The notes under the pieces: model-generated | What the model saw: the letters and a program-made list of their open reading frames with translations, nothing else | What the model was told of the DNA's origin: nothing | Databases searched by the model: none | Shown: piece after piece, positions 1 to 13,072 of the stretch | How the letters are laid out: every line of letters begins with the position of its first letter | Position numbering within the stretch: position 1 is the first letter of the stretch | Source of the DNA: a virus | Lineage: Duplodnaviria > Heunggongvirae > Uroviricota > Caudoviricetes | Virus record (IMG/VR): IMGVR_UViG_2671180695_000008 | Strand: one strand, 5' to 3' | Length of the DNA: 13,072 bases | Translations under genes and position numbers: made by a program

Positions 1-1
1 A

Positions 2-157
2 TTAACCGGTAAACGGGTGGTGTCTGTCCAGAAAGATGGTCGCAGAATTGAATATACGGCGGCTTCTCTGGATGAGCTTAACCGGGCGATCAATGATGCG
101 GAGTCGGTACTGGGGACAACCCGCCGTCGCCGTCGTCCGCTGGGAGTGAGGTTATGA
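2..157 (+). CDS. Head completion protein (lambda gpW-like), C-terminal part; 5' end lies outside the window
   Basis: Frame-2 translation ...GKRVVSVQKDGRRIEYTAASLDELNRAINDAESVLGTTRRRRRPLGVRL* resembles the C-terminus of lambda gpW as recalled (GKRVATVQKDGRRVEFTA...RRRG). Its stop overlaps the portal ATG (ATGA), and it sits directly upstream of the portal as in lambda W-B. Confidence 0.6.
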   Translation, partial: LTGKRVVSVQKDGRRIEYTAASLDELNRAINDAESVLGTTRRRRRPLGVRL

Positions 158-1026
158 AACGAACGCCTGTCCTGATTGATGTGAACGGCGTTCCGCTTCG
201 TGAGAGTCTCAGCTACAACGGGGGCGGTGCAGGATTTGGCGGGCAAATGGCGGAGTGGTTGCCACCGGCGCAGAGTGCCGATGCAGCCCTGCTGCCTGCG
301 TTGCGTCTGGGGAATGCCCGGGCAGATGATCTGGTGCGCAATAACGGGATAGCGGCCAATGCGGTGGCCCTGCATAAGGATCATATTGTCGGGCATATGT
401 TTCTGATCAGCTACCGTCCGAACTGGCGCTGGCTGGGGATGCGGGAGACTGCGGCAAAAAGTTTTGTCGATGAGGTGGAGGCGGCCTGGTCGGAATACGC
501 CGAAGGGATGTTTGGCGAGATCGACGTGGAAGAGAAACGCACGTTTACGGAATTTATTCGTGAAGGTGTGGGCGTTCATGCGTTTAACGGCGAAATCTTT
601 GTGCAGCCGGTCTGGGATACGGAGAGCACGCAACTGTTTCGTACGCGTTTTAAAGCCGTGAGTCCGAAACGGGTGGACACGCCAGGACACGGTATGGGGA
701 ACCGTTTTCTGCGGGCCGGTGTGGAGGTCGATCGATATGGTCGTGCCGTTGCGTACCATATCTGTGAGGATGATTTTCCGTTCTCCGGGAGTGGACGATG
801 GGAACGGATCCCGCGTGAACTTCCCACCGGGCGTCCGGCCATGCTGCATATTTTCGAGCCGGTGGAGGACGGGCAGACCCGTGGGGCTAATCAGTTTTAC
901 AGCGTCATGGAACGGCTGAAGATGCTCGATTCCCTGCAGGCAACACAGCTTCAGTCGGCCATAGTGAAGGCGATTTATGTCTATCATCTCACCGTAGTTG
1001 CCCGCATCGTTCGCCAACTCCACTGA
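154..1026 (+). pseudogene. Portal protein (lambda gpB-like), N-terminal fragment interrupted by an inserted element
   Basis: Translation matches the lambda gpB N-terminal half by recall (GNARADDLVRNNG, FEPVEDGQTRGAN, MLD.LQ.TQLQSAIVKA). Similarity ends after ...SAIVKAIY (codons through 978), followed by 16 unrelated codons (VYHLTVVARIVRQLH) and a stop. The remainder of the portal resumes at 11871. Confidence 0.85.
967..979. other. Candidate attL core (AAGGCGATTTATG) inside the portal coding sequence
   Basis: The same 13-mer with one mismatch (AAGGCGATGTATG) recurs at 11865..11877. Both copies are in the same codon phase of the portal frame, encoding K-A-(I/M)-Y. Confidence 0.65.
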
Positions 1027-1103
1027 AACCCTTGCTGCGTCTGGAATGTCGTTTTCCATGCTTTTGATGACCGTTCATCACCCTTCCAGTTTTTCGCGGT
1101 TTT

Positions 1104-1156
1104 GTGTATTGCAATGTGTATTGCAAATTGGCGATCGGGATGGGTGTGTATTGCAA
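1104..1156. repeat. Three direct copies of GTGTATTGCAA just upstream of int; candidate integrase arm-type binding sites
   Basis: Copies at 1104..1114, 1116..1126 and 1146..1156. Related copies lie at the opposite end of the element (11770..11790). Confidence 0.55.
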
Positions 1157-1174
1157 ATCTCTTGAGGGCTTTTA

Positions 1175-2416
1175 ATGGCTATTGAAAACAAACTCAGTGA
1201 CAAACTGTTAAAGAGTCTTGTCGGAAAACGGCAGGACAAACAAAAAACAATAGCGGATGGGCGCGGGTTGTCTGTGCGTGTAAGCATGGTTGGGGGGATC
1301 AGCTTTGTTTTTTACTATCGTCTTGGTGGCAGGGAATCCCCTCCGGTATGGCTTACACTTGGTCGCTATCCTGACATGTCTCTTGCAACGGCCAGGCGCA
1401 TGCGTGATCAGTGCCGTGAATGGCTGGCTGAAAATCTGGACCCCCGCAGGCAAATAAAACTTGCTGCCGAAAAAACTATGCAACCAGTGACCGTAAGGGA
1501 TGCGCTGTTTTACTGGTACGACAATCACGCCACAACAGCCAGAAAAGAGCATGAATATTTAATAAAACGATTTGAAAAGCATATCTTCCCCTATATCGGT
1601 GATATGGCTATAGAACAGTGCAAATTACACACATGGCTTACCGTCTTTGACAGGATCAAAAAAAATGCGCCTGTTATGTCTGGTGCAATTTTTCTTGATA
1701 TCAAACAGGCGTTGCGTTTTTGTCGCGTCAGGCAATACATCGCGTGCGATCCCTTTGGAGATATTAACGTAAGTTATGTCGGGCGCTCATCCGGTATAAG
1801 GGATCGCGTTCTTAATATCAATGAAACCGCTGATGTATGGTCTTATGCTTACGGTAATAATTTGCTAACTCTGTCATCAATATATAACCGAAGAATAATG
1901 GTTATCTGCCTGGTGTTTGGTTGCCGACAGCAGGAGGCGAGGCTATCCACCTGGGACGAATGGGATTTAAAAAACTGGGTATGGACAGTCCCAAAAGAGC
2001 ACAGCAAAAACAAGGAGGCTATAGTAAGGCCTGTTCCTGACGGAATAAAACAATGGATCGTTAATCTTTACGCAGAAACAAAAAATCGCGGTTATGTTGT
2101 CGGTTGTGCTTTGCAAAGGGCGACAATAACAGGGGCTGCAAACAGAATATGCAGGCGTCTTGGTCATGATACTAATGGCTTGTGGTGCATACATGATTTC
2201 AGGCGCACATTTTCCACTACGCTTAATGATATGGGGGCGGATCCTTATATTGTCGAACTTCTTTTAGGTCATAAAGTGAAAGGGGTTGCTGGTGTTTACA
2301 ATAAAAGCAGGCATATAAAGAAAAAACTTGAGGTGCTTAATATGTGGGTTAATTACCTTAATACGATAGCAGGATTTAACAACAACGTTATCGAGCTTAA
2401 TAAAGAGGTGGTGTGA
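1175..2416 (+). CDS. int: Tyrosine recombinase / integrase (P4-type)
   Basis: 413 aa ORF. N-terminal arm-binding-like region and a C-terminal catalytic region with HDFRRTF...LLGHK...GVAGVY motifs typical of phage integrases. First gene inside the insertion, next to the junction and arm-type repeats. Confidence 0.9.
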   Translation: MAIENKLSDKLLKSLVGKRQDKQKTIADGRGLSVRVSMVGGISFVFYYRLGGRESPPVWLTLGRYPDMSLATARRMRDQCREWLAENLDPRRQIKLAAEKTMQPVTVRDALFYWYDNHATTARKEHEYLIKRFEKHIFPYIGDMAIEQCKLHTWLTVFDRIKKNAPVMSGAIFLDIKQALRFCRVRQYIACDPFGDINVSYVGRSSGIRDRVLNINETADVWSYAYGNNLLTLSSIYNRRIMVICLVFGCRQQEARLSTWDEWDLKNWVWTVPKEHSKNKEAIVRPVPDGIKQWIVNLYAETKNRGYVVGCALQRATITGAANRICRRLGHDTNGLWCIHDFRRTFSTTLNDMGADPYIVELLLGHKVKGVAGVYNKSRHIKKKLEVLNMWVNYLNTIAGFNNNVIELNKEVV

Positions 2417-2417
2417 T

Positions 2418-2675
2418 ATGGCAATTTATTCTCTTGTTGATGAAAACGATTTGCGCACAATGAAGGACATTGATCGGTTCATTCGTGAAAAAGAGTGCAT
2501 AGCACTTACCACGCTGGCAAACTCAACACGCTGGAAAATGGAGCAGGCAGGTAAATTCCCGCGACGTATCAAGATCGGTGAACGTGCTGCAGGGTATCGA
2601 CTTTCAGAGGTTCAGGCATGGATCCGTGGTGAGTGGCATCCTGGATGGAAACCTGGAAAAACAAAACAGCAATAA
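2418..2675 (+). CDS. alpA: AlpA-family HTH regulator / excisionase-like protein
   Basis: 85 aa; motif ...ALTTLANSTRWKMEQAGKFPRRIKIGERAAGYRLSEVQAWI matches the AlpA (Phage_AlpA) fold pattern. Its start overlaps the int stop, and a strong SD (AGAGGTGG) precedes it. Confidence 0.85.
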   Translation: MAIYSLVDENDLRTMKDIDRFIREKECIALTTLANSTRWKMEQAGKFPRRIKIGERAAGYRLSEVQAWIRGEWHPGWKPGKTKQQ

Positions 2676-2688
2676 CCAGTAAATAATG

Positions 2689-2711
2689 CCCCTCATCACG
2701 AGGGGTTTTTT
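2689..2711 (+). terminator. Rho-independent terminator after alpA
   Basis: Stem CCCCTC (2689..2694) pairs with GAGGGG (2700..2705) around loop ATCAC, followed by TTTTTT (2706..2711). Confidence 0.8.
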
Positions 2712-2731
2712 GTCTATAAGGTAAAAACGCG

Positions 2732-3310
2732 ATGAATAAAAATATTGCTGTGACGGGCAAGGGGTACGCTCGTCCAGTGAAAAAATTCTGCGATATTCGT
2801 GATCTCGTCGTTCTGCGCTTTGATAGTGTGAACGTTCGTGTGGTGTATCTGAACGGCGATCCGTGGTTTGTTGCAAAAGATGTTTGTGCTGCGCTGGAAC
2901 TAACCAATTCGCGTACGGCGTTGCAGATGCTTGATGATGATGAAAAGGGAGTAAATTTAACTTACACCCCAGGAGGAAATCAGAATATGAGAATTATCTC
3001 TGAGTCAGGTTTCTACAAACTAATAGCCCGCAGCCGCAAAGCAACGACGCCTGGCACATTTGCTCATCGTTTCAGTAACTGGGTATTCAGAAATGTGATA
3101 CCAGGTATCAGAAAAACGGGGACTTATGGTATCCCGTGGGGTGCATTACAGGATTTTTCCCGCCGTAAAGAGCAATATCAAATAAGTGCCAGCGAGAAGG
3201 GGAGGGAGCTACAGGCATGTAAGCGCAAAAAGCGTGAGCTGGAGGAAGAAGAAAAAACGCTGATACGTGAATATCAGCCTGAGTTTTACTTTGGTAACCG
3301 CATTCAGTGA
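2732..3310 (+). CDS. Bro-N domain protein (phage antirepressor-like)
   Basis: 192 aa; the segment VRVVYLNGDPWFVAKDVCAALELTNSRTALQMLDDDEKG...ISESGFYKLIARSRKATTPGTFAHRFSNWV has the Bro-N / AntA N-terminal pattern (D/E-PWFVAKDV...L.....A). The C-terminal part is charged and probably coiled. Confidence 0.7.
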   Translation: MNKNIAVTGKGYARPVKKFCDIRDLVVLRFDSVNVRVVYLNGDPWFVAKDVCAALELTNSRTALQMLDDDEKGVNLTYTPGGNQNMRIISESGFYKLIARSRKATTPGTFAHRFSNWVFRNVIPGIRKTGTYGIPWGALQDFSRRKEQYQISASEKGRELQACKRKKRELEEEEKTLIREYQPEFYFGNRIQ

Positions 3311-3340
3311 CAAAACAAAGGCGACCGCAAAAGGGTCGCC
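3311..3340 (-). terminator. Hairpin acting mainly as a minus-strand intrinsic terminator, between the convergent Bro and minus-strand genes
   Basis: Stem GGCGACC (3320..3326) pairs with GGTCGCC (3334..3340) around loop GCAAAAG. On the minus strand it is followed by TTTGTTTTGT (plus 3311..3319). No U-run follows on the plus strand. Confidence 0.6.
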
Positions 3341-3406
3341 AGTGGGAACAAGGGAAAACAAAAGCATCACCAACAATGCCACATTTGCGGCTGGTGGGCA
3401 ATGTGA

Positions 3407-3586
3407 TCAGTCAGATTTGGTTCGTTCCAAGGTTTGCAACGAGAGCTTTTTCCTGTGCTCTTTAAGGAATTTCTCAAGAGCAAACGAACAAGGTGCGAAT
3501 CTTTCTGATTCATGTTCATGCGCTATATTTTTGCGTCGTCTCTTACGAGTTGGTGATGGTGTTTTGGTTGATTCTGTGTCGCTCAT
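3407..3586 (-). CDS. Small basic hypothetical protein (59 aa), absent from the supplied ORF track
   Basis: Translated by hand from the minus strand: MSDTESTKTPSPTRKRRRKNIAHEHESERFAPCSFALEKFLKEHRKKLSLQTLERTKSD*. An AGGA lies 8 nt upstream of the ATG; it follows the 3644..3949 gene and precedes the minus-strand terminator. Confidence 0.45.
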   Translation of the reverse strand: MSDTESTKTPSPTRKRRRKNIAHEHESERFAPCSFALEKFLKEHRKKLSLQTLERTKSD

Positions 3587-3643
3587 GGTGCTGTCCTGTA
3601 AAGCAATGCGCCTGCGTTCCTCAAACTATGGCGCTGATATTGG

Positions 3644-3949
3644 CTATTCATGCTCTTTGACCTTGCGTCGCTGGAGTTCTTCACGCGCGACGGTGACGAG
3701 TTGCCCGATCTCCTCGGCTGCTTTGATGCCGATTTGTTCGACCTTAGCCAGGGCATCCAGTGACGACACAAGGGGATTTTCTCCGCTGCCTTCTGCTTGG
3801 CGGCGGGCTATTTCTCCGCGCATGGCGGTTACGATAAATCCGGCATTGCTTTCACCGTCCAGCTTAACGGATTCCATCCCTTGCATAACATCTAGTGGGA
3901 CTCTGACAGTTGTCAGTTGTGATTTTGCGTTTTTGTTAGCCGTTGCCAT
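3644..3949 (-). CDS. Hypothetical small regulator (possible DNA-binding protein), divergent from the rightward operon
   Basis: 101 aa with a strong SD (TAGGAGTTTCAGAA-ATG on the minus strand). It is transcribed divergently from a palindromic operator region. No family is recognised with confidence; a ribbon-helix-helix-like N-terminus is possible but unverified. Confidence 0.55.
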   Translation of the reverse strand: MATANKNAKSQLTTVRVPLDVMQGMESVKLDGESNAGFIVTAMRGEIARRQAEGSGENPLVSSLDALAKVEQIGIKAAEEIGQLVTVAREELQRRKVKEHE

Positions 3950-3970
3950 TTCTGAAACTCCTAATCATCG

Positions 3971-4048
3971 GTGTGTTTCAGTATACACAAAAAAAGAAAT
4001 ACAAAAAGCCTTGACGTGTGTTTCATGCGCTCATAACATGAAACACAC
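3971..4048. promoter_or_regulatory. Divergent control region with a 12-bp perfect inverted repeat, a third half-site and a candidate rightward promoter
   Basis: GTGTGTTTCATG (4016..4027) and its reverse complement CATGAAACACAC (4037..4048) are separated by 9 bp. A further GTGTGTTTCA half-site lies at 3971..3980. TTGACG (4011..4016), a 17-bp spacer and TAACAT (4034..4039) overlap the palindrome. Confidence 0.55.
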
Positions 4049-4139
4049 CGAAAGGATTGTTGAAATACAAAGAGCAACGCCCCGCAGTGCTGGGAACACA
4101 TACGGGGCGTCTAACCAACAACGTAAACTAGGAGCCGTT

Positions 4140-4337
4140 ATGGTTGCTGTAAATCATATACCACACCTTGTACACACACAAACGGCCTTTGTGTGGCGTT
4201 TTCTGGCACTGAGTGCCGGAGAATCTCAAATCATCCACGTAACCGCCTGGACGGAACGCGAAGCGCGTAGCCGTTGCCCGTCCGGTTGTGTTGCTGTATT
4301 CGCTGCAAAAATCCGCCAGGGAGTGAGTCATGCTTAA
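4140..4337 (+). CDS. Hypothetical small protein (65 aa), possible first gene of the rightward operon
   Basis: ATG preceded by AGGAG at the correct spacing. It shares a frame with a long, compositionally odd ORF (3267..4337) that is otherwise rejected, so coding status is uncertain. Confidence 0.35.
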   Translation: MVAVNHIPHLVHTQTAFVWRFLALSAGESQIIHVTAWTEREARSRCPSGCVAVFAAKIRQGVSHA

Positions 4338-4515
4338 AACCTTCCGTGTATTTGCCCGAGCTGTTAACCCAATAGGCCACACAATTGGTATCGCTCAGAA
4401 TGTGAAGGCTGTTAATGTTCAGACGGCTATTGCTGCGGTGAGAAGCGAATCATCAGAATATGGCTTATCACAAGTCATTATTTCAGCAGTGTATGAATTA
4501 AAAGAGGTGCATTAA
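4330..4515 (+). CDS. Hypothetical protein (61 aa)
   Basis: SD GGAGTGAG upstream. Its stop overlaps the next start (TAATG), suggesting translational coupling. Confidence 0.5.
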   Translation: MLKTFRVFARAVNPIGHTIGIAQNVKAVNVQTAIAAVRSESSEYGLSQVIISAVYELKEVH

Positions 4516-4706
4516 TGCAGGAAATTACATTACACGAAGCCGCTGAACGTGCGCACCAGACAGAAATTATTTGCCGCCTTCTTGAGGTATACCCGAACAA
4601 AATTACAGATGCTGATATATCCGCACTGGCGAGCCTACTGGCGCGTCTTTCGGGAAGTGTCGCTAGTTTTTTGATTGAGGAAGAAAGTAAGCTGGTGGGG
4701 GATTAA
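4515..4706 (+). CDS. Hypothetical protein (63 aa)
   Basis: SD AAGAGG upstream; start is coupled to the preceding stop. Confidence 0.5.
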   Translation: MQEITLHEAAERAHQTEIICRLLEVYPNKITDADISALASLLARLSGSVASFLIEEESKLVGD

Positions 4707-4928
4707 ATGAATACAGAACGGGAAGTCTTTTTTAAATTGTTAGCATGTGCAGAAAGTTCATTAACTTTAAATAATTCAGCAAAAGCAATATTAAATATGT
4801 GGCTTGATTGCATAAATGACAATGAAGATGCAAATATTGCTTATGGCCTGTTGTCACTTATTGATGAATCAGCAGAAAAACTCAATGACGCAATAAATAG
4901 TGCCCTGCTATCAAATAAGTCGAGTTAA
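4707..4928 (+). CDS. Hypothetical protein (73 aa), visibly more AT-rich than its neighbours
   Basis: Starts immediately after the previous stop. Its base composition differs from flanking genes, suggesting a separately acquired cargo gene. Confidence 0.5.
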   Translation: MNTEREVFFKLLACAESSLTLNNSAKAILNMWLDCINDNEDANIAYGLLSLIDESAEKLNDAINSALLSNKSS

Positions 4929-4945
4929 GTCGAGGAATAAATAAT

Positions 4946-5245
4946 ATGGAAATGAAAAATTCTGGCTTTATTGCCAGCGGCCCCGCTCGACCTGAATTTA
5001 TGAACGGCGATATTTACCGCGATAAATACGGCGGCACGGTAACGATTAAAGGCGTGGCAGAACGGCGCATCACTTACCGCCGTGAGGGGTATAGCTATGA
5101 CTGCGTGATGCCTGTTTATCAGTTCCGGCGTGATTTTTCCCTGGTATATGCCGCACCCCGCAGTAAGCCCATCAGCAGGGAAAAAGCGTGGGGAAATATC
5201 CAGAAAATGAAAACCATGATTAACGGATTCAGAGGTAAAAAATGA
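4946..5245 (+). CDS. Hypothetical protein (99 aa)
   Basis: SD GAGGA upstream. Its stop overlaps the primase-helicase start (ATGA), placing it in the replication operon. Confidence 0.55.
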   Translation: MEMKNSGFIASGPARPEFMNGDIYRDKYGGTVTIKGVAERRITYRREGYSYDCVMPVYQFRRDFSLVYAAPRSKPISREKAWGNIQKMKTMINGFRGKK

Positions 5246-6996
5246 AACTGGCACCGAACGTAAAACAGCAGTCACGCGGCATAAAACACAAAGGAACAGA
5301 AGTCATTATTTTTGCGGGTAGTGATGCCTGGGCACACGCGAAACAATGGCAGGAACATGATGCGCGTATGGCCGGAGATAATGAGCCTCCTGTGTGGCTT
5401 GGGGAGCAGCAGCTATCCGAACTGGATAATCTGCAAATTGTGCCGGAAGGCCGAAAATCAGCACGCATATACAGGGCCGGATATCTTGCGCCTGTAATGA
5501 TAAAGGCGATTGGTCAGAAGCTGGCGGCAGCAGGCGTACAGGATGCAAATTTTTATCCTGAGGGTATGCACGGCCAGGAGGTGCAGAACTGGCGCGAATA
5601 TCTGGCCCGTGAACGCCAGAATCTTTCTGATGGTCTGGTCATTGAGCTTCCGGTAAAGCAAAAGGCGCAACTTTCGCAGATGGCGGACAGTGAGCGCGCG
5701 CAGTTGCTTGCCGATCGCTTTGATGGCGTTTGCGTACATCCTGAAAGTGAAATCGTTCACGTATGGCGCGGCGGGGTATGGTGTCCGGTCAGCACAATGG
5801 AACTTAGCCGCGAAATGGTGGCGATCTATTCAGAGCACAGGGCCACTTTCAGCAAGCGCGTAATCAATAACGCCGTGGAAGCGTTAAAAGTTATTGCCGA
5901 ACCAATGGGCGAGCCGTCTGGCGATTTGCTGCCGTTCGCCAATGGTGCGCTTGACCTGAAAACGGGGGAATTTTCCCCGCACACGCCGGAGAACTGGATC
6001 ACCACGCACAACGGCATTGAGTACACGCCACCAGCACCAGGGGAGAACATCCGCGATAACGCGCCAAACTTTCATAAATGGCTTGAGCACGCAGCCGGAA
6101 AAGACCCGCGCAAGATGATGCGTATATGTGCCGCGCTGTACATGATTATGGCGAACCGGTACGACTGGCAGATGTTTATTGAGGCCACCGGAGACGGCGG
6201 GAGCGGTAAAAGTACATTCACACACATAGCCAGCCTTCTGGCAGGGAAACAGAACACGGTAAGCGCTGAAATGACATCGCTTGATGATGCTGGTGGACGT
6301 GCGCAGGTTGTCGGGAGTCGTCTTATCGTCCTGGCTGACCAGCCGAAATATACAGGCGAAGGAACGGGCATCAAGAAAATCACAGGCGGCGACCCCGTGG
6401 AAATTAACCCGAAATATGAAAAGCGTTTCACGGCGGTAATCAGGGCGGTGGTGCTGGCGACCAACAACAACCCGATGATATTCACCGAACGGGCCGGAGG
6501 TGTGGCACGTCGTCGCGTGATTTTCCGTTTCGACAATATCGTCAGTGAGGCCGAAAAAGACAGGGAGCTACCGGAAAAGATTGCGGCTGAAATCCCCGTT
6601 ATTATCCGCCGATTGCTGGCGAACTTTACCGACCCTGAGAAGGCACGGGCTTTACTACTGGAACAGCGTGACGGTGATGAAGCACTGGCAATAAAGCAAC
6701 AGACGGATCCGGTTATTGAGTTTTGCCAGTTCCTGAATTTTCTGGAGGAAGCGCGCGGCCTGATGATGGGTGGCGGTGGTGATTCAGTGAAGTACACGAC
6801 CAGGAACAGCCTTTACCGCGTCTATCTGGCGTTTATGGCATACGCGGGCAGGAGCAAACCGCTAAACGTGGCTGAGTTCAGCAAGGCCATGAAGCCAGCG
6901 GCGAAAGTTTACGGGCATGAATATATTACGCGAAAAGTTAAGGGAGTAACGCAGACCAACGCAATTACAACAGACGATTGCGACGCGTTTTTATAA
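5242..6996 (+). CDS. Replication protein: P4-alpha / D5-type primase-helicase (SF3 P-loop NTPase)
   Basis: 584 aa. Walker A motif ATGDGGSGKST, a D5_N-like segment LPFANGALDLKTGEF and a following NTPase core resemble the C-terminal helicase region of P4-family primases. The N-terminal ~150 aa are not confidently assigned. An iteron array follows immediately. Confidence 0.85.
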   Translation: MKLAPNVKQQSRGIKHKGTEVIIFAGSDAWAHAKQWQEHDARMAGDNEPPVWLGEQQLSELDNLQIVPEGRKSARIYRAGYLAPVMIKAIGQKLAAAGVQDANFYPEGMHGQEVQNWREYLARERQNLSDGLVIELPVKQKAQLSQMADSERAQLLADRFDGVCVHPESEIVHVWRGGVWCPVSTMELSREMVAIYSEHRATFSKRVINNAVEALKVIAEPMGEPSGDLLPFANGALDLKTGEFSPHTPENWITTHNGIEYTPPAPGENIRDNAPNFHKWLEHAAGKDPRKMMRICAALYMIMANRYDWQMFIEATGDGGSGKSTFTHIASLLAGKQNTVSAEMTSLDDAGGRAQVVGSRLIVLADQPKYTGEGTGIKKITGGDPVEINPKYEKRFTAVIRAVVLATNNNPMIFTERAGGVARRRVIFRFDNIVSEAEKDRELPEKIAAEIPVIIRRLLANFTDPEKARALLLEQRDGDEALAIKQQTDPVIEFCQFLNFLEEARGLMMGGGGDSVKYTTRNSLYRVYLAFMAYAGRSKPLNVAEFSKAMKPAAKVYGHEYITRKVKGVTQTNAITTDDCDAFL

Positions 6997-7010
6997 TTTT
7001 TTGTAAAAGC

Positions 7011-7232
7011 CATCTACCCCATCTACCTGAACAAAATAAACGCATATTATTCAACATGATAAGTGGGTATAGGGCTAGGTAGAAGGCTAATAAAAGCTCT
7101 CTACCTCTTCTACCTGATTTTATCAGTTTCAGGTAGCAGGGTAGACGGCAGGTAGAGGAGTCAAAAAGCTATCTACCCGCTGAAAGCCGCGCCATTACTG
7201 ACATGATGAGCATTCGGGTAGATGGGTAGAGG
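7011..7232. repeat. Iteron array; candidate replication origin
   Basis: About 11 copies of the core TCTACC / GGTAGA in both orientations within ~220 bp (for example CATCTACCCCATCTACC, CTCTACCTCTTCTACC, GGTAGCAGGGTAGACGGCAGGTAGAGG, GGTAGATGGGTAGAGG). It lies directly downstream of the primase-helicase gene in an otherwise non-coding stretch. Confidence 0.7.
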
Positions 7233-7280
7233 GGGGGAGGCACAACTAAAAACTTTTTAAACGAGGGGGGGTGAAAATAA

Positions 7281-7595
7281 ATGCGCATACATAAAAATCA
7301 CTTAACAAACATGCCAGCCGAAAACATGAATCAGGGGCGACAAATGACCAAAATTCGCAGAGACAGAACACAGGCAAAATATAAAGCGTTAGACATGACA
7401 GAGCTTTCCTTAAAGGTGGCAATCAAAGCGATAGACCACCACACACGGGCAGGATACGCGAAGGAACATCCCGACCTGATAAGCGCATTCATGACCACAG
7501 CAGCGGCAAACTTTGCCACGCTGACAGAACGGGAGATTGCCGAAGCGGAACAGGTGACAACCATCAATGTTAAAACCGGAGAGCAGACAGCATGA
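7281..7595 (+). CDS. Hypothetical protein (104 aa)
   Basis: G-rich SD (GAGGGGGGG) upstream. Its stop overlaps the next start (ATGA). The start codon is uncertain because internal Met codons exist. Confidence 0.5.
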   Translation: MRIHKNHLTNMPAENMNQGRQMTKIRRDRTQAKYKALDMTELSLKVAIKAIDHHTRAGYAKEHPDLISAFMTTAAANFATLTEREIAEAEQVTTINVKTGEQTA

Positions 7596-8014
7596 CAGCA
7601 CAGATAGCGGCTTACGGGCGGCTGGTGGCTGACCCGCAGTTAAAGACCACCAGCAAAGGGACACAAATGGCGATGGCGAGTATGGCGGTTCCCCTGCCGT
7701 GCAGCCAGGCAGATGACGGAACGGCGACGATGTGGTTATCCGTCCTGGCGTTTGGCAGACAGGCCGACGCACTGGCAAAACACCACAAAGGCGAACTGGT
7801 GAGCGTGGCGGGTAACATGCAGGTAAGCCAGTGGACAGGCCAGAACGGCGAAACGCGGCGGGGCTGGCAGGTTATCGCAGACAGCGTAATCAGTGCGCGA
7901 ACGGCGCGACCGGGCGGCAAAAAAGGCCAGCAGGGGCAGGCCACTGACGCACTGAACAGGGCAAAACAACAGTCGGGGAATGATGATCCGTACGGCGATA
8001 ATATACCGTTTTAA
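7592..8014 (+). CDS. ssb: Single-stranded DNA-binding protein-like (OB fold, C-terminal ...NIPF tail)
   Basis: 140 aa with the pattern GRLVADPQL...G...A.......W.SV.AFG..A..LAK..KGELV.V.G......W....G..R.....ADSV, then a Gly/Gln-rich linker ending DDPYGDNIPF. This resembles the SSB OB core and its acidic ...DDDIPF protein-interaction tail. Confidence 0.7.
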   Translation: MTAQIAAYGRLVADPQLKTTSKGTQMAMASMAVPLPCSQADDGTATMWLSVLAFGRQADALAKHHKGELVSVAGNMQVSQWTGQNGETRRGWQVIADSVISARTARPGGKKGQQGQATDALNRAKQQSGNDDPYGDNIPF

Positions 8015-8021
8015 ATTCTGC

Positions 8022-8050
8022 AAACAAAAAGATGCCGGAAAAAAATAGAT
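8022..8050. other. 11-bp-stem hairpin in the SSB / capsid intergenic region (possible terminator or regulatory structure)
   Basis: ATGCCGGAAAA (8022..8032) pairs with TTTTCCGGCAT (8040..8050) around a 7-nt loop. No clean U-run follows on the plus strand, so terminator function is uncertain. Confidence 0.4.
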
Positions 8051-8225
8051 TTTCCGGCATGCTACATAAATCCCGACCAAAGGAAGTAAATACATTAACA
8101 CGAATTATCAGCACTGAAGTTGTTACGGCATATTTTATACAACATTGCACTTGGTTGCATGTATTCGCATAGCAGACATCGGTAATAGAATATATTCACA
8201 ATTATTTGTAATGAATGTAAAGAGG

Positions 8226-9272
8226 ATGAGTATGGTTGATTTATATTCGCCTACACAGCTTGTGCAGGTGGCTAATGCTGAAGATGTGCAAAAAAAATTA
8301 AATGCGTTGTTTACCAGTTTGTTTTTCACTCGCTCGGTAATGTTTGAATCGAGAGACATTATTCTTGATACGATCGACGATCCAAATATCCCGATCGCGG
8401 CGTTTTGCTCTCCTATGGTGGGCAGTAAAGTTTCACGAGATGAGGGATACGAATCAAAAACAATTCGTCCAGGTTATATGAAGCCGAAAAGCAGCATTGA
8501 TCCAAATAAGTTAGCTGTGCGCCCTGCTGGTGTGTCACCTGAGCAATACAATGCTTTTGGGGCGCGTAATATTAAAGTTAAACAGGCGATTGTAAATCAG
8601 GCTAAAGCTATTCGTGCACGTATTGAATGGCTTGCTGTTCAGGCAATCACAACGGGGAAAAATATCATTGAGGGCGATGGTATTGAACGTTATGAGCTGG
8701 ACTGGAATATAAAACCACAAAATATCATCACTCAGTCTGGCGGTACTGAGTGGTCAGGTAAGGATAAAGAAACTTTTGATCCAAATGATGATATTGAGAG
8801 CTACGCAGAATTTAGTGAGGGCGTCACTAATATCATCATTATGGGTGGTAATGTATGGAAGAAATACCGTTCATTCAGAGCGATAAAAGAGGCTTTGGAT
8901 ACCCGTCGTGGTTCTAATTCCGAACTGGAAACGGCCCTTAAAGACCTTGGTGATTCGGTGAGTTTTAAAGGGTATATGGGCGATGTTGCGATTGTTGTTT
9001 ACAGCGGGCGTTATACCGACGAGGACGGAACAGAAAAACATTTCCTTGATCCTGATTTGATGGTGCTTGGCAATACGGCTCTTCAGGGGATTGTCGCCTA
9101 TGGCGGTATTCAGGATCCGGAGCTAATCCGAATGGGGCTGACTAAAGCCGAACTTGCACCGAAAAACTATATTGTGCCTGGTGATCCGGCTATTGAATAT
9201 GTGCAGACACATTCAGCACCACAGCCAATACCGGCCCGCATCAATCGTTTTGTTACCGTTCGCATTGGCTAA
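8226..9272 (+). CDS. Major capsid protein (lambda gpE-like)
   Basis: Motifs NIITQSGGTEWS, DTRRGSNSELETA, GDVAIVVYSG and MVLGNT match lambda E as recalled. The chosen start MSMVDLYSPTQL parallels lambda MSMYTTAQL and has SD AGAGGA; the ORF track's upstream start at 8145 is less likely. Confidence 0.85.
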   Translation: MSMVDLYSPTQLVQVANAEDVQKKLNALFTSLFFTRSVMFESRDIILDTIDDPNIPIAAFCSPMVGSKVSRDEGYESKTIRPGYMKPKSSIDPNKLAVRPAGVSPEQYNAFGARNIKVKQAIVNQAKAIRARIEWLAVQAITTGKNIIEGDGIERYELDWNIKPQNIITQSGGTEWSGKDKETFDPNDDIESYAEFSEGVTNIIIMGGNVWKKYRSFRAIKEALDTRRGSNSELETALKDLGDSVSFKGYMGDVAIVVYSGRYTDEDGTEKHFLDPDLMVLGNTALQGIVAYGGIQDPELIRMGLTKAELAPKNYIVPGDPAIEYVQTHSAPQPIPARINRFVTVRIG

Positions 9273-9281
9273 GGGGGAGCA

Positions 9282-9623
9282 ATGGCTACTCATTACACTG
9301 AACTCATGGCTGGCACTGAAGCACTGGTGACTACGCTGGGGATATTTTCAGCTAATAAAGGGGTAATTCCTGCATTTACGCCACTGATGCAGGAAGATGC
9401 AACAGGTGCACTGGTGGTATGGGATGGTTCGAGCGTAGGTAAAGCGGTTTATGTTTCCGCTGTACAAATCGACACAGCGAAAAAAACACAGGCACAGGTT
9501 TATAAGACAGGTGTTTTAAATGTTGATGCTCTGAACTGGCCTGAGTCTGTAAAAGAACTGTCGGCAAAGGTTGCCGCGTTTGTTGGCTCAGGTATTTCTG
9601 TTCAGCCGCTGGCTCGTGTGTAA
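9282..9623 (+). CDS. Head decoration protein (lambda gpD-like)
   Basis: 113 aa; the pattern TPLM....G.LV.WDG...G.AV.......T.....YK.G......L.WPE matches lambda D as recalled. SD GGGGGAG upstream. It follows the capsid gene, the reverse of the lambda D-E order. Confidence 0.75.
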   Translation: MATHYTELMAGTEALVTTLGIFSANKGVIPAFTPLMQEDATGALVVWDGSSVGKAVYVSAVQIDTAKKTQAQVYKTGVLNVDALNWPESVKELSAKVAAFVGSGISVQPLARV

Positions 9624-9634
9624 AGGGGGATACA

Positions 9635-10018
9635 ATGCAGAATCATTACAATGACCTTAAGCCAATTGCCGAAATGATGTATCCGGATCCAGCAGTAGAG
9701 GAATTAAAGGCTATTGCTGACAAAATGCGTTTAAGTGAACGCCTTGTTGATATGAATCAGGTGATGGAACTTACTACCCTTAGCCGTCGCACATTGCTAA
9801 ACCTTGAGGCTCGCGGAGAGTTCCCCGAACGCGTACAGGTTACGGAAGGGCGTAAGGCCTGGTATTTAAGTGAAGTGATCGACTGGATAAACAATATTCC
9901 TCGATCTTCTGAATATTGCCGCGTACCTGTCCCAAAAAAGCCAGATGCGGCGCTATGCCTCAAGATTGAGCGTGTACGTCGCAATGCACGGGATGGTCGC
10001 TATAAGTTGATTGGTTGA
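9635..10018 (+). CDS. AlpA/MerR-like HTH domain protein (second AlpA-family member)
   Basis: 127 aa; the segment VDMNQVMELTTLSRRTLLNLEARGEFPERVQVTEGRKAWYLSEVIDWI fits the AlpA-type HTH pattern. It has an N-terminal extension and a basic C-terminus, a GGGGGA SD upstream, and lies immediately upstream of the cos site. Confidence 0.6.
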   Translation: MQNHYNDLKPIAEMMYPDPAVEELKAIADKMRLSERLVDMNQVMELTTLSRRTLLNLEARGEFPERVQVTEGRKAWYLSEVIDWINNIPRSSEYCRVPVPKKPDAALCLKIERVRRNARDGRYKLIG

Positions 10019-10029
10019 TGAAATTAGGG

Positions 10030-10108
10030 CCCGTTCTGGCTGGCGGGTCCTTTCCGGCGATCCGGTAGGCTACGGGGCGGCGACCTCGCGGGTTTTCGCT
10101 ATTTATGA
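10030..10108. other. Lambda-type cos site (cosQ-proximal sequence plus cosN with the 12-nt cohesive end GGGCGGCGACCT)
   Basis: 10072..10108 ACGGGGCGGCGACCTCGCGGGTTTTCGCTATTTATGA is identical to the recalled lambda cosN / left-end sequence (cohesive end at 10075..10086). The upstream GGGTCCTTTCCGGCGATCCGGTAGGCTACG closely matches the recalled lambda right-end sequence. Downstream cosB-like sequence has diverged, and a Nu1-like gene follows. Confidence 0.85.
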
Positions 10109-10219
10109 GCCTTTTTCGGGTGCTGGTGGTGGTTTTGTTGTTCGCTCTATCTCTATGAATAAAAAGGAAAAGATAAAGCCAATACACCAACCTGAAACAT
10201 TACTTAAGTGGGGATATTG

Positions 10220-10762
10220 ATGAAATCGCACCTGATGAACAAAAAAAACATGGCGCAAAGCTGCCATGTAAGTGCGACAGCGTTCGACAAGTGGGGAGTG
10301 ACTCCCGTTGAACGTAAAGGCCGCGAGGCGTTTTATGATGTTGCCAGCGTAATAGACAATCGGGTTAGCAATGCAATTAACCAGATTACAGACGACAAAG
10401 GCGAGATTGATGATGATGAACTCCTACGAGTCAGGATCAGATTGCTGACAGCACAGGCAGAGGCGCAGGAGCTTAAAAACGAGCGCGAACGCGGCGACGT
10501 TATTGATACCGCGTTTTGTATATACGTGCTTTCAAAATTGGCGAGTCAGATTTCTTCAATCATGGACAGCCTGCCGCTTGCCATGACAAGGAAGTTTCCC
10601 GACATGAAGCCGTCTATGCTGGATGGACTGAAAAAAGAAGTTATCAGAGCCTGTAACGCATGCGCAAAACTTGACGAAAACATACCGCTGATGCTGTCCG
10701 ATTATCTGATGGAAACTGCCGGAAACGTACCGGATAAGTTGCAGCCGAATAAAGATAAGTAA
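10220..10762 (+). CDS. Terminase small subunit (lambda Nu1-like)
   Basis: Matches lambda Nu1 by recall (RLTRAQADAQELKNARD...ETAFC.FVLSRIAGEIASILDGLPL...RFPE compared with RLLTAQAEAQELKNERERGDVIDTAFCIYVLSKLASQISSIMDSLPLAMTRKFPD). Start is uncertain: ATG at 10220 (GGGGA SD) is chosen, with alternatives GTG 10208 and ATG 10235. It sits downstream of cos as in lambda. Confidence 0.85.
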   Translation: MKSHLMNKKNMAQSCHVSATAFDKWGVTPVERKGREAFYDVASVIDNRVSNAINQITDDKGEIDDDELLRVRIRLLTAQAEAQELKNERERGDVIDTAFCIYVLSKLASQISSIMDSLPLAMTRKFPDMKPSMLDGLKKEVIRACNACAKLDENIPLMLSDYLMETAGNVPDKLQPNKDK

Positions 10763-10773
10763 CGTAGTACGCT

Positions 10774-11055
10774 ATGACTGAATCCGAAATACTGCGATTA
10801 ATCCGCCGTGCTTGTGGAATCAGCAAGCAGCATGACGAACAGGCCACGCAGCCGGACAGCGTGACCGCAGATAATTATGTGCGTGTAGTGGCTGAGGTGA
10901 TGCGCCGTGACGGTATTGAGCTTAACGGCGTGGATATGCGCAACATACGAACAAGAGTCCTTGAGTTGCTGGCATATCGTCGCCGTTCTCAACAACGGAG
11001 GGAGAGCGCGAAAAACACTTACCAGTGGAAGAAGCCGGAACGATTGCGGCGGTAA
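10774..11055 (+). CDS. Hypothetical basic protein (93 aa) in the position where lambda encodes the large terminase
   Basis: ORF starts 11 nt after the TerS stop and is Arg-rich. No convincing family match; no obvious SD, so possibly translationally coupled. Confidence 0.45.
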   Translation: MTESEILRLIRRACGISKQHDEQATQPDSVTADNYVRVVAEVMRRDGIELNGVDMRNIRTRVLELLAYRRRSQQRRESAKNTYQWKKPERLRR

Positions 11056-11070
11056 CTTGCTGATATTCCC

Positions 11071-11094
11071 GATAACGCAAAATTGCGCTGGCTG
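11071..11094. repeat. Direct repeat GATAACGC-N5-TTGCGCTGGCTG (copy 1; copy 2 at 11257..11280)
   Basis: The two 24-bp copies differ at 3 positions and lie 186 bp apart in the non-coding right arm. Each is followed by a TTGCA/TGCAA-type near-palindrome. Confidence 0.5.
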
Positions 11095-11306
11095 ACTTGT
11101 TGCATTGCAAAAAGTTAAGCAGGAAGGCACGGCCTGTAAGATGGGATGCAGTAAGTAGTTCAAGGCTACCTTGTGCTGGCACGCACAGTTAAGCCGTCGG
11201 TGCTGGATATCCCCCACTGGGGGAAAAGCTGGCTACATCCCTCACATCTGAGGACTGATAACGCGACATTGCGCTGGCTGGCAAAGTGCAAAATTGCACG
11301 ATGGCC

Positions 11307-11468
11307 TAACCCATTGATTATTTCGAAAACCTGCAATGCAGGAAATCGGGGAAGTAAGCCTAAGCTATTGATTGTTTCGAAAACCCCCATTGGGGGATGT
11401 CGGGAAAGTAAGACTAACCCATTGATTCTTCCACAATCCTCAATTTGAGGAGGCCGGAACGTCTACAT
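11307..11468. repeat. Tandem ~54-bp repeat (3 units) each containing a 5-bp-stem, 3-nt-loop hairpin with covarying stems; candidate structured RNA or recognition array
   Basis: Units 11307..11360, 11361..11414 and 11415..11468 share TAA(C/G)C(C/T)ATTGATT...TTCGAAAAC and CGGG.AAGTAAG flanks. Internal hairpins are CCTGC-AAT-GCAGG (11330..11342), CCCCC-ATT-GGGGG (11384..11396) and CCTCA-ATT-TGAGG (11438..11450). The third unit is more diverged. Confidence 0.6.
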
Positions 11469-11769
11469 AGCTGCATCGCCGTAATGATGATTCAGCCCAC
11501 CAGCCAAATCAGCACAGCAACGACAGAATAGCCCGACACAGAAAAACCACGAATATGGGGTTTTTGTTATGACATGGTCATGATGACCACTCATACAAAA
11601 CAGGTAAAGCCCACCAGCCTGATTAAAGGTTAACCGGAAAAAAGCCAGGTATCCAATCTCGATATGGGGATCCCTATATCGACATTAACGCCCACTAAAA
11701 CTGTGCATATATGCATAGAAAAAGCATCCACCAGCTTTATGACGGATGCCGCTCATCTTATAAATAATC

Positions 11770-11790
11770 GTGTATTGCAGTGTGTATTGC
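11770..11790. repeat. Two direct copies of GTGTATTGC(A) near the right junction; candidate integrase arm-type sites
   Basis: GTGTATTGCA at 11770..11779 and GTGTATTGC at 11782..11790, in the same orientation as the three copies beside int. An AT-rich tract lies between them and the att core. Confidence 0.5.
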
Positions 11791-11864
11791 GACTCCTTTA
11801 AACGATAGGTCTGAGCATTCGTAATGTACTGTTTTTAAATTTTATTTTTTCCTGTCTTTTCATA

Positions 11865-11877
11865 AAGGCGATGTATG
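11865..11877. other. Candidate attR core (AAGGCGATGTATG)
   Basis: Matches 967..979 at 12 of 13 positions. Portal homology resumes here (IKAMYAATIE...). Confidence 0.65.
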
Positions 11878-12644
11878 CAGCGACGATTGAAAGTGACCTT
11901 GATACCGAAAAGGCCTTTGAATATATCGCCGGTGCGCCGCAGGGGCAGAAGGATAATCCGCTTATTAATATTCTGGATAAGTTCTCCACCTGGTATGACA
12001 CGAATAGCGTGACGCTGGGTGGTGTCAAAATTCCGCACCTTTTCCCCGGTGATGATCTGAAACTTCAGACCGCGCAGGATTCAGACAATGGATTTTCGGC
12101 GCTTGAACAGGCGCTGCTGCGGTATATCGCCGCCGGTCTTGGCGTTTCCTACGAACAGTTGTCCCGTGATTACTCGAAGGTCAGTTATTCAAGTGCCCGC
12201 GCATCCGCCAATGAGTCGTGGCGCTATTTTATGGGGCGGCGAAAATTTATTGCGTCCCGGCTGGCCACGCAGATGTTTTCCTGCTGGCTGGAAGAGGCAC
12301 TTCTTCGGGGGATTATTCGTCCGCCACGGGCACGTTTTGATTTTTATCAGGCGCGATCAGCCTGGTCACGGGCTGAGTGGATTGGAGCCGGAAGAATGGC
12401 CATTGACGGGCTCAAGGAGGTTCAGGAATCAGTGATGCGCATTGAGGCCGGACTGAGCACGTATGAGAAAGAGCTGGCGCTGATGGGCGAGGATTATCAG
12501 GACATTTTCCGCCAGCAGGTCAGGGAATCTGCAGAGCGGGAAAAAGCCGGACTCTCACGTCCGGTGTGGATAGCGCAGGCGTATCAGCAGAAGATAGCGG
12601 AGAGTCGCAGGCCGGAAGAGGAGACAACACCACGTGAGACGTAA
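11871..12644 (+). pseudogene. Portal protein (lambda gpB-like), C-terminal fragment downstream of the insertion
   Basis: Translation MYAATIESDLDTEKAFEYI...LGGVKIPHLFPGDDLKLQTAQDSDNGFSALEQALLRYIAAGLGVSYEQLSRDYSKVSYSSARASANESWRYFMGRRKF...WIGAGRMAIDGLKEVQESVMRIEAGLSTYEKE matches the lambda gpB C-terminal half by recall. The ORF begins at a fortuitous in-frame ATG, and similarity starts at about 11862. Confidence 0.85.
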
Positions 12645-13072
12645 TCTTTCACACATTATTGCCGCAGCATTCAATGAACCGCTGCTTCTGGAGCCCGCCT
12701 ATGCGCGGGTTTTCTTTTGCGCGCTCGGGCGCGAGATGGGGGCAGCAAGTCTTTCGGTACCACAACAGCAGGTACAGCTTGATGCTCCCGGAATGCTGGC
12801 TGAAACGGACGAGTACATGGCCGGAGGTAAACGACCGGCCCGTGTTTACCGGGTGGTGAACGGTATTGCGGTACTGCCGGTGACCGGCACGCTGGTGCAC
12901 CGGCTGGGGGGGATGCGGCCATTTTCCGGAATGACTGGCTATGACGGCATTGTCGCCTGTCTTCAGCAGGCAATGGCAGATAGCCAGGTGCGGGGCATAC
13001 TGCTGGACATTGACAGTCCGGGCGGGCAGGCCGCCGGCGCGTTTGACTGCGCTGACATGATTTACCGCCTCC
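12634..13072 (+). CDS. Head maturation protease / scaffold-processing protein (lambda gpC-like, S49 family), N-terminal part; 3' end outside the window
   Basis: Hand translation from GTG 12634: (M)RRNLSHIIAAAFNEPLLLEPAYARVFFCALG...RVYRVVNGIAVLPVTGTLVHRLGGMRPFSGMTGYDGIVACLQQAMADSQVRGILLDIDSPGG matches lambda C as recalled (AFNEPLMLEPAYARVFF...GIAVLPVSGTL...GMTGY...LLD.D.PGG). Its start overlaps the portal stop as in lambda B-C. Confidence 0.8.
   Translation, partial: MRRNLSHIIAAAFNEPLLLEPAYARVFFCALGREMGAASLSVPQQQVQLDAPGMLAETDEYMAGGKRPARVYRVVNGIAVLPVTGTLVHRLGGMRPFSGMTGYDGIVACLQQAMADSQVRGILLDIDSPGGQAAGAFDCADMIYRL

What the first reader, a model, noticed from the sequence alone, without database searches (positions are those of the whole stretch)
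154..12644. Portal gene of the host prophage is split by the element; precise excision would rebuild an intact ~530-codon portal ORF
Portal homology stops at codon 275 of the N fragment (through 978) and resumes at 11877. Both junctions carry AAGGCGAT(T/G)TATG in the same codon phase, so recombination across the core joins 275 + 255 codons in frame, close to lambda gpB length. While integrated, the helper portal should be non-functional, so element excision could act as a switch on helper virion production. Targeting a conserved structural gene rather than a tRNA or intergenic attB is unusual.
Basis: partly seen in the sequence, partly recalled or inferred. Interest (0 to 1): 0.85.

Follow-up and report, generated by a model that had tools for sequence, protein, structure and literature searches.

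The report
Known satellite splitting a prophage portal gene
A 10.9-kb phage satellite sits inside the portal gene of a lambda-like E. coli prophage and would rebuild that gene on excision, but this element, this site and this idea were published in 2023 as "helper-embedded PICIs".

Summary
AAGGCGAT(T/G)TATG occurs only at 967-979 and 11865-11877, in the same codon phase. The two flanking ORFs cover adjacent parts of the lambda-family portal profile (positions 2-242 and 238-354). Joining them across the core gives a 530-codon ORF. That ORF occurs uninterrupted in other E. coli genomes, one of them 2173/2174 identical to the window's flanks. The 10,898-bp insert is a Gram-negative PICI-type satellite. 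It carries int, alpA, a Bro-N gene, a D5-type primase, SSB, capsid and decoration homologues, its own cos and a Nu1-like TerS.

Tommasini, Mageeney and Williams (2023, PMC10111431) described helper-embedded PICIs. Their list includes site B:Phage_portal_2:241 with core "aaggcgat" in 11-kb E. coli elements. Their supplementary attL and attR strings are exact substrings of this window, and their doubled TGTATTGC arm motif is present in both arms.

Excision that restores the late gene was shown experimentally only for a sister element in capsid gene E. For the portal site it remains an inference. I found no attP junction in any collection searched. Verdict: real, correctly read, already known, low novelty.

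The parts
1..157 (+). 3' end of the helper prophage gpW-like head-tail joining gene, cut by the window edge
   Evidence: PGAP annotation of the equivalent region in L001. The offset used is L001 position minus 8021.
154..974 (+). Helper portal gene, N-terminal part. It covers codons 1-273 plus the first two bases of codon 274, and the ORF then reads on into the element to a stop at 1026.
   Evidence: Pfam Phage_portal_2 profile 2-242, E=7e-63. 973/974 identical to the uninterrupted allele in L003.
967..979 (+). attL identity block AAGGCGATTTATG. The crossover core is AAGGCGAT, 967-974.
   Evidence: The paper's supplementary file gives 'aaggcgat' for B_Phage_portal_2_241. Its 107-nt attL string is an exact substring of the window starting at 967.
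1103..1125 (+). P' arm doubled motif tgTGTATTGCaatgTGTATTGCa. A further single copy lies at 1145-1158.
   Evidence: expected 0.00 by chance. It matches the HE-PICI-specific attP motif of PMC10111431. The offset of 138 nt from the core start is the same in L001 and L004.
1175..2416 (+). Tyrosine integrase, 413 aa, co-oriented with the portal gene
   Evidence: Pfam Arm-DNA-bind_3, Phage_int_M and Phage_integrase. Motifs GCRQQE (249), HDFRR (340), LLGH (363) and GVYNK (373) are present. An identical protein is in the database cluster P0001.
2418..2675 (+). AlpA-family regulator or excisionase
   Evidence: Pfam Phage_AlpA, E=5e-14.
2732..3310 (+). Bro-N domain protein (the paper's 'Bro zone')
   Evidence: Pfam Bro-N, E=5e-20. 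PGAP annotation.
3644..3949 (-). YlcI/YnfO family protein, the only annotated minus-strand gene of the element
   Evidence: PGAP annotation of the identical region in L001. AT skew dips to -0.305 at 3501-4000.
4140..5245 (+). Icd-like cell-division inhibitor, three small hypothetical genes and a DUF4222 gene
   Evidence: PGAP annotation in L001 and L002.
5242..6996 (+). D5/P4-type primase-helicase (replication zone)
   Evidence: Pfam D5_N, DUF5906 and Pox_D5.
7004..7141 (.). Repeat-rich stretch just downstream of the primase gene, a candidate satellite origin of replication
   Evidence: Direct repeats D8 and inverted repeat I12. Its position matches the paper's statement that the ori lies downstream of pri. 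The assignment is an inference.
7592..8014 (+). Single-stranded DNA-binding protein
   Evidence: Pfam SSB, E=5.5e-16.
8232..9272 (+). Satellite major capsid protein, lambda gpE family
   Evidence: Pfam Phage_cap_E, E=4e-41. 42% identical to the helper capsid protein of L002. Start taken from PGAP.
9282..9623 (+). Head decoration protein homologue
   Evidence: PGAP annotation. The equivalent gene in L004 carries Pfam HDPD.
9635..10018 (+). Second AlpA-type helix-turn-helix protein
   Evidence: Pfam Phage_AlpA, E=1.3e-8.
10043..10120 (+). Satellite cos site. The cosQ/cosN region includes the exact lambda 12-nt cohesive-end sequence GGGCGGCGACCT at 10075-10086.
   Evidence: exact match; the alignment to helper cos is conserved through cosN and then diverges; this is the only stretch of the element that matches deposited lambdoid phage genomes, up to 95.5%.
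10220..10762 (+). Satellite small terminase subunit, Nu1-like over its C-terminal half
   Evidence: Pfam Phage_Nu1 over residues 69-152, profile 79-162. 37% identical to helper Nu1 (nohD), with conservation concentrated in the C-terminal half.
11056..11864 (.). About 0.8 kb of unannotated DNA forming the P arm. It includes three 54-nt tandem repeats (11304-11465) and the doubled motif at 11769-11791.
   Evidence: The doubled motif starts 94 nt before the core start, as in L001 and L004.
11865..11877 (+). attR identity block AAGGCGATGTATG
   Evidence: The paper's 65-nt attR string is an exact substring of the window starting at 11814.
11873..12644 (+). Helper portal gene, C-terminal part (the last base of codon 274 through the stop)
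   Evidence: Pfam Phage_portal_2 profile 238-354, E=4e-30. The right flank is 1200/1200 identical to the uninterrupted allele.
12634..13072 (+). 5' part of the helper S49 (gpC-like) prohead protease gene, cut by the window edge
   Evidence: PGAP annotation in L001 and L003.

Best explanation
[quoted passage not shown] It is a 10,898-bp phage satellite inserted by its own tyrosine integrase into an 8-bp core (AAGGCGAT) at codons 272-274 of the portal gene of a lambda-like E. coli prophage, and it is co-oriented with the helper's late operon.

What is shown here:
- The insertion is precise.
- It carries no replacement for the 3' part of the portal gene and no portal gene of its own.
- Recombination across the core would rebuild an intact 530-codon portal gene identical to alleles seen uninterrupted elsewhere.

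What is inferred, from the published model and from sister-element data:
- After helper induction, the composite excises and replicates.
- Late transcription from the helper's late promoter runs through W and the portal N fragment into int-alpA. I found no terminator-like site in between.
- The satellite then excises, and only then can portal protein, and therefore any procapsid, be made.
- The satellite is packaged from its own cos site by helper TerL, recruited by the satellite's Nu1-like TerS. The C-terminal half of that TerS resembles helper Nu1, while its N-terminal half and the adjacent cosB region are divergent.
- The satellite's gpE-like and gpD-like proteins may contribute to the capsids.

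The net effect is a delay and a tax on helper virion production that is timed by the satellite.
For: Precise insertion and reconstruction.

Identity with the published group:
- Core 'aaggcgat', site name B_Phage_portal_2_241 and 11-kb E. coli elements (10,899 bp by the listed coordinates of Eco14781.11) appear in the supplement of PMC10111431.
- The published attL and attR strings are exact substrings of the window.
- The doubled TGTATTGC motif is present in both arms at fixed spacing.

Integrase clade and late-gene tropism, reproduced independently:
- An 88%-identical integrase in Edwardsiella tarda sits at the same portal site.
- A 77%-identical integrase in Serratia follows a portal N fragment.
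- A 54%-identical integrase in E. coli splits capsid gene E.

Recent mobility:
- The element is 99.94% identical in prophages whose portals are 96.6% and about 65% identical to the window's.
- The element-side left end occurs in 64 of 5426 complete genomes, and all 60 rows listed abut an annotated portal pseudogene.

Other support:
- All key genes are co-oriented with the portal, and no terminator-like site lies between 900 and 1300.
- The satellite has its own cos, TerS and capsid genes.
- The published experiment on the sister element 11capE found attB and attP appearing after composite excision and replication, with 42-98% satellite excision at 2-3 h.
Against: There is no direct evidence of excision for this element or this site. 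The predicted attP junction was absent from IMG/VR viral contigs, metagenome contigs, GTDB genome contigs and all complete E. coli genomes.

Empty sites may never have been occupied rather than excised. The authors could not recover virions even for 11capE, and they note that many helpers look truncated. The Serratia relatives I fetched are truncated composites.

The window shows only about 2 kb of helper, so whether this helper is viable cannot be judged. The read-through trigger, TerS-driven packaging and the role of the satellite capsid genes are all inferences.
Confidence: 0.9

Rival explanations
1. Dead-end insertion. The satellite integrated once into a prophage that is now defective. 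It no longer excises, so the split portal is a fossil and not a working switch.
For: The authors report that many HE-PICI helpers appear truncated, and they could not obtain virions. The Serratia relatives retain only the portal N fragment, int and alpA, followed by chromosomal genes. No attP junction was found in any collection. One occupied locus (L002) lies at the DLP12-like ybcL-nohD site, which in K-12 holds a defective prophage (the K-12 comparison is from my own knowledge).
Against: The integrase ORF is intact with its catalytic motifs, and both att arms and arm motifs are intact. The portal fragments differ from a live-looking uninterrupted allele at 1 of 2174 positions and carry no frameshift or stop. 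The element is 99.94% identical in three different prophage backgrounds, which needs recent excision, transfer and reintegration. L001 and L002 show full late operons from terminase to the tape measure gene.
Confidence: 0.08
2. Chance or rearrangement. The 13-bp repeat is coincidental, and the two portal fragments come from different prophages brought together by recombination.
For: None found.
Against: The repeat is expected 0.01 times by chance. The Pfam profile coordinates abut exactly. An uninterrupted allele matches both flanks at 2173/2174. The same junctions recur in 64 genomes and in Edwardsiella.
Confidence: 0.01

Closest known systems
HE-PICI group B:Phage_portal_2:241 (Tommasini, Mageeney and Williams 2023, NAR Genom Bioinform, PMC10111431), for example Eco14781.11.B_Phage_portal_2_241 and Eco10269.11.B_Phage_portal_2_241
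   Same: Same host species and same target gene and codon. Same 8-bp core (aaggcgat) and essentially the same size (10,898 bp here, 10,899 bp by the listed coordinates). Element-side attL and attR sequences are identical over the 107 nt and 65 nt compared. Same doubled arm motif, same orientation relative to the late operon, and the same four-zone layout.
   Different: Nothing of substance. The helper portal allele here differs from the lambda-like allele of the examples I could read. The paper itself shows that the site is used across divergent portal alleles.
11capE / E:Phage_cap_E:80 HE-PICI of E. coli NRG857c (same paper), the only member tested experimentally
   Same: Same integrase clade: a capsid-E-site integrase (P0013) is 54% identical to this one. 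The satellite backbone is largely the same, with window 3600-11076 being 85-95% identical at the DNA level to a capsid-site element (L007). Same doubled arm motif and same co-orientation.
   Different: The target is capsid gene E, and that element carries its own capsid gene as a possible back-up. The portal-site element carries no portal gene, so nothing can stand in for the interrupted gene before excision. The int, alpA and P-arm module is swapped, at 64-73% identity or unalignable. The paper states that 11capE lacks terS, whereas this element encodes a Nu1-like TerS.
Classical Gram-negative PICIs such as EcCICFT073 (Fillol-Salom et al. 2018, 2019; PMC6739421; reviewed in PMC9026076)
   Same: An int-alpA ... 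pri ... capsid ... cos layout, lambdoid helpers, and cosQ/cosN nearly identical to the helper's while cosB is unrelated.
   Different: Those elements integrate in chromosomal sites and interact with the helper only in trans. They redirect packaging with Rpp, a 135-153-aa protein thought to lack the TerL-binding C terminus. Here the gene after cos encodes a 180-aa protein whose C-terminal half resembles Nu1. Whether it acts like Rpp or as a complete replacement TerS is not known.
Regulated gene integrity / 'active lysogeny' elements. Examples recalled from my own knowledge, not checked here: Listeria phi10403S in comK, the B. subtilis skin element in sigK, SpyCIM1 in mutL.
   Same: A mobile element interrupts a gene without supplying a replacement, and the gene is restored by precise excision. 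The HE-PICI paper draws this parallel itself.
   Different: In those cases the interrupted gene belongs to the host cell and the regulation serves the host or the phage. Here the interrupted gene belongs to another mobile element, and the regulation probably serves the satellite.

Membership tests
HE-PICI (helper-embedded PICI), group B:Phage_portal_2:241 | Integrated within, and disrupting, a late gene of a lambdoid prophage, with no replacement sequence in attP | tested here: met
   The portal gene is split at Pfam profile position about 241. The N-fragment ORF runs into 15 unrelated codons and stops at 1026. No portal domain was found among the ten window ORFs scanned against Pfam, eight of them element ORFs, and PGAP annotates no portal gene inside the element.
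HE-PICI (helper-embedded PICI), group B:Phage_portal_2:241 | attL/attR identity block 'aaggcgat' at the published site | tested here: met
   The published attL (107 nt) and attR (65 nt) strings are exact substrings of the window.
HE-PICI (helper-embedded PICI), group B:Phage_portal_2:241 | Doubled motif tgTGTATTGCantgTGTATTGCa, one copy in each attP arm at fixed spacing (the paper gives 81 +/- 2 bp upstream and 132 +/- 2 bp downstream of the attP centre) | tested here: met
   The copies lie at 11769-11791 and 1103-1125, and chance expectation is 0.00. With the centre of the 13-bp block taken as the attP centre, the upstream motif ends 80 nt before it and the downstream motif starts 130 nt after it. 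The authors' reference points are not stated, so the agreement is approximate. Spacing is identical in L001, L002 and the Edwardsiella locus L004.
HE-PICI (helper-embedded PICI), group B:Phage_portal_2:241 | Integrase belongs to the single clade that targets prophage late genes | tested here: met
   I built no tree. The nearest relatives at 88% and 77% identity follow portal N fragments. A 54%-identical relative splits capsid gene E and has the same arm motif. This agrees with the published clade but is not a phylogenetic placement.
HE-PICI (helper-embedded PICI), group B:Phage_portal_2:241 | int, alpA and pri co-oriented with the interrupted late gene, and the four-zone PICI layout (integration, Bro, replication, late) | tested here: met
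   All of these genes are on the + strand, in the order int, alpA, Bro-N, pri, SSB, capsid, decoration, terS.
HE-PICI (helper-embedded PICI), group B:Phage_portal_2:241 | Excises after helper induction and restores the late gene | not testable with these tools
   Shown by qPCR and deep sequencing only for 11capE. My searches for the predicted attP of this element found nothing.
Phage satellite (PICI) in the functional sense | Mobilised in helper-derived virions | not testable with these tools
   The evidence is indirect. The element has its own cosN identical to lambda's. It lacks portal, protease, TerL and tail genes. It is near-identical across divergent helper backgrounds.
Capsid-forming PICI (cf-PICI) | Encodes a full head module: capsid, protease, portal, head-tail connectors and terminase | tested here: not met
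   Only capsid, decoration and TerS homologues are present. No portal or protease was found.

The most novel reading that the evidence does not exclude
The portal-site group may behave differently from the studied capsid-site element. It interrupts a gene for which it carries no back-up, yet it brings its own capsid, decoration, cos and full-length TerS-like genes. Satellite excision would then be an absolute gate on all procapsid assembly in the cell, for satellite and helper alike. The truncated portal products made before excision (a 290-aa N fragment, and possibly a 257-aa C fragment from the in-frame ATG at 11871) might poison portal rings of the helper or of co-resident lambdoid phages. 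The TerS-like protein might replace helper TerS outright instead of acting as an Rpp-type partner. None of this was tested here or, as far as I could find, elsewhere.
Probability: 0.1. Interest if true: 0.5.

Novelty: already known. Interest (0 to 1): 0.2.

Why it matters
The biology is of real interest. A parasite of a virus lodges inside an essential structural gene of that virus and thereby controls when, or whether, virions can be built. This is regulated gene integrity acting between two mobile elements.

The credit belongs to the 2023 HE-PICI paper, which lists this very element type. What this check adds is modest. It independently reproduces the site, the core and the arm motif. It gives a count in current complete E. 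coli genomes (64 of 5426). It shows the same satellite in portal alleles only about 65% identical to each other. It also notes that the portal-site group carries cos and a full-length TerS-like gene but no portal.

For genome annotation, the practical lesson is that a pair of 'portal pseudogenes' about 11 kb apart in a lambdoid prophage should be read as an occupied HE-PICI site and not as prophage decay.

Tried and rejected
- **attP junction searches.** I looked for the predicted circular or concatemer junction by exact pattern in IMG/VR viral contigs, metagenome contigs and GTDB genome contigs, and by megablast of a 200-nt attP against all complete E. coli genomes. None was found. This is uninformative rather than negative evidence, because assemblies rarely capture excised forms.
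- **The search for related loci with the integrase on genome contigs.** It returned nothing usable: 72 pattern matches, none confirmed. I replaced it with the search for homologous proteins and the look-up of encoding contigs.
- **Rfam scan of the whole window at E<=1.** No family matched, so there is no known immunity RNA or other curated RNA.
- **RNA folding of the three 54-nt repeats.** The z-score of -1.47 is not convincing, so I make no structural claim.
- **Deposited phage genomes.** No phage record carries the element. Only the roughly 70-bp cos region matches.
- **Chance repeat or chimeric prophage.** Considered and rejected.
- **cf-PICI membership.** Considered and rejected because there is no portal, protease or connector gene.
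- **The 356-aa ORF at 3267-4337.** Treated as spurious. PGAP instead annotates a minus-strand YlcI/YnfO gene and a short Icd-like gene there.

Full report
**1. The observation**

The 13-mer AAGGCGAT(T/G)TATG occurs exactly twice in the window, at 967-979 and 11865-11877. The chance expectation is 0.01, and none of 200 shuffles gave two copies. Counting from the ATG at 154, nt 967 opens codon 272. In the downstream ORF the core starts 6 nt before the in-frame ATG at 11871, so both copies are in the same phase.

Pfam places the upstream ORF (154-1026) on positions 2-242 of the 354-position lambda-family portal profile. It places the downstream ORF (11871-12644) on positions 238-354. The two fragments are therefore adjacent halves of one domain and overlap only at the duplicated core. 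Joining 154-974 to 11873-12644 gives a 1593-nt ORF of 530 codons. Its product matches the solved lambda portal protein B over residues 5-523. G+C content falls from about 0.55-0.59 in the flanks to about 0.38-0.55 in most of the insert.

**2. Empty sites**

The joined ORF occurs as one uninterrupted, annotated 'phage portal protein' gene in 1850 complete E. coli genomes at 80% coverage or more. The best hits are 99.9% identical. In strain fS25a (locus L003) the uninterrupted late operon matches the window's left flank at 973/974 positions and its right flank at 1200/1200. The site there reads AAGGCGATGTATG.

Comparing attB, attL and attR places the crossover within the 8-bp AAGGCGAT. The T at 975 comes from the element. 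The following TATG is shared between attP and attB.

**3. The insert**

The insert is 10,898 bp. In order on the + strand it encodes:
- a tyrosine integrase with an arm-binding domain and intact catalytic motifs
- an AlpA-family protein
- a Bro-N protein
- an Icd-like protein and several small proteins
- a D5/P4-type primase
- SSB
- a gpE-family capsid protein, 42% identical to the helper's
- a decoration protein
- a second AlpA-type HTH protein
- a Nu1-like small terminase subunit

One YlcI/YnfO gene lies on the minus strand. There is no portal, protease, TerL or tail gene. This is the layout of a Gram-negative PICI-type satellite.

**4. Its distribution**

The element occurs at 80% coverage or more in 53 complete E. 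coli genomes. Its left end occurs in 64 of 5426 genomes, and in all 60 rows listed it abuts an annotated portal pseudogene.

In strains EC28 and Ch1 it splits the portal genes of two different lambdoid prophages. Those portal fragments are 96.6% and about 65% identical to the window's, while the element itself is 99.94% identical in both. The same satellite has therefore recently entered divergent helpers at the same codon. This argues for an active, site-specific system and not a single ancient accident.

**5. It is already published**

They describe 491 HE-PICIs at 14 sites in nine lambda-cognate late genes. Of these, 97% lie at five sites in genes A, B, C and E. Their supplementary table lists E. 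coli 11-kb elements named Eco….11.B_Phage_portal_2_241 with the identity block 'aaggcgat'.

Their supplementary attL string (107 nt from the core into the element) and attR string (65 nt) for Eco10269.11.B_Phage_portal_2_241 are exact substrings of this window, at 967 and 11814. Their HE-PICI-specific doubled motif tgTGTATTGCantgTGTATTGCa is present once in each arm (1103-1125 and 11769-11791). The spacing agrees with their 132 +/- 2 and 81 +/- 2 bp, and it is identical in the other occupied loci I fetched.

**6. Independent reproduction of the clade's tropism**

- The closest non-E. coli integrase (88% identical, Edwardsiella tarda) sits between two portal fragments in an element of the same layout.
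- A 77%-identical Serratia integrase follows a portal N fragment, but the rest of the composite is lost.
- A 54%-identical E. coli integrase splits capsid gene E.

That capsid-site element shares its backbone with this one: window 3600-11076 is 85-95% identical at the DNA level. The int, alpA and P-arm module is only 64-73% identical or unalignable. So the same satellite body carries interchangeable integration modules.

**7. Mechanism**

*Shown.* Integration is precise, the interrupted gene has no back-up, and the element is co-oriented with the late operon. No terminator-like site lies between the portal N fragment and int.

*Published for the sister element 11capE.* After mitomycin C the whole composite excises and replicates. 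The satellite then excises at 2-3 h, with 42-98% yield, and restores the late gene. No virions were recovered.

*Inferred for this element.* Helper late transcription reads into int-alpA. Excision rebuilds the portal gene. Only then can procapsids form.

*Packaging, also inferred.* The satellite has the exact lambda cohesive-end sequence at 10075-10086. The surrounding cosQ/cosN region is conserved with the helper's, but the cosB side diverges. This is the only part of the element that matches deposited lambdoid phage genomes. Directly downstream lies a 180-aa TerS-like gene whose C-terminal half resembles helper Nu1 (37% identity overall) and whose N-terminal half is divergent. In lambda TerS the N terminus binds cosB and the C terminus binds TerL (review PMC9026076). 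I therefore infer that the satellite protein directs helper TerL to the satellite cos. This differs from the shorter Rpp proteins of EcCICFT073-type PICIs, which are thought to lack the TerL-binding end.

**8. What is missing**

There is no direct evidence of excision for this element. The predicted attP junction is absent from IMG/VR, the metagenome contigs, the GTDB genomes and all complete E. coli genomes. The window shows too little of the helper to judge its viability. I found no follow-up experimental paper on HE-PICIs in the held library.

**9. Verdict**

Element, site, core sequence and 'switch' idea are all in the literature. Novelty: already known. Interest: low as a discovery, although it is a clean, correct read of raw sequence.

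Noticed in passing
window 10043-10762: The satellite carries its own cos, with the exact lambda cohesive-end 12-mer at 10075-10086. The cosQ/cosN side is conserved with the helper and the cosB side diverges. It is followed by a full-length (180-aa) Nu1-like TerS whose C-terminal half resembles helper Nu1 and whose N-terminal half does not. This differs from the shorter Rpp proteins of EcCICFT073-type PICIs, and from the paper's statement that 11capE lacks terS.
   Followed up: partly
window 11304-11465: Three tandem 54-nt repeats (80% and 61% identical to the first copy). Each contains a short palindrome that differs between copies but stays self-complementary: CCTGCAatGCAGG, CCCCCAttGGGGG, CCTCAAatTTGAGG. 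They lie in about 0.8 kb of unannotated DNA next to attR. There was no Rfam match, and the RNA fold z-score is only -1.47. Function unknown.
   Followed up: partly
window 11080-11760; loci L009 and L010: Pieces of this non-coding P-arm region recur at 80-95% identity in about 1550 other E. coli genomes. One example is the end of a chromosomal PICI next to phoQ in O55:H7 CB9615, which has the same capsid-decoration-terS late zone. This suggests a conserved non-coding module at PICI ends.
   Followed up: partly
window 1166-2636 and 11077-11864, compared with 3600-11076; locus L007: A capsid-gene-E HE-PICI shares 85-95% DNA identity with this element across its backbone. Its int, alpA and P-arm module is only 64-73% identical or unalignable, which indicates modular exchange of the integration module between otherwise similar satellites. 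In L007 the portal attB (AAGGCGATGTATG) is intact and unoccupied while the capsid site is occupied.
   Followed up: partly
window 7004-7141: Direct repeats (TAAAAGCCATCTACCCCATCTACCTGA and TAAAAGCTCTCTACCTCTTCTACCTGA) and an inverted repeat lie immediately downstream of the primase gene. This is a candidate satellite replication origin.
   Followed up: no
window 3267-4337: A 356-aa GTG-initiated ORF on the + strand is probably spurious. PGAP instead annotates a minus-strand YlcI/YnfO gene (3644-3949) and a short Icd-like gene (4140-4337), and AT skew reverses sharply at 3501-4000.
   Followed up: partly
loci L005 and L006 (Serratia quinivorans): A 77%-identical integrase and alpA follow a portal N fragment, but the rest of the satellite and helper is replaced by MFS-transporter and type VI secretion genes. 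This is a truncated, probably stranded composite.
   Followed up: no
window 11871: The attR core supplies an in-frame ATG (the Met of K-A-M-Y), so a 257-aa C-terminal portal fragment could in principle be translated. The only Shine-Dalgarno-like AAGG lies just 2 nt upstream, which makes efficient initiation doubtful.
   Followed up: no

What the first reader, a model, noticed from the sequence alone, without database searches (positions are those of the whole stretch)
967..11877. Cos-packaged, capsid-encoding satellite-like element with a lambda-type helper dependency
One bounded insertion combines int, alpA, a primase-helicase with iterons, SSB, lambda E-like capsid and D-like decoration genes, an exact lambda cosN and a Nu1-like TerS. 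It lacks portal, scaffold/protease, large terminase and tail genes, all of which sit in or beside the host lambdoid prophage. This gene mix does not match the classic P4 layout (no sid/psu/delta recognised) or cos-only PICIs that lack capsid genes as I recall them, so it may be an uncharacterised satellite family.
Basis: partly seen in the sequence, partly recalled or inferred. Interest (0 to 1): 0.9.

Follow-up and report, generated by a model that had tools for sequence, protein, structure and literature searches.

The report
Known satellite embedded in prophage portal gene
The 10.9-kb insert is a real phage satellite sitting inside the portal gene of a lambda-like prophage, but this element and its lifestyle ("helper-embedded PICI") were catalogued in 2023, so it is an ordinary member of a known kind.

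Summary
Window 967-11877 is a precisely bounded 10,898-bp insertion, flanked by the 8-bp repeat AAGGCGAT. It carries int, alpA, Bro-N, a P4-type primase with an iteron origin, SSB, lambda E- and D-like head genes, a lambda-type cos and a Nu1-family TerS. It has no portal, protease, TerL or tail genes.

It splits the portal gene (lambda B cognate) of a lambdoid prophage. Removing it in silico restores a 533-aa portal ORF, and 1,856 complete E. coli genomes hold the uninterrupted site.

The claim of an uncharacterised family does not hold. Copies 99.6% identical in CP011416 and CP006834 are listed by Tommasini, Mageeney and Williams (NAR Genom Bioinform 2023) as HE-PICI "11.B_Phage_portal_2_241", with the same identity block. 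The window also has their HE-PICI-specific doubled TGTATTGC motif in both arms.

Capsid and decoration genes are normal in E. coli PICIs. The model EcCICFT073 has them (c1499, c1500), and its primase is 98% identical to this one. Integrase, AlpA, primase-replicase, capsid gene and TerS are the five PICI core components.

The likely mechanism is inferred. Helper late transcription drives excision, which repairs the portal gene. The element then replicates itself, and its own TerS directs helper TerL to its cos.

Verdict: already known; low interest.

The parts
154..974 (+). 5' fragment of the helper prophage portal gene (lambda B cognate). The broken ORF reads on into the element and stops at 1026.
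   Evidence: Pfam Phage_portal_2, E = 7e-63, profile positions 2-242. PGAP annotates it as a portal pseudogene in L001.
967..974 (+). attL identity block AAGGCGAT (crossover region)
   Evidence: Read directly from the sequence. The same block 'aaggcgat' is given in the supplement table of PMC10111431.
1103..1125 (+). Doubled arm motif tgTGTATTGCaatgTGTATTGCa. A further half-site lies at 1145-1158.
   Evidence: It matches the HE-PICI-specific attP motif tgTGTATTGCantgTGTATTGCa. It starts about 132 bp from the core centre, as reported in PMC10111431.
1175..2416 (+). Tyrosine integrase
   Evidence: Pfam Arm-DNA-bind_3, Phage_int_M and Phage_integrase. It is 54% identical to the 11capE integrase and 40% identical to the EcCICFT073 integrase.
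2418..2675 (+). AlpA-family excisionase / transcriptional regulator
   Evidence: Pfam Phage_AlpA, E = 5e-14
2732..3310 (+). Bro-N domain protein (anti-repressor-like); the 'Bro zone'
   Evidence: Pfam Bro-N, E = 5e-20. PHROG 2593, anti-repressor, E = 4e-85.
3644..3949 (-). YlcI/YnfO-family small protein, the only leftward gene. It is divergent from the replication operon.
   Evidence: PGAP name in L001. PHROG 6522. 89% identical to its counterpart in 11capE.
3968..4051 (.). Divergent control region. A 13-bp perfect inverted repeat TCGGTGTGTTTCA/TGAAACACACCGA brackets a promoter-like site at 4011-4039.
   Evidence: These are consensus and repeat matches only; function is inferred.
4140..4337 (+). 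Icd-like small protein
   Evidence: PGAP name in L001. PHROG 1743 and 29966.
4330..4928 (+). Three small ORFs of unknown function (61, 63 and 73 aa)
   Evidence: PHROG 3672, 1478 and 2196, all of unknown function
4946..5245 (+). DUF4222 protein
   Evidence: Pfam DUF4222, E = 9e-24
5242..6996 (+). P4-type primase/helicase (Pri)
   Evidence: Pfam D5_N, DUF5906 and Pox_D5. 98% identical over all 584 aa to the EcCICFT073 Pri.
7005..7233 (.). Replication origin with TCTACC iterons in both orientations
   Evidence: 10 of the 10 TCTACC hexamers in the window lie here. Repeat families. The alignment with the region 3' of the EcCICFT073 primase gene averages 77% column identity and the iterons coincide.
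7344..7595 (+). Small ORF of unknown function
   Evidence: PHROG 1231. PGAP-called CDS in L001.
7592..8014 (+). Single-stranded DNA-binding protein
   Evidence: Pfam SSB, E = 6e-16
8232..9272 (+). Lambda E-family major capsid protein homolog
   Evidence: Pfam Phage_cap_E, E = 4e-41. 43% identical to the helper's E, 98.8% to the 11capE copy and 55% to EcCICFT073 c1499.
9282..9623 (+). Lambda D-family head decoration protein homolog
   Evidence: Pfam HDPD, E = 4e-15. 45% identical to the helper's D and 54% to EcCICFT073 c1500.
9635..10018 (+). Second AlpA-family HTH protein (127 aa), immediately upstream of cos
   Evidence: Pfam Phage_AlpA. PDB 8c3t AlpA family, E = 8e-11. PHROG 2790. 95% identical to its 11capE counterpart. 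No similarity to the EcCICFT073 protein at that position.
10043..10120 (+). cos site. The cosN cohesive-end 12-mer GGGCGGCGACCT is at 10075-10086. The sequence downstream, where cosB would lie, differs from the helper.
10220..10762 (+). Nu1-family small terminase (TerS). The N-terminal DNA-binding region has diverged; the C-terminal half is conserved.
   Evidence: PHROG 57 over the full length, E = 4e-51. Pfam Phage_Nu1 profile positions 79-162 only. 34% identical to the helper's Nu1. No similarity to RppA.
10774..11055 (+). Conserved 93-aa ORF of unknown function
   Evidence: PHROG 1561. 76% identical to the last ORF of EcCICFT073. The same-size ORF sits at the right end of other PICIs.
11304..11465 (.). 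Three tandem 54-nt units, each a conserved box followed by a short hairpin of variable sequence
   Evidence: Function unknown.
11769..11791 (+). Second copy of the doubled arm motif, cgTGTATTGCagtgTGTATTGCg
   Evidence: Motif described in PMC10111431.
11865..11872 (+). attR identity block AAGGCGAT
   Evidence: The attR sequence in Supplementary File 4 of PMC10111431 matches window 11815-11877.
11865..12644 (+). 3' fragment of the helper portal gene
   Evidence: Pfam Phage_portal_2 profile positions 238-354. Joining it to the 5' fragment restores a 533-aa ORF.

Best explanation
The segment is a helper-embedded phage-inducible chromosomal island (HE-PICI) of the catalogued group B:Phage_portal_2:241. 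It is a 10.9-kb Gram-negative cos-type PICI, integrated by its own tyrosine integrase into codon ~241 (Pfam Phage_portal_2 profile position) of the portal gene of a lambdoid prophage, and it points the same way as the late operon.

Shown here:
- It is a discrete element with precise att sites.
- It splits the portal gene, and in-silico excision repairs the ORF.
- It carries a replicon 98% identical to the experimentally validated EcCICFT073 replicon.
- It carries a lambda-type cosN.
- It carries its own Nu1-family TerS and its own E- and D-family head genes.
- It lacks every other virion gene.

Inferred mechanism:
1. While integrated, it keeps the helper's portal gene broken.
2. After SOS induction of the helper, late transcription from the helper runs into int and alpA.
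3. Int and AlpA excise the element, which restores the portal gene.
4. Pri and SSB replicate the circle from the iteron origin.
5. The element's TerS has a diverged DNA-binding N-terminus and a Nu1-like C-terminus. It binds the element's own cosB and recruits the helper's TerL (gpA), which can cut the lambda-type cosN.
6. DNA is packaged into heads built with helper portal and protease, then joined to helper tails.
7. If the heads are full lambda size, four genome copies (43.6 kb) would fill one.

The role of the element's own E and D homologs is not known.
For: Identity with the catalogued group:
- Hits H13 (CP011416) and H17 (CP006834) match window 851-11905 at 99.6% identity.
- The same records and coordinates are listed as HE-PICI Eco2613.11 and Eco4623.11 B_Phage_portal_2_241, with identity block 'aaggcgat' (PMC10111431 supplement).
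- The published attL and attR sequences match the window.

Discrete element in the portal gene:
- att repeats.
- Portal profile positions 242 and 238 at the break.
- Restored 533-aa ORF.
- The uninterrupted site is found in 1,856 genomes.
- Doubled TGTATTGC motif in both arms.

Helper context:
- The full Nu1-A-W-B-C-D-E...J late operon surrounds the insert.
- In strain EC28 the surrounding prophage is a Rac-type prophage at ttcA with early genes present.

Modules:
- Pri is 98% identical to the EcCICFT073 Pri, and the origin is homologous. The pri-ori function of EcCICFT073 was shown experimentally (PMC6092414).
- cosN is exact, about 80 nt are shared with the helper's cos, and the sequence then diverges.
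- TerS is a full-length family member but only 34% identical to the helper's Nu1, with similarity concentrated in the C-terminal half.
- The element is absent from all 50,697 phage records except for its cos.

Timing: for the related element 11capE, excision was observed late, after the composite had replicated (PMC10111431 and its preprint).
Against: - No experiment exists for this element or for the B:241 group. Induction, excision, packaging and transfer are all inferred from 11capE and EcCICFT073.
- For 11capE no plaque-forming helper virions could be detected, and many HE-PICI helpers look truncated. This copy may therefore be stranded.
- A terminator-like hairpin follows alpA at 2688-2706. 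Read-through of late transcription into the rest of the element would need Q-type antitermination or the element's own promoters.
- The TerS-TerL interaction and binding of TerS to the element's cosB are untested.
- In EcCICFT073, deleting the capsid or decoration homolog did not relieve interference with phage lambda, so these genes may contribute little.
Confidence: 0.9

Rival explanations
1. It is an uncharacterised satellite family, distinct from P4, PICI and cf-PICI.
For: It differs from the EcCICFT073 model in three ways. It has a TerS instead of Rpp. It has a second AlpA paralog. It integrates into a prophage gene rather than a chromosomal gene.
Against: - Near-identical copies are catalogued as HE-PICI.
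- All five PICI core components are present.
- Pri is 98% identical to that of EcCICFT073.
- The capsid, decoration and AlpA2 proteins are 95-99% identical to those of 11capE.
- TerS-bearing Gram-negative PICIs were already noted in 2018.
Confidence: 0.03
2. It is an immobile remnant. The element, the surrounding prophage or both are defective, and the insertion now simply inactivates the prophage's portal gene.
For: - No plaque-forming units were obtained for the 11capE composite.
- Many helpers appear truncated.
- Some genomes carry IS elements inside the element (H3, H4 and H24).
Against: - All ORFs of this copy are intact.
- 50 complete genomes carry it at 80% coverage or more, and the 25 listed are 98.9-99.7% identical. 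The published catalogue places copies in helper prophages at different chromosomal sites: ybhC, icd and 'R'. That implies recent mobility.
- The att sites and arm motifs are intact.
- The EC28 helper retains early, lysis, head and tail genes.
Confidence: 0.15
3. It forms its own capsid, as an intermediate between PICI and cf-PICI. Its E- and D-family proteins would assemble satellite-specific (possibly smaller) heads on the helper's portal and protease.
For: - It carries complete E- and D-family genes only 43-45% identical to the helper's, so they are not simple backup copies.
- These genes are conserved at 98-99% between HE-PICIs whose integrases (54% identical) and primases (43% identical) are quite different.
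- PmCI172 makes small capsids and encodes a capsid homolog.
Against: - In EcCICFT073 all packaged DNA was phage-sized, and deleting c1499 or c1500 did not restore phage growth.
- The element has no portal, protease, head-tail connector or TerL gene, which are the cf-PICI-specific components.
Confidence: 0.15
4. It is an ordinary rearranged piece of a single phage, and the E, D, Nu1 and cos copies are the helper's own genes.
For: The element sits inside the head-gene cluster and shares about 80 nt of cos with the helper.
Against: - The helper has separate copies of Nu1, D, E and cos.
- The insertion is precise and empty sites exist.
- No phage record contains the segment.
Confidence: 0.01

Closest known systems
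HE-PICI group B:Phage_portal_2:241 (Tommasini, Mageeney & Williams, NAR Genom Bioinform 2023, PMC10111431), for example Eco2613.11 in CP011416 and Eco4623.11 in CP006834
   Same: It is the same element. Identity is 99.6% over window 851-11905. The 8-bp identity block AAGGCGAT, the attL and attR sequences, the doubled TGTATTGC arm motif, the ~10.9-kb size and the target codon in the portal gene all agree.
   Different: Only about 0.4-1% sequence divergence, plus a different allele of the flanking portal gene. Most hits lose similarity beyond window 851 and 11905.
Eco567.11capE, the founding HE-PICI, in the capsid gene E of an icd prophage in E. coli NRG857c
   Same: - Same four-zone layout.
- Co-oriented insertion in a helper late gene.
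- Capsid 98.8%, decoration 98.2% and AlpA2 95% identical.
- YlcI-like protein 89% and SSB 79% identical.
   Different: - Different target gene (E rather than B).
- Integrase only 54% and primase only 43% identical.
- 11capE has no terS. It carries HEPN and DUF262 genes at its right end instead.
EcCICFT073, the experimentally studied E. coli cos PICI (Fillol-Salom et al. 2018, 2019)
   Same: - Same gene order.
- Pri 98% identical, with a homologous iteron origin.
- E- and D-family genes present (55% and 54% identical).
- cos located between the head genes and the packaging-redirection gene.
- The 93-aa last ORF is 76% identical, and the right-arm repeat units are shared.
   Different: - It is integrated beside phoQ in the chromosome, not in a prophage.
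- Integrase 40% identical.
- It uses RppA (144 aa) to reprogram the helper's TerS, whereas this element has its own Nu1-family TerS and no Rpp.
- It has two cos sites against one here.
- It has no Bro-N gene at the corresponding position.
Satellite phage P4
   Same: Integrase, AlpA-family regulator, D5/alpha-type primase-helicase, helper-type cos and an Icd-like gene. By integrase phylogeny the HE-PICI clade lies in a larger clade containing PICIs and P4.
   Different: No sid, psu, delta or epsilon homologs were recognised. No C4 or isrK immunity RNA was found. The helper is lambdoid, not P2-like.
Capsid-forming PICIs (cf-PICI, for example EcCIEDL933)
   Same: Integrase-AlpA-primase left half, plus a capsid gene and TerS.
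   Different: It lacks portal, protease, head-tail adaptor/connector and TerL, the components that distinguish cf-PICIs from PICIs. Its capsid protein belongs to the lambda E family (Pfam Phage_cap_E).

Membership tests
HE-PICI (helper-embedded PICI, PMC10111431) | [quoted passage not shown] | tested here: met
   The portal gene is split at Pfam profile positions 242 and 238. All main element genes are on the + strand, like the late operon. The truncated ORF stops 17 codons into the element. Excision restores a 533-aa ORF.
HE-PICI (helper-embedded PICI, PMC10111431) | Integrase belongs to the HE-PICI clade, in the subclade matching the att site | tested here: met
   No tree was built here. However, the element including int is 99.6% identical to catalogued B_Phage_portal_2_241 members. 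The integrase is 54% identical to that of 11capE against 40% to that of EcCICFT073.
HE-PICI (helper-embedded PICI, PMC10111431) | Two co-oriented copies of the doubled motif tgTGTATTGCantgTGTATTGCa flanking the attP core at fixed distances | tested here: met
   Copies lie at 1103-1125 and 11769-11791. The downstream copy starts 132 bp from the core centre, as published. The upstream copy ends about 78 bp before the core centre, against a published 81 +/- 2 bp whose reference point is not stated.
HE-PICI (helper-embedded PICI, PMC10111431) | att identity block of the site group (aaggcgat for B:241) | tested here: met
   AAGGCGAT lies at 967-974 and 11865-11872. This is identical to the supplement table and to the attL/attR files.
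HE-PICI (helper-embedded PICI, PMC10111431) | Excises from the helper after induction | not testable with these tools
   Shown experimentally only for 11capE.
Gram-negative PICI (five core components, PMC10085698) | Integrase, AlpA-type regulator, primase-replicase, capsid-morphogenesis gene and TerS, with no tail, holin, portal or head-tail connector genes | tested here: met
   All five are found by Pfam and PHROG searches, and none of the forbidden components lies inside 967-11877. SatelliteFinder itself was not run.
Gram-negative PICI (Fillol-Salom 2018 criteria) | Replication origin with iterons immediately 3' of the initiator gene | tested here: met
   TCTACC iterons at 7013-7230, homologous to the EcCICFT073 origin region.
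Gram-negative PICI (Fillol-Salom 2018 criteria) | Helper-phage-dependent induction, packaging and high-frequency transfer | not testable with these tools
   Needs induction and transduction experiments.
Rpp-type cos PICI (EcCICFT073 mechanism, PMC6739421) | Encodes an Rpp protein that forms a heterocomplex with the helper's TerS | tested here: not met
   Neither the 184-aa nor the 127-aa protein matches any PDB chain corresponding to the Rpp entries 6HLK and 6HN7. There is no BLASTP similarity between the TerS and RppA. The element is therefore not a member of the Rpp subgroup. It probably reaches the same end with its own TerS.
cf-PICI | Encodes portal, protease, head-tail adaptor/connector and TerL in addition to capsid and TerS | tested here: not met
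   None of these is found among the element's ORFs.
P4-like satellite | sid/psu/delta capsid-size and transactivation genes, a CI (C4-type) immunity RNA, and P2-type cos | tested here: not met
   No such protein families were hit. There is no Rfam match at E <= 1. The cos is lambda-type.

The most novel reading that the evidence does not exclude
Two untested possibilities remain.

1. This TerS-bearing HE-PICI subgroup may combine its own Nu1-family TerS with its own E- and D-family head proteins to build satellite-specific heads, possibly of altered size, on the helper's repaired portal. That would make it a functional intermediate between classical PICIs and capsid-forming PICIs.

2. The conserved right-arm array of 54-nt box-plus-hairpin units may be a functional cis element, such as a transcription barrier or a protein-binding array, shared by many E. 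coli PICIs.

Neither possibility is excluded by the data, and neither has been tested by anyone.
Probability: 0.15. Interest if true: 0.45.

Novelty: already known. Interest (0 to 1): 0.12.

Why it matters
HE-PICIs are a striking arrangement. The satellite lives inside a structural gene of its own helper, so the helper cannot make portal protein until the satellite leaves. This gives the satellite control in cis over helper assembly and lets it share the helper's replication and late transcription.

That point was made and catalogued in 2023 (491 elements at 14 sites). This window adds only one more near-identical copy.

What is still open:
- Experimental work on the B:241 group, including the timing of excision.
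- Whether TerS-based packaging redirection here replaces the Rpp mechanism.
- What the widely conserved E and D homologs of E. coli PICIs do.

Tried and rejected
- Rfam scan of the whole window at E <= 1, looking for the C4/isrK immunity RNAs reported in some HE-PICI Bro zones: no match.
- tRNA scan for a tRNA attachment site: none.
- PDB sequence search with the TerS-like protein: no hit, so no link to Rpp or to the solved Nu1 domain by sequence.
- The 127-aa protein upstream of cos was considered as an Rpp candidate because it has a MerR/AlpA-type wHTH. It was rejected: it matches an AlpA-family structure (8c3t) and not the Rpp entries, and it has no similarity to the EcCICFT073 protein at that position.
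- RNA fold of the 54-nt repeat region: z = -1.4, not significant as a single structure. Only the individual short hairpins are notable.
- Searching phage records for an encapsidated copy of the element: only the cos segment matches.
- The promoter scan found fewer sigma-70-like sites than the shuffles did (9 against 16.8), so no promoter assignment is claimed beyond the site in the divergent control region.
- L003 could not be read from the scripting sandbox. The EcCICFT073 comparisons were done with protein comparison and DNA alignment instead.
- No integrase tree was built and SatelliteFinder was not run. Membership rests on near-identity to catalogued members and on feature-by-feature checks.

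Full report
**What is in the window.** The six-frame ORF list and Pfam scans show that the two ends of the window belong to one gene.
- ORF 154-1026 matches the lambda-family portal profile Phage_portal_2 at positions 2-242.
- ORF 11871-12644 matches the same profile at positions 238-354.
- Between them lies a block of lower G+C content (about 0.38-0.50, against 0.55-0.59 in the flanks). Almost all its genes point rightward.

The genes in the block are, in order:
- integrase (1175-2416)
- AlpA (2418-2675)
- a Bro-N protein (2732-3310)
- a leftward YlcI/YnfO-family gene (3644-3949)
- an Icd-like gene and three small ORFs (4140-4928)
- DUF4222 (4946-5245)
- a D5_N/DUF5906/Pox_D5 primase-helicase (5242-6996)
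- a small ORF (7344-7595)
- SSB (7592-8014)
- a Phage_cap_E capsid protein (8232-9272)
- an HDPD decoration protein (9282-9623)
- a second AlpA-family protein (9635-10018)
- a Nu1-family small terminase (10220-10762)
- a conserved 93-aa ORF (10774-11055)

No tRNA gene and no Rfam family was found.

**Checking the observation.**
- *Boundaries.* AAGGCGAT occurs at 967-974 and at 11865-11872. After one mismatch both copies continue with TATG.
- *Excision in silico.* Joining 1-966 to 11865-13072 gives an uninterrupted 533-aa portal ORF.
- *Empty site.* A 494-nt probe across that reconstructed junction matches 1,856 of 5,426 complete E. coli genomes over at least 80% of its length. The ten best matches are single pieces at 99.8% identity. 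The empty site therefore exists and the insertion is precise.
- *Iterons.* All ten TCTACC hexamers of the window lie in 7013-7230, directly 3' of the primase gene. None of 200 shuffles reached ten.
- *cos.* The lambda cohesive-end 12-mer GGGCGGCGACCT occurs once, exactly, at 10075-10086 (0.08 expected). The surrounding 70-80 nt match the cos regions of lambdoid phages at 91-95% identity and the helper's own cos. Similarity stops about 35 nt downstream of the nick site, where cosB would lie.
- *TerS.* It is a full-length family member by PHROG 57 (residues 5-180, E = 4e-51). Pfam Phage_Nu1 recognises only its C-terminal half.

**Context.** The best megablast hit (E. coli EC28, 100% coverage, 99.5% identity) shows the insert inside a complete lambda-like late operon. 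The order is Nu1, A, W, the 5' part of B, the element, the 3' part of B, then C, D, E, FI, FII, Z, U, V, G, T, H, M, L, K, I, J, Lom and the tail fibre.
- The helper has its own cos (L001 15331).
- The helper also has its own Nu1, D and E. These are only 34%, 45% and 43% identical to the element's versions.
- The element's copies are therefore not the helper's genes.
- In EC28 the prophage is a Rac-type element at ttcA. It has intR, xisR, recET, kilR, sieB, repressor-region genes, lysis genes and pinR.
- No record in the 50,697-record phage collection contains the element. Only its cos matches.

**Identification.** A literature search led to Tommasini, Mageeney and Williams (bioRxiv 2022; NAR Genom Bioinform 2023, PMC10111431).
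- They describe helper-embedded satellites (HE-PICIs): 491 PICI-like elements integrated at 14 sites in cognates of the lambda late genes A, B, C, E, V, T, H, L and J, co-oriented with the target gene.
- The integrases form one clade.
- The attP carries a doubled motif, tgTGTATTGCantgTGTATTGCa, not found in other PICIs.

Their supplementary table lists two entries that are the same records and positions as my hits H13 and H17:
- HE-PICI Eco2613.11.B_Phage_portal_2_241 at CP011416.1/3698288-3709185
- HE-PICI Eco4623.11.B_Phage_portal_2_241 at CP006834.2/1830842-1841738

Both have the identity block "aaggcgat". H13 and H17 match window 851-11905 at 99.6% identity. The window's attL junction sequence occurs 31 times in their attL file, and their attR sequence equals window 11815-11877. 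The window carries the doubled motif at 1103-1125 and at 11769-11791. The downstream copy starts 132 bp from the core centre, as published. This element is therefore already catalogued.

**Why the gene mix is not unusual.**
- Fillol-Salom et al. [quoted passage not shown]
- De Sousa et al. 2023 list the five PICI core components as integrase, regulator, primase-replicase, capsid-morphogenesis gene and TerS. Of the elements that have all five, 97% are in E. coli.
- I fetched EcCICFT073 (L003) and 11capE (L002) and compared proteins.

| Protein | Identity to EcCICFT073 | Identity to 11capE |
|---|---|---|
| Integrase | 40% | 54% |
| Primase | 98% | 43% |
| Capsid | 55% | 98.8% |
| Decoration | 54% | 98.2% |
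| Second AlpA | no similarity to the protein at that position | 95% |
| 93-aa ORF | 76% | no match |

The origin region is also homologous to that of EcCICFT073.

The element is a mosaic of known PICI modules. The one functional difference from both models is the packaging module. EcCICFT073 has RppA downstream of its cos1, and 11capE has no terS. This element has a Nu1-family TerS in that position, with no similarity to RppA. PICIs that carry a terS homolog were already noted in 2018.

**Mechanism.**
- *Shown here:* a discrete integrative element that breaks the helper's portal gene reversibly; a replicon essentially identical to one shown experimentally to work; lambda-type cosN; its own TerS with a conserved C-terminal half and a diverged N-terminal half; and no other virion genes.
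- *Inferred from the 11capE induction data, the Rpp work and established lambda biology:*
  1. The helper is induced.
  2. Late transcription enters int and alpA. No terminator-like site lies between the portal fragment and int, but one follows alpA at 2688-2706.
  3. Excision repairs the portal gene.
  4. Pri and SSB replicate the circle.
  5. The element's TerS binds the element's cosB and recruits the helper's gpA, which cuts the lambda-type cosN.
  6. Heads use the helper's portal and protease, and tails come from the helper.
- *Packaging arithmetic.* The excised circle is 10,898 bp, so four copies make 43.6 kb. That is about 90% of the lambda genome and within lambda's known packaging range; three copies would be too short. 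Multimer packaging into full-size heads is therefore feasible, as proposed for EcCICFT073.
- *Open question.* The role of the element's E and D homologs is unknown. [quoted passage not shown]

**Rivals.**
- A new family is excluded by the catalogue match.
- A rearranged single phage is excluded by the precise empty sites, by the helper's duplicate but divergent copies, and by the element's absence from phage records.
- A stranded, immobile copy cannot be excluded without experiments. Intact ORFs and att sites argue for recent mobility. So does near-identity across 50 genomes, with catalogued copies in helpers at different chromosomal sites.
- A capsid-forming role for the E and D homologs remains possible but has no support.

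**Seen in passing.** The 0.8-kb right arm has no convincing ORF, but it holds three tandem 54-nt units at 11304-11465.
- Each unit is a conserved box followed by a short perfect hairpin. The stem sequence differs from unit to unit while the pairing is kept.
- The same units occur in the right arm of EcCICFT073, in other PICIs at thiM and clpS, and just downstream of minus-strand PerC genes elsewhere.
- On the minus strand each hairpin is followed by TTTTCGAAA, so the units look like weak terminators facing into the element from the right.

**Verdict.** The satellite reading is correct, and the novelty claim is wrong. This is an already catalogued helper-embedded PICI of the group B:Phage_portal_2:241.

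Noticed in passing
window 11304-11465; also L003 11052-11260, L006 1449-1610, L007 1311-1625, L008 1517, L009 1517: Three tandem 54-nt units. Each has a conserved box (GCCTAACCCATTGATTnTTTCGAAAA) followed by a short perfect hairpin. The stem sequence differs between units (CCTGCA/TGCAGG, CCCCCA/TGGGGG, CCTCAA/TTGAGG, TCGCC/GGCGA elsewhere) but the pairing is kept. The units are shared by the right arms of several E. coli PICIs, and they also sit just downstream of minus-strand PerC genes. On the minus strand each hairpin is followed by TTTTCGAAA, which is terminator-like. There is no Rfam match and the function is unknown.
   Followed up: partly
window 11640-11686: The sequence AAAAAAGCCAGGT followed by the palindrome CGATATGGGGATCCCTATATCG is conserved between this element and the EcCICFT073 right arm. 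The first part resembles the iteron-bearing repeat at the origin (7005-7024, 80% identical). It could be a second site bound by the replication protein, like the crr of P4. Untested.
   Followed up: no
window 3968-4051: A perfect 13-bp inverted repeat, TCGGTGTGTTTCA/TGAAACACACCGA, with a third copy of GTGTGTTTCA at 4016-4025. It brackets a promoter-like site (TTGACG-17-TAACAT, 4011-4039) between the leftward YlcI/YnfO-like gene and the rightward Icd-like/replication operon. This looks like the element's operator and promoter switch.
   Followed up: no
window 9635-10018: A second AlpA-family protein (127 aa) lies directly upstream of cos. It is 95% identical in 11capE but absent from EcCICFT073. 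Its position in the late/packaging zone suggests a role other than excision.
   Followed up: partly
window 5242-6996 compared with 8232-10018: The element is a clear mosaic. Its primase and origin are 98% identical to EcCICFT073 but only 43% to 11capE. Its capsid, decoration and AlpA2 proteins are 95-99% identical to 11capE but about 55% to EcCICFT073. Replication and late modules are therefore exchanged between chromosomal PICIs and HE-PICIs.
   Followed up: yes
window 154-1026: The interrupted portal ORF would yield a 290-aa truncated product: about 273 portal residues plus 17 element-encoded residues. Whether such a fragment is made, or interferes with portal assembly, is unknown.
   Followed up: no
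L006 1-1200 and L007 1-841: The same 93-aa ORF plus the repeat-unit right end follows a terminase large-subunit gene in islands next to thiM and clpS, probably capsid-forming PICIs. The right-end module is therefore shared across PICI types.
   Followed up: no
one search hits H3, H4, H24: Some genomes carry this element with IS1, IS4-like or IS66-like insertions inside it. These are decaying copies.
   Followed up: no
L001 441-7753: The EC28 helper prophage carries a block of apparent cargo genes between its early region and the Q/lysis region: a BCCT transporter, DUF2254, a LysR regulator, gamma-glutamylcyclotransferase and an MFS transporter. It also has iss (bor-like) after the lysis genes.
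   Followed up: no

What the first reader, a model, noticed from the sequence alone, without database searches (positions are those of the whole stretch)
3971..4048. Perfect 12-bp inverted repeat plus a third half-site overlapping a candidate promoter between divergent genes
GTGTGTTTCATG-N9-CATGAAACACAC overlaps the candidate -35/-10 of the rightward operon, and an extra half-site lies ~40 bp upstream. This looks like the element's master switch, with the divergent 101-aa protein (3644..3949) as candidate repressor.
Basis: partly seen in the sequence, partly recalled or inferred. Interest (0 to 1): 0.5.

Follow-up and report, generated by a model that had tools for sequence, protein, structure and literature searches.

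The report
Repressor-operator switch of a phage satellite
The palindrome is real and is one of four evenly spaced binding sites that sit on two back-to-back promoters of a phage satellite; comparison with related elements points to the small neighbouring protein as the repressor that reads them, a regulator that had been reported as missing in this class of satellite.

Summary
GTGTGTTTCATG-N9-CATGAAACACAC lies at 4016-4048, and a third exact copy of GTGTGTTTCA lies at 3971-3980.

The window is a ~10.8 kb helper-embedded PICI satellite inserted in a lambdoid portal gene.

The "extra half-site" has a degenerate partner at 3995-4004. This gives four half-sites, 21-24 bp apart. S3 and S4 bracket a conserved sigma-70-like rightward promoter (TTGACG-17-TAACAT). 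S1 and S2 mirror them on the leftward promoter of the 101-aa gene.

The 101-aa protein belongs to the YlcI/YnfO family. It has a predicted ribbon-helix-helix (RHH) domain followed by a long C-terminal helix.

All 20 related loci examined, from Escherichia, Xenorhabdus, Photorhabdus, Yersinia, Serratia, Enterobacter, Klebsiella and Erwinia, keep this layout. They include the model PICI EcCICFT073.

The half-site sequence changes in step with the beta-strand of the RHH domain, in at least 8 specificity groups. It does not track AlpA, Bro-N, Icd-like, integrase or the small operon ORFs. In some groups the pair is a direct repeat, which excludes a hairpin function.

Best reading: an RHH repressor that blocks the replication-operon promoter and regulates its own. 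"Master switch" is unproven, because AlpA is the known essential activator. I found no paper describing this module. It is a new member of a known kind.

The parts
3971..3980 (+). Half-site S1 (GTGTGTTTCA; extended match TCGGTGTGTTTCA 3968-3980). It covers about -7 to +3 of the inferred leftward promoter.
   Evidence: Exact repeat. A site is present at the same position (intergenic nt 21-26) in all 18 loci tabulated.
3995..4004 (-). Half-site S2, degenerate and inverted (AGAAATACAA, reverse complement TTGTATTTCT, 7 of 10 matches).
Evidence: Found by position-restricted matching. The equivalent site scores 8-10 of 10 in L003, L007, L010, L012, L014 and L018.
4016..4027 (+). Half-site S3, the left arm of the perfect 12-bp inverted repeat. 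It starts at the last base of the -35 hexamer and fills the promoter spacer.
4037..4048 (-). Half-site S4, the right arm of the inverted repeat (core 4039-4048). It overlaps the end of the -10 hexamer and the expected transcription start.
4011..4039 (+). Rightward promoter P_R: -35 TTGACG (4011-4016), 17-nt spacer, -10 TAACAT (4034-4039).
   Evidence: Promoter scan. TTGAC-like -35 at intergenic nt 62-65 in 16 of 17 loci (1 nt off in L004); 17-nt spacer in 12 of 17, 16-18 in the rest; -10 begins TA in 14 of 17. EcCICFT073 has TTGACG-18-TATAGT. Activity has not been measured.
3980..3985 (-). Inferred -10 (TATACT on the minus strand) of the leftward promoter of the 101-aa gene. No convincing -35 was found.
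   Evidence: An (A/T)TATAC-like motif sits at this position in most loci, whatever the half-site sequence, and reads TATAAT in Xenorhabdus and Photorhabdus. The automatic scan was not consistent for this promoter, so this part is an inference.
3644..3949 (-). Gene for the 101-aa YlcI/YnfO-family protein: predicted RHH domain (about residues 10-53), flexible linker, long helix (59-100). This is the candidate repressor.
3407..3586 (-). 59-aa basic ORF downstream of the repressor gene on the same strand; possibly co-transcribed. Function unknown.
   Evidence: Relatives are 70-86% identical in L016, L018, L019 and EcCICFT073, where RefSeq annotates one as a hypothetical protein. It matches phrog_21027, of unknown function. 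It is absent from the Xenorhabdus and Photorhabdus loci that share the operator.
4076..4139 (+). Conserved structured leader of the rightward transcript: a two-tier hairpin (ACGCCCCG 4077-4084 paired with CGGGGCGT 4103-4110), then TCTAACCA, then a small hairpin around the Shine-Dalgarno sequence (4120-4139).
   Evidence: Repeat finder pair I10. RNAalifold on 13 loci gives 13 pairs, 7 of them with compensatory changes. No Rfam family matches.
4140..4337 (+). First gene of the controlled operon: Icd-like protein (65 aa). It is followed by small ORFs, DUF4222 (4946-5245) and a P4-type primase (5242-6996).
   Evidence: NCBIfam NF033153 scores 63.7 bits. Pfam. RefSeq annotation of the identical element in E. 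coli APEC O2-211.

Best explanation
The 3968-4051 region is the control region of a two-promoter switch in a Gram-negative PICI-type satellite.

Four 10-bp half-sites (S1 to S4), 21-24 bp apart, are binding sites for the divergently encoded 101-aa YlcI/YnfO-family protein. Its N-terminal RHH domain reads one half-site per dimer through its beta-strand. The long C-terminal helix probably joins two dimers, so that one oligomer spans two half-sites about two helical turns apart.

Occupying S3 (in the promoter spacer, next to the -35) and S4 (over the -10 and start site) would exclude RNA polymerase from P_R. That would keep the Icd-like/DUF4222/primase replication operon silent. Occupying S1, and the weaker S2, in the mirror-image positions of the leftward promoter would give negative autoregulation.

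Shown here: the sites, their phasing, their overlap with a conserved promoter, the predicted RHH fold, and the co-variation of site sequence with the beta-strand.

Inferred: binding itself, the oligomeric state, the direction of regulation, the leftward promoter, and how repression is lifted. Candidates for lifting it are the AlpA-driven Bro-N protein acting as antirepressor, a helper protein, or read-through from alpA or the helper late operon.
For: 1. Sites and statistics. The perfect 12-bp inverted repeat arose in 0 of 3000 shuffles of the intergenic region. All three exact 10-mers in the window cluster here.

2. Conserved layout. In 17 loci the best repeated word falls at intergenic nt ~22, 45, 68 and 90. 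Using the 10-mer next to the -35 as probe, 16 of 18 loci score 22 or more out of 30 at the three other expected positions. Shuffled controls average 17.0 (sd 1.6), and 0.35% of them reach 22.

3. Promoter. A TTGAC-like -35 lies at intergenic nt 62-65 in 16 of 17 loci. The spacer is 17 nt in 12 of them and 16-18 in the rest, and the -10 begins TA in 14.

4. Footprint-like conservation. In the alignment of 8 same-specificity loci from 4 genera, the arms are nearly invariant while the 9-13 nt between S3 and S4 varies.

5. Specificity co-variation. Each beta-strand type has its own half-site:
- QLTTVR: GTGTGTTTCA
- QMTT(I/L)R: GTGTATATCA
- QSLTAR: GTGTAAGAC
- KQISIR: GTGATTCA
- Q(L/V/I/M)KN(I/V)R: GTGTGTATTTA
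- QQ(L/I)NAR: TGG(T/G)ATTCA
- QALKAR (EcCICFT073): GTGGGCCACA
- QAIAAR: GTGTAAACA

6. Other proteins do not track the operator.
- Xenorhabdus and Photorhabdus loci with the window's operator have AlpA only 18-35% identical, integrase about 30%, and Icd-like 32-44% or undetected.
- Of the small operon ORFs, orf61 and orf73 have no counterpart in any same-operator locus. orf63 has one in two of the seven (50-54% identical).
- L019 has a 96% identical Bro-N protein but a different operator.
- L016, L018 and L019 have 80% identical Icd-like proteins but different operators.
- L014 has a C-terminal domain 94% identical and an N-terminus only 50% identical, with a different operator.

7. Fold.
- NF041551 hit.
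- The N-terminal model has pLDDT 86.5.
- hhalign puts the beta-strand in register with Arc's.

8. In the KN group and in EcCICFT073 the S3/S4 pair is a direct repeat at the same spacing. That fits protein binding sites and not a hairpin.
Against: - No experiment exists. Binding, promoter activity and transcription starts are all unmeasured.
- The operator lies within 20-130 bp of the codons for the beta-strand. Some of the co-variation could therefore reflect inheritance as one recombination block rather than recognition.
- The EcCICFT073 homologue lacks the C-terminal helix yet keeps the 23-bp spacing. The helix therefore cannot be the only thing that sets the spacing.
- Published work on EcCICFT073 found an activator (AlpA) sufficient to trigger excision and replication and did not detect a repressor (PMC6092414).
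- L016 fits the four-site pattern poorly in the automatic test (15 of 30).
Confidence: 0.75

Rival explanations
1. The inverted repeat acts as a nucleic-acid hairpin (terminator, attenuator, RNA processing site or DNA cruciform) rather than as a protein binding site.
For: A 12-bp perfect stem with a 9-nt loop would be very stable. The region could be transcribed by read-through from alpA/bro or from the helper late operon (PMC10111431).
Against: In the KN-type loci (L007, L011, L022) and in EcCICFT073, the two sites at the same positions are direct repeats and cannot pair. No T-run follows the stem, and the terminator scan does not report it. It lies upstream of the expected start of P_R. The third and fourth copies lie 45 bp away in phase, which a hairpin does not explain.
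Confidence: 0.03
2. The sites are read by another element protein, such as AlpA (the known PICI activator), Bro-N, Icd-like (its relatives are labelled 'transcriptional repressor' in PHROGs) or a small operon ORF. The 101-aa protein would then do something else.
For: AlpA is the experimentally established regulator of Gram-negative PICIs (PMC6092414). The Icd-like protein matches phrog_1743 and phrog_6196, both annotated as transcriptional repressor. Bro-N network proteins can be repressors (PMC10111431).
Against: Half-site sequence does not follow any of these proteins.
- The same operator occurs with AlpA 18-35% identical and with Icd-like 32-44% identical or undetected.
- Different operators occur with Bro-N 96% identical (L019) and Icd-like 80% identical (L016, L018, L019).
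- orf61 and orf73 have no counterpart in any same-operator locus, and orf63 has one in only two of the seven.
- AlpA could still act elsewhere in the region, at a site that does not vary.
Confidence: 0.07
3. The 101-aa RHH protein is the antitoxin of a type II toxin-antitoxin pair with the downstream 59-aa ORF. The repeats would then only autoregulate that pair.
For: RHH antitoxins dominate the structural neighbours. A small basic ORF follows on the same strand and is conserved in several E. coli elements. Autoregulation through palindromes over the promoter is typical of such modules (general knowledge).
Against: The 59-aa ORF is missing from the Xenorhabdus, Photorhabdus, Klebsiella and Enterobacter loci that keep the whole four-site layout. 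It matches no toxin family. The strongest pair of sites (S3/S4) sits on the divergent promoter, not on the protein's own.
Confidence: 0.05
4. The phased sites organise a nucleoprotein complex for another DNA transaction (replication origin, partition or centromere-like site, or excision/packaging accessory site), as with RHH proteins such as ParG, omega, TraY and TraM.
For: Four phased sites at about two-turn spacing resemble centromere or iteron arrays. TraM, omega and ParD are among the structural neighbours.
Against: The sites map precisely onto -35/spacer and -10/+1 of a conserved promoter in every locus. The PICI origin lies downstream of pri-rep (PMC6092414). Other repeat arrays elsewhere in the window (11071-11451) are better candidates for cos- or ori-type functions.
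Confidence: 0.05

Closest known systems
Phage P22 immI region: Mnt and Arc repressors at the divergent Pant/Pmnt promoters (from my own knowledge, not checked in a paper here)
   Different: Arc and Mnt half-sites are about one helical turn apart within a roughly 20-bp operator. Here half-sites are 21-24 bp apart and there are four of them. The controlled operon encodes replication functions, not an antirepressor. Sequence similarity is not significant.
NikR and FitAB-type RHH oligomers that bind half-sites about two turns apart (from my own knowledge); omega repressor of pSM19035
   Same: Two RHH dimers held apart by an oligomerisation module contact half-sites about 20-23 bp apart. Omega binds its repeats in either direct or inverted orientation, as seen here between specificity groups. 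NikR and omega are structural neighbours.
   Different: There is no metal-binding or toxin-bridging domain here, only a predicted single long helix. The function is control of a mobile element.
Stl/Rpr master repressors of Gram-positive PICIs (SaPIs)
   Same: Same position in the element's logic: a leftward repressor gene, divergent from the rightward excision/replication operon, next to int (PMC6092414).
   Different: To my knowledge Stl proteins are larger helix-turn-helix proteins unrelated to RHH. Their derepression by helper proteins has been demonstrated. For the present protein neither repression nor derepression has been tested, and AlpA activation has no Gram-positive counterpart.
EcCICFT073 and helper-embedded PICIs (Fillol-Salom 2018, PMC6092414; Tommasini 2023, PMC10111431)
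   Same: The window shares their int, alpA, Bro zone, primase/SSB, capsid E, decoration and small-terminase-like layout, and it is integrated co-oriented in a prophage late gene. EcCICFT073 carries the same divergent YlcI/YnfO and Icd-like pair, with two GTGGGCCACACC sites on TTGACG-18-TATAGT.
   Different: [quoted passage not shown] In CFT073 both small genes carry much higher-numbered RefSeq locus tags than their neighbours, which suggests, but does not show, that they were annotated later.
P1 immI (c4 RNA, icd, ant) and P4 immunity (CI RNA)
   Same: An Icd-like ORF is the first gene, preceded by a conserved structured leader. Tommasini et al. report C4/isrK-type RNAs in some PICIs.
   Different: No C4, isrK or other Rfam family matches here or in 16 related loci. 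Control by a protein repressor at the promoter is not, as far as I know, part of the P4 scheme.

Membership tests
YlcI/YnfO family (NCBIfam NF041551) | Score above the curated cutoff of the family HMM | tested here: met
   63.3 bits against a cutoff of 30, E 1.6e-17, residues 9-50. RefSeq names the identical protein WP_000179580.1 'YlcI/YnfO family protein'.
Ribbon-helix-helix (Arc/MetJ/CopG) DNA-binding superfamily | Beta-strand, helix, helix fold of about 45 residues | tested here: met
Ribbon-helix-helix (Arc/MetJ/CopG) DNA-binding superfamily | Significant sequence match to a curated RHH family or to a solved RHH protein | tested here: inconclusive
   Only sub-threshold hits. Pfam PSK_trans_fac matches 16 of 23 homologues, best E 0.0011; that this family is RHH-type is my recollection, not checked. 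hhalign against Arc gives P 0.004 in the right register. HMM search of the PDB finds no RHH hit.
Ribbon-helix-helix (Arc/MetJ/CopG) DNA-binding superfamily | Dimer whose paired beta-strands contact bases of a repeated operator | not testable with these tools
   Indirect support only: the beta-strand residues are the hypervariable part of the family and co-vary with the half-site sequence.
Sigma-70 promoter with an overlapping operator | -35 and -10 hexamers at 16-18 nt spacing, conserved in position; repressor sites within -35 to +5 | tested here: met
   This is at the sequence level only. 9 of 12 consensus matches. The arrangement recurs at the same place in related loci. S3 and S4 lie in the spacer and over -10/+1. 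Activity is not testable here.
Gram-negative PICI / helper-embedded PICI | int, alpA and a P4-type primase in a 10-20 kb island; integration co-oriented inside a prophage late gene | tested here: met
   Pfam and NCBIfam hits. The lambda-family portal gene is split at 154-1026 and 11871-12644. The identical element sits inside a lambdoid prophage in APEC O2-211.
C4 / IsrK / P4 CI immunity RNAs (Rfam) | Covariance-model match at or near the gathering score in the leader or Bro zone | tested here: not met
   No hit at gathering score in the window. No hit up to E = 10 in 3300-4400. No hit at gathering score in 16 related loci.
Type II toxin-antitoxin module with an RHH antitoxin | A conserved toxin gene immediately downstream in the same operon | tested here: not met
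   The downstream 59-aa ORF matches no toxin family and is absent from many loci that keep the module.

The most novel reading that the evidence does not exclude
The YlcI/YnfO-type RHH protein is the long-sought master repressor of Escherichia-type Gram-negative PICIs, including EcCICFT073, cf-PICIs and helper-embedded PICIs.

Under this reading, its rapidly diversifying beta-strand and operator pairs define heteroimmunity groups, which would let several satellites coexist in one cell without cross-repression. Induction would require its inactivation, by the AlpA-driven Bro-type protein, by a helper protein, or by transcription from alpA or the helper late operon. The conserved structured leader before the icd-like gene, which matches no known RNA family, would be a second, RNA-level layer of the same switch.
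Probability: 0.35. Interest if true: 0.7.

Novelty: new member of a known kind. Interest (0 to 1): 0.5.

Why it matters
The founding paper on Gram-negative PICIs made three relevant statements (PMC6092414):
- these islands are transcribed in one direction only;
- the difference from Gram-positive PICIs, which use a divergent Stl/Rpr repressor, is "a mystery".

The module analysed here is a divergent repressor-like gene with operators on the promoter of the replication operon. It is present in the model island EcCICFT073 itself and across many Enterobacterales.

If it works as inferred:
- Gram-negative and Gram-positive PICIs would share the same basic logic.
- The uncharacterised YlcI/YnfO family would gain a function.
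- The set of at least eight matched beta-strand/half-site pairs would be a natural data set for how RHH proteins read DNA, and a source of orthogonal repressor-operator pairs.

All of this can be tested directly with existing EcCICFT073 genetics.

Tried and rejected
- An HMM search of PDB sequences gave only a marginal match of the C-terminal part to the Hef helix-hairpin-helix domain (E 0.0039). AlphaFold predicts one continuous helix there instead, so I did not adopt the HhH reading.
- Pfam gave only sub-threshold hits.
- Rfam gave no family for the leader hairpin or anything else in the region. The idea that the leader is a C4/CI-type immunity RNA was therefore dropped as a membership claim.
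- tblastn of the 101-aa protein against 50,697 phage records found nothing.
- I searched the helper prophage flanks for the operator word, to test cross-talk with the helper. The only three matches in 25 kb are the satellite's own sites.
- The region upstream of the helper's own YlcI/YnfO gene shows no repeat array of this four-site type; the repeats there lie just upstream of the Nu1 homologue nohD and may be cos-related (my reading).
- The automatic search for a leftward promoter was inconsistent between loci.
- Six literature searches found no description of this gene or these sites. Subscription-only papers are not covered.

Full report
**1. The observation**

Reading the sequence and running the repeat finder confirm the coordinates. 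GTGTGTTTCATG lies at 4016-4027, a 9-nt spacer follows, and CATGAAACACAC lies at 4037-4048. A third exact GTGTGTTTCA lies at 3971-3980. The 13-mer TCGGTGTGTTTCA at 3968-3980 is the exact reverse complement of 4039-4051.

The 10-mer occurs three times in the 13-kb window, all within these 78 bp. A perfect inverted repeat with arms of 12 bp or more arose in 0 of 3000 dinucleotide-preserving shuffles of the intergenic region, and in 4 of 300 shuffles of the whole window.

The only sigma-70-like promoter match in 3500-4500 is TTGACG (4011-4016), 17 nt, TAACAT (4034-4039) on the + strand. The left arm therefore begins at the last base of the -35 hexamer, and the right arm covers the end of the -10 hexamer and the expected start site.

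**2. Context**

The window is a ~10.8 kb island inserted in a lambda-family portal gene, whose N-terminal part is at 154-1026 and C-terminal part at 11871-12644. Its genes are:

| Coordinates | Strand | Product |
|---|---|---|
| 1175-2416 | + | integrase |
| 2418-2675 | + | AlpA |
| 2732-3310 | + | Bro-N protein |
| 3407-3586 | - | 59-aa ORF |
| 3644-3949 | - | 101-aa protein |
| 4140-4337 | + | Icd-like protein |
| 4330-4928 | + | three small ORFs |
| 4946-5245 | + | DUF4222 protein |
| 5242-6996 | + | P4-type primase |
| 7592-8014 | + | SSB |
| 8145-9272 | + | capsid protein E |
| 9282-9623 | + | head decoration protein |
| 9635-10018 | + | second AlpA-like protein |
| 10208-10762 | + | Nu1-like small terminase |

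The 1.1-kb query (3300-4400) is 100% identical in E. coli APEC O2-211, where RefSeq annotates the same gene order and the island sits inside a lambdoid prophage.

This is the "helper-embedded PICI" configuration described by Tommasini, Mageeney and Williams (PMC10111431). That paper does not mention the 101-aa gene or the repeats.

**3. The protein**

The 101-aa protein passes the NCBIfam YlcI/YnfO model (63.3 bits against a cutoff of 30). It belongs to PHROG 6522, whose function is unknown. Pfam gives only sub-threshold hits.

Two AlphaFold models were made:
- Full-length model: an extended segment at 12-18, helices at 19-26 and 35-55, a low-confidence linker, and one long helix at 59-100.
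- Residues 1-56 alone: pLDDT 86.5.

Homologues occur across Enterobacterales. Within the family the C-terminal two thirds are conserved, and the stretch corresponding to the RHH beta-strand (residues 11-17) is hypervariable, with about 19 variants among 120 cluster representatives.

**4. Comparative anatomy**

I collected 20 further loci:
- 11 from one-genome-per-species contigs;
- 8 by exact look-up of selected homologues;
- EcCICFT073 from the CFT073 chromosome.

In the loci fetched with 2.5-kb flanks, the gene is divergent from a co-oriented operon. That operon contains a DUF4222 gene and a replicase (a D5_N primase, DUF927 or AAA_25 protein) wherever the flank reaches them. An Icd-like product is detectable by similarity in most loci. 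An AlpA or HTH_17 gene lies on the other side, with an integrase in most.

In every locus the best repeated word falls at four places, about nt 22, 45, 68 and 90 counted from the repressor start codon. A TTGAC-like -35 hexamer sits at nt 62-65 in 16 of 17 loci. The spacer is 17 nt in 12 of them and 16-18 in the rest, and the -10 hexamer begins TA in 14.

Using the 10-mer adjacent to the -35 as probe, 16 of 18 loci score 22 or more out of 30 at the other three expected positions. Shuffled controls average 17.0 (sd 1.6), and 0.35% of them reach 22.

In the window the four sites are:

| Site | Coordinates | Note |
|---|---|---|
| S1 | 3971-3980 | exact copy |
| S2 | 3995-4004 | degenerate, 7 of 10, inverted |
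| S3 | 4016-4025 | exact copy |
| S4 | 4039-4048 | exact copy, inverted |

Relative to the expected starts (near 4046 rightward; near 3973 leftward, assuming the conserved minus-strand TATACT at 3985-3980 is the -10), the geometry is as follows:
- S3 and S4 occupy about -30 to -21 and -7 to +3 of P_R.
- S2 and S1 occupy the mirror positions of the leftward promoter.

This geometry is my inference from hexamer positions, not a measured result.

**5. Who reads the sites**

The half-site differs between loci and follows the beta-strand type:

| Beta-strand type | Loci | Half-site |
|---|---|---|
| QLTTVR / QLFTVR | window, Xenorhabdus, Photorhabdus, Serratia | GTGTGTTTCA |
| QMTT(I/L)R | Yersinia L025, E. 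coli L026 | GTGTATATCA |
| QSLTAR | Enterobacter, Klebsiella | GTGTAAGAC |
| KQISIR | L014 | GTGATTCA |
| Q(L/V/I/M)KN(I/V)R | L007, L011, L022, L016 | GTGTGTATTTA |
| QQ(L/I)NAR | L018, L019, L012 | TGG(T/G)ATTCA |
| QALKAR | EcCICFT073 | GTGGGCCACA |
| QAIAAR | L027 | GTGTAAACA |

Other genes of the element do not track the operator:
- Xenorhabdus and Photorhabdus loci with the window's operator have AlpA only 18-35% identical, integrase about 30%, and Icd-like 32-44% or undetected.
- Of the three small operon ORFs, orf61 and orf73 have no counterpart in any same-operator locus. orf63 has one in two of the seven (50-54% identical in L008 and L009).
- L019 has a Bro-N protein 96% identical to the window's but a different operator.
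- L016, L018 and L019 have Icd-like proteins 80% identical but different operators.
- L014 has a repressor C-terminal region 94% identical and an N-terminal 30 residues only 50% identical, with a different operator.

Within the same-specificity group, the arms are nearly invariant across four genera, while the 9-13 nt between S3 and S4 varies freely apart from the -10 positions.

One caveat applies: the operator and the beta-strand codons are adjacent, so linkage contributes to the correlation.

**6. Not a hairpin**

In the KN-type loci and in EcCICFT073, the S3/S4 pair is a direct repeat with the same 23-bp start-to-start spacing. The conserved feature is therefore two phased sites of one sequence, in either orientation. 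That fits a flexibly linked symmetric reader such as an RHH dimer, and not a stem-loop.

**7. Mechanism proposed**

One RHH dimer binds per half-site. Half-sites about two helical turns apart are bridged by oligomerisation, probably through helix 59-100; to my knowledge Mnt, NikR and FitAB work in comparable ways.

Occupying S3/S4 would occlude P_R and silence the replication operon. Occupying S1 and the weaker S2 would autoregulate the repressor gene.

How repression is lifted is unknown. Candidates are:
- the Bro-N protein encoded just after alpA;
- a helper protein;
- convergent read-through from alpA or the helper late operon across the repressor gene (compare PMC10111431).

The EcCICFT073 homologue is only 59 aa and lacks the long helix, yet it keeps the spacing. 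The helix is therefore not indispensable for the layout.

**8. Comparison with the literature**

Fillol-Salom et al. 2018 (PMC6092414) describe Gram-negative PICIs as transcribed unidirectionally. [quoted passage not shown]

EcCICFT073 carries the module in the current RefSeq annotation: C_RS30120 (YlcI/YnfO family) and C_RS30125 (Icd-like).

Six full-text searches found no paper that assigns a function to this gene in satellites. One 2026 survey only lists "YlcI/YnfO, prophage-associated protein" as an accessory gene of cf-PICIs.

**9. Verdict**

The candidate-repressor reading is well supported by comparative evidence, although it remains untested at the bench. The "master switch" label is unproven.

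In kind this is an ordinary RHH repressor-operator switch, closest in design to P22 Mnt/Arc, so it is a new member of a known kind. It also fills a stated gap in PICI biology and can be tested directly in the model element.

Noticed in passing
window 4076-4139; also L002-L022 at the equivalent position: The leader of the rightward operon carries a conserved two-tier hairpin (outer stem ACGCCCCG/CGGGGCGT), then TCTAACCA, then a small hairpin around the Shine-Dalgarno sequence of the icd-like gene. 7 of 13 consensus pairs show compensatory changes across 13 loci. No Rfam family matches, including C4 and isrK. It may be an RNA-level control layer, by analogy with c4-icd-ant in P1 (my recollection).
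   Followed up: partly
L024 8474-9053 (E. coli CFT073, NC_004431.1 1380473-1381052): The model PICI EcCICFT073 has the same divergent pair. Its YlcI/YnfO protein is only 59 aa: the RHH domain fused directly to the basic tail, with the long helix deleted. Two GTGGGCCACACC sites in direct orientation, 23 bp apart, lie on TTGACG-18-TATAGT. Both small genes have much higher-numbered locus tags than their neighbours, which suggests later annotation.
   Followed up: yes
window 3407-3586 (- strand): A 59-aa, very basic ORF lies downstream of the repressor gene. It is 70-86% identical in several E. coli PICIs including EcCICFT073 and matches phrog_21027 (unknown function). It is not annotated in the identical APEC O2-211 element.
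   Followed up: partly
window 154-1026 and 11871-12644; L001: The whole element interrupts a lambda-family portal gene and is co-oriented with it, which is the helper-embedded PICI configuration. The helper prophage carries its own shorter YlcI/YnfO gene (77 aa), divergent from nohD (the Nu1 homologue). That arrangement hints at a wider, unexplained association between this family and packaging regions.
   Followed up: partly
window 8032-8060: An 11-bp perfect inverted repeat (ATGCCGGAAAA-N7-TTTTCCGGCAT) lies just after ssb and before the capsid gene. It looks like a bidirectional terminator or another regulatory site.
   Followed up: no
window 11071-11451: Three 38-nt repeats with a 54-nt period (11306, 11360, 11414) each contain their own small palindrome whose sequence differs between copies. 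A 24-nt repeat also occurs at 11071 and 11257. Both lie downstream of the Nu1-like terminase gene and could be the satellite's cos/packaging or origin region.
   Followed up: no
window 1103-1158 and 11781-11794: TGTGTATTGCAA(A/T) is repeated three times just upstream of int and once near the right end. These are probably integrase arm-type sites flanking attL and attR.
   Followed up: no
window 3644-3780 (residues 57-101 of the 101-aa protein): The C-terminal region gives a marginal HMM match to the helix-hairpin-helix domain of Hef nuclease (1x2i, E 0.0039; LxxVExIGxKxAxEI). AlphaFold, however, predicts one continuous helix. The two readings remain unresolved.
   Followed up: partly
window 4140-4337: The Icd-like protein matches PHROGs 1743 and 6196, which are labelled 'transcriptional repressor', whereas NCBIfam calls it a cell-division-inhibitor-like protein. 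The basis of the PHROG label is unknown.
   Followed up: no
L011 1907-2049: A strong Rfam isrN (Hfq-binding sRNA) match (152.7 bits) lies about 1 kb downstream of the YlcI-like gene (552-836), on the same strand, on a contig labelled Martelella alba.
   Followed up: no

What the first reader, a model, noticed from the sequence alone, without database searches (positions are those of the whole stretch)
7011..7232. Dense bidirectional iteron array immediately downstream of the primase-helicase
About eleven TCTACC/GGTAGA cores in ~220 bp non-coding DNA is the classic arrangement of a replicon origin beside its initiator gene. It implies autonomous replication of the excised element.
Basis: partly seen in the sequence, partly recalled or inferred. 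Interest (0 to 1): 0.5.

Follow-up and report, generated by a model that had tools for sequence, protein, structure and literature searches.

The report
Replication origin of a phage satellite
The repeat cluster is real and is the replication origin of an E. coli phage satellite (a PICI), but this type of origin was already described and tested in a 98%-identical relative, so the finding is correct and ordinary.

Summary
Observation confirmed. There are ten exact TCTACC/GGTAGA cores, one GCTACC variant and one decayed GGTATA copy. All lie in 7013-7230 and none elsewhere in the 13-kb window (0 of 200 shuffles reach 10).

Interpretation supported. The window is an EcCICFT073-family PICI embedded in the portal gene of a lambdoid prophage. 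Its initiator Pri (5242-6996) is 98% identical to EcCICFT073 Pri. The EcCICFT073 pri-ori fragment replicates a plasmid. Mapping the published primers shows that the deleted 'ori' is exactly the homologous intergenic iteron region.

Across nine E. coli-family origins the cores are 94% conserved against 75% for the spacers. Pri homologues at 40-53% identity (Serratia, Morganella, vB_KppS-Ant) keep the same arrangement of sites with a different core, TGTTCAC(C) or TGTTCAT. P4 alpha also uses TGTTCACC. A relative with an unrelated RepA-type helicase has AAGTGGGGA repeats in front of the same downstream genes.

Pri has an SF3 helicase core and a C-terminal winged helix matching the P4 alpha origin-binding domain. 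Likely mechanism: Pri binds the convergent iterons and melts the 26%-GC spacer 7028-7065.

Caveats: this copy is untested, and 'primase' rests only on a TOPRIM-like fold. Already known; low interest.

The parts
5242..6996 (+). pri (pri-rep): the initiator, 584 aa
   Evidence: Pfam D5_N, DUF5906 and Pox_D5 C-terminal domain. TIGR01613 P4-family primase C-terminal domain. 98% aa identity to EcCICFT073 Pri. 40% identity to P4 alpha over aa 141-573.
5242..5643 (+). Pri N-terminal module (aa 1-134), TOPRIM-like fold, exchangeable between initiator types
5926..6726 (+). SF3 helicase core (D5_N plus P4-family 'primase C-terminal' ATPase, aa 229-495)
   Evidence: TIGR01613 E 1.9e-31. PDB 7OLA, SaPI5 PriRep, E 3.7e-15 over aa 190-432.
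6703..6969 (+). C-terminal winged-helix domain (aa 488-576), the presumed iteron reader
   Evidence: phmmer hit to PDB 1KA8, the P4 alpha origin-binding winged helix, E 8.2e-6 (identity of 1KA8 from PMC2777425). 83-100% conserved among TCTACC-type Pri and 30-34% identical to TGTTCA-type homologues.
6997..7343 (.). whole ori module, from the pri stop to the boundary of homology with relatives that carry another initiator
   Evidence: Homology with the RepA-type locus L009 begins at query position 844, which is window 7343 (H35). The EcCICFT073 'ori' deletion spans the homologous interval.
7013..7018 (+). iteron 1, TCTACC
   Evidence: invariant in 9 of 9 origins
7022..7027 (+). iteron 2, TCTACC
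   Evidence: invariant in 9 of 9
7028..7065 (.). AT-rich spacer 1 (26% GC), candidate DNA-unwinding element
   Evidence: Holds the most AT-rich 30-mer of the intergenic region, 80% AT at 7033. AT-rich in every relative although the sequence diverges.
7066..7071 (-). decayed iteron, GGTATA (one mismatch)
   Evidence: The aligned position is an intact GGTAGA in KE21, O157 and the CFT073-type origins.
7078..7083 (-). iteron 3, GGTAGA
   Evidence: Shared with KE21 and O157 only.
7100..7105 (+). iteron 4, TCTACC
   Evidence: 8 of 9
7109..7114 (+). iteron 5, TCTACC
   Evidence: 8 of 9
7115..7131 (.). AT-rich spacer 2 (24% GC) between the central convergent iteron sets
7132..7137 (-). iteron 6, variant GGTAGC
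   Evidence: Specific to this lineage.
7140..7145 (-). iteron 7, GGTAGA
   Evidence: 9 of 9
7151..7156 (-). iteron 8, GGTAGA
   Evidence: 8 of 9
7172..7177 (+). iteron 9, TCTACC
   Evidence: 9 of 9
7180..7200 (.). conserved non-iteron block CTGAAAGCCGCGCCATTACTG, role unknown
   Evidence: 96% mean column identity over 9 origins. Absent from distant relatives.
7217..7222 (-). iteron 10, GGTAGA
   Evidence: 9 of 9
7225..7230 (-). iteron 11, GGTAGA
   Evidence: 9 of 9
7249..7262 (.). invariant AAAACTTTTTAAAC at the 3' edge of the array
   Evidence: invariant columns in alignment A1

Best explanation
The array is the single replication origin of a Gram-negative phage-inducible chromosomal island (PICI) of the EcCICFT073 family. 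Here the island is embedded in the portal gene of a lambdoid prophage.

Shown:
- Eleven 6-bp iterons (TCTACC) lie directly 3' of the initiator gene. They form three convergent groups: >> AT-rich <(<), then >> AT-rich <<<, then > GC-block <<.
- The cores are conserved while the spacers drift.
- The core sequence changes when the helicase and winged-helix part of the initiator changes.
- The homologous region of EcCICFT073, together with a 98%-identical Pri, is needed for efficient plasmid maintenance.

Inferred:
- After induction and excision, Pri binds the iterons through its C-terminal winged helix, which is homologous to the P4 alpha origin-binding domain.
- Pri assembles as SF3-type hexamers on the opposed iteron sets and melts the 26%-GC spacer at 7028-7065, and possibly 7115-7131.
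- It loads itself as the replicative helicase, as proposed for SaPI Rep proteins.
- Priming comes either from Pri's own N-terminal TOPRIM-like module or from host DnaG. This step is open.
For: - Clustering and statistics.
- PICI context, with int, alpA, pri, SSB, capsid and terS-like genes inside split portal halves.
- Pri is 98% identical to EcCICFT073 Pri.
- In the origin alignment A1, core columns are 94% identical and 79% invariant, against 75% and 25% for non-core columns. 0 of 20,000 random placements reach the observed value.
- Published function of EcCICFT073 pri-ori, with delta-ori and delta-pri controls: PMC6092414. The primers map delta-ori to the sequence from 4 nt after the pri stop to just inside the next ORF.
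- Same site architecture with a different core in Serratia (TGTTCAC), Morganella (TGTTCAT) and vB_KppS-Ant (TGTTCACC), at 40-53% protein identity. P4 alpha, also 40% identical, uses TGTTCACC in a different layout.
- The RepA-type initiator locus L009 has AAGTGGGGA repeats and no TCTACC, although its downstream protein is 80% identical.
- Winged-helix hit to 1KA8 and helicase hit to SaPI5 PriRep 7OLA.
- Site centres fit a 10.5-bp period (Rayleigh R 0.65, p about 0.01 before correction for 12 periods tested).
Against: - No experiment exists on this exact element.
- For the one helper-embedded PICI studied experimentally (11capE), post-excision replication was detectable in only one of three repeats (PMC10111431).
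- In EcCICFT073, deleting ori reduced colony numbers but is not reported to abolish them.
- Binding of Pri to TCTACC has not been shown here or in the papers I read.
- No DnaA or IHF boxes were found. That is not unusual for self-loading initiators, but it leaves host-factor involvement undefined.
- The helical phasing is only suggestive after correction for multiple testing.
Confidence: 0.9

Rival explanations
1. The repeats are an operator or roadblock array that controls transcription running from pri into the SSB, capsid and packaging genes. They are not an origin.
For: The array lies between pri and the downstream operon. There is no terminator or sigma-70 promoter hit, so read-through transcription must cross it. 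The last iterons are 50-110 nt from the next start codon.
Against: The repeat sequence follows the upstream initiator, not the downstream genes. L009 keeps an 80%-identical downstream protein but has AAGTGGGGA repeats. The homologous region behaves as an origin on a plasmid. A secondary regulatory effect of Pri binding is not excluded.
Confidence: 0.04
2. The array is a P4 crr-like cis-acting enhancer only, and replication actually starts at a second, separate origin elsewhere in the element, as in P4.
For: P4 alpha is the closest characterised homologue (40% identity). P4's crr sits in the same place, immediately downstream of alpha, with bidirectional short iterons.
Against: There is no second cluster. 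No exact TCTACC lies outside 7013-7230, and no other 220-bp stretch has more than 5 one-mismatch copies. The window covers the whole element, about 980-11864. The EcCICFT073 pri-ori fragment alone supports plasmid maintenance.
Confidence: 0.04
3. The repeats are a packaging or recombination signal, for example binding sites for a small terminase, Rpp-type protein or integrase.
For: The element carries a small-terminase-like gene (10208-10762). PICIs of this family are packaged from cos sites.
Against: The repeats co-vary with the helicase and winged-helix part of the initiator. The integrase arm-like repeats have a different sequence (TGTGTATTGC) and lie at the element ends. The EcCICFT073 cos sites were mapped as separate elements in PMC6092414.
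Confidence: 0.01

Closest known systems
EcCICFT073 PICI pri-ori replicon (Fillol-Salom et al., ISME J 2018, PMC6092414)
   Same: Same gene order (DUF4222, a 584-aa pri, a roughly 290-bp intergenic array, a hypothetical gene, SSB, capsid). Pri is 98% identical. The core is TCTACC, with 9 of 11 sites at homologous positions and orientations. Both share the conserved CTGAAAGCCGCGCCATTACTG block. [quoted passage not shown]
   Different: The spacer sequences are mosaic: the left half resembles the KE21 and O157 elements, the right half resembles CFT073. One reverse site has moved (7078 in place of the decayed 7066). CFT073 has a third forward site in the central set, where the window instead has an extra GCTACC reverse site. 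The integration site differs: a prophage portal gene here, a chromosomal site upstream of phoQ in CFT073. This copy is untested.
SaPI / Gram-positive PICI origins (Ubeda et al. 2007, 2012, as summarised in PMC9371898)
   Same: The origin lies immediately downstream of rep. It has 6-12 penta- or hexanucleotide iterons, an AT-rich centre, and at least two iterons on each side pointing in opposite directions. The initiator is a self-loading SF3 helicase with a C-terminal winged helix. The window meets all of these features.
   Different: The iteron sequences are unrelated. Only the helicase core is detectably homologous (E 3.7e-15 to SaPI5 PriRep). The window array has three convergent groups rather than one.
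Satellite phage P4 alpha protein with its crr and ori
   Same: Pri is 40% identical to alpha across the helicase and winged-helix domains, and it hits the 1KA8 origin-binding domain. P4's crr lies directly downstream of alpha and consists of short bidirectional iterons. Intermediate relatives (Serratia, vB_KppS-Ant) use the P4 core TGTTCAC(C) in the window's architecture.
   Different: The core is TCTACC rather than TGTTCACC. P4 has two cis elements 4.5 kb apart, and its crr is a 2 x 120-bp duplication. The window has a single array and no second cluster. P4 has a terminator between alpha and crr, and none is found here. Alpha's zinc-ribbon and Toprim primase domain is replaced by a 134-aa module.
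Helper-embedded PICIs, site B:Phage_portal_2:241 (PMC10111431)
   Same: The element lies inside, and is co-oriented with, the portal gene of a lambdoid prophage. The portal ORF breaks at about profile position 242. It has the int-alpA-pri order and repeated arm-like motifs next to the att sites. That paper states that such elements carry their own primase and origin.
   Different: Nothing relevant to the origin. The paper did not dissect the origin.
Iteron-controlled plasmid origins (pSC101, R6K, F, P1 type; from my own knowledge)
   Same: Repeated initiator-binding sites lie next to an AT-rich unwinding region, beside the initiator gene.
   Different: Plasmid iterons are about 17-22 bp, mostly direct repeats. 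They are bound by a non-helicase Rep protein that needs DnaA and DnaB/DnaC. Here the cores are 6 bp and bidirectional, the initiator is itself a helicase, and no DnaA box is present.

Membership tests
Gram-negative PICI (EcCICFT073-type) replication origin | Lies immediately 3' of the pri/rep initiator gene | tested here: met
   The pri stop is at 6996 and the first iteron core at 7013.
Gram-negative PICI (EcCICFT073-type) replication origin | Sets of short iterons in opposite orientation flanking an AT-rich region | tested here: met
   7013 and 7022 (+) face 7066 and 7078 (-) around a 26%-GC spacer. 7100 and 7109 (+) face 7132, 7140 and 7151 (-) around a 24%-GC spacer.
Gram-negative PICI (EcCICFT073-type) replication origin | Sequence homology to the characterised EcCICFT073 pri and ori | tested here: met
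   Pri is 98% aa identical. The origin aligns with 9 of 11 cores at invariant columns.
Gram-negative PICI (EcCICFT073-type) replication origin | PICI context: int, alpA, unidirectional genes, no tail or lysis genes, about 10-20 kb | tested here: met
   The element is about 10.9 kb, from 980 to 11864.
Gram-negative PICI (EcCICFT073-type) replication origin | pri plus ori drives replication of an otherwise non-replicating plasmid | not testable with these tools
   This was done for the orthologue only (PMC6092414).
Gram-negative PICI (EcCICFT073-type) replication origin | The iteron sequence is specific to the cognate initiator | tested here: met
   By comparative analysis only. TCTACC occurs with the 80-100%-identical Pri proteins. 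TGTTCAC(C) or TGTTCAT occurs with the 40-53%-identical homologues. AAGTGGGGA occurs with the RepA-type initiator.
P4 bipartite origin (ori plus crr) | Type I iteron TGTTCACC | tested here: not met
   There is no TGTTCAC in 6997-7343. The core is TCTACC.
P4 bipartite origin (ori plus crr) | Two separated iteron clusters, both required in cis | tested here: not met
   There is only one cluster in the whole element.
P4 bipartite origin (ori plus crr) | Alpha-type initiator with a zinc-ribbon and Toprim primase domain | tested here: not met
   [not shown]
P4 bipartite origin (ori plus crr) | SF3 helicase plus C-terminal origin-binding winged helix homologous to alpha | tested here: met
   40% identity over aa 141-573. 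The 1KA8 hit has E 8.2e-6.
SaPI-type origin | 6-12 penta- or hexamer iterons downstream of rep, with at least two on each side of an AT-rich centre pointing in opposite directions | tested here: met
   The criteria are taken from PMC9371898.
Iteron plasmid origin (pSC101, R6K, P1 type) | Direct repeats of about 17-22 bp, plus DnaA boxes | tested here: not met
   The cores are 6 bp and bidirectional. No DnaA box is found within one mismatch, except a poor TTTTACAAA.
Helper-embedded PICI (HE-PICI) | [quoted passage not shown] | tested here: met
   The portal halves are 154-979 and 11865-12644, both 97% identical to an intact portal gene. They share a 13-nt overlap AAGGCGAT(T/G)TATG. The same arrangement is seen in NZ_CP062871.

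The most novel reading that the evidence does not exclude
E. coli PICI replicons may be built from two independently exchangeable cassettes. The first is a 134-aa TOPRIM-like module without a zinc ribbon, shared at 61% identity by SF3-type and RepA-type initiators. The second is a cassette of helicase, DNA-binding domain and iterons, whose 3' boundary lies at 7343. If the small module is an active primase, it would be an unusually minimal DnaG-type primase that works with two unrelated helicases. The invariant GC-rich block at 7180-7200 could then be its priming or loading site. In a helper-embedded PICI the origin might also fire in situ and co-amplify the helper prophage.
Probability: 0.15. 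Interest if true: 0.45.

Novelty: already known. Interest (0 to 1): 0.13.

Why it matters
The result confirms that this satellite carries its own complete replicon: an initiator and its cognate origin. Such elements can therefore amplify after helper-phage induction and spread at high frequency. The general point, and this origin family in particular, were published in 2018, so the finding adds an annotated example and no new biology. Three by-products are modestly useful. One is an explicit iteron map and consensus. Another is evidence that the site architecture is conserved from the E. coli PICIs out to elements that use the P4-type core, while the core itself switches. The third is the observation that the initiator's N-terminal module is swapped independently of the helicase-iteron cassette.

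Tried and rejected
- Sigma-70 promoter and intrinsic terminator scan of 6900-7400: no hits. This gives no support for a promoter or terminator reading.
- Rfam gathering scan of the whole window: no hits.
- DnaA box and IHF site searches: nothing credible.
- Megablast of pri-ori-SSB against the phage collection: no match. The element is chromosomal and satellite-borne.
- Helical phasing: there is a peak at 10.5 bp (R 0.65, p about 0.01), but 12 periods were tested, so it is only suggestive.
- The genome-contig scan returned only three loci. That was enough for a qualitative covariation test but not a statistical one.
- Single-sequence AF2 model of Pri aa 1-153: pLDDT 41, discarded. The alignment-based model was usable.
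- hhalign of the N-terminal module against the P4 alpha and Morganella primase domains was negative.
- I looked for a conserved hairpin in the 7180-7216 block by eye. An inverted repeat present in CFT073 is not conserved in the window or in KE21, so I dropped the idea.
- The idea that the Pri N-terminus reads the iteron flanks was rejected. The same module occurs with AAGTGGGGA-type origins.

Full report
1. The observation.

The hexamer TCTACC, counted on both strands, occurs ten times in the 13,072-base window, and every copy lies between 7013 and 7230. The whole-window expectation is 3.0, and none of 200 dinucleotide-preserving shuffles reaches ten. From base composition, a single 218-bp stretch should hold 0.11 copies, so the Poisson probability of ten or more is about 8e-17.

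When the sites are oriented, five lie on the + strand (7013, 7022, 7100, 7109, 7172) and five on the - strand (7078, 7140, 7151, 7217, 7225). There is also a GCTACC variant at 7132 (-) and a one-mismatch relic, GGTATA, at 7066 (-). The flanks give a loose ten-base consensus, C-Y-N-TCTACC-Y.

The sites form three convergent groups, and each group opens with AAAAGC (7005, 7092, 7164):
- >> [38 bp, 26% GC] (<)<
- >> [17 bp, 24% GC] <<<
- > [39 bp, 54% GC] <<

The region is non-coding: pri ends at 6996 and the next ORF starts at 7281 or 7344.

2. Context.

The window is an E. coli chromosomal element, with identical copies in several complete genomes. Its gene order is integrase (1175-2416), AlpA (2418-2675), a BRO-N protein, an Icd-like protein, small unknown genes, DUF4222, a 584-aa 'DNA primase family protein' (5242-6996), the repeat array, a small protein, SSB, major capsid, a decoration protein, an HTH regulator and a terminase-small-subunit-like gene. 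This is the layout of a Gram-negative PICI.

The element, about 980-11864, interrupts the portal gene of a lambdoid prophage. The portal halves are 154-979 and 11865-12644, each 97% identical to an intact portal gene, and they share a 13-nt att overlap. This arrangement is already published as a helper-embedded PICI. The break at about position 242 of the Phage_portal_2 profile matches the site named B:Phage_portal_2:241 (PMC10111431).

3. Relatives in E. coli.

A 1.2-kb query around the array matches 1,659 of 5,426 complete E. coli genomes at least in part. I fetched eight representative loci and EcCICFT073 itself.

Every locus with a homologous Pri (80-98% amino-acid identity) has 9-11 TCTACC cores at the same positions and orientations. 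This holds even where the intergenic DNA is too diverged for megablast. In the nine-sequence alignment the core columns are 94% identical and 79% invariant, against 75% and 25% for the remaining columns of the array. None of 20,000 random placements of eleven hexamers does as well. Individual sites turn over, for example 7066 against 7078, or an extra forward site in the CFT073 type, but the total number stays constant.

4. The repeat follows the initiator.

Locus L009 carries nearly the same downstream genes; the first protein is 80% identical. Its initiator, beyond residue 134, is an unrelated RepA-family helicase. Its 200-bp intergenic region has no TCTACC. It has AAGTGGGGA-type repeats instead: 7 copies of AAGTGGG in the both-strand k-mer count, and 5 exact or 10 one-mismatch copies of AGTGGGG in the site map.

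More distant Pri homologues keep the window's architecture with another core:
- Serratia aquatilis (53% identity): TGTTCAC at offsets 38> 48> (92<) 112> 123> 156< 176< 187> 231< 240<
- Morganella morganii (52%): TGTTCAT
- vB_KppS-Ant (41%): TGTTCAC(C) at 32> 42> 86< 106> (117>) 125> 171< 181< (201>) 246< 254<
- The window, for comparison: 17> 26> (70<) 82< 104> 113> (136<) 144< 155< 176> 221< 229<

P4 alpha (40% identical over Pri residues 141-573) has its annotated crr directly downstream of the gene. That crr has bidirectional type-1 repeats TGTTCACC, and a second cluster (ori) lies 4.5 kb away.

The C-terminal 110 residues of Pri are 85-97% identical within the TCTACC group, but only 30-34% identical to the TGTTCA group.

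5. The initiator.

Pri contains D5_N, a P4-family SF3 ATPase (TIGR01613, DUF5906) and a Pox_D5-type C-terminal domain. By sequence it hits the helicase core of SaPI5 PriRep (7OLA, E 3.7e-15). Its residues 488-576 hit 1KA8 (E 8.2e-6). 1KA8 is the winged-helix origin-binding domain of P4 alpha (PMC2777425). 7OLA is a self-loading helicase whose winged helix reads the SaPI iterons (PMC9371898).

The first 134 residues are a separate module. They are 61% identical to the N-terminus of the L009 RepA-type initiator (E 5e-54), so they cannot determine iteron specificity. They have no Pfam or PDB sequence match.

6. Published function.

Fillol-Salom et al. [quoted passage not shown] They cloned EcCICFT073 pri-ori into a temperature-sensitive plasmid. 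Colonies appeared at the restrictive temperature, the pri (rep) mutant plasmid gave none, and deleting ori significantly reduced their number.

I mapped their primers on the CFT073 chromosome. The delta-ori construct ends 4 nt after the pri stop. The pri-ori construct ends about 20 nt into the next ORF; that reverse primer was placed by eye because it has one indel relative to the RefSeq sequence. The tested 'ori' is therefore the roughly 300-bp iteron region, homologous to window 7001 to about 7303.

7. Mechanism.

Shown:
- the position, number, orientation and conservation of the sites;
- covariation of the core with the helicase and winged-helix part of the initiator;
- the function of the orthologous fragment.

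Inferred by analogy with SaPI Rep proteins and P4 alpha:
- Pri binds the iterons through the winged helix.
- Hexamers assemble on the opposed site sets.
- The AT-rich spacer 7028-7065 melts. It holds the most AT-rich 30-mer of the region, and it stays AT-rich in all relatives despite sequence drift.
- Pri loads itself as the helicase.

Site centres fit a 10.5-bp period (R 0.65, p about 0.01 before correction for the 12 periods tested), which hints that the sites lie on one face of the helix. No DnaA or IHF boxes, promoters, terminators or Rfam families were found. How primers are made is open.

8. Rivals.

- A transcriptional operator array is contradicted by L009 and by the plasmid experiment.
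- A P4-like crr enhancer with a separate start site is contradicted by the absence of any second cluster in the element and by the sufficiency of the pri-ori fragment.
- A packaging or recombination signal is contradicted by the covariation with the initiator, and by the distinct arm-type repeats (TGTGTATTGC) at the element ends.

9. Caveats.

This copy has not been tested. For the one helper-embedded PICI examined experimentally, post-excision replication was seen in only one of three repeats. So 'autonomous replication of the excised element' is likely but not guaranteed in this configuration.

10. Verdict.

The feature belongs to a described and functionally tested origin family, so it is already known and of low interest. 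Three points remain unexplained: the invariant GC-rich block 7180-7200, the invariant AAAACTTTTTAAAC at 7249-7262, and the nature of the exchangeable TOPRIM-like module.

Noticed in passing
window 154-979 and 11865-12644 (portal halves); element about 980-11864; att overlap at 967-979 and 11865-11877: The whole satellite is inserted in, and co-oriented with, the portal gene of a lambdoid prophage, with a 13-nt overlap AAGGCGAT(T/G)TATG. [quoted passage not shown] Excision would restore the helper's portal gene.
   Followed up: partly
window 1103-1116, 1115-1128, 1145-1158 and 11781-11790: The motif TGTGTATTGC(AA) is repeated three times just upstream of int and once near the right end. These are probably integrase or AlpA arm-type sites, and may be the 'doubled DNA motif' reported as unique to helper-embedded PICIs.
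   Followed up: partly
[not shown]
   Followed up: partly
window 7180-7200: The block CTGAAAGCCGCGCCATTACTG, between iterons 9 and 10, is 96% conserved across nine E. coli-family origins. That is more than any other spacer. It is absent from the Serratia, Morganella, vB_KppS-Ant and P4 arrays. No known motif was found.
   Followed up: partly
window 7249-7343: AAAACTTTTTAAAC (7249-7262) is invariant. The start of the downstream ORF is ambiguous. RefSeq uses the equivalent of ATG 7281 in relatives but ATG 7344 in the identical genome. The PHROG match and the homology with L009 both begin at 7344, which would make 7281-7343 part of the pri-ori cassette.
   Followed up: partly
window 6997-7240 compared with L002, L005 and L011: The origin is mosaic. 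Its left third (to about 7110) is closest to the KE21 and O157 elements, and the rest is closest to EcCICFT073. The Pri N-terminal module is of the CFT073 type, while the C-terminal domain is identical to KE21. This points to recombination inside the replication module.
   Followed up: partly
window 3267-4337 (+): This 356-aa ORF has no Pfam hit and is not annotated in RefSeq. RefSeq instead places a YlcI/YnfO gene on the minus strand (window 3644-3949) and an Icd-like gene (about 4140-4337) here. The long ORF is probably spurious.
   Followed up: no
L009 3301-3501: The RepA-type PICI origin has AAGTGGGGA repeats, almost all in one orientation (one reversed copy), around a long A-rich centre. 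This architecture differs from the convergent TCTACC array.
   Followed up: partly

What the first reader, a model, noticed from the sequence alone, without database searches (positions are those of the whole stretch)
8226..9623. Satellite-borne capsid and decoration genes in E-D order, without portal, scaffold or protease
Carrying only the shell-forming proteins suggests the element specifies capsid geometry, probably smaller to suit a ~11 kb genome, while borrowing the helper's portal, protease/scaffold and tails. The inverted order relative to lambda (D then E) indicates an independent arrangement rather than a copied lambda block.
Basis: partly seen in the sequence, partly recalled or inferred. 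Interest (0 to 1): 0.75.

Follow-up and report, generated by a model that had tools for sequence, protein, structure and literature searches.

The report
Satellite's own capsid gene pair
A 10.9-kb phage satellite that is already catalogued in E. coli sits inside the portal gene of a lambda-like prophage and carries its own major-capsid and decoration genes; the pair is real and strongly conserved, but it was already described and nothing shows that it makes smaller heads.

Summary
Window 8232-9272 encodes a full-length lambda-gpE-type major capsid protein (MCP), and 9282-9623 a gpD-type decoration protein (Dec). No portal, protease or scaffold gene lies in the element.

The element (967-11877, 10,898 bp) is a helper-embedded PICI. 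It is inserted in the portal gene of a lambdoid prophage at the published site B:Phage_portal_2:241. Near-identical copies (99.8-99.9%) are listed in Tommasini et al. 2023. An MCP-Dec pair in E. coli PICIs was reported in 2018 for EcCICFT073 (c1499/c1500).

What I add:
- In my sample the pair belongs to a satellite-only lineage. It is 35-47% (MCP) and 26-40% (Dec) identical to the sampled phage and helper copies.
- The order is MCP then Dec in 12 of 12 satellites, and Dec then MCP in 8 of 8 phages.
- The two genes co-diverge and are under strong purifying selection (MCP dN/dS 0.02).
- The helpers keep their own D and E genes.

Smaller capsids are unsupported. [quoted passage not shown] Those islands, however, carried markers in c1499 or c1501.

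Verdict: real, already known, function still open.

The parts
154..979 (+). 5' part of the helper prophage portal gene (lambda B homologue), cut by the insertion
   Evidence: Pfam Phage_portal_2 positions 2-242 of 354, E=7e-63. 97-98% nt identity to the intact portal genes of the CFT073 prophages up to base 979.
967..979 (+). attL core (aaggcgatttatg). The identity block aaggcgat is the published crossover block.
   Evidence: The flank alignments to intact portal genes overlap by 13 nt. The sequence is shown. 'aaggcgat' is given for B_Phage_portal_2_241 in the Tommasini 2023 supplement.
1104..1155 (+). Three GTGTATTGCA motifs just inside attL, probably integrase arm sites
   Evidence: Five matches in the window, all next to the att sites. 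They match the 'doubled DNA motif' described for HE-PICI attP in PMC10111431.
1175..2416 (+). Satellite tyrosine integrase
   Evidence: Pfam Arm-DNA-bind_3 and Phage_integrase
2418..2675 (+). AlpA regulator / excision factor
   Evidence: Pfam Phage_AlpA, 5e-14
2732..3310 (+). Bro-N domain protein (variable 'Bro zone')
   Evidence: Pfam Bro-N, 5e-20
5242..6996 (+). D5_N/DUF5906 primase-helicase (pri)
   Evidence: Pfam D5_N, DUF5906 and Pox_D5; PHROG 864, 2e-175. The region is 87% nt identical to EcCICFT073.
7005..7233 (.). Replication origin: TCTACC(C/T) iterons in both orientations, 3' of pri
   Evidence: the repeat finder families D1-D4 and I1-I11. The position matches the PICI ori described in PMC6092414.
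7592..8014 (+). Single-strand DNA-binding protein
   Evidence: Pfam SSB, 5.5e-16
8232..9272 (+). Satellite major capsid protein, gpE/HK97 fold, 346 aa (the finding gives 8226 as the start)
   Evidence: dN/dS 0.024 against the copy in L021.
9282..9623 (+). Satellite head decoration protein, gpD/SHP family, 113 aa
   Evidence: dN/dS 0.09-0.13. It co-diverges with the MCP.
9635..10018 (+). Second AlpA-family HTH protein, conserved directly after Dec in this sub-lineage
   Evidence: Pfam Phage_AlpA, 1.3e-8; PHROG 2790, 2e-48. The same position is occupied in L008-L011, in L012 and in L021-L022.
10058..10110 (+). cos site: cosN with the lambda cohesive-end sequence GGGCGGCGACCT (10075-10086), followed by a divergent cosB
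   Evidence: Exact match. Alignment with the lambda left end, two helpers and EcCICFT073.
10220..10762 (+). Full-length Nu1-like small terminase subunit; not an RppA homologue
   Evidence: Pfam Phage_Nu1, 3e-24; PHROG 57, 4e-51. 37% identical to lambda Nu1 over 180 aa; no blastp match to EcCICFT073 RppA.
10774..11055 (+). Conserved 93-aa PICI protein of unknown function
   Evidence: PHROG 1561, 1e-55. 76% identical to the last gene of EcCICFT073.
11304..11465 (+). Three tandem 54-bp units, each with a short palindrome whose arms co-vary between units; role unknown
   Evidence: the repeat finder family D1. Weak similarity to the end of EcCICFT073.
11865..11877 (+). attR core (aaggcgatgtatg)
11865..12644 (+). 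3' part of the helper portal gene. The helper protease gene C starts at about 12640 and runs off the window.
   Evidence: Pfam Phage_portal_2 positions 238-354, 4e-30. S49 protease tblastn match at 12640-13071.

Best explanation
The two genes are the capsid module of a Gram-negative phage-inducible chromosomal island (PICI). This copy is of the helper-embedded kind, inserted in the portal gene of a lambdoid prophage.

Shown here:
- The MCP is a complete gpE-type shell subunit and the Dec is its gpD-type partner.
- Both belong to a lineage found only in satellites in my sample.
- They are inherited as a fixed MCP-then-Dec unit.
- Both are kept by strong purifying selection.

Inferred mechanism:
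- After induction the genes are expressed, either from the satellite's own late unit or by read-through of the co-oriented helper late transcript.
- The satellite MCP then assembles, alone or mixed with the helper's gpE, on the helper's portal, Nu3 scaffold and C protease, into heads of normal lambda size.
- The cognate Dec trimers cement the lattice.
- Satellite concatemers, about four genomes (43.6 kb), are packaged from the satellite's own cos by helper TerL, recruited by the satellite's Nu1-like TerS.
- The pair would thus give the satellite a shell supply that does not depend on which helper it meets. The same satellite occurs in helpers whose E proteins are only 61% identical to each other.
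- This supply would be redundant with the helper's own E and D under laboratory conditions, which would explain the null deletion phenotypes.
For: Identity of the proteins.

Collinearity with gpE across the whole length, with only short indels (1-6 columns).

A satellite-only clade:
- The best phage in 50,697 records is 42% identical.
- The NJ tree of 109 homologues has one basal split.
- 12 satellite contexts against 8 phage contexts separate with 200/200 (MCP) and 198/200 (Dec) bootstraps.

Cognate pair: MCP and Dec pairwise distances correlate at r=0.92 within satellites.

Functional constraint:
- MCP shows 23 synonymous against 2 non-synonymous codon differences, dN/dS 0.024. Dec is at 0.09-0.13. 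Both are lower than TerS at 0.15-0.20.
- The genes are intact in five further genera.
- 395 of 5426 complete E. coli genomes carry the pair at 80% coverage or more.

Helper independence: the 99.9%-identical satellite lies in a lambda-type helper (L001) and in a phage-21-type helper (L002). Their E proteins are 61% identical, and both are 41-43% identical to the satellite MCP.

Relatives add further head-assembly genes after Dec: an S49 protease in L016 and L018, and a scaffold-C-terminus-like c1501 in EcCICFT073. This argues that the module acts in assembly.

Normal head size: phage-sized DNA for EcCICFT073 (PMC6092414), and 4 x 10,898 bp is 90% of lambda.
Against: - No particle data exist for this element or for any PICI of the TerS-bearing sub-lineage.
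- Nobody has shown that a PICI gpE-type protein is present in virions.
- In EcCICFT073, deleting c1499 or c1500 left transfer unchanged, so the proteins are not required there. A purely redundant role fits poorly with dN/dS of 0.02.
- A related satellite with the same kind of pair lies inside a P2-type prophage, whose capsid, scaffold and portal belong to different families. That is hard to reconcile with assembly on helper parts, unless that satellite uses another helper.
Confidence: 0.4

Rival explanations
1. Capsid size redirection. The satellite MCP, with Dec, forces small T=3 or T=4 heads that fit one or two 10.9-kb genomes and exclude the helper genome, as Ccm of SaPIbov5 does.
For: - Precedents exist. 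SaPIbov5 Ccm is a capsid homologue that changes head size. PmCI172 carries a capsid homologue and makes small heads (PMC6893505 and PMC6092414).
- The SatelliteFinder paper describes the PICI 'capsid morphogenesis' gene as thought to modify capsid morphology.
- The published negative is weakened. Every marked EcCICFT073 derivative was c1499::cat or c1501::tetA, and c1501 looks like the C-terminus of the helper scaffold/protease. No island with the whole module intact was tested.
- One genome is about 80% of a T=3 capacity and two are about 104% of a T=4 capacity. This is my own estimate, scaling volume from lambda.
Against: - The c1501::tetA island keeps MCP and Dec intact, which is the window's gene content. 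It gave no PICI-monomer band, and packaged DNA was reported as phage-sized.
- The MCP has no added or lost structural segment compared with gpE.
- 4 x 10.9 kb fits a normal head.
- The element has no scaffold-like gene that could set curvature.
Confidence: 0.15
2. Interference or defence. The satellite MCP and Dec act as poison subunits or decoys that spoil head assembly of competing, non-helper lambdoid phages. They would protect the host and the satellite rather than build satellite particles.
For: - PICIs commonly carry interference functions.
- Strong conservation combined with no effect on transfer fits a role outside the satellite's own packaging.
- 42% identity to gpE might allow mixed, defective lattices. 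This is inference.
Against: - Deleting c1499 or c1500 did not relieve interference with lambda.
- Deleting rppA alone restored lambda plaquing almost fully (PMC6739421).
- A poison would not need a co-evolving decoration partner, nor the protease and scaffold genes seen in relatives.
Confidence: 0.15
3. A spare copy for the embedded state. The module was captured from a helper as a backup for late genes disturbed by the insertion, as Tommasini et al. proposed for satellites inserted in gene E.
For: - Close relatives of this module occur in satellites inserted in the helper capsid gene E (L010, L011).
Against: - This satellite interrupts the portal gene, not E, and carries no portal.
- The same module, 97% nt identical, is in ordinary chromosomal PICIs at tRNA-Pro (L021, L022) and in EcCICFT073.
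- It is only 41-43% identical to either helper's E, with the reversed gene order. It is not a recent capture from a helper.
Confidence: 0.1
4. A decaying remnant with no present function.
For: Null deletion phenotypes in EcCICFT073.
Against: - dN/dS is 0.02-0.13, with synonymous sites saturated between genera while the ORFs stay intact.
- About 98% of the member sequences in the close protein clusters are full length (P0001 and P0002 against P0013, P0035 and P0052).
Confidence: 0.03

Closest known systems
Helper-embedded PICIs at site B:Phage_portal_2:241 (Tommasini, Mageeney & Williams 2023, PMC10111431)
   Same: It is the same element. Genomes that carry copies 99.8-99.9% identical to the window's (CP011416, CP006834; hits H13 and H21) are listed there as Eco2613.11 and Eco4623.11.B_Phage_portal_2_241. 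Length is 10,898 bp (CP011416) or 10,897 bp (CP006834) and the att block is aaggcgat. It is co-oriented with the helper late genes and shows the four zones: integration, Bro, replication, late.
   Different: Nothing in structure. That paper does not analyse the ancestry of, or selection on, the capsid and decoration genes. It suggests that late genes are captured from helpers, which does not fit this pair (41-43% identity, reversed order).
EcCICFT073 c1499 (capsid, PDB 3BQW) and c1500 (head decoration) (Fillol-Salom et al. 2018, PMC6092414)
   Same: Same MCP-then-Dec order, same position after pri-ori-ssb and before cos and the packaging gene, same satellite clade. The replication module is 87% nt identical.
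   Different: Only 55% (MCP) and 54% (Dec) identical. After Dec, EcCICFT073 has c1501 (scaffold-C-terminus-like) and RppA. The window has a second AlpA-like gene and a full Nu1-like TerS. EcCICFT073 is chromosomal, not embedded in a helper.
Lambda gpE / gpD and phage 21 capsid / SHP
   Same: Same Pfam families and fold, collinear over the full length. Dec matches SHP (1TD0) and gpD.
   Different: 41-43% and 38-45% identity. The gene order is reversed. No portal-protease-scaffold genes lie upstream. It forms a separate clade.
SaPIbov5 Ccm (capsid homologue that redirects phi12 head shape)
   Same: A satellite-encoded homologue of the helper's major capsid protein (PMC6893505).
   Different: Ccm is 23% identical to its helper's capsid protein, has no decoration partner and has a demonstrated size effect. 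No size effect is known here, and the only related data are negative.
Capsid-forming PICIs (EcCIEDL933; Alqurainy et al., bioRxiv 2022.09.08.507074)
   Same: The satellite carries its own capsid protein. The int-alpA-rep backbone is shared with classical PICIs.
   Different: cf-PICIs also encode portal, protease, head-tail connectors, HNH and TerL, and make their own small heads. None of those genes is present here. Capsid trees separate PICI from cf-PICI (PMC10085698).
P4 Sid / Psu
   Same: A satellite that supplies capsid-surface proteins; Psu decorates and stabilises heads (my own knowledge).
   Different: Sid and Psu are unrelated to gpE and gpD. P4 encodes no major capsid protein.

Membership tests
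Gram-negative PICI (Fillol-Salom 2018) | int at the left end, followed by a co-oriented alpA | tested here: met
   int 1175-2416 and AlpA 2418-2675, both on the + strand
Gram-negative PICI (Fillol-Salom 2018) | Own primase/replicase with an iteron origin just 3' of it | tested here: met
   D5_N primase 5242-6996. Iterons at 7005-7233.
Gram-negative PICI (Fillol-Salom 2018) | Small size (about 10-20 kb), no tail or lysis genes | tested here: met
   10,898 bp. No ORF gives a tail or lysis match.
Gram-negative PICI (Fillol-Salom 2018) | Carries the helper's cos site and/or a TerS-type packaging gene | tested here: met
   cosN GGGCGGCGACCT at 10075, identical to the helpers and to lambda. Nu1-like TerS at 10220-10762.
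Gram-negative PICI (Fillol-Salom 2018) | Induced and transferred at high frequency by a helper phage | not testable with these tools
   Needs induction and transduction assays
[quoted passage not shown] | Inserted in a lambda-B-type portal gene at about profile position 241, co-oriented with it | tested here: met
   The portal fragments end and start at Pfam positions 242 and 238. All core genes are on the same strand.
[quoted passage not shown] | att identity block aaggcgat; doubled DNA motif in the attP arms | tested here: met
   Blocks at 967-974 and 11865-11872. GTGTATTGCA three times and twice next to the att sites.
[quoted passage not shown] | Integrase in the HE-PICI clade | tested here: inconclusive
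   I built no integrase tree. Records with 99.8-99.9% identical elements are listed in the paper's table under this site.
Phage_cap_E (lambda gpE) capsid family | Full-length match to the family profile, and the HK97 fold | tested here: met
   PF03864, 142 bits against a cut-off of 22.9. 3BQW and 7VI9 by sequence and by fold. The model is only moderate (pLDDT 62).
Phage_cap_E (lambda gpE) capsid family | Assembles into an icosahedral shell | not testable with these tools
   Needs expression, EM or particle proteomics
HDPD (lambda gpD / SHP) decoration family | Profile match above the cut-off | tested here: met
   PF02924, 56.4 bits against a cut-off of 29.1. 1TD0 at 4e-16.
HDPD (lambda gpD / SHP) decoration family | Trimer that binds the three-fold sites of the expanded shell | not testable with these tools
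   Needs structural or biochemical work
Capsid-forming PICI | Own portal, protease, head-tail connectors and TerL | tested here: not met
   None found in the element
Size-redirecting capsid homologue (Ccm-like) | Produces satellite-sized heads and packaged DNA | not testable with these tools
   Only indirect evidence: negative for EcCICFT073, and from marker-disrupted islands

The most novel reading that the evidence does not exclude
Classical Gram-negative PICIs are partly capsid-forming. A satellite-only lineage of MCP plus Dec, joined in some members by a scaffold-like gene or a protease, would build the satellite's own shells on helper portals. That would fill the gap between PICIs that steal whole heads and cf-PICIs that steal only tails. 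The published 'dispensable, no size change' result would then be an artefact, because the resistance markers were placed in c1499 or c1501, inside the module.
Probability: 0.25. Interest if true: 0.6.

Novelty: already known. Interest (0 to 1): 0.3.

Why it matters
The capsid gene is treated as a core component of enterobacterial PICIs, and its role has never been shown.

This analysis shows three things:
- The gene and its decoration partner form an old lineage, found only in satellites in my sample, rather than recent loot from helpers.
- The pair is among the most constrained genes of the late module.
- The only negative experiments used islands with a marker inside the module.

That turns a vague 'capsid morphogenesis' label into a testable question: do these satellites build, or contribute to, their own shells? 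The answer bears on how PICIs spread virulence and resistance genes among E. coli.

For the scan itself, the finding is a correct reading of a feature that is already described.

Tried and rejected
- The genome-contig scan with a 16-sequence MCP alignment gave only 4 loci, because its two peptide patterns were too narrow. I took the wider context sample from the look-up of encoding contigs instead.
- Rfam at gathering threshold found nothing in the window. This includes the C4 and isrK immunity RNAs reported for some PICIs.
- The promoter/terminator scan gave fewer promoter-like sites than the shuffles. It found one weak site (8164-8191) before the MCP. The hairpin after ssb (8032-8060) has its T-run on the minus strand. 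So I could not define the transcription unit.
- The AlphaFold model is only moderate (pLDDT 62; the N-arm and E-loop are below 50). It confirms the fold but cannot address capsomer contacts.
- I looked for homologues of Nu3, the gpC C-terminus, c1501, RppA, PerC and the 68-aa ORF that precedes the MCP in EcCICFT073. None is in the element.
- A second cos site, as in EcCICFT073: only one cohesive-end match is present.
- Literature searches for later work on the PICI capsid genes found nothing after 2023 that tests their function.
- I considered and rejected the idea that the pair is the helper's displaced D/E. The helpers have their own, and the satellite copies are 41-45% identical to them.
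Full report
**What is in the window**

All core genes of the element lie on the + strand; one small ORF (3644-3949, YlcI/YnfO-like) is on the minus strand. Bases 154-979 and 11865-12644 are the two halves of one lambda-family portal gene. They cover Pfam Phage_portal_2 positions 2-242 and 238-354. Both halves are 97-98% identical to the intact portal genes of the two lambdoid prophages of E. coli CFT073.

The two alignments overlap by 13 nt: aaggcgatttatg at 967-979 and aaggcgatgtatg at 11865-11877. A 10,898-bp element is therefore inserted in the portal gene.

In order, the element carries:
- a tyrosine integrase, AlpA and a Bro-N protein, then several small ORFs;
- a D5-type primase, an iteron origin (7005-7233) and SSB;
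- the two genes of the finding;
- a second AlpA-like gene;
- a cos site with the lambda cohesive end GGGCGGCGACCT at 10075;
- a full-length Nu1-like small terminase;
- a conserved 93-aa protein.

**The observation**

The ORF ending at 9272 is a complete gpE-type major capsid protein (MCP).
- Pfam Phage_cap_E gives 2.9e-41 over almost the whole profile.
- PDB 3BQW gives 1e-121 and lambda gpE gives 9e-78.
- An AlphaFold model (pLDDT 62) finds the same two structures first.

The ORF at 9282-9623 is a gpD/SHP-type decoration protein (Dec).

The start is better placed at 8232 than at 8226. This follows from the position of the Shine-Dalgarno sequence, and it agrees with RefSeq and with the identical 346-aa protein cluster.

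No portal, protease or scaffold gene is in the element.

**What the element is**

A megablast against 5426 complete E. coli genomes finds 53 with the whole element. In the two I opened, it lies in the portal gene of a lambdoid prophage. Each helper's own protease, D, E, FI, FII and tail genes follow immediately (L001, L002).

This arrangement is published. Tommasini, Mageeney and Williams (2023, PMC10111431) named such elements helper-embedded PICIs. Their supplement lists this element at site B:Phage_portal_2:241, with the att block aaggcgat. The entries include CP011416.1/3698288-3709185 and CP006834.2/1830842-1841738, which are my hits H13 and H21. The GTGTATTGCA motifs next to both att sites match their 'doubled motif'.

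**The capsid pair is also known**

Fillol-Salom et al. (2018, PMC6092414) reported that the model island EcCICFT073 encodes a capsid protein (c1499) and a head decoration protein (c1500).
- Packaged DNA was phage-sized.
- Deleting either gene changed neither transfer nor interference with lambda.

I located that island (L005 27931 to about 38900). It has the same MCP-then-Dec order. PDB 3BQW is its capsid protein.

Tommasini et al. note capsid genes in 21 of 29 reference PICIs. The SatelliteFinder paper treats 'capsid morphogenesis' as a core PICI component.

**What I could add**

First, ancestry.
- The window MCP is 55% identical to c1499 but only 41-43% to lambda E and to the E proteins of both helpers. 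Dec is 54% identical to c1500 and 38-45% to the D proteins.
- No phage among 50,697 records exceeds 42% identity.
- A tree of 109 homologues from a 5.8-billion-protein search has one basal split.
- I then read the genomic context of members on both sides. All 12 contexts on the window's side are PICI-like, with MCP followed by Dec. They comprise the window, EcCICFT073, Kluyvera, Superficieibacter, Cedecea, Kosakonia, Salmonella, Edwardsiella, Lelliottia, two metagenomic contigs and an E. coli tRNA-Pro island.
- All 8 contexts on the other side are phages or helpers, with portal, S49 protease, Dec and then MCP.
- The satellite/phage split has 200/200 (MCP) and 198/200 (Dec) NJ bootstrap support.
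- The two proteins co-diverge, r=0.92 within satellites.

The sample is small, so an MCP-then-Dec phage may still exist.

Second, constraint.
- Against a 97%-identical copy in a chromosomal tRNA-Pro PICI (L021), the MCP has 23 synonymous and 2 non-synonymous codon differences, dN/dS 0.024.
- Dec is at 0.09-0.13 and TerS at 0.15-0.20.
- Between genera, synonymous sites are saturated while the ORFs stay intact.
- The pair is present in 395 of 5426 genomes, far more than the 53 with this backbone. It is a module shared among PICIs with different integrases and replicases.

Third, form. The satellite MCPs are collinear with gpE, with only short indels (1-6 columns, the longest at the extreme N-terminus). 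Nothing is added or lost.

Fourth, helper independence. The same satellite lies in a lambda-type helper (L001) and in a phage-21-type helper (L002; the window's flanks are of this type). Their E proteins are 61% identical to each other.

**How it most likely works**

The pair is a working structural module, and that much is well supported. The rest is inference.

I think the MCP assembles, alone or mixed with gpE, on the helper's portal, scaffold and protease into heads of normal size. Its own Dec then cements them. Concatemers of about four genomes (43.6 kb, 90% of lambda) are packaged from the satellite cos.

This would give a shell supply that does not depend on the helper type, and it would be redundant in the laboratory. 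I put this at 0.4.

Relatives place more head-assembly genes right after Dec:
- an S49 protease in two fis-site PICIs (L016, L018);
- in EcCICFT073, c1501, a 137-aa protein. c1501 matches the C-terminal end of the helper protease/scaffold gene product (PHROG 53 positions 495-567, 1e-8; 36% identity to residues 416-493 of the EC28-type gpC, 5e-9).

**The size-redirection reading**

It is not supported, but it is not closed either.

Against it:
- the phage-sized DNA;
- no monomer band from the c1501::tetA island, which keeps MCP and Dec intact and so mirrors the window's gene content;
- no structural novelty in the protein;
- no scaffold-like gene here.

For it:
- the Ccm and PmCI172 precedents;
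- a caveat I noticed: by the strain names in Table 1, every marked EcCICFT073 derivative carried its marker in c1499 or in c1501. The whole module was therefore never tested intact. The figure showing the marker positions is not held, so this rests on the notation.

I put size redirection at 0.15. Interference against other phages is at 0.15, a spare copy for the embedded state at 0.10, and a dead remnant at 0.03.

**Verdict**

The finding is a correct reading of the sequence. Most of its interpretation stands. The functional claim is untested, and the whole feature is already in the literature. Novelty: already known. Interest: 0.3.

The most novel reading left open is that classical PICIs are partly capsid-forming. 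I give it a probability of about 0.25.

Noticed in passing
window 154-979 and 11865-12644: The satellite interrupts the helper's portal gene. The helper cannot make portal protein, and so cannot make functional proheads, until the satellite excises. The satellite is co-oriented with the helper late operon, so helper late transcription could read into it. This is the published HE-PICI configuration.
   Followed up: yes
window 10058-10762: cosN is identical to lambda and to the helpers, followed by a divergent cosB and a full-length Nu1-like TerS (37% to lambda Nu1 over 180 aa). There is no RppA homologue. This PICI probably recruits helper TerL through its own TerS rather than through the RppA mechanism shown for EcCICFT073.
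   Followed up: partly
L005 37084-37497 (EcCICFT073 c1501): The unannotated gene right after the decoration gene resembles the C-terminal end of the helper protease/scaffold protein (gpC/Nu3 region). It could be a competing scaffold, in the manner of SaPI1 CpmB. The tetA marker used in the 2018 and 2019 experiments is named c1501::tetA and the cat marker c1499::cat, so the capsid module was never tested intact.
   Followed up: partly
L016 10001-13337 and L018 10001-14078: Two PICIs next to fis carry MCP, Dec and an S49 head protease in that order (the reverse of lambda C-D-E), then a small gene: scaffold-like in L018, with only a weak TerS-like N-terminal match in L016. L018 also has a Nu1-like gene. 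They hold a fuller head-gene set than classical PICIs but still have no portal.
   Followed up: partly
L013 3502-15403 and L012: A Salmonella PICI with a gpE-type MCP, Dec and AlpA is inserted in the large-terminase gene (gpP) of a P2-type prophage. That prophage's own capsid (PF05125), scaffold (gpO) and portal (PF04860) belong to other families. The same PICI occurs in a second prophage context (L012). It also carries a 521-534-aa protein of unknown function (PHROG 3654).
   Followed up: partly
window 11304-11465: Three tandem 54-bp units. Each holds a short palindrome whose two arms change together between units (CTGCA/TGCAG, CCCCA/TGGGG, CTCAA/TTGAG). This suggests a repeated hairpin or a dimer-binding site. 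There is weak similarity to the end of EcCICFT073 and no Rfam match.
   Followed up: no
window 11071-11094 and 11257-11280: Two copies of GATAACGC(A/G)A(A/C)ATTGCGCTGGCTG, 186 bp apart, downstream of the last gene. Purpose unknown.
   Followed up: no
window 7005-7233: TCTACC(C/T) iterons in direct and inverted orientation just 3' of the primase gene. This is the expected PICI replication origin.
   Followed up: yes
window 1104-1155 and 11770-11791: GTGTATTGCA occurs three times inside attL and twice inside attR. These are probably integrase arm-binding sites, the 'doubled motif' of HE-PICIs.
   Followed up: partly
P0005 and P0077: Two database proteins of 463 and 470 aa combine Phage_cap_E and HDPD in one chain. 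They may be MCP-Dec fusions or read-through or sequencing artefacts on short contigs.
   Followed up: no
L021 and L022 (E. coli tRNA-Pro site): The same late module (MCP-Dec-AlpA-like-TerS-93 aa; the MCP-Dec segment is 97% nt identical in L021) sits in ordinary chromosomal PICIs with a different integrase. L021 also has a RepA-type helicase instead of the primase. The late module is exchanged among PICI backbones.
   Followed up: yes

What the first reader, a model, noticed from the sequence alone, without database searches (positions are those of the whole stretch)
9635..10018. Second AlpA-type HTH protein positioned immediately upstream of cos and terS
The first AlpA homolog sits beside int, the usual excision or activation position. 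This second HTH protein, with an N-terminal extension and basic tail, sits at the packaging module. It may activate late genes, recognise cos, or redirect helper packaging; the function is open.
Basis: inference. Interest (0 to 1): 0.5.

Follow-up and report, generated by a model that had tools for sequence, protein, structure and literature searches.

The report
Second AlpA regulator in satellite capsid operon
A phage satellite embedded in a lambda-like prophage carries a second AlpA-type DNA-binding protein that always travels with the satellite's own capsid genes and most likely switches on that capsid operon, not the packaging site beside it.

Summary
ORF 9635..10018 is a real 127-aa gene under purifying selection (dN/dS 0.08). 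Its central winged helix-turn-helix belongs to the AlpA/excisionase family (Pfam PF05930, 35 bits against a cut-off of 21; 45% identical to the solved GIsul2 excisionase). It is the second such gene in a helper-embedded PICI satellite. It ends 56 nt before a lambda-type cos nick site and precedes a Nu1-like terS.

Comparison of 16 satellite loci from about ten enterobacterial genera shows an invariant block: capsid gene, decoration gene, this gene, then cos. The integrase, the int-proximal regulator, the replicase, terS and cosB all vary around it. Every conserved cos element is explained by cosQ, cosN or TerS sites. None tracks this gene.

What does track it is an array of 3-5 direct repeats (ATTGCAC-like) at exact 10-bp phasing. 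The array ends 31 nt before an extended -10 element upstream of the capsid gene. This layout resembles the PrtN/P-box system.

Best explanation (about 0.5, inferred): a late activator of the satellite's own capsid operon. Cos recognition, Rpp-like redirection and excisionase roles are less likely. No paper in the library describes the late-zone paralogue. Interest is moderate.

The parts
9635..10018 (+). alpA2: 127-aa late-zone AlpA-family protein (the finding)
   Evidence: ORF. Pfam PF05930 at 35 bits against a cut-off of 21, and phrog_2790 at 163 bits. PGAP annotation. dN/dS 0.08.
9624..9630 (+). Shine-Dalgarno AGGGGGA of alpA2, 4 nt before the ATG; the gap to the decoration gene is only 11 nt, so co-transcription is likely
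   Evidence: Sequence read directly.
9740..9904 (+). Codons 36-90: winged helix-turn-helix core (recognition helix residues 51-60 = 9785-9814; wing residues 67-77)
   Evidence: AlphaFold pLDDT above 90. 8c3t at rmsd 0.9 A and 45% identity. Nearly invariant TTLSRRTLLNLE across homologues.
8135..8160 (+). Three direct repeats TTATAC / TTGCAC / TTGCAT at exact 10-bp phasing; proposed AlpA2 operator of the capsid promoter
   Evidence: Present at the same place in all 16 alpA2 loci with 2-5 recognisable units. Absent from helper DNA and from EcCICFT073. A triple array arises in 1 of 1000 shuffles of the window.
8186..8191 (+). -10-like hexamer TAGAAT (TGnTAGCAT, an extended -10, in relatives), 31 nt after the start of the last repeat; repeats are then centred near -40.5, -50.5 and -60.5
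   Evidence: Promoter scan. A repeat unit sits 29-31 nt upstream of the -10-like element in all 12 loci aligned; in 9 of them that unit is the last one.
8232..9272 (+). Satellite major capsid gene (lambda gpE family), first gene of the proposed operon
   Evidence: Pfam Phage_cap_E at 141.6 bits. PGAP start ATG 8232 and 346 aa in all loci.
9282..9623 (+). Satellite head-decoration gene (lambda gpD family)
   Evidence: Pfam HDPD at 56.4 bits.
10043..10055 (+). cosQ-like element GCGGGTCCTTTCC, 24 nt after the alpA2 stop
   Evidence: Identical to the helper cos. Conserved in all loci.
10075..10086 (+). cosN cohesive-end sequence GGGCGGCGACCT
   Evidence: Identical to the helper prophage and lambda.
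10122..10142 (+). Satellite-type cosB site GCTGGTGGTGGTTTTGTTGTT at the R3 position; assigned to the satellite TerS, not to AlpA2
   Evidence: Present only in loci that carry the Nu1-like terS. Replaced by helper-type cosB in L005, L006 and L010.
10181..10195 (+). Inverted partner site AATACACCAACCTGA (R2-like)
   Evidence: Conserved in terS-bearing loci.
10220..10762 (+). Satellite small terminase (Nu1 family; the conserved C-terminal part matches the profile region that in lambda Nu1 binds TerL, while the N-terminal DNA-binding part has diverged)
   Evidence: Pfam Phage_Nu1 at 85.9 bits over profile positions 79-162, and phrog_57. 37% identical to the helper NohD-like TerS.
2418..2675 (+). 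alpA1: the canonical int-adjacent AlpA (contrast paralogue)
   Evidence: Pfam PF05930 at 52 bits. 33% identical to AlpA2.
1103..1158 (+). attL arm repeats TGTGTATTGCA (12-bp spacing), with a partner copy at 11770-11794; they track the integrase/AlpA1 type, not AlpA2
   Evidence: Described as a doubled att motif in PMC10111431.

Best explanation
AlpA2 is a dedicated late regulator, most likely an activator, of the satellite's own capsid operon (capsid, decoration, alpA2, and by read-through cos and terS).

Proposed mechanism. The first AlpA2 molecules are made when transcription enters the operon from upstream. That transcription is helper late (Q-modified) transcription reading through the embedded satellite, or AlpA1-driven satellite transcription. 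Through its winged helix-turn-helix, AlpA2 binds head-to-tail to the 10-bp-phased ATTGCAC-type repeats at 8135-8160. The repeats are centred near -40, -50 and -60 of a promoter that has an extended -10 but no good -35. AlpA2 recruits or stabilises RNA polymerase there. This gives positive feedback that keeps capsid, decoration and TerS synthesis high after the satellite has excised and is no longer fed by the helper's late promoter. The N-terminal helical pair and the basic C-terminal helix would serve oligomerisation or polymerase contact.

Shown: the family, the fold, the selection on the gene, the gene order, the co-inheritance with the repeat array, and the array's fixed geometry relative to a -10 element.

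Inferred: that AlpA2 is the protein bound there, that binding activates, the source of the first transcripts, and the roles of the extensions.
For: (1) Family and fold. PF05930 at 35 bits. The AlphaFold core is confident. The nearest solved structures are the excisionases 8c3t and RdfS, then BldC. The nearest viral models are AlpA regulators and PrtN pyocin activators. A PF05930 member, EcCICFT073 AlpA, is an experimentally shown transcriptional activator (PMC6092414).

(2) Module linkage. In 16 alpA2 loci (E. coli, Enterobacter, Kosakonia, Kluyvera, Superficieibacter, Cedecea, Buttiauxella, Scandinavium, Serratia, plus metagenomic contigs) the order capsid-decoration-alpA2 is invariant. Integrase type, int-proximal regulator, replicase, terS and cosB all vary. 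In E. coli, 408 genomes carry alpA2 and 399 carry this capsid clade.

(3) Operator. Every locus has an array of up to 5 direct repeats (2-5 recognisable units) at exact 10-bp spacing upstream of the capsid gene, within otherwise unalignable intergenic DNA. A repeat unit sits 29-31 nt upstream of a TGnTAGCAT-type -10 in all 12 loci aligned, and in 9 of them that unit is the last one. A triple array arises by chance in 1 of 1000 shuffles. None occurs in 85 kb of helper and CFT073 DNA.

(4) Dissociation from AlpA1. L002, L010, L011 and L017 have other integrases and no AlpA1 homologue, yet keep the array. The att-arm motif TGTATTGCA-N3-TGTATTGCA follows the integrase clade instead.

(5) The repeat unit drifts where the AlpA2 recognition helix and wing change (TTATAC in L002/L003; TTAGAC/TTGTGC in Serratia).

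(6) Precedent. [quoted passage not shown] The array here lies 59-84 bp upstream of the capsid Shine-Dalgarno sequence.
Against: There is no experiment. Because the array, capsid, decoration gene and alpA2 are one co-inherited block, co-occurrence cannot separate AlpA2 from another binder, such as a host factor or a helper protein. TTGC-N6-TTGC is also the lambda CII box. The covariation of repeat unit and recognition helix rests on two or three independent events and could be shared drift.

The transcription start is predicted, not mapped. In the window the -35 region TTCGCA is a partial match, so the promoter may not need an activator. Binding could repress instead of activate. An activator encoded at the end of the operon it activates needs a separate trigger.

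The closest solved relatives are excisionases. EcCICFT073, with related capsid and decoration genes, manages without this gene. Its capsid and decoration genes were dispensable for transfer, so the operon's importance is itself unclear.
Confidence: 0.5

Rival explanations
1. Cos-binding packaging accessory. AlpA2 binds at or near the satellite cos (encoded 24-56 nt downstream of its stop) and helps TerS/TerL recognise or cut satellite DNA.
For: The adjacency alpA2-cos is conserved: cosQ lies 27-54 nt after the stop in all loci. The fold is shared in a general way with TerS DNA-binding domains (7lwr/7lw0 at E 0.17-0.26; 6hn7_B at E 0.42).
Against: The DNA between the stop codon and cosQ is not conserved. 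Every conserved block in cos is cosQ, cosN, the cosN-proximal CGCTATTTATGA, or the paired GGTGGTGG-type sites, and those paired sites occur only when the satellite terS is present. No TTGCAC-type array lies in any cos region. alpA2 is kept unchanged in satellites with helper-type cosB and no terS (L005, L006, L010). EcCICFT073 has the same cos layout behind an unrelated gene.
Confidence: 0.1
2. Rpp-like interference. AlpA2 binds the helper's small terminase and blocks or redirects helper packaging.
For: Rpp is also a small winged-HTH protein encoded next to a PICI cos (PMC6739421). AlpA2 has a C-terminal helix that could mediate protein contacts.
Against: There is no sequence similarity to RppA or RppC. 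Rpp occupies the slot downstream of cos, where this element has a full Nu1-like terS. A satellite with its own TerS and cosB does not need an adaptor. The gene's presence is independent of packaging strategy.
Confidence: 0.07
3. Second excisionase (recombination directionality factor), acting on the satellite's Int or standing in for the helper's Xis.
For: The closest solved structures are excisionases (8c3t GIsul2 Xis, RdfS, Pukovnik Xis). In EcCIMP1 a second AlpA-family gene at the far end of a PICI can partly substitute for the helper's Xis (PMC11773190).
Against: AlpA2 stays constant while integrase clade and integration site change (portal, capsid gene, fis, yljB-clpS), whereas directionality factors co-vary with their integrase. 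Each satellite already has an int-proximal small HTH protein. The att-arm repeats differ from the capsid-promoter array and track the integrase. There is no similarity to the helper's lambda-type Xis. The helper DNA has no matching repeat arrays.
Confidence: 0.12
4. The repeat array is bound by something else (AlpA1, a lambda CII-like helper protein, or a host factor), and AlpA2 regulates other targets, such as helper genes or satellite early genes.
For: TTGC-N6-TTGC equals the lambda CII recognition repeat (own knowledge). The helper encodes a CII homologue. AlpA1-type proteins are the known master activators of PICI genes.
Against: CII boxes straddle the -35 region as a single pair. Here 3-5 units sit further upstream. 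CII acts in early lysogeny and would be an odd trigger for capsid synthesis. The array persists with myovirus-type helpers (L002, L003) and in loci without AlpA1. The unit sequence changes with AlpA2 divergence.
Confidence: 0.16

Closest known systems
PICI master regulator AlpA (EcCICFT073 AlpA; Pfam PF05930)
   Same: Same Pfam family and winged-HTH core. It is encoded by a Gram-negative PICI and is experimentally a transcriptional activator that feeds back on its own promoter (PMC6092414).
   Different: The canonical AlpA is 70-85 aa and directly follows int. AlpA2 is 127 aa, with a 35-aa N-terminal helical extension and a 37-aa basic tail. It sits 7 kb away as the last gene of the capsid operon, shares only 33% identity with AlpA1, and has a different recognition helix.
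PrtN activator and P-box of Pseudomonas pyocin genes
   Same: A small excisionase-like winged-HTH activator of phage-derived structural genes. [quoted passage not shown] PrtN-annotated viral models are structural neighbours (E 4e-3 to 2e-2).
   Different: No PrtN Pfam hit at E up to 0.1. The unit sequence differs (ATTGCAC against ATTGnn(n)GT). PrtN is controlled by the SOS-sensitive repressor PrtR and is encoded outside the operons it activates.
P4 delta at Psid, and P2 Cox at the P4 PLL promoter (own knowledge, not checked with tools)
   Same: Satellite late morphogenetic operons depend on a dedicated activator. Delta is encoded inside the sid-delta-psu operon it activates. Cox is an excisionase-fold protein that binds arrays of phased direct repeats and activates a satellite promoter.
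   Different: Delta is a zinc-finger Ogr-type protein, not a winged HTH. Cox is helper-encoded. The helpers here are lambdoid and use Q antitermination for late genes.
Rpp (RppA/RppC) of EcCICFT073-type PICIs
   Same: A small winged-HTH protein encoded next to a lambda-type cos in a PICI late zone.
   Different: There is no sequence similarity. Rpp lies downstream of cos, has its winged HTH at the N-terminus plus a coiled-coil dimer domain, and acts by binding helper TerS. The element here carries a complete Nu1-like TerS in that position.
EcCIMP1 alpA_1
   Same: The only described second AlpA-family gene in an E. coli PICI. The authors note that typical PICIs have only one (PMC11773190).
   Different: alpA_1 lies at the far end on the opposite strand, resembles the helper's Xis and partly substitutes for it. 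EcCIMP1 has no capsid or terS genes.
GIsul2 excisionase (PDB 8c3t) and RdfS
   Same: The closest solved structures: 45% identity and 0.9 A over the winged-HTH core.
   Different: These are 57-73-aa directionality factors encoded beside their integrases. They lack the N- and C-terminal segments and the late-operon context.

Membership tests
Pfam PF05930 Phage_AlpA (AlpA/excisionase-type winged HTH) | Profile score above the curated gathering threshold | tested here: met
   35 bits against a cut-off of 21, residues 36-85 covering profile positions 2-51 of 51.
Pfam PF05930 Phage_AlpA (AlpA/excisionase-type winged HTH) | Winged helix-turn-helix fold (strand, helix, recognition helix, beta-hairpin wing, helix) | tested here: met
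   AlphaFold core pLDDT above 90. 8c3t at rmsd 0.9 A over 51 residues, and RdfS, BldC and Xis as next hits.
Pfam PF05930 Phage_AlpA (AlpA/excisionase-type winged HTH) | Gene adjacent to a tyrosine integrase (typical context of AlpA and directionality factors) | tested here: not met
   alpA2 lies 7.2 kb from int, after the decoration gene, in all 16 loci. The int-adjacent slot holds AlpA1 or another small HTH protein.
Pfam PF05930 Phage_AlpA (AlpA/excisionase-type winged HTH) | Sequence-specific DNA binding with regulatory or excisive activity | not testable with these tools
   Only a candidate operator was found (8135-8160).
Rpp (redirecting phage packaging) | Sequence homology to RppA/B/C | tested here: not met
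   phmmer against all PDB chains at E up to 10 finds only 8c3t, not RppC. BLASTP against RppA finds no alignment.
Rpp (redirecting phage packaging) | Encoded just downstream of the PICI cos, replacing a TerS | tested here: not met
   alpA2 is upstream of cos. The downstream slot holds a Nu1-family terS.
Rpp (redirecting phage packaging) | Binds helper TerS to form a heterocomplex | not testable with these tools
   Would need a two-hybrid or pull-down assay.
Small terminase (lambda Nu1 family) | Match to Phage_Nu1 including the C-terminal TerL-binding part | tested here: not met
   AlpA2 has no Nu1 hit. The neighbouring gene 10220..10762 does.
PrtN-type pyocin activators | Membership of the PrtN protein family by profile | tested here: not met
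   No such Pfam family among hits at E up to 0.1. There is only fold-level resemblance to PrtN-annotated viral models.
PrtN-type pyocin activators | [quoted passage not shown] | tested here: met
   Up to 5 repeats (2-5 recognisable units) at 10-bp phasing, 59-84 bp upstream of the capsid Shine-Dalgarno sequence, in every locus. That AlpA2 binds them is untested.
Helper-embedded PICI (the element that carries the gene) | int, alpA and primase co-oriented, inserted in and co-oriented with a lambdoid prophage late gene | tested here: met
   The portal gene is split at about 1026/11871. Flanks are 97% identical to phage 21/lambda-like portal genes. This matches the description in PMC10111431.
P. 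aeruginosa AlpA (Q-like antiterminator) | Eight-helix protein with C-terminal HTH and N-terminal ring that enters the RNA exit channel | tested here: not met
   Different architecture, and no hit in the PDB searches. The shared name is a coincidence.

The most novel reading that the evidence does not exclude
AlpA2 is a bifunctional late switch. It is an excisionase-fold protein that polymerises on the phased repeats to drive the satellite's capsid operon. In addition, through its conserved basic C-terminal helix, it contacts the terminase (helper or satellite TerS) or cos-proximal DNA. Late transcription and selective packaging of the satellite would then be coupled by one protein. That would be an Rpp-like outcome reached by an unrelated lineage.
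Probability: 0.08. Interest if true: 0.65.

Novelty: new variant of a known kind. Interest (0 to 1): 0.4.

Why it matters
Gram-negative PICIs are described as having one AlpA master regulator next to int. Their late ('capsid') zone has no known regulator, and the role of PICI-encoded lambda-type capsid and decoration genes is unresolved.

A dedicated, operator-linked late regulator present in about 7.5% of complete E. coli genomes and in many Enterobacteriaceae would give that module its own control circuit. It would explain how a satellite keeps making its own capsid proteins after it has excised from the helper's late transcription unit. It would also provide a simple handle (delete alpA2 or mutate the repeats) to test what the satellite capsid genes do.

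It further shows that 'AlpA family' annotations hide at least two functionally distinct paralogues within one element.

Tried and rejected
(1) The first AlphaFold run, with 27 close homologues, gave pLDDT 53.6 and was discarded. Adding distant AlpA sequences fixed the core.

(2) The P. aeruginosa AlpA antiterminator was followed as a lead and rejected. It is an unrelated Q-like protein.

(3) I asked whether EcCICFT073 experiments already covered this gene. They did not. Its positional counterpart is an unrelated acidic 137-aa protein.

(4) A sigma-54 reading of TTGCAC-N4-TTGCAT was rejected by inspection. It lacks the invariant GG, and the spacing is 11 instead of 12.

(5) tblastn against 50,697 phage records found no homologue. 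NCBIfam gave no hit. Rfam gave no hit in the window.

(6) A genome-contig scan returned only 4 loci.

(7) One literature search for 'second alpA' returned alpaca papers. The PDB code search was equally useless.

(8) The 3 x 54-nt hairpin repeats downstream of orf93 were folded, with z = -1.6, which is not significant.

(9) Comparison with the helper Xis and with RppA found no similarity.

Full report
THE OBSERVATION

ORF 9635..10018 (+) encodes 127 aa. It starts 11 nt after the stop of the decoration gene, behind a strong AGGGGGA ribosome-binding site. It matches Pfam PF05930 Phage_AlpA at 35 bits (cut-off 21) over residues 36-85, and phrog_2790 end to end. NCBI annotates the identical ORF as an HTH/AlpA-family regulator.

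The only solved structure found by sequence is 8c3t. An AlphaFold model built on an alignment that includes distant AlpA proteins is confident in the core, with pLDDT above 90 for residues 40-90. The core shows strand, helix, recognition helix 51-60, wing 67-77 and helix 78-86. Two N-terminal helices (8-15, 19-33) and a C-terminal helix (105-119) flank it. Foldseek places it next to the GIsul2 excisionase 8c3t (45% identity, 0.9 A), the RdfS excisionase, BldC, GlnR/TnrA and a mycobacteriophage Xis. TerS DNA-binding domains and the RppC-TerS entry appear only at E 0.17-0.42.

The gene is under purifying selection. dN/dS is 0.08 against L006, and the core pN is 0.02-0.03 at a pS of about 0.7. 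A first AlpA homologue (85 aa, 52 bits) abuts int at 2418..2675, and the two share 33% identity over 57 aa.

Downstream lie a cosQ-like element (10043-10055), the lambda cohesive-end sequence GGGCGGCGACCT (10075-10086) and a Nu1-family terS (10220..10762).

WHAT THE ELEMENT IS

The window is a satellite of about 10.8 kb inserted in, and co-oriented with, the portal gene of a lambda/phage-21-like prophage. The prophage sits at the lambda attachment site in strain APEC O2-211. This is the helper-embedded PICI configuration described by Tommasini, Mageeney and Williams (PMC10111431).

That paper places Phage_AlpA in the 'integration zone' and does not mention a late-zone paralogue. A 2025 study of EcCIMP1 states that typical E. 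coli PICIs encode one AlpA (PMC11773190).

COMPARATIVE ANATOMY

Homologues form a tight family restricted to the Enterobacterales (mostly Enterobacteriaceae, plus Serratia). Nearly all are 127 aa, and most share 57-95% identity with the window protein. A few more distant members share about 50%.

I examined 16 loci: the window, L001-L007, L009-L014, L017 and L018. In all of them the order capsid (gpE family), decoration (gpD family), alpA2 is invariant. Around this block almost everything varies:
- The integrase clade and insertion site: portal gene, capsid gene, after Nu1, fis, yljB-clpS.
- The int-proximal regulator: AlpA1, another HTH_17 protein, or none detectable.
- The replicase: D5-type, zinc-ribbon primase, AAA_25 or DUF927.
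- What follows cos: a Nu1-like terS in 9 loci; a tail-assembly-like gene, a TIR gene or other genes elsewhere.

In complete E. coli genomes, alpA2 occurs in 408 of 5426 and this capsid clade (at least 80% nucleotide identity) in 399. No homologue exists in 50,697 phage records.

EcCICFT073, the experimental model PICI, has capsid and decoration genes only about 55% identical. In the alpA2 slot it has an unrelated acidic 137-aa protein, then cos, then RppA where the window has terS. Published EcCICFT073 genetics therefore say nothing about alpA2.

THE COS SIDE

I aligned the regions downstream of alpA2. The conserved blocks are cosQ, cosN (which changes together with the helper type in L002/L003), the cosN-proximal CGCTATTTATGA, a GCTGGTGGTGGTKTTGTTGTT block at the R3 position, and an inverted AATACACCCACCTGA block.

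The last two occur only in loci with the satellite terS. Loci without terS (L005, L006, L010) carry helper-type cosB instead. These blocks therefore belong to TerS.

The 24-54 nt between the alpA2 stop and cosQ are not conserved. No repeat array of the kind described below occurs in any cos region. Nothing in cos is left over for AlpA2 to recognise.

THE PROMOTER SIDE

The intergenic DNA upstream of the capsid gene is otherwise unalignable. Yet every alpA2 locus contains an array of direct repeats, with 2-5 recognisable units, at exact 10-bp spacing:
- Window: TTATAC, TTGCAC, TTGCAT at 8135-8160.
- Enterobacter, Kosakonia and Kluyvera: four units of ATTGCAC type.
- Buttiauxella and Scandinavium: TTATAC units.
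- Serratia: five units, TTAGAC/TTGGGT/TTGTGC.

In all 12 loci aligned, a repeat unit sits 29-31 nt upstream of a conserved TGnTAGCAT-type extended -10 element, which is TAGAAT at 8186-8191 in the window. In 9 of them that unit is the last one. In L013 the array extends one unit further downstream. In L002/L003 the corresponding third unit is degenerate. This puts the units near -40.5, -50.5 and -60.5, which is an activator-type geometry.

A triple array occurs in 1 of 1000 dinucleotide shuffles of the window. None occurs in the helper DNA of L019 and L008 or in EcCICFT073.

The array is kept in loci that lack any AlpA1 homologue (L002, L010, L011, L017). The att-arm motif TGTATTGCA-N3-TGTATTGCA, with 12-bp spacing, follows the integrase clade instead. 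The element thus has two repeat systems, and each segregates with one of the two AlpA-type genes.

The repeat unit changes where the AlpA2 recognition helix and wing change. That is consistent with recognition, but it rests on few independent events.

MECHANISM

PF05930 proteins act as activators, as shown for EcCICFT073 AlpA. Relatives of this fold (BldC, excisionases) bind direct repeats head to tail; that statement is my own knowledge.

The closest functional analogue is PrtN. It is a small protein of similar fold that activates phage-tail-derived pyocin genes. [quoted passage not shown] The array here lies 59-84 bp upstream of the capsid Shine-Dalgarno sequence.

I therefore propose that AlpA2 is the late activator of the capsid-decoration-alpA2(-cos-terS) operon. 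It would be primed by read-through of helper late or AlpA1-driven transcription and then be self-sustaining after excision. This is analogous to delta inside the P4 sid operon (own knowledge).

This remains inference. Co-inheritance cannot exclude another binder. TTGC-N6-TTGC is also the lambda CII box. The start site is unmapped. Repression is possible.

RIVALS

- Cos accessory factor (0.10).
- Rpp-like terminase binder (0.07).
- Second excisionase (0.12).
- 'Array bound by something else, AlpA2 acts elsewhere' (0.16).

The evidence against each comes from the dissociations above, from the absence of similarity to Rpp, and from the absence of similarity to the helper Xis.

VERDICT

Novelty is modest but real: an undescribed, widespread late-zone AlpA paralogue with a candidate operator, inside a known kind of satellite and a known protein family.

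Noticed in passing
window 154-1026 and 11871-12644; satellite about 1027-11870: The whole satellite is inserted in, and co-oriented with, the portal gene of a lambda/21-like prophage. Relatives split the helper's major capsid gene or sit after Nu1. This is the published helper-embedded PICI configuration. The same late module also occurs in chromosomal PICIs (yljB-clpS, fis).
   Followed up: yes
window 10122-10142 and 10181-10195: The satellite has its own cosB: a GGTGGTGG-type site and an inverted partner at the R3/R2 positions. They are present only with the satellite Nu1-like terS. Satellites without terS carry helper-type cosB. EcCICFT073's cos has CACCACCACCAC at the equivalent position, so Rpp and this TerS may read related DNA although the proteins show no sequence similarity.
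   Followed up: partly
window 11304-11465: Three tandem 54-nt repeats, each holding a different 13-nt perfect hairpin or palindrome (CCTGCAATGCAGG, CCCCCATTGGGGG, CCTCAATTTGAGG). The pairing is kept through changes on both sides. There is no Rfam hit, and the fold z-score is only -1.6. Parts of the queried region 11060-11480, which contains these repeats, recur in about 980 E. coli genomes.
   Followed up: partly
window 11071-11094 and 11257-11280: A 24-nt direct repeat GATAACGCNAMATTGCGCTGGCTG (92% identical), 186 nt apart, between orf93 and the tandem repeats. Function unknown.
   Followed up: no
window 7004-7183: Iteron-like repeats (AAAAGCYMTCTACC, three copies, plus inverted partners) just downstream of the D5-type primase. 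This is the expected satellite replication origin.
   Followed up: no
window 1103-1158 and 11770-11794: Doubled att-arm motif TGTGTATTGCA at 12-bp spacing on both sides of the element. It shares the ATTGCA core with the capsid-promoter repeats but segregates with the integrase clade, not with alpA2.
   Followed up: yes
L008:2084-2497 (E. coli CFT073): In EcCICFT073 the slot between the decoration gene and cos holds an unrelated, very acidic 137-aa protein with no Pfam hit, followed by a terminator hairpin. The slot is therefore a variable position in PICI late zones.
   Followed up: partly
window 10774-11055: orf93 (phrog_1561, no Pfam hit) follows terS here and follows rppA in EcCICFT073 (76% identical). 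It is a conserved unknown of the packaging end of these satellites.
   Followed up: no
window 8145-8231: The mechanical ORF list gives the capsid gene a TTG start at 8145, which would swallow the repeat array and promoter. The ATG at 8232, with an AAGAGG ribosome-binding site, is the start used by NCBI and gives the 346-aa length shared by all relatives.
   Followed up: yes
window 8232-9623: The satellite's capsid and decoration genes are in the order E-D, opposite to lambda's D-E. They are only about 38-45% identical to the helper's own copies, so they are an old satellite lineage and not a recent capture from this helper.
   Followed up: partly

What the first reader, a model, noticed from the sequence alone, without database searches (positions are those of the whole stretch)
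10030..10108. Exact lambda cosN with conserved cosQ-side sequence inside the element, but diverged cosB
10072..10108 is identical to the lambda left-end sequence including the 12-nt cohesive end, so the helper terminase nuclease should cut here. The downstream region that would hold Nu1-binding R sites differs from lambda and the spacing to terS is shorter. This fits an element using helper TerL while supplying its own TerS/cosB specificity.
Basis: partly seen in the sequence, partly recalled or inferred. Interest (0 to 1): 0.8.

Follow-up and report, generated by a model that had tools for sequence, protein, structure and literature searches.

The report
Satellite cos site with own TerS
This is the DNA-packaging (cos) site of a small phage satellite lodged inside the portal gene of a lambda-like prophage; it keeps the helper's cutting site but has its own recognition box and its own small terminase, a variant of a piracy strategy already described in E. 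coli.

Summary
Window 10071-10108 matches the lambda cos junction exactly over 38 nt. This includes the 12-nt cohesive end (10075-10086). The cosQ heptamer GGGTCCT lies at 10045-10051, at lambda's spacing. Lambda's R sites are absent downstream, and terS starts 145 nt after the nick, against 190 nt in lambda.

The context is a 10,898-bp EcCICFT073-family PICI. It is a helper-embedded PICI at the published B:Phage_portal_2:241 site, so it splits a lambdoid prophage portal gene.

That such PICIs keep phage cosQ and cosN but lack phage cosB is already published (Fillol-Salom 2018, 2019; Murialdo and Feiss 2022). What differs here is the gene next to cos. Where EcCICFT073 has rppA, this island has a full-length Nu1-family TerS. 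Its closest phage relative is N15 gp1 (48% identity).

An invariant box, GGTGGTGGTKTTGTTNTT, sits at +51 to +68, the R3 position. It is conserved in ten TerS-type islands from three genera. It resembles the R3 site of N15.

The best reading is that the helper TerL cuts at cosN, directed there by the island's own TerS bound to this box. This is an inference and has not been shown. TerS-type islands were already catalogued in 2018 (EcCIIHE3034). This is a modest variant of a known system.

The parts
967..979 (.). attL core AAGGCGATTTATG. This is the left boundary of the 10,898-bp island inside the prophage portal gene.
   Evidence: Alignment with the intact CFT073 portal gene. Regex coordinates. 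Portal fragment 154-1026 ends at Phage_portal_2 profile position 242.
11865..11877 (.). attR core AAGGCGATGTATG. This is the right boundary. The portal C-terminal fragment resumes here.
   Evidence: fragment 11871-12644 starts at profile position 238.
10045..10051 (+). cosQ heptamer GGGTCCT, the packaging-termination element.
   Evidence: Identical to lambda 48473-48479 and at the same distance from the nick. Invariant in 10 TerS-type islands.
10073..10088 (+). cosN: the 12-nt cohesive end at 10075-10086 plus 2 flanking bp on each side. The predicted nicks are 10074/10075 on the top strand and 10086/10087 on the bottom strand.
   Evidence: Exact identity to lambda. The same 12-mer is present in the resident helper cos in L001 and L004. 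The cosN definition is from PMC9026076.
10097..10109 (+). Invariant spacer segment CGCTATTTATGAG (+23 to +35), between cosN and the R3 position.
   Evidence: Invariant in alignment A4 even where the cohesive end itself varies. Shared with lambda, the EC28 and VL46 prophages, and EcCICFT073.
10125..10142 (+). Box 1, GGTGGTGGTTTTGTTGTT (+51 to +68). This is the candidate R3-equivalent (cosB) bound by the island TerS.
   Evidence: Invariant at all but two of 18 positions in 10 TerS-type islands from E. coli, Enterobacter and Citrobacter, while the flanks diverge. Unique in the window; 3 of 200 shuffles gave a match. Occupies the position of lambda R3, bp 50-65. Resembles N15 R3 GAGGTTGTTGTTT. Replaced by GGTGACACCACCACCAC in EcCICFT073 cos1.
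10180..10194 (+). Box 2, CAATACACCAACCTG (+106 to +120). This is a second conserved block at the position of lambda R2. Its role is unknown.
   Evidence: Conserved across genera in A4. It is not a significant inverted copy of box 1: PWM score 4.1 against a null median of 3.4. It contains TGTATTGG on the minus strand.
10220..10762 (+). terS, a 180-aa Nu1-family small terminase of the island. It sits in the slot where EcCICFT073 has rppA.
   Evidence: Pfam Phage_Nu1, 86 bits. 38% identity to lambda Nu1 over the full length. 48% identity to N15 gp1, E 2e-57. No similarity to RppA. Slot equivalence.
8232..9623 (+). Island copies of the gpE-like major capsid gene (8232-9272) and the gpD-like decoration gene (9282-9623), upstream of cos.
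   Evidence: Pfam Phage_cap_E and HDPD. These are counterparts of c1499 and c1500 of EcCICFT073, whose deletion gave no phenotype.
9635..10018 (+). Second AlpA-family HTH gene (127 aa), immediately upstream of cos.
   Evidence: Pfam Phage_AlpA. PDB 8c3t AlpA family, E 8e-11. It is not Rpp.
10774..11055 (+). Conserved 93-aa gene of unknown function, downstream of terS or rpp in all siblings.
   Evidence: Annotated in L001, L004, L005, L014 and L025. No Pfam hit.
1175..2675 (+). Integrase (1175-2416) and AlpA (2418-2675), the integration zone of the island.
   Evidence: Pfam and annotation.

Best explanation
The region 10045-10219 is the working cos site of a phage satellite. The satellite is an EcCICFT073-family PICI, here embedded in the portal gene of its lambdoid helper prophage.

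Proposed sequence of events:
1. After helper induction the island excises, which restores the portal gene, and replicates to concatemers.
2. The island's own N15-like Nu1-family TerS (10220-10762) binds box 1 (10125-10142). Box 1 lies at the same distance from the nick as lambda R3.
3. Through its conserved C-terminal region, TerS brings the helper's large terminase (gpA-type TerL) to cosN.
4. TerL makes staggered nicks at 10074/10075 and 10086/10087. These give the same 12-nt cohesive ends as the helper.
5. Packaging runs rightward, with terS entering first. It ends at a downstream cosQ/cosN once a helper-sized head is full. Four island copies make 43.6 kb, about 90% of lambda length.

Shown here: the sequence anatomy, the homologies and the conservation pattern.
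Inferred: TerS binding to box 1, the TerS-TerL contact, cleavage, and the multimer size.
For: - cosQ and cosN are identical to lambda and carry the same 12-mer as the resident prophage cos in L001 and L004.
- Cloned EcCICFT073 cos sites with this same cosQ/cosN core are packaged by lambda and phi80 (PMC6092414 and PMC6739421).
- The island is a sibling of EcCICFT073. It has the same gene order, with TerS in the rppA slot.
- TerS aligns over its full length with lambda Nu1 and N15 gp1, including the C-terminal motif LDE.IP..L.DY. This lies in the segment that PMC9026076 assigns to TerL binding.
- Box 1 is invariant in ten islands whose TerS is 59-100% identical, while the flanks and even the cohesive end vary.
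- Box 1 is absent from the Rpp-type sibling.
- Box 1 resembles R3 of N15. The DNA-binding domain of N15 TerS is about 64% identical to that of the island TerS, and the recognition helix AFDKWGV is the same.
- The cos+terS module is present in 763 of 5426 complete E. coli genomes, mostly with full-length ORFs.
- No sequenced phage carries it. The best phage TerS match is 48% identical.
Against: - There is no experimental evidence of cleavage, packaging or transfer for this island type.
- EcCIIHE3034 and EcCI18098, which carry this TerS family, were not transferred on mitomycin induction in 2018.
- The TerS C-terminus is only about 40% identical to lambda and N15 and about 33% to the 21-like TerS of the EC28 helper. 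TerS-TerL pairing is known to be type-specific.
- The same island sits in prophages with both terminase types, whose TerL proteins are 67% identical.
- No IHF consensus and no repeated R sites were found.
- The structure model is of low confidence: pLDDT 66 and no significant fold match.
Confidence: 0.6

Rival explanations
1. Rpp-like mode. The island TerS does not act alone. It forms mixed oligomers with the helper TerS through the conserved central and C-terminal part. This redirects the helper holoterminase to box 1 and blocks helper packaging, so the helper TerS is still needed.
For: - The gene occupies the rppA slot of a sibling island.
- The central self-association region is the best-conserved part between the island and phage TerS.
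- The published precedent for this family is heterocomplex formation.
Against: - Unlike Rpp, the protein keeps the C-terminal segment that PMC9026076 argues Rpp lacks, and whose absence makes Rpp depend on TerS.
- It lacks lambda residues 49-54 and 69-73 of helix alpha3, where Rpp contacts and escape mutations map.
- It has no sequence similarity to RppA.
Confidence: 0.2
2. Cosmid-like mode. The helper holoterminase uses the cos site on the strength of cosQ/cosN alone. The island terS serves another purpose, such as interference only, or is dispensable.
For: Cloned EcCICFT073 cos sites without phage cosB are still transferred by lambda and phi80 at reduced frequency without Rpp.
Against: - Box 1 is strictly conserved at the R3 position across genera.
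- Box 1 co-occurs with this TerS type and is exchanged together with the gene in Rpp-type siblings.
- Deleting cosB in lambda gives poor and inaccurate nicking.
Confidence: 0.12
3. Inert remnant. The cos-terS block is a decaying piece of a prophage late region captured by the island and has no present function.
For: PICI late zones do capture helper late genes (PMC10111431).
Against: - The module is intact in 763 complete E. coli genomes and in Enterobacter and Citrobacter.
- The non-coding boxes are invariant while the flanks diverge.
- No phage in 50,697 records carries this terS or cosB.
Confidence: 0.05

Closest known systems
EcCICFT073 cos1 / RppA system (Fillol-Salom 2018 ISME J; 2019 Mol Cell)
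   Same: - It is a sibling island with the same gene order: int, alpA, pri, ssb, capsid, decoration, cos, specificity gene, 93-aa gene.
- cosQ, cosN and the spacer through TATTTATGA are identical.
- The phage cosB is missing.
- The specificity gene lies directly after cos.
   Different: - The specificity gene is a 180-aa full-length Nu1/N15-type TerS, not the 144-aa Rpp. BLASTP finds no similarity.
- The R3-position sequence differs: GGTGGTGGTTTTGTTGTT against GGTGACACCACCACCAC.
- There is one cos site, not two.
- The island is integrated in a prophage portal gene, not between roxA and phoQ.
Helper-embedded PICIs (Tommasini, Mageeney and Williams 2023)
   Same: - Co-oriented insertion in a lambdoid late gene at Phage_portal_2 profile position about 241.
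- No replacement portal sequence.
- The doubled TGTATTGC motif lies 81 bp upstream and 132 bp downstream of the att centre.
   Different: That paper only presumes cos packaging. It describes its type island 11capE as lacking terS and does not analyse cosB or TerS.
Phage N15 cos and gp1 (TerS)
   Same: - It is the closest phage TerS: 48% identity overall and about 64% in the DNA-binding domain, with the same shortened linker.
- cosB is built on a G/T-rich R3 (N15 bp 48-60, GAGGTTGTTGTTT) without lambda-type R1.
   Different: - The GTTGTTGTT core lies 9 bp further from the nick in the islands.
- The islands have an extra (GGT)3 and a second conserved box at +106 to +120.
- terS starts at +146, not +89.
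- The E. coli islands carry the lambda cohesive end, not the N15 one.
Lambda versus phage 21 packaging specificities
   Same: cosQ and cosN are shared, and specificity resides in a cognate cosB and TerS DNA-binding-domain pair. The resident EC28 prophage has its own third cosB and a 21-type TerS.
   Different: Here the alternative specificity is carried by a satellite that has no TerL of its own.
pac-type SaPIs (island TerS with helper TerL)
   Same: The logic is the same. A satellite-encoded TerS homologue redirects the helper large terminase to satellite DNA.
   Different: SaPIs use headful (pac) packaging and an unrelated TerS family. They have a separate Ppi protein for interference and are Gram-positive.

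Membership tests
lambda-type cos site | cosN with the 12-nt cohesive-end sequence and flanking symmetric bases | tested here: met
   10073-10088 is identical to lambda.
lambda-type cos site | cosQ heptamer about 30 bp upstream of the nick | tested here: met
   GGTCCT-containing heptamer GGGTCCT at 10045-10051, at lambda's spacing.
lambda-type cos site | [quoted passage not shown] | tested here: not met
   No CGTTTCC-type R sequence. No IHF consensus within 1 mismatch in 10109-10219. No internal repeats.
lambda-type cos site | Terminase cleavage that yields cohesive ends in virion DNA | not testable with these tools
   This needs end-sequencing of packaged DNA.
EcCICFT073-family cos PICI | int-alpA-pri backbone with capsid and decoration genes and a cos site that keeps cosQ/cosN but lacks phage cosB | tested here: met
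EcCICFT073-family cos PICI | Rpp gene (139-154 aa) next to cos | tested here: not met
   The slot holds a 180-aa Nu1-family TerS. There is no BLASTP similarity to RppA and no PDB hit to 6HLK.
Helper-embedded PICI (HE-PICI) | Precise insertion in a prophage late gene, co-oriented with it, without a replacement sequence | tested here: met
   The portal gene is split at a 13-bp core. An intact allele is present in CFT073. Profile position is 238-242, matching published site B:Phage_portal_2:241.
Helper-embedded PICI (HE-PICI) | Doubled TGTATTGC motif 81+/-2 bp upstream and 132+/-2 bp downstream of the attP centre | tested here: met
   The motif ends at 11790 and the core centre is 11871, which gives 81 bp. 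The motif starts at 1105 and the core centre is 973, which gives 132 bp.
Helper-embedded PICI (HE-PICI) | Integrase within the HE-PICI clade | not tested
   Only the domain content was checked: Arm-DNA-bind_3, Phage_int_M and Phage_integrase. No phylogeny was made.
Nu1-family small terminase | Sequence membership in Phage_Nu1 | tested here: met
   PF07471, 86 bits against a cutoff of 30. Full-length alignments to lambda Nu1 and N15 gp1.
Nu1-family small terminase | N-terminal winged helix-turn-helix DNA-binding domain | tested here: inconclusive
   The AF2 model shows beta-alpha-alpha-hairpin-alpha at residues 5-60 with pLDDT 68-79. The Foldseek top hits are MerR-type wHTH domains, but E is 0.12 or higher. 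The domain aligns with the N15 and lambda DNA-binding domains.
Nu1-family small terminase | C-terminal TerL-binding domain that contacts the TerL N-terminus | not testable with these tools
   The segment is present and about 40% identical to lambda and N15. Binding itself needs an experiment.
N15-type cosB | R3 as the only R site next to cosN, recognised by an N15-type TerS DNA-binding domain | tested here: inconclusive
   The TerS is closest to N15 gp1. Box 1 shares GTTGTTGTT or TTTGTTGTT with N15 R3 but is displaced by 9 bp. An extra conserved box 2 is also present.

The most novel reading that the evidence does not exclude
TerS-type cos PICIs may carry a self-contained packaging-specificity cassette: an N15-like TerS plus a (GGT)3(GTT)3 R3 box. 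Such a cassette would need only the helper's TerL. It would therefore be independent of the helper TerS and insensitive to Rpp from competing islands. It could also be the ancestral state from which the Rpp solution arose in the same slot. In support of a shared origin, the Rpp-type R3 core ACCACCACC is the exact reverse complement of the TerS-type GGTGGTGGT at nearly the same distance from cosN.
Probability: 0.35. Interest if true: 0.45.

Novelty: new variant of a known kind. Interest (0 to 1): 0.3.

Why it matters
The finding shows that, within one family of E. coli satellites, the cos-adjacent slot holds one of two interchangeable specificity cassettes. One is Rpp with its own box. The other is a full-length TerS with a different box.

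The TerS-type module is common. It is present in 763 of 5426 complete E. coli genomes.

If the TerS type uses only the helper TerL, it would be the cos-system counterpart of the SaPI TerS strategy. It would also offer a simple natural system for studying how a single R3-type site positions TerL at cosN, a question that Murialdo and Feiss left open for N15.

It does not change the general picture of PICI piracy, which is already published.

Tried and rejected
- **R-site repeats.** A repeat search of 10087-10225 with a 6-nt seed found nothing. A PWM built from box 1 found no second copy in 10087-10800. Box 2 in reverse scores at the null median. I therefore dropped the idea of an inverted R2.
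- **IHF site.** No WATCAANNNNTTR match within 1 mismatch lies between cosN and terS. The only hit (10000-10012) is upstream of cosQ.
- **Second cos site, as in EcCICFT073.** None was found.
- **Is the upstream 127-aa HTH protein Rpp?** No. It is AlpA family.
- **Is the TerS related to RppA?** BLASTP found no alignment.
- **PDB sequence search with TerS.** No meaningful hit.
- **Genome-contig scan with the single TerS protein.** No confirmed relatives. I found relatives through the protein database instead.
- **Rfam scan of the window.** No family reached its threshold.
- **Promoter and terminator scan around cos.** Nothing above the shuffled expectation, and no promoter upstream of terS.
- **Fold search.** It gave only sub-threshold MerR-type wHTH matches.
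- **Two blind fetches of the CFT073 chromosome** missed EcCICFT073 before I located it next to phoQ.

Full report
**Observation.** I compared the window with the ends of lambda NC_001416.
- Window 10071-10108 reads TACG|GGGCGGCGACCT|CGCGGGTTTTCGCTATTTATGA. This is identical to the lambda cos junction over 38 nt. The cohesive end is at 10075-10086.
- An ungapped local alignment runs from lambda -30 to +83, with 88 of 114 positions identical. Positions -30 to +34 are 61 of 65 identical.
- The cosQ heptamer GGGTCCT (lambda 48473-48479) is at 10045-10051, at lambda's spacing from the nick.
- The 12-mer occurs once in the window.
- Against 50,697 phage records, only the cosQ-cosN core (window 10043-10120) finds matches. 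These are 101 lambda-like phages at 80-95% identity. Nothing matches the region downstream of the core.
- After 10108 the sequence carries none of the lambda R sites.
- The annotated terS ATG is at 10220, 145 nt from the nick against 190 nt in lambda.

**What the element is.**
- The whole window matches E. coli chromosomes. About 50 complete genomes cover at least 80% of it.
- In EC28, VL46 and Ch1 the flanks are the two halves of a lambdoid prophage portal gene. The helper's Nu1/A/W genes lie upstream and its C/D/E genes downstream.
- Alignment with the intact portal gene of a CFT073 prophage defines a 13-bp core, AAGGCGAT(T/G)TATG, at 967-979 and 11865-11877. The island is 10,898 bp long.
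- The split falls at positions 238-242 of Pfam Phage_portal_2.
- The doubled TGTATTGC motif ends 81 bp upstream of the core centre and starts 132 bp downstream of it.
- Both features match the helper-embedded PICIs at site B:Phage_portal_2:241 described by Tommasini, Mageeney and Williams (PMC10111431).
- Gene content, in order: integrase, AlpA, Bro-N, Icd-like, DUF4222, D5-type primase, SSB, gpE-like capsid, gpD-like decoration, a second AlpA-like HTH, cos, terS, and a 93-aa gene.

**Relation to the published system.**
- EcCICFT073 lies between roxA and phoQ in CFT073. It has the same gene order.
- Its cos1 has the same cosQ, the same cosN and the same spacer through TATTTATGA. The sequence then diverges and is followed by rppA (c1503, 144 aa).
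- Fillol-Salom et al. showed that these cos sites are functional with lambda and phi80, that they lack the phage cosB, and that an Rpp-TerS heterocomplex reads the island cosB (PMC6092414 and PMC6739421).
- Murialdo and Feiss proposed an R3-PICI at bp 48-65. They argued that Rpp needs the helper TerS because Rpp lacks the C-terminal TerL-binding segment (PMC9026076).

**What differs here.**
- The rppA slot holds a 180-aa Nu1-family protein (Pfam 86 bits).
- It aligns over its full length with lambda Nu1 (38% identity) and with the 21-type TerS of the EC28 helper (34%).
- It aligns best with N15 gp1: 48% identity, E 2e-57. Over the first 44 aligned residues of the DNA-binding domain, 28 are identical, and the recognition helix AFDKWGV is the same.
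- It has no detectable similarity to RppA.
- Like N15 gp1, it lacks lambda residues 49-54, 61 and 69-73. It keeps the central region and the C-terminal region, including the motif LDE.IP..L.DY.
- An AlphaFold model (pLDDT 66) shows a beta-alpha-alpha-hairpin-alpha N-terminus followed by long helices. The fold matches are MerR-type winged HTH domains but are not significant.
- The family has 188 members in the protein database. Most listed members are full length. They come from E. coli, Shigella, Enterobacter and Citrobacter.
- The cos+terS module covers at least 80% of the query in 763 of 5426 complete E. coli genomes.
- EcCIIHE3034, listed in 2018 as a TerS-encoding PICI that was not transferred, carries this family: WP_000835278.1, the same protein as in L016.

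**Anatomy of cosB.** I aligned the cos regions of ten TerS-type islands whose TerS is 59-100% identical to the window's. These came from E. coli at three integration sites, and from Enterobacter and Citrobacter, where several are embedded in the helper's capsid gene.

Four blocks are conserved:
- cosQ;
- CGCTATTTATGAG (+23 to +35);
- box 1, GGTGGTGGTKTTGTTNTT (+51 to +68; window 10125-10142);
- box 2, CAATACACCMACYTG (+106 to +120; window 10180-10194).

The sequence between the blocks diverges. Even the cohesive end changes: GAGGCGGCAGCG in a Citrobacter island, and the N15-type GGGCGGCGTCCG in an Enterobacter soli island.

Box 1:
- It lies where lambda has R3 (bp 50-65).
- It is unique in the window.
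- It contains or resembles the GTTGTTGTT core of N15 R3 (bp 48-60), displaced by 9 bp.
- In the Rpp-type sibling the same position reads GGTGACACCACCACCAC.

Box 2:
- It lies where lambda has R2.
- It is not a significant inverted copy of box 1.
- I found no IHF consensus and no R1 equivalent. The missing R1 accounts for the shorter distance to terS.

**Mechanism.** The most likely reading is that the island TerS binds box 1 and, through its retained C-terminal segment, positions the helper TerL on the shared cosN. cosQ then serves termination.
- The island is one quarter of a lambda-sized chromosome: four copies make 43.6 kb. EcCICFT073 is packaged in phage-sized heads, so multimer packaging is expected. 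This is an inference.
- The island is co-oriented with the helper late operon, and no promoter is evident before terS. Helper late transcription probably drives terS, as proposed for HE-PICIs.

Three points weaken this reading:
- No transfer data exist for this island type.
- The TerS C-terminus is only about 33-40% identical to helper TerS types.
- The same island sits in prophages with lambda-type and with 21-type terminases, whose TerL proteins are 67% identical.

An Rpp-like hetero-oligomer mode, a cosmid-like mode and an inert remnant remain as rivals. I list them in decreasing order of likelihood.

**Verdict.** The system is a variant of a published one, with a TerS cassette in place of the Rpp cassette, inside an already described class of helper-embedded satellites. 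Interest is moderate to low.

Noticed in passing
window 154-1026 and 11871-12644; att cores 967-979 and 11865-11877: The island splits the portal gene of a lambdoid prophage, so the helper cannot make portal until the satellite excises. [quoted passage not shown]
   Followed up: yes
L011-L013 (about 1040-12130) and L019-L020: TerS-type relatives in other Enterobacteriaceae (TerS 59-60% identical) are inserted in the helper's major capsid gene (gpE). A 91-aa N-terminal fragment lies upstream and a 254-258-aa fragment downstream. They carry FRG/DUF3892 or other cargo after terS.
   Followed up: partly
window 10125-10133 versus L014 17612-17620 (EcCICFT073 cos1, +55 to +63): Murialdo and Feiss report that bp 55-63 is identical among Rpp-type islands. 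In EcCICFT073 cos1 this stretch reads ACCACCACC. This is the exact reverse complement of GGTGGTGGT at +51 to +59 in TerS-type islands. The same 9-mer therefore occurs in the opposite orientation at nearly the same distance from the nick. This is unexplained.
   Followed up: partly
window 10179-10186, minus strand: Box 2 contains TGTATTGG, one base away from the integrase-arm or AlpA-type motif TGTATTGC of HE-PICI attP. However, box 2 is also conserved in non-embedded islands that have a different integrase.
   Followed up: no
L021 and L023, about 150 nt upstream of terS (alignment A4): Cohesive-end sequences differ between islands: GAGGCGGCAGCG in a Citrobacter island and the N15-type GGGCGGCGTCCG in an Enterobacter soli island. 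Box 1 stays constant. This suggests that cosN tracks the local helper TerL while cosB tracks the island TerS.
   Followed up: partly
TerS residues about 45-65 (window 10352-10414); alignment A5: The island TerS lacks lambda Nu1 residues 49-54, 61 and 69-73. Its pairwise alignment with N15 gp1 shows only a 5-residue gap in total, so N15 gp1 has a similarly shortened linker. The Rpp-escape mutations Y50N, L69R and R70P fall in these segments, so this TerS may be insensitive to Rpp from competing islands.
   Followed up: no
L001 3331 and 16075; L004 1461 and 14225: The unexcised composite prophage carries two co-oriented cos sites about 12.7 kb apart, one from the helper and one from the island. 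They share the same cosN but have different cosB sequences.
   Followed up: no
window 10044-10074: The cosQ-to-cosN spacer of this embedded island is nearly lambda-like. The roxA/phoQ-site and cspD/clpS-site siblings have a different spacer (CATATGGACCCGTTACG). This hints at exchange with helper cos to the left of the nick.
   Followed up: no
window 10774-11055: A 93-aa ORF with no Pfam match follows the specificity gene in both TerS-type and Rpp-type islands (L014 18373-18654; L025 9944-10225). Its function is unknown.
   Followed up: no
L006 34932-39159 (CFT073 prophage at icd): One CFT073 prophage has the same TerS protein (WP_000867568.1) as the EC28 prophage that hosts this island, and it has an intact portal gene. 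By map order it is probably phage 4, the demonstrated helper of EcCICFT073. Murialdo and Feiss call the phage 4 TerS 21-type.
   Followed up: partly

What the first reader, a model, noticed from the sequence alone, without database searches (positions are those of the whole stretch)
10220..11055. Element encodes a Nu1-like small terminase but no large terminase; a 93-aa basic ORF occupies the terL position
In lambda, Nu1 is followed by the overlapping A gene. Here terS is followed by a short Arg-rich ORF and then ~800 bp of non-coding sequence. The element's TerS may recruit helper gpA to its own cos and bias packaging toward the element. The 93-aa protein may take part in that interaction, which is speculation.
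Basis: inference. Interest (0 to 1): 0.7.

Follow-up and report, generated by a model that had tools for sequence, protein, structure and literature searches.

The report
Phage satellite's small-terminase packaging module
This is the DNA-packaging end of an already catalogued phage satellite lodged inside a lambda-like prophage's portal gene; carrying its own small terminase and cos site but no large terminase is the standard design of such satellites, and the 93-residue gene behind it is a conserved satellite gene of unknown role, not a stand-in for the large terminase.

Summary
An intact Nu1-type small terminase gene (10220-10762) is followed 11 bases later by a 93-residue basic ORF (10774-11055), then 815 bases without a credible gene. 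No large terminase lies in the element. The context makes this ordinary. The window is a lambdoid prophage head region whose portal gene is split by a 10.9-kb phage-inducible chromosomal island (PICI). That island has an integrase, AlpA, a primase, SSB, a capsid-E homologue, a decoration-protein homologue, a cos site and terS. The same element in E. coli APEC O2-211 is already listed in the literature as helper-embedded PICI "B_Phage_portal_2_241". A small terminase without a large one is a defining core component of PICIs. The 93-residue protein is not tied to terS. It is the last gene of many enterobacterial PICIs, whether they carry TerS, Rpp, neither, or a full terminase. Its EcCICFT073 homologue lies in a segment replaced by a marker in the strains the authors use for transfer assays, and it did not inhibit lambda. 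Its function remains unknown.

The parts
154..974 (+). 5' part of the host prophage's lambda-family portal gene (gpB cognate), ending in the attL core AAGGCGAT (967-974)
   Evidence: Pfam Phage_portal_2 profile positions 2-242. It is 97% identical to the CFT073 prophage 4 portal gene. attL, attR and attB were compared.
1104..1156 (+). Three copies of GTGTATTGCAA between attL and int, presumed arm-type integrase sites
   Evidence: The window has 5 matches against 0.35 expected by chance, all in the same orientation and flanking the two att cores. The HE-PICI paper reports a doubled motif in attP regions.
1175..2416 (+). P4-type tyrosine integrase of the satellite
   Evidence: Pfam Arm-DNA-bind_3, Phage_int_M and Phage_integrase. 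The protein is identical (WP_000963723.1) in EC28 and APEC O2-211.
2418..2675 (+). AlpA-type regulator/excisionase gene
   Evidence: Annotated as a helix-turn-helix regulator in RefSeq; it occupies the position of alpA in PICIs.
5242..6996 (+). D5_N/DUF5906 primase-helicase of the satellite
   Evidence: Pfam D5_N, DUF5906 and Pox_D5.
7592..8014 (+). SSB
   Evidence: Pfam SSB at 5.5e-16.
8232..9272 (+). Lambda-E-family major capsid protein homologue of the satellite
   Evidence: Pfam Phage_cap_E at 3.8e-41 and PHROG 29. The start is taken from RefSeq.
9282..9623 (+). Lambda-D-family head decoration protein homologue
   Evidence: Pfam HDPD at 4e-15.
9635..10018 (+). Second AlpA-family gene, directly upstream of cos
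   Evidence: Pfam Phage_AlpA at 1.3e-8 and PHROG 2790.
10043..10108 (+). cosQ-cosN-I2 block, including the 12-nt cohesive-end sequence GGGCGGCGACCT at 10075-10086
   Evidence: It is 94-96% identical to the cos region of lambda and relatives, and one phage record annotates the match as 'cos site'. Alignment with lambda, 21-type and PICI cos sites is; position is.
10109..10219 (+). Element-specific cosB. It contains the invariant block TGGTGGTGGTTTTGTT (10124-10139, bp 50-65 from the nick, the R3-equivalent position) and CAAyACACCAACCTGAA (10180-10196)
   Evidence: It is unlike lambda, 21 and Rpp-type cosB but nearly invariant in 25 distinct TerS-type islands whose TerS proteins diverge to 78%. 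The R3 position follows PMC9026076.
10220..10762 (+). terS: full-length Nu1-family small terminase, 180 aa
10774..11055 (+). p93: conserved terminal gene of enterobacterial PICIs and capsid-forming PICIs (PHROG 1561), function unknown
11056..11864 (.). Non-coding right arm of the satellite. It holds GATAACGCAAAATTGCGCTGGCTG twice (11071, 11257). It also holds three 54-bp tandem repeats (11304-11465), each with TAACCCATTGATT and a short hairpin, and a patch (11599-11700) conserved in other PICIs.
   Evidence: No Rfam match.
11770..11792 (+). Two further copies of the GTGTATTGCA arm-type motif
11865..12644 (+). attR core AAGGCGAT (11865-11872) and the 3' part of the interrupted portal gene
   Evidence: Pfam Phage_portal_2 profile positions 238-354; att comparison.

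Best explanation
The finding covers the packaging module of a TerS-type, cos-packaged phage-inducible chromosomal island. This island is integrated in, and co-oriented with, the portal gene of a lambdoid prophage, so it is a helper-embedded PICI at site B:Phage_portal_2:241. Shown here: the satellite carries cosQ and cosN that match lambda, its own cosB, and directly downstream a full-length Nu1-family TerS. The N-terminal DNA-binding region of that TerS has diverged from lambda and 21, while its central and C-terminal regions remain Nu1-like. There is no TerL in the satellite. In related genomes the helper's terS, terL and W genes lie immediately upstream of the split portal gene. Inferred: after helper induction the satellite excises, which restores the portal gene, and then replicates. 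Its TerS binds its own cosB and uses its C-terminal region to bring the helper's large terminase (gpA) to the lambda-type cosN. Satellite concatemers are then cut and packaged into helper-made heads. One unit is 10.9 kb, so about four units (43.6 kb, 90% of lambda) would fill a lambda-sized head. The 93-aa protein is not part of the terminase. It is the conserved last gene of enterobacterial PICIs and capsid-forming PICIs. It is predicted to be a small basic helical protein with an invariant C-terminal tail Y-x-W-K-K-P-E-R-L-R-R. Its homologue lies within a segment that can be replaced by a marker without preventing transfer of EcCICFT073. My low-confidence guess is that it is an accessory nucleic-acid-binding or regulatory factor belonging to the attP/int side of the circular element.
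For: Identity of the element. The portal gene is split at Pfam position about 241 with an AAGGCGAT core. The same element (99.9% identical) in APEC O2-211 is listed in the supplement of PMC10111431 as Eco4623.11.B_Phage_portal_2_241 with identity block aaggcgat. Gene content matches the PICI core set of integrase, AlpA, primase, capsid gene and TerS.

Packaging anatomy. The cos block matches lambda. cosB is specific to TerS-type islands and is conserved across 25 variants. TerS aligns over its full length with lambda Nu1 and with a 21-type TerS. Among PICI TerS proteins the DNA-binding region is the most conserved part (40/55 invariant) and the presumed TerL-binding region the most variable (17/42 invariant). 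pN/pS is 0.26. No TerL lies in the window. The helper TerL sits just upstream in EC28 and APEC O2-211. The near-identical element occurs in two different prophage types, which argues for recent mobility.

p93. Its upstream neighbour varies: TerS 45, TerL 10, Rpp 7, a 137-aa protein 7, protease-capsid 5. The TerL cases are full capsid-forming PICIs. One identical p93 protein is paired with TerS or Rpp at several att sites. Primer mapping shows that pBAD18-c1505 carries the whole p93 homologue and that c1504-07::cat deletes it. Only c1503 inhibited lambda. The deletion derivative reaches 1e6-1e7 TFU/ml.
Against: No experiment in the searchable literature shows that a Nu1-type PICI TerS works with helper gpA. 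The two TerS-encoding E. coli islands tested in PMC6092414 were not transferred after mitomycin induction of their resident prophages. The TerS C-terminal region is only 19/42 identical to lambda's and 16/43 to the 21-type's. The same satellite sits in prophages whose TerL N-termini are only 28/60 identical, so compatibility with at least one of them is uncertain. Whether packaging uses multimers or small heads is unknown. For p93 the structure model is only moderate (pLDDT 77), and no fold or family match constrains its function.
Confidence: 0.7

Rival explanations
1. The satellite TerS works mainly as an interference factor. It forms mixed oligomers with the helper's TerS, as Rpp does, and so diverts the helper terminase from phage cos to satellite cos. 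In this case it still needs helper TerS rather than replacing it.
For: terS occupies exactly the position that rpp holds in Rpp-type islands, directly after cos and before p93. The central self-association region is 30-34/70 identical to helper TerS proteins. Rpp-TerS heterocomplexes are the established mechanism in sister islands.
Against: TerS and Rpp share no detectable sequence similarity. Unlike Rpp, this protein retains the C-terminal region that PMC9026076 assigns to TerL binding, so it has what it needs to act alone.
Confidence: 0.17
2. One reading: the 93-aa basic protein is an adaptor or modulator of the TerS-gpA interaction, filling the place of the missing TerL.
For: It lies 11 nt after terS and is probably co-transcribed. 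In every island type examined it sits directly downstream of a cos site or a packaging gene.
Against: The same protein follows Rpp, follows a complete TerS/TerL/HNH set in capsid-forming PICIs, or follows only a cos-like site with no TerS or Rpp at all. Its EcCICFT073 homologue (c1505) did not inhibit lambda, and its deletion is used routinely in transfer assays. The family is absent from bona fide phages: one match in 50,697 records, and that one lies beside an integrase.
Confidence: 0.06
3. terS is simply a helper late gene captured passively by the embedded satellite, as proposed for some late genes in helper-embedded PICIs. It would then have no role in redirecting packaging.
For: Tommasini et al. 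report capture of helper late-gene clusters by helper-embedded PICIs.
Against: The gene is only 36-42% identical to the TerS of either host prophage type, depending on the pair and on which columns are counted. It is about 80% identical to TerS of chromosomal PICIs at unrelated att sites, and those share its cosB. It is under purifying selection.
Confidence: 0.03

Closest known systems
Helper-embedded PICI (HE-PICI/HES), site group B:Phage_portal_2:241 (Tommasini, Mageeney and Williams, NAR Genom Bioinform 2023, PMC10111431)
   Same: It is the same element. It is 99.9% identical to the catalogued Eco4623.11.B_Phage_portal_2_241 of APEC O2-211, with the same identity block aaggcgat, the same orientation within the portal gene and the same doubled motif near att.
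   Different: That paper's model element 11capE lacks terS. The paper's main text does not discuss TerS-type packaging or the 93-aa gene. The copy in this window sits in a 21-type rather than a lambda-type prophage.
EcCICFT073 and other Rpp-type E. coli PICIs (Fillol-Salom 2018 and 2019; Murialdo and Feiss 2022)
   Same: The gene order is the same: int, alpA, primase, SSB, capsid-E homologue, decoration homologue, cos, packaging-specificity gene, p93, att. cosQ and cosN are lambda-like and cosB is island-specific.
   Different: A full-length Nu1-type TerS stands where the shorter Rpp stands, with no sequence similarity between the two. The cosB sequence differs. EcCICFT073 is chromosomal, next to phoQ, and is not embedded in a prophage.
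SaPI small terminase (TerS of SaPI1/SaPIbov1, with Ppi) in Staphylococcus
   Same: The logic is the same: the satellite encodes only the specificity subunit and borrows the helper's TerL (described in PMC6092414).
   Different: SaPIs of this type use headful (pac) packaging and an unrelated TerS family. Here packaging would be cos-dependent with a Nu1-type protein. I did not compare p93 with Ppi by sequence.
Capsid-forming PICIs (cf-PICIs)
   Same: They share the terminal p93 gene (83% identical in L043) and the downstream TAACCC(A/G)TTGAT motif.
   Different: cf-PICIs carry an HK97-type capsid, protease, portal, connectors, HNH, a Terminase_4 TerS and a TerL. None of these is present in this element.
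Phage lambda cos-Nu1-A
   Same: The 12-nt cohesive-end sequence is identical, cosQ and I2 are conserved, terS follows cos directly, and the Nu1 family fold regions are present.
   Different: cosN to the start codon is 145 bp rather than 190 bp, with no recognisable lambda R3/I1/R2/R1. TerS has a 13-residue deletion in the linker and a 13-residue C-terminal extension. No overlapping A gene follows.

Membership tests
Gram-negative PICI (core set as in SatelliteFinder, PMC10085698) | Integrase at one end | tested here: met
   Gene at 1175-2416, with Pfam integrase domains.
Gram-negative PICI | AlpA-type regulator next to the integrase | tested here: met
   Gene at 2418-2675, annotated as an HTH regulator. 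A second AlpA-family gene lies at 9635-10018.
Gram-negative PICI | Primase-replicase module | tested here: met
   D5_N/DUF5906 protein at 5242-6996 and SSB at 7592-8014.
Gram-negative PICI | Capsid-morphogenesis gene and a small terminase, with no tail, lysis, portal or TerL genes; size about 10-15 kb | tested here: met
   A capsid-E homologue, a decoration homologue and terS are present. No TerL was found. The ORF list shows no other large genes. The element is 10.9 kb core to core.
Gram-negative PICI | Induction by, and high-frequency transfer with, a helper phage | not testable with these tools
   There is only indirect evidence of mobility: a 99.9% identical element sits in two different prophage types.
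Helper-embedded PICI (HE-PICI) | [quoted passage not shown] | tested here: met
   The portal gene is split at Pfam position about 241. All major satellite genes are on the + strand, like the portal gene.
Helper-embedded PICI (HE-PICI) | Integrase of the HE-PICI clade with the site-specific identity block | tested here: met
   The integrase protein is identical to that of the catalogued element in CP006834.2, and the identity block aaggcgat is identical. I did not build a phylogeny.
Lambda Nu1-family small terminase | Nu1 central and C-terminal regions (self-association and gpA-binding part) | tested here: met
   Pfam Phage_Nu1 profile positions 79-162 of 164 at 3e-24; alignment.
Lambda Nu1-family small terminase | N-terminal winged helix-turn-helix that binds cosB | tested here: inconclusive
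   PHROG 57 covers aa 5-180, and key positions align with lambda Nu1 (N7, K8, K9, W25, P29, K33, G34). However, Pfam does not match aa 1-68 and no PDB sequence match was found. I did not model the TerS structure.
Lambda Nu1-family small terminase | Physical binding to the large terminase and to cosB | not testable with these tools
   This needs biochemistry or genetics.
Rpp (redirecting phage packaging protein) | Sequence or structural homology to RppA/RppC, and lack of the TerS C-terminal TerL-binding region | tested here: not met
   BLASTP found no alignment with an Rpp that itself matches PDB 6hlk at 4e-32. This protein is full length.
Capsid-forming PICI | Own portal, protease, head-tail connectors, HNH and TerL | tested here: not met
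   None of these is found in the element. Compare L043, which has all of them.

The most novel reading that the evidence does not exclude
The 93-aa protein, together with the repeat and hairpin array downstream of it, forms a conserved and so far undescribed module shared by TerS-type, Rpp-type and capsid-forming PICIs. The array comprises TAACCC(A/G)TTGAT motifs and short stem-loops whose stems differ in sequence but stay paired. One possible reading is a small nucleic-acid-binding regulator acting next to attP/int. A second possibility is that this TerS can recruit large terminases of both the lambda and the 21 specificity classes, because the identical satellite lives in both prophage types.
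Probability: 0.15. Interest if true: 0.5.

Novelty: already known. Interest (0 to 1): 0.2.

Why it matters
It matters little as a discovery. The element type, this very element and the 'TerS without TerL' layout are all published. Two modest points remain open. First, no experiment in the literature I could search shows how Nu1-type PICI small terminases cooperate with helper gpA; only the Rpp route has been worked out. This element has a clear TerS/cosB pair and lives inside two terminase specificity classes, so it would be a convenient test case. Second, the 93-aa gene is among the most widely conserved satellite-specific genes in enterobacterial PICIs and capsid-forming PICIs, and it has no assigned function.

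Tried and rejected
TerL search. tblastn of three TerL types against the window gave only noise.

Function of p93. These searches found nothing significant:
- Pfam, NCBIfam and PADLOC.
- PDB sequence search with the single protein and with a profile. The best profile hit was a homeodomain at E 0.4-0.6, kept only as a weak lead.
- An exhaustive HMMER search of 1.84 billion representatives. The family is narrow: 39 hits, mostly fragments of the same family.

RNA genes in 11056-11870. Rfam at E up to 1 found nothing. The region folds better than shuffles as RNA (z -3.95), but that follows from its DNA palindromes and I did not treat it as evidence for an RNA gene.

The repeats as replication iterons. 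The motifs do not recur near the primase gene, and in EcCICFT073 the equivalent region is deleted without loss of transfer.

The palindrome GCGCAAAATTGCGC as a protein operator. In other islands a hairpin of different sequence occupies the same place just after the stop codon, which suggests a 3' stem-loop instead.

TerS as an Rpp relative. Rejected, with no similarity found.

TerS as a recent capture from the helper. Rejected.

Lambda Nu1 sequence. It was later replaced by the NC_001416 sequence, with the same result.

Full report
**What is in the window.** The ORF list and family scans show a lambda-family portal gene in two pieces, at 154-~974 and 11871-12644. Between them lies a co-oriented integrase-bearing element. 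Its genes in order are:
- a P4-type integrase (1175-2416)
- an AlpA-type regulator (2418-2675)
- a Bro-N protein
- small ORFs
- a D5-type primase (5242-6996)
- SSB (7592-8014)
- a lambda-E-family capsid homologue (8232-9272)
- a lambda-D-family decoration homologue (9282-9623)
- a second AlpA-family gene (9635-10018)
- the small terminase gene (10220-10762)
- the 93-aa ORF (10774-11055)
- 815 bp without a gene

In E. coli EC28 the same element (99.9% identical) sits in a complete lambdoid prophage. That prophage's terS, terL and W genes lie directly upstream of the split portal gene, and its protease, decoration, capsid and tail genes lie downstream.

**Check of the observation.**
- terS matches Pfam Phage_Nu1 (3e-24) and PHROG 57 over its full length. 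It aligns end to end with lambda Nu1.
- terS is under purifying selection, with pN/pS of 0.26. It exists as 25 distinct intact variants in related loci and occurs in 767 of 5426 complete E. coli genomes.
- The 93-aa ORF is basic, with 17 Arg and pI 10.6. It is conserved as a 93-aa protein in 977 clusters, with pN/pS of 0.28-0.45.
- No TerL homologue is present in the window.

**What the element is.** The two portal fragments end and begin at Pfam Phage_portal_2 positions 242 and 238. Comparing attL and attR with the intact portal gene of CFT073 prophage 4 gives an 8-bp crossover core, AAGGCGAT, and a unit length of 10.9 kb. Five copies of GTGTATTGCAA flank the cores, against 0.35 expected by chance.

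Tommasini, Mageeney and Williams described satellites integrated in late genes of lambdoid prophages, which they call helper-embedded PICIs. Their catalogue includes a portal site group B:Phage_portal_2:241. Their supplementary table lists CP006834.2/1830842-1841738 as Eco4623.11.B_Phage_portal_2_241, with identity block 'aaggcgat'. I fetched that region of APEC O2-211. It is the same element, with identical integrase, TerS and 93-aa proteins. The element is therefore already catalogued.

[quoted passage not shown] They also note accessory genes 'after the terS homolog'. Fillol-Salom et al. 2018 had already noted E. coli PICIs that encode TerS.

**Packaging anatomy.**
- Bases 10043-10108 are 94-96% identical to the cos region of lambda and its relatives.
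- The 12-nt cohesive-end sequence GGGCGGCGACCT lies at 10075-10086, which is 145 bp before the terS start codon.
- Aligned with lambda, with the 21-type prophage of EC28 and with other islands, cosQ, cosN and the I2 stretch are conserved. Everything after TATTTATGA differs from lambda, from the 21 type and from Rpp-type islands, but is shared with TerS-type islands at other att sites.
- In 25 distinct TerS-type loci this cosB is almost invariant, even where TerS has diverged to 78%. The invariant parts include TGGTGGTGGTTTTGTT at bp 50-65 from the nick. That is the position where Murialdo and Feiss place the R3-equivalent of PICI cos sites.
- Among PICI TerS proteins the N-terminal 55 residues are the most conserved (40/55 invariant). 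Residues 126-167 align with the part of Nu1 that Murialdo and Feiss assign to TerL binding, and they are the most variable (17/42 invariant).

This is the pattern expected of a specificity subunit locked to its own cosB and adapting to different helper large terminases. The binding steps themselves are inferred, not shown.

**Which helper.** The identical satellite lives in two prophage types. In APEC O2-211 the prophage terminase is lambda's (Nu1 179/181, gpA 638/641 identical). In EC28 it is the 21 type, with a TerS identical to that of CFT073 prophage 4, the known helper of EcCICFT073. The first 60 residues of the two TerL types are only 28/60 identical. The window's own flanks are of the 21 type. 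Among 13 viral-contig copies with enough flank, 11 are in the lambda-type portal context and 2 in the 21-type context. The satellite TerS C-terminal region is slightly closer to lambda's (19/42) than to the 21 type's (16/43). Sequence alone cannot say whether it works with both.

**The 93-aa protein.**
- Context look-ups of two common variants show it as the last gene before attR in several island types. It follows TerS, follows a 144-aa protein that matches RppC (PDB 6hlk, 4e-32), or follows a protease-capsid fusion with neither TerS nor Rpp.
- In 80 viral-contig loci the upstream neighbour is TerS in 45, a Terminase_1-type TerL in 10, Rpp in 7, a 137-aa protein in 7, a protease-capsid fusion in 5 and other or undetermined in 6.
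- A TerL-type locus (L043) is a complete capsid-forming PICI. It has an HK97-type capsid, protease, portal, connectors, HNH, TerS and TerL, and p93 starts 17 bp after TerL.
- A shorter 65-aa homologue in a Klebsiella record likewise follows a TerL and precedes a P4-type integrase.

So the gene does not replace TerL and is not specific to TerS.

I mapped the published primers onto CFT073. The plasmid called pBAD18-c1505 carries the whole EcCICFT073 homologue in the sense orientation. The marker replacement c1504-07::cat removes the homologue together with the island's second, inverted cos and 355 bp of the downstream repeats. In that study only c1503 (rppA) inhibited lambda. The replacement derivative is the strain used for transfer assays, reaching 1e6-1e7 transducing units per ml. 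The homologue is therefore dispensable for induction, packaging, transfer and integration in the laboratory, and it is not an interference factor against lambda.

The AlphaFold2 model has three helices, with a confident helical hairpin over residues 28-81. The alignment shows an invariant tail with Y83, W85, P88, R90, L91, R92 and R93. No fold, family or defence-system match was found. The family is confined to satellites. My best guess is weak: an accessory nucleic-acid-binding or regulatory protein that belongs with the attP/int side of the circular element. It is always the gene next to attP, and it travels with a similar downstream repeat region in all island types.

**The 815-bp non-coding stretch.**
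- It contains GATAACGCAAAATTGCGCTGGCTG twice.
- It contains three 54-bp tandem repeats (11304-11465). Each has TAACCCATTGATT and a 5-bp-stem hairpin whose stem sequence differs between copies.
- It contains a patch conserved in other PICIs (11599-11700) and two arm-type motifs next to attR.
- The TAACCC(A/G)TTGAT motif recurs downstream of p93 in all island types.
- Rfam finds nothing.
- Part of the stretch is the P arm of attP. The role of the rest is unexplained. By the EcCICFT073 deletion, the equivalent region is not needed for transfer.

**Verdict.** The hijack interpretation is reasonable but is the standard, published view of PICI small terminases. The suggestion about the 93-aa protein is not supported. 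The element itself is already catalogued. What is still missing from the literature I could search is direct evidence for how a Nu1-type PICI TerS cooperates with helper gpA, and any function for the 93-aa gene.

Noticed in passing
window 11304-11465 (also 11211-11223): There are three 54-bp tandem repeats. Each has TAACCCATTGATT plus a hairpin with a 5-bp stem and 3-nt loop, and the stem sequence differs between copies (CCTGC/GCAGG, CCCCC/GGGGG, CCTCA/TGAGG). A fourth such hairpin lies upstream. The motif recurs downstream of the 93-aa gene in TerS-, Rpp-, TerL- and protease-capsid-type islands. Its function is unknown.
   Followed up: partly
window 10011-10220: A 69-aa ORF matches PHROG 11159 at 5e-49 but lies exactly over cosQ, cosN and cosB. 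The PHROG family is probably built from translated cos DNA rather than from a real protein.
   Followed up: partly
window 1-974 and 11865-13072; L001, L018, L019-L034: The identical satellite (99.9%) is embedded in prophages with lambda-type head and terminase genes (APEC O2-211; 11 of 13 viral-contig copies). It is also embedded in prophages with 21-type genes (EC28, this window, 2 of 13). Both portal types carry GTGAAGGCGATGTATGC.
   Followed up: yes
L021 (viral contig), region upstream of terS: A TerS-type island has a changed cohesive-end sequence (GGGCGTCAGGCG in place of GGGCGGCGACCT), while cosQ, I2 and cosB stay conserved.
   Followed up: no
L017 8095-8373 (EcCICFT073 in CFT073): The second cos of EcCICFT073 is in inverted orientation and sits just upstream of its 93-aa gene. 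The original ORF c1506 was cloned from the opposite strand over the same region (the clone spans most of the 93-aa gene and runs beyond it).
   Followed up: partly
window 9635-10018: A second AlpA-family gene lies directly upstream of cos. In many related islands this slot holds a 137-aa protein with no Pfam match instead.
   Followed up: no
window 3267-4337: A 356-aa ORF overlaps a minus-strand YlcI/YnfO gene (3644-3949) and the icd-like gene, and is not annotated in RefSeq. It is probably spurious.
   Followed up: no
window 10220-10762 versus L008, L050, L054 and others: PICI small terminases fall into about three C-terminal sequence classes (KLDENIPLMLSDY, RLDENLPQILADY, RVADNLPQILADY), while the N-terminal domain and cosB stay nearly constant. 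This may reflect adaptation to different helper large terminases.
   Followed up: partly

Follow-up and report, generated by a model that had tools for sequence, protein, structure and literature searches.

Predicted IHF-plus-dyad sites resembling segments of phage roi and rha genes form an array in the tail of a helper-embedded PICI

Introduction

What are the short direct repeats and GC-rich palindromes that crowd the end of a phage satellite, where do they come from, and do they work as RNA or as DNA? The question is raised by a tailed-phage record (IMG/VR IMGVR_UViG_2671180695_000008), of which we analyzed one stretch of 13,072 nucleotides, referred to below as the window. A sequence-only reading of the window had singled out a pair of 24-bp direct repeats, two GC-stem hairpins lying between them and a tandem array further downstream, and it had proposed that all of these could belong to one structured locus bounded by the repeats. 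The elements sit in an ~800-bp non-coding 3′ tail of the satellite, between its last ORF and attR. Here, we describe the satellite, the composition and variation of the array, and its homology to regulator genes of lambdoid phages, and we weigh what the array could do.

Results

The element that carries the array. According to Pfam, a lambda-type portal gene in the window is interrupted by a satellite of ~10.8 kb, with Phage_portal_2 profile positions 2 to 242 matched at 154-1026 and positions 238 to 354 at 11871-12644. The satellite encodes an integrase, AlpA, a Bro-N protein, a D5-type primase, and SSB, and it has a late zone of capsid and packaging genes, with a lambda E-type capsid protein and a D-type decoration protein. 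An AlpA-like HTH protein, a TerS-like protein, and a conserved 93-aa ORF are also encoded, and no pRha protein is found among the products. A doubled att motif (tgTGTATTGCa; TGTATTGC, also TGTGTATTGCA) flanks the att core at 1103-1126 and about 11770-11795, and its sequence and spacing agree with the attP motif published for helper-embedded PICIs (HE-PICIs; PMC10111431). The published elements (Tommasini, Mageeney & Williams 2023, PMC10111431) and the window have in common the integrase clade, AlpA, the doubled motif and the split of Phage_portal_2 at about profile position 240. Judged by its target, a portal gene cut in two, by its att motif and by its gene content (int and alpA, a Bro zone, primase/SSB, and a late zone), the surrounding element is an HE-PICI of the portal:241 class, an already-known type. 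The HE-PICI paper (PMC10111431) makes no mention of a tail array, IHF sites or Roi/Rha homology.

An identical context was found in E. coli strain CFSAN064035. The prophage of this strain carries IS621 within the capsid gene and IS1 in the early region, and the helper is for this reason probably defective. The satellite with the identical tail in CFSAN064035 has Icd-like and YlcI/YnfO genes where the window has the region of a 356-aa ORF, and a RepA-type helicase in place of the D5 primase, which points to module swapping between satellites. The 356-aa ORF itself (3267-4337) overlaps the end of the Bro-N gene, and its match to a PHROG family ("transcriptional repressor") is limited to the final ~60 residues.

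An exact lambda cosN (GGGCGGCGACCT) with lambda-like flanks was located at 10075-10110 (cosN itself at 10075-10086), within ORF 10011-10220 and directly upstream of the gene for the TerS-like protein (184 aa; 10208-10762). Pfam recognizes only the C-terminal, TerL-binding part of Nu1 in this protein, and PHROGs terminase-small-subunit profiles match almost all of it. Rather than a short Rpp, the protein may be a TerS chimera whose DNA-binding N-terminus has diverged. Right 3′ of the primase gene there is a non-coding gap (6997-7280) with short tandem repeats at 7010-7027 and 7216-7234 (CCATCTACC in two copies and GGGTAGAG in 2.4 copies), which is likely the replication origin of the satellite. 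The tail array, 4 kb from the primase gene, does not show the arrangement of a PICI origin, i.e., iterons adjoining pri/rep together with an AT-rich stretch. A plasmid oriT or leading-region origin was also considered for the array and rejected, as the plasmid matches are partial pieces of misassigned chromosomal or PICI DNA.

Composition of the array. Across 11053-11465 (~410 bp), we found an array of related elements, most of which combine a dyad-symmetric palindrome of 13 to 16 bp with an IHF consensus ~22 bp away. The 24-bp direct repeats are part of it, with GATAACGCAAAATTGCGCTGGCTG at 11071-11094 and GATAACGCGACATTGCGCTGGCTG at 11257-11280 identical at 22 of 24 positions, and a direct repeat of at least 22/24 arose in none of 100 dinucleotide shuffles of 11000-11999. 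The flanking halves of the repeat (GATAACGC and TTGCGCTGGCTG) had been read correctly, with a spacer given as five nucleotides that is actually four. The first repeat is contained in an element that we call M1 (11053-11094, plus strand), made up of a near-consensus IHF site, 8 nt, and the palindrome AACGCAA-AA-TTGCGC. The IHF site of M1 (TAACTTGCTGATA, 11053-11065) has one mismatch, the perfect consensus TAACTTGTTGATA being present in several relatives, and 21.5 bp separate its TTGAT core from the centre of the dyad, versus 22 bp in the tandem units. The second repeat, M2 (11257-11280, plus strand), carries the palindrome AACGCGACATTGCGC and lacks the IHF part. Between M1 and M2 lies an optional module of 162 bp, T2 (11095-11256, plus strand), which opens with the palindrome TTGCATTGCAA (11100-11110, plus strand) and contains both reported hairpins exactly where they had been placed, CCCCC-ACT-GGGGG at 11211-11223 (CCCCCACTGGGGG, plus strand) and CCTCA-CATC-TGAGG at 11240-11253 (CCTCACATCTGAGG, plus strand). 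Neither M2 nor these two T2 palindromes has a consensus IHF site. A leader palindrome, GTGCAA-AA-TTGCAC (11286-11299, plus strand), precedes the tandem units and is kept in every relative that has units.

The tandem array proper spans 11304-11465, with a period of 54 bp and 2.3 to 3 copies. In unit 1 (11304-11357, plus strand), an IHF consensus on the minus strand (AATCAATGGGTTA, 11307-11319) is followed by the dyad CCTGCAATGCAGG at 11330-11342; unit 2 (11358-11411, plus strand) has the consensus AATCAATAGCTTA at 11361-11373 and the dyad CCCCCATTGGGGG at 11384-11396; and unit 3 (11412-11465, plus strand) has AATCAATGGGTTA again at 11415-11427 and the dyad TCCTCAATTTGAGGA at 11438-11452. All the unit dyads are perfect palindromes of 13 to 15 bp. 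The two stem families of the hairpins recur here as had been claimed, in unit 2 (CCCCCATTGGGGG) and in unit 3 (CCTCAATTTGAGG, 11439-11451). Perfect matches to the IHF consensus WATCAANNNNTTR number exactly three in the 13-kb window, compared to 0.68 expected (1 of 200 shuffles reached three), and each tandem unit holds one of them, always on the minus strand and at intervals of exactly 54 bp. By the consensus, the tandem units thus carry predicted IHF sites.

Two ORFs, one on the plus strand (11154-11445) and one on the minus strand (11166-11390), traverse the array. They stay open because the units are 18 codons long and stem from coding sequence, and both look like ghost frames, not genes. 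A repeat protein encoded by the minus-strand ORF was considered and rejected in favor of a ghost frame of copied gene fragments, given an in-frame stop where unit 3 begins, numerous non-synonymous differences between relatives, and a 55-bp unit spacing in one relative.

Homology of the tandem units to roi. BLAST against phage genomes showed each unit to be an 86 to 93% antisense copy of one short segment of roi (codons ~40-57), with a different allele for each unit, and the alleles concerned belong to lambdoid or Stx phages. Unit 3 matches roi of the JLK-2012/phi330 type (class A; 92 to 96% over 50 nt, 41/44 alignment columns), unit 2 matches roi of the Stx2-II/PA11/HUN-2013 type (class B; 90.6% over 53 nt, 40/44 columns), and unit 1 matches roi of CP-1639 (87.8%) and the roi-C allele (38/44 columns), its dyad being of the HK022 type (class C). 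The matches always fall at the same codons and are confined to 44 to 54 bp. The dyad of unit 2 is perfect in the satellite, while its phage counterpart is imperfect (CCCCCAATGGTGG; GGTGG, constrained by a Val codon). As for the two GC-stem hairpins in T2, their sequence identifies them as degenerate extra copies of the roi class-B dyad (11211-11223) and of the class-A dyad (11240-11253, with a centre 1 bp longer). No phage match was found for T2.

The N-terminus of Roi shows a weak Phage_pRha domain and its C-terminus a KilAC/ANT domain. Across 80 roi loci taken from IMG/VR, the alleles diverge mainly within the first ~65 residues, and each allele has its own palindrome at the copied position, encoding PQIE, PQFE, PPMV or PALQ; the alleles recombine just past the palindrome. 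A link between recognition helix and dyad class was suggestive for four roi alleles and was broken by a fifth. Two alleles with an identical predicted recognition-helix core (VKRTIE) have different dyads, a pattern that would fit structure-based recognition better than sequence-based recognition. The copying extends to further roi-like genes, since an O157:H7 PICI adjoining clpS (L003) has four units, two of which have other palindromes and find their matches in further Stx phage genes that resemble roi and are labeled "DNA-binding protein." One of the Stx phage genes matched by these L003 units has a perfect palindrome of 23 bp.

Roi is reported to bind inside its own gene, close to an IHF site, with IHF stabilizing the complex. 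In the HK022 genome, the exact dyad was found in roi only, and only three perfect IHF consensus sites occur genome-wide, one of which adjoins the roi dyad. This arrangement fits Clerget & Boccard (1996, J Bacteriol 178:4077), which describes HK022 Roi as "DNA-binding," and we infer that it is exactly this palindrome that Roi binds.

Homology of the 24-bp repeats to rha. The palindrome class of the 24-bp repeats (GCGCAAnnTTGCG) is also found in rha of phi80 and of Trabulsiella, at the corresponding position. The phi80 gene carries GCGCAATTTTGCGC, a 19/20-nt antisense match to the repeat (E=7), and the Trabulsiella gene carries GCGCATTATTGCG and, after 10 nt, AATCAATGAGTTA; the match of the M class to these two genes extends over 13 to 20 nt only. 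The palindrome GCGCAnTnTTGCG is read in different frames by phi80 and Trabulsiella rha (QRNFAP versus SAHYCV), and it is therefore as nucleic acid, not as protein, that the palindrome is selected. In the phi80 record, rha is annotated with "DNA synthesis inhibition in IHF- hosts." On the sense strand, the 24-bp motif also matches the "SERKIALA" part of other Rha genes, but this match was discounted as a product of the palindromic core and codon choice.

A palindrome just 3′ of the HTH-coding part was seen in pRha-domain genes generally, i.e., in rha of phi80 (L325) and Trabulsiella (L327), with the same placement in HK022 roi (L125/L335) and in a Stx1 phage (L326). A consensus IHF site comes after it in the roi alleles and in Trabulsiella rha, whereas phi80 rha and the L326 allele have none there. 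Each allele has a palindrome of its own, yet a palindrome is kept even when the reading frame across it differs. This suggests that it is an unrecognized intragenic regulatory site of pRha-domain genes.

Together, the comparisons suggest that the array elements are antisense copies of one ~50-bp segment within pRha-domain regulator genes of lambdoid phages, with three roi alleles as the probable source of the three tandem units and the phi80-type rha class as that of the 24-bp repeats. The composition of a Roi/Rha autogenous site, an intragenic palindrome plus an IHF segment, is reproduced with 38 to 41 of 44 positions matching three roi alleles.

Variation among relatives. The direct repeats flank an optional 186-bp insert (11095-11280) that consists of T2 and the second copy of the motif. 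This insert is missing from L010, L074, L168, L172, and L177, where the motif occurs once and is directly followed by the GTGCAAAATTGCAC leader and the units; L160 was left out of this T2-less set as an incomplete contig. In L004 and others, the motif also occurs once and is followed by a different module, T3. L002 has T2 (86% identity), as do about 14 IMG/VR loci. Since the two repeats are copies of one array member and flank only an optional insert, they are not boundaries of the locus. What remains of the proposal made from sequence alone is one locus of related elements (11053-11465), without the bounding by 24-bp repeats.

The number and class of units differ among satellites like cassettes, from 0 to 4 units, and in one relative a 55-bp unit spacing breaks the frame and keeps the sites. 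Tails with these units are also found in PICIs with another integration site, beside clpS. Conservation in related elements had been named as the test of the repeats and hairpins, and it was borne out: the 24-bp motif and the palindromes are kept in related satellites (E. coli genomes and IMG/VR contigs), and in the comparative alignment the stems are not only kept but covary. Among the matches listed, two span the full 815-bp tail at 99.9 to 100% identity, and coverage of the tail reaches at least 80% in 49 E. coli genomes. A scan of genome contigs for the type-A unit gave real matches in E. coli and Trabulsiella only, and the taxonomic range of these units appears narrow. A 14-mer scan of viral contigs returned mostly chance matches, the useful loci being L010, L019, L027, L069, L074, L091, and L118, and a search of genome contigs for relatives by the neighboring 93-aa protein found none.

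Two other features of the tail were noted. About 1200 E. coli genomes contain pieces of the 815-bp tail, and the majority of these matches cover 11494-11740, which is the most widely conserved part of the tail. Three AGCCCACCAGCC-like motifs (at 11494, 11608, and 11725, with 114- to 117-bp spacing) and an adjacent inverted repeat with 16-nt arms (11655-11686) are located there, and a strong terminator-like hairpin lies on the minus strand at 11750-11723. Furthermore, an ~83-bp segment of T3 (about 3239-3321 in L004; also in L002 and many IMG/VR relatives) is a second cos, for a different helper family; it is 90 to 94% identical to the genome ends/cos region of SfV/SfII/ST64B-type phages and 82% identical to the annotated cos site of phiP27. 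With a second cos in the tail of some relatives, the tail can therefore be regarded as a collecting place for phage cis-sites.

Palindromes in DNA or stems in RNA. Nine satellite units and six phage sites could be aligned without gaps, and CTAA....TTGAT was invariant among them. In these 15 sequences, the dyad is 95.6% paired, 4 of its 6 pairs have changed on both sides, and there are a few mismatched cells and a single wobble in 90 cells; the three window units, like the cleanest copies, have stems in which every pair is Watson-Crick. None of 500 shuffles reached the measures for paired cells, for cells changed on both sides or for covariation, and controls in which the position was slid collapsed. 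Structure prediction, which had been proposed for both strands of the whole region, showed better folding than in shuffles on the plus (z −3.9) as well as on the minus strand (z −3.5). Palindromic DNA gives just this outcome, and because both strands fold equally well there is no preference for RNA structure over a DNA palindrome. Searching Rfam with the whole window at E≤1 returned 0 matches, including to the P4 CI/C4/isrK immunity RNAs, and a promoter and terminator scan of the region gave nothing above chance. The non-coding satellite copies retain the IHF core together with perfect dyads. An invariant IHF core in non-coding copies, the 54-bp phasing, and the fact that only an ~50-bp portion of roi is ever copied point to a function as double-stranded DNA.

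Discussion

The architecture of the array, its homology to phage genes, the covariation of the dyads, the enrichment of the IHF consensus, and the modular variation among satellites are the observations that an explanation has to cover. We propose, with a probability of roughly 0.5, that the array provides DNA sites of several specificities, for IHF and for phage Rha/Roi proteins, and serves as a sensor or a sink. The elements would act as double-stranded DNA, in which IHF would bend each unit and the 54-bp spacing (about five helical turns) would bring the bends into phase, while the adjoining dyads would bind the Rha/Roi proteins of several helper or competitor phages. The satellite tail would then be a multi-specificity operator array, either sensing phage early-gene expression or soaking up Rha/Roi proteins, and we keep both predicted functions as alternatives. 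That IHF and Roi/Rha bind here, and with what biological consequence, we infer from the sites themselves.

Some points speak against this reading. With no fewer than six dyad classes, an equal number of Roi/Rha specificities would be needed; together with the one mismatch between recognition helix and dyad, this would agree better with recognition by structure. The match of the 24-bp repeat to phi80 rha covers only 19/20 nt (E=7). The helper prophage of CFSAN064035, the host of an identical tail, has no roi gene in its nin region, and the array is for this reason not matched to the resident helper. Finally, the uniform antisense orientation of the units is also predicted if the array works through antisense RNA. 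More tentatively, we consider it possible that satellites keep a growing, cassette-like collection of rha/roi operator copies as a decoy or sensor against several phages.

The alternative raised by the orientation is that the tail is transcribed from the plus strand along with the satellite operon and that the transcript pairs with the roi/rha mRNAs of different phages and lowers the expression of the regulator, perhaps also that of Q, which lies downstream. Every unit runs antisense to roi and in the direction of all the satellite genes, the complementarity extends over 44 to 53 nt at 86 to 96%, there is no convincing terminator between the last ORF and the array, and different units match different alleles, as would be expected of a targeting array. 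However, what was copied is the IHF-plus-dyad segment alone, and never the ribosome-binding site or other parts of roi. The flanks drift around an IHF core that stays invariant, the change that sets unit 2 apart from its target perfects the palindrome, and a strict 54-bp spacing would be meaningless for RNA. With no promoter-like site beside the array, no Rfam match, and strands that fold equally well, we regard antisense RNA as unlikely, even if it is the alternative that survives best.

The units could also be scars or hotspots of neutral recombination, i.e., roi/rha fragments left by satellite-phage exchange of the kind described as "Bro network" domain shuffling, which would have no function of their own or act as homology patches only. 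The units are indeed gene fragments in which a ghost reading frame is still open, the tail is a mosaic with cassette-like gain and loss and with direct repeats flanking the 186-bp insert, and the roi alleles themselves recombine just after the palindrome. Yet the same ~50 bp were kept each time and neighboring roi sequence never was, the non-coding copies have a perfect IHF core and perfect dyads, and the 55-bp spacing of one relative breaks the frame and spares the sites. The near-identity of the tail (99.9 to 100% in two full-length matches among those listed, with at least 80% of it covered by 49 E. coli genomes) also argues against neutral scars, and we find this explanation improbable.

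The structured locus of the sequence-only reading could be taken as structured RNA, such as an sRNA or a set of 3′-UTR hairpins stabilizing the operon mRNA, with the stems kept for folding alone. Folding that beats shuffles, stems that covary, and a location at the 3′ end of the operon agree with it. Against it stand the minus strand, which folds as well as the plus strand, the near absence of wobble pairs (1/90 cells), stems of only 5 to 6 bp with loops of 1 to 4 nt, and the lack of an Rfam match. It also leaves the invariant IHF consensus, the 54-bp phasing, and the allele-specific phage homology unexplained, and is in our view very unlikely.

Least probable of all are accessory packaging (cosB-like) or recombination (attP-arm) sites used by the TerS-like protein, AlpA or Int together with IHF: lambda cosB and attP typically have IHF sites, the tail is flanked by the packaging module and attR, and relatives place a second cos in it, but an exact lambda cosN is already present upstream of the TerS-like gene (10075-10110), the HE-PICI attP motif at 11770-11795 is about 81 bp from the core and leaves the array 400 to 560 bp outside (PMC10111431), units also occur in PICIs with a different integration site next to clpS, a number of 0 to 4 units is unlike an essential site, and no single satellite protein can read all the dyads because they differ within one satellite. 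A cos site within the array itself was rejected as well, as the array lacks the makeup of a lambda-type cos and the exact cosN is at 10075-10086.

If the array is indeed a set of sites for IHF and Rha/Roi proteins, its closest known counterpart is the Roi/IHF site in HK022 roi. Unit 1 has the dyad CTGCA-T-TGCAG of this site, and its IHF consensus is placed in the same way relative to the dyad, at a distance of about 22 bp. Within the HK022/phi80/P22 roi/rha group, units 2 and 3 are near-copies of the same segment in other roi alleles, and the 24-bp repeats of the window carry the phi80-type rha palindrome. The phages have one site per genome, within coding sequence, whereas the satellite has 3 to 7 sites of different classes, in tandem and non-coding. 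Satellite P4 offers a further parallel. Its late promoters Psid and PLL carry a site for Ogr, the activator of the helper P2, so that P4 responds to its helper, and these Ogr sites are single dyads at -55 of the promoters. The window likewise has (predicted) DNA sites for a helper-encoded regulator, but it differs from P4 in that its array has no evident promoter, several specificities, and IHF sites alongside.

In the E. coli chromosome, BIME-1 and RIP (RIB) elements combine REP palindromes with an IHF site. Like them, the array is non-coding, follows an operon, and joins short GC-rich palindromes to an IHF consensus. Its elements differ in being allele-specific copies of phage genes on a mobile satellite, without an Rfam match, and its palindromes are presumably unlike the REP consensus. 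With regard to PICIs themselves, those of E. coli copy cosQ and cosN of the helper, paired with altered recognition sites, and some have two cos (Fillol-Salom 2019; Feiss review 2022). The likeness to such cos mimicry and Rpp redirection is the second cos that relatives carry in the same tail, and the difference is that the elements of the window are not cos-related, the satellite having its own cos at 10075.

Our literature search found no paper connecting PICIs with Roi, Rha or IHF sites in the tail, and an array of rha/roi-derived IHF-plus-dyad sites appears undescribed in the literature searched. It would be a further case of satellites copying cis-sites of their helpers, on a host element whose type is already known.

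The intragenic palindrome-plus-IHF module may account for an effect noted long ago, the block that Rha and Roi impose on phage growth when the host lacks IHF. Were satellites to collect operators in this way, the collection could be one side of an arms race that drives the diversity of DNA-binding domains and palindrome alleles of Roi/Rha, and the class content of an array could mark which phages a satellite interacts with. How E. coli PICI-type satellites sense or manipulate their helpers is only partly understood, the known pieces being AlpA induction, Rpp, and cos mimicry. If our reading is true, one satellite could detect or neutralize several helper or competitor phages, and the arrayed copies of sites from helper regulator genes would add a new cis-acting layer to the satellite-phage interaction.
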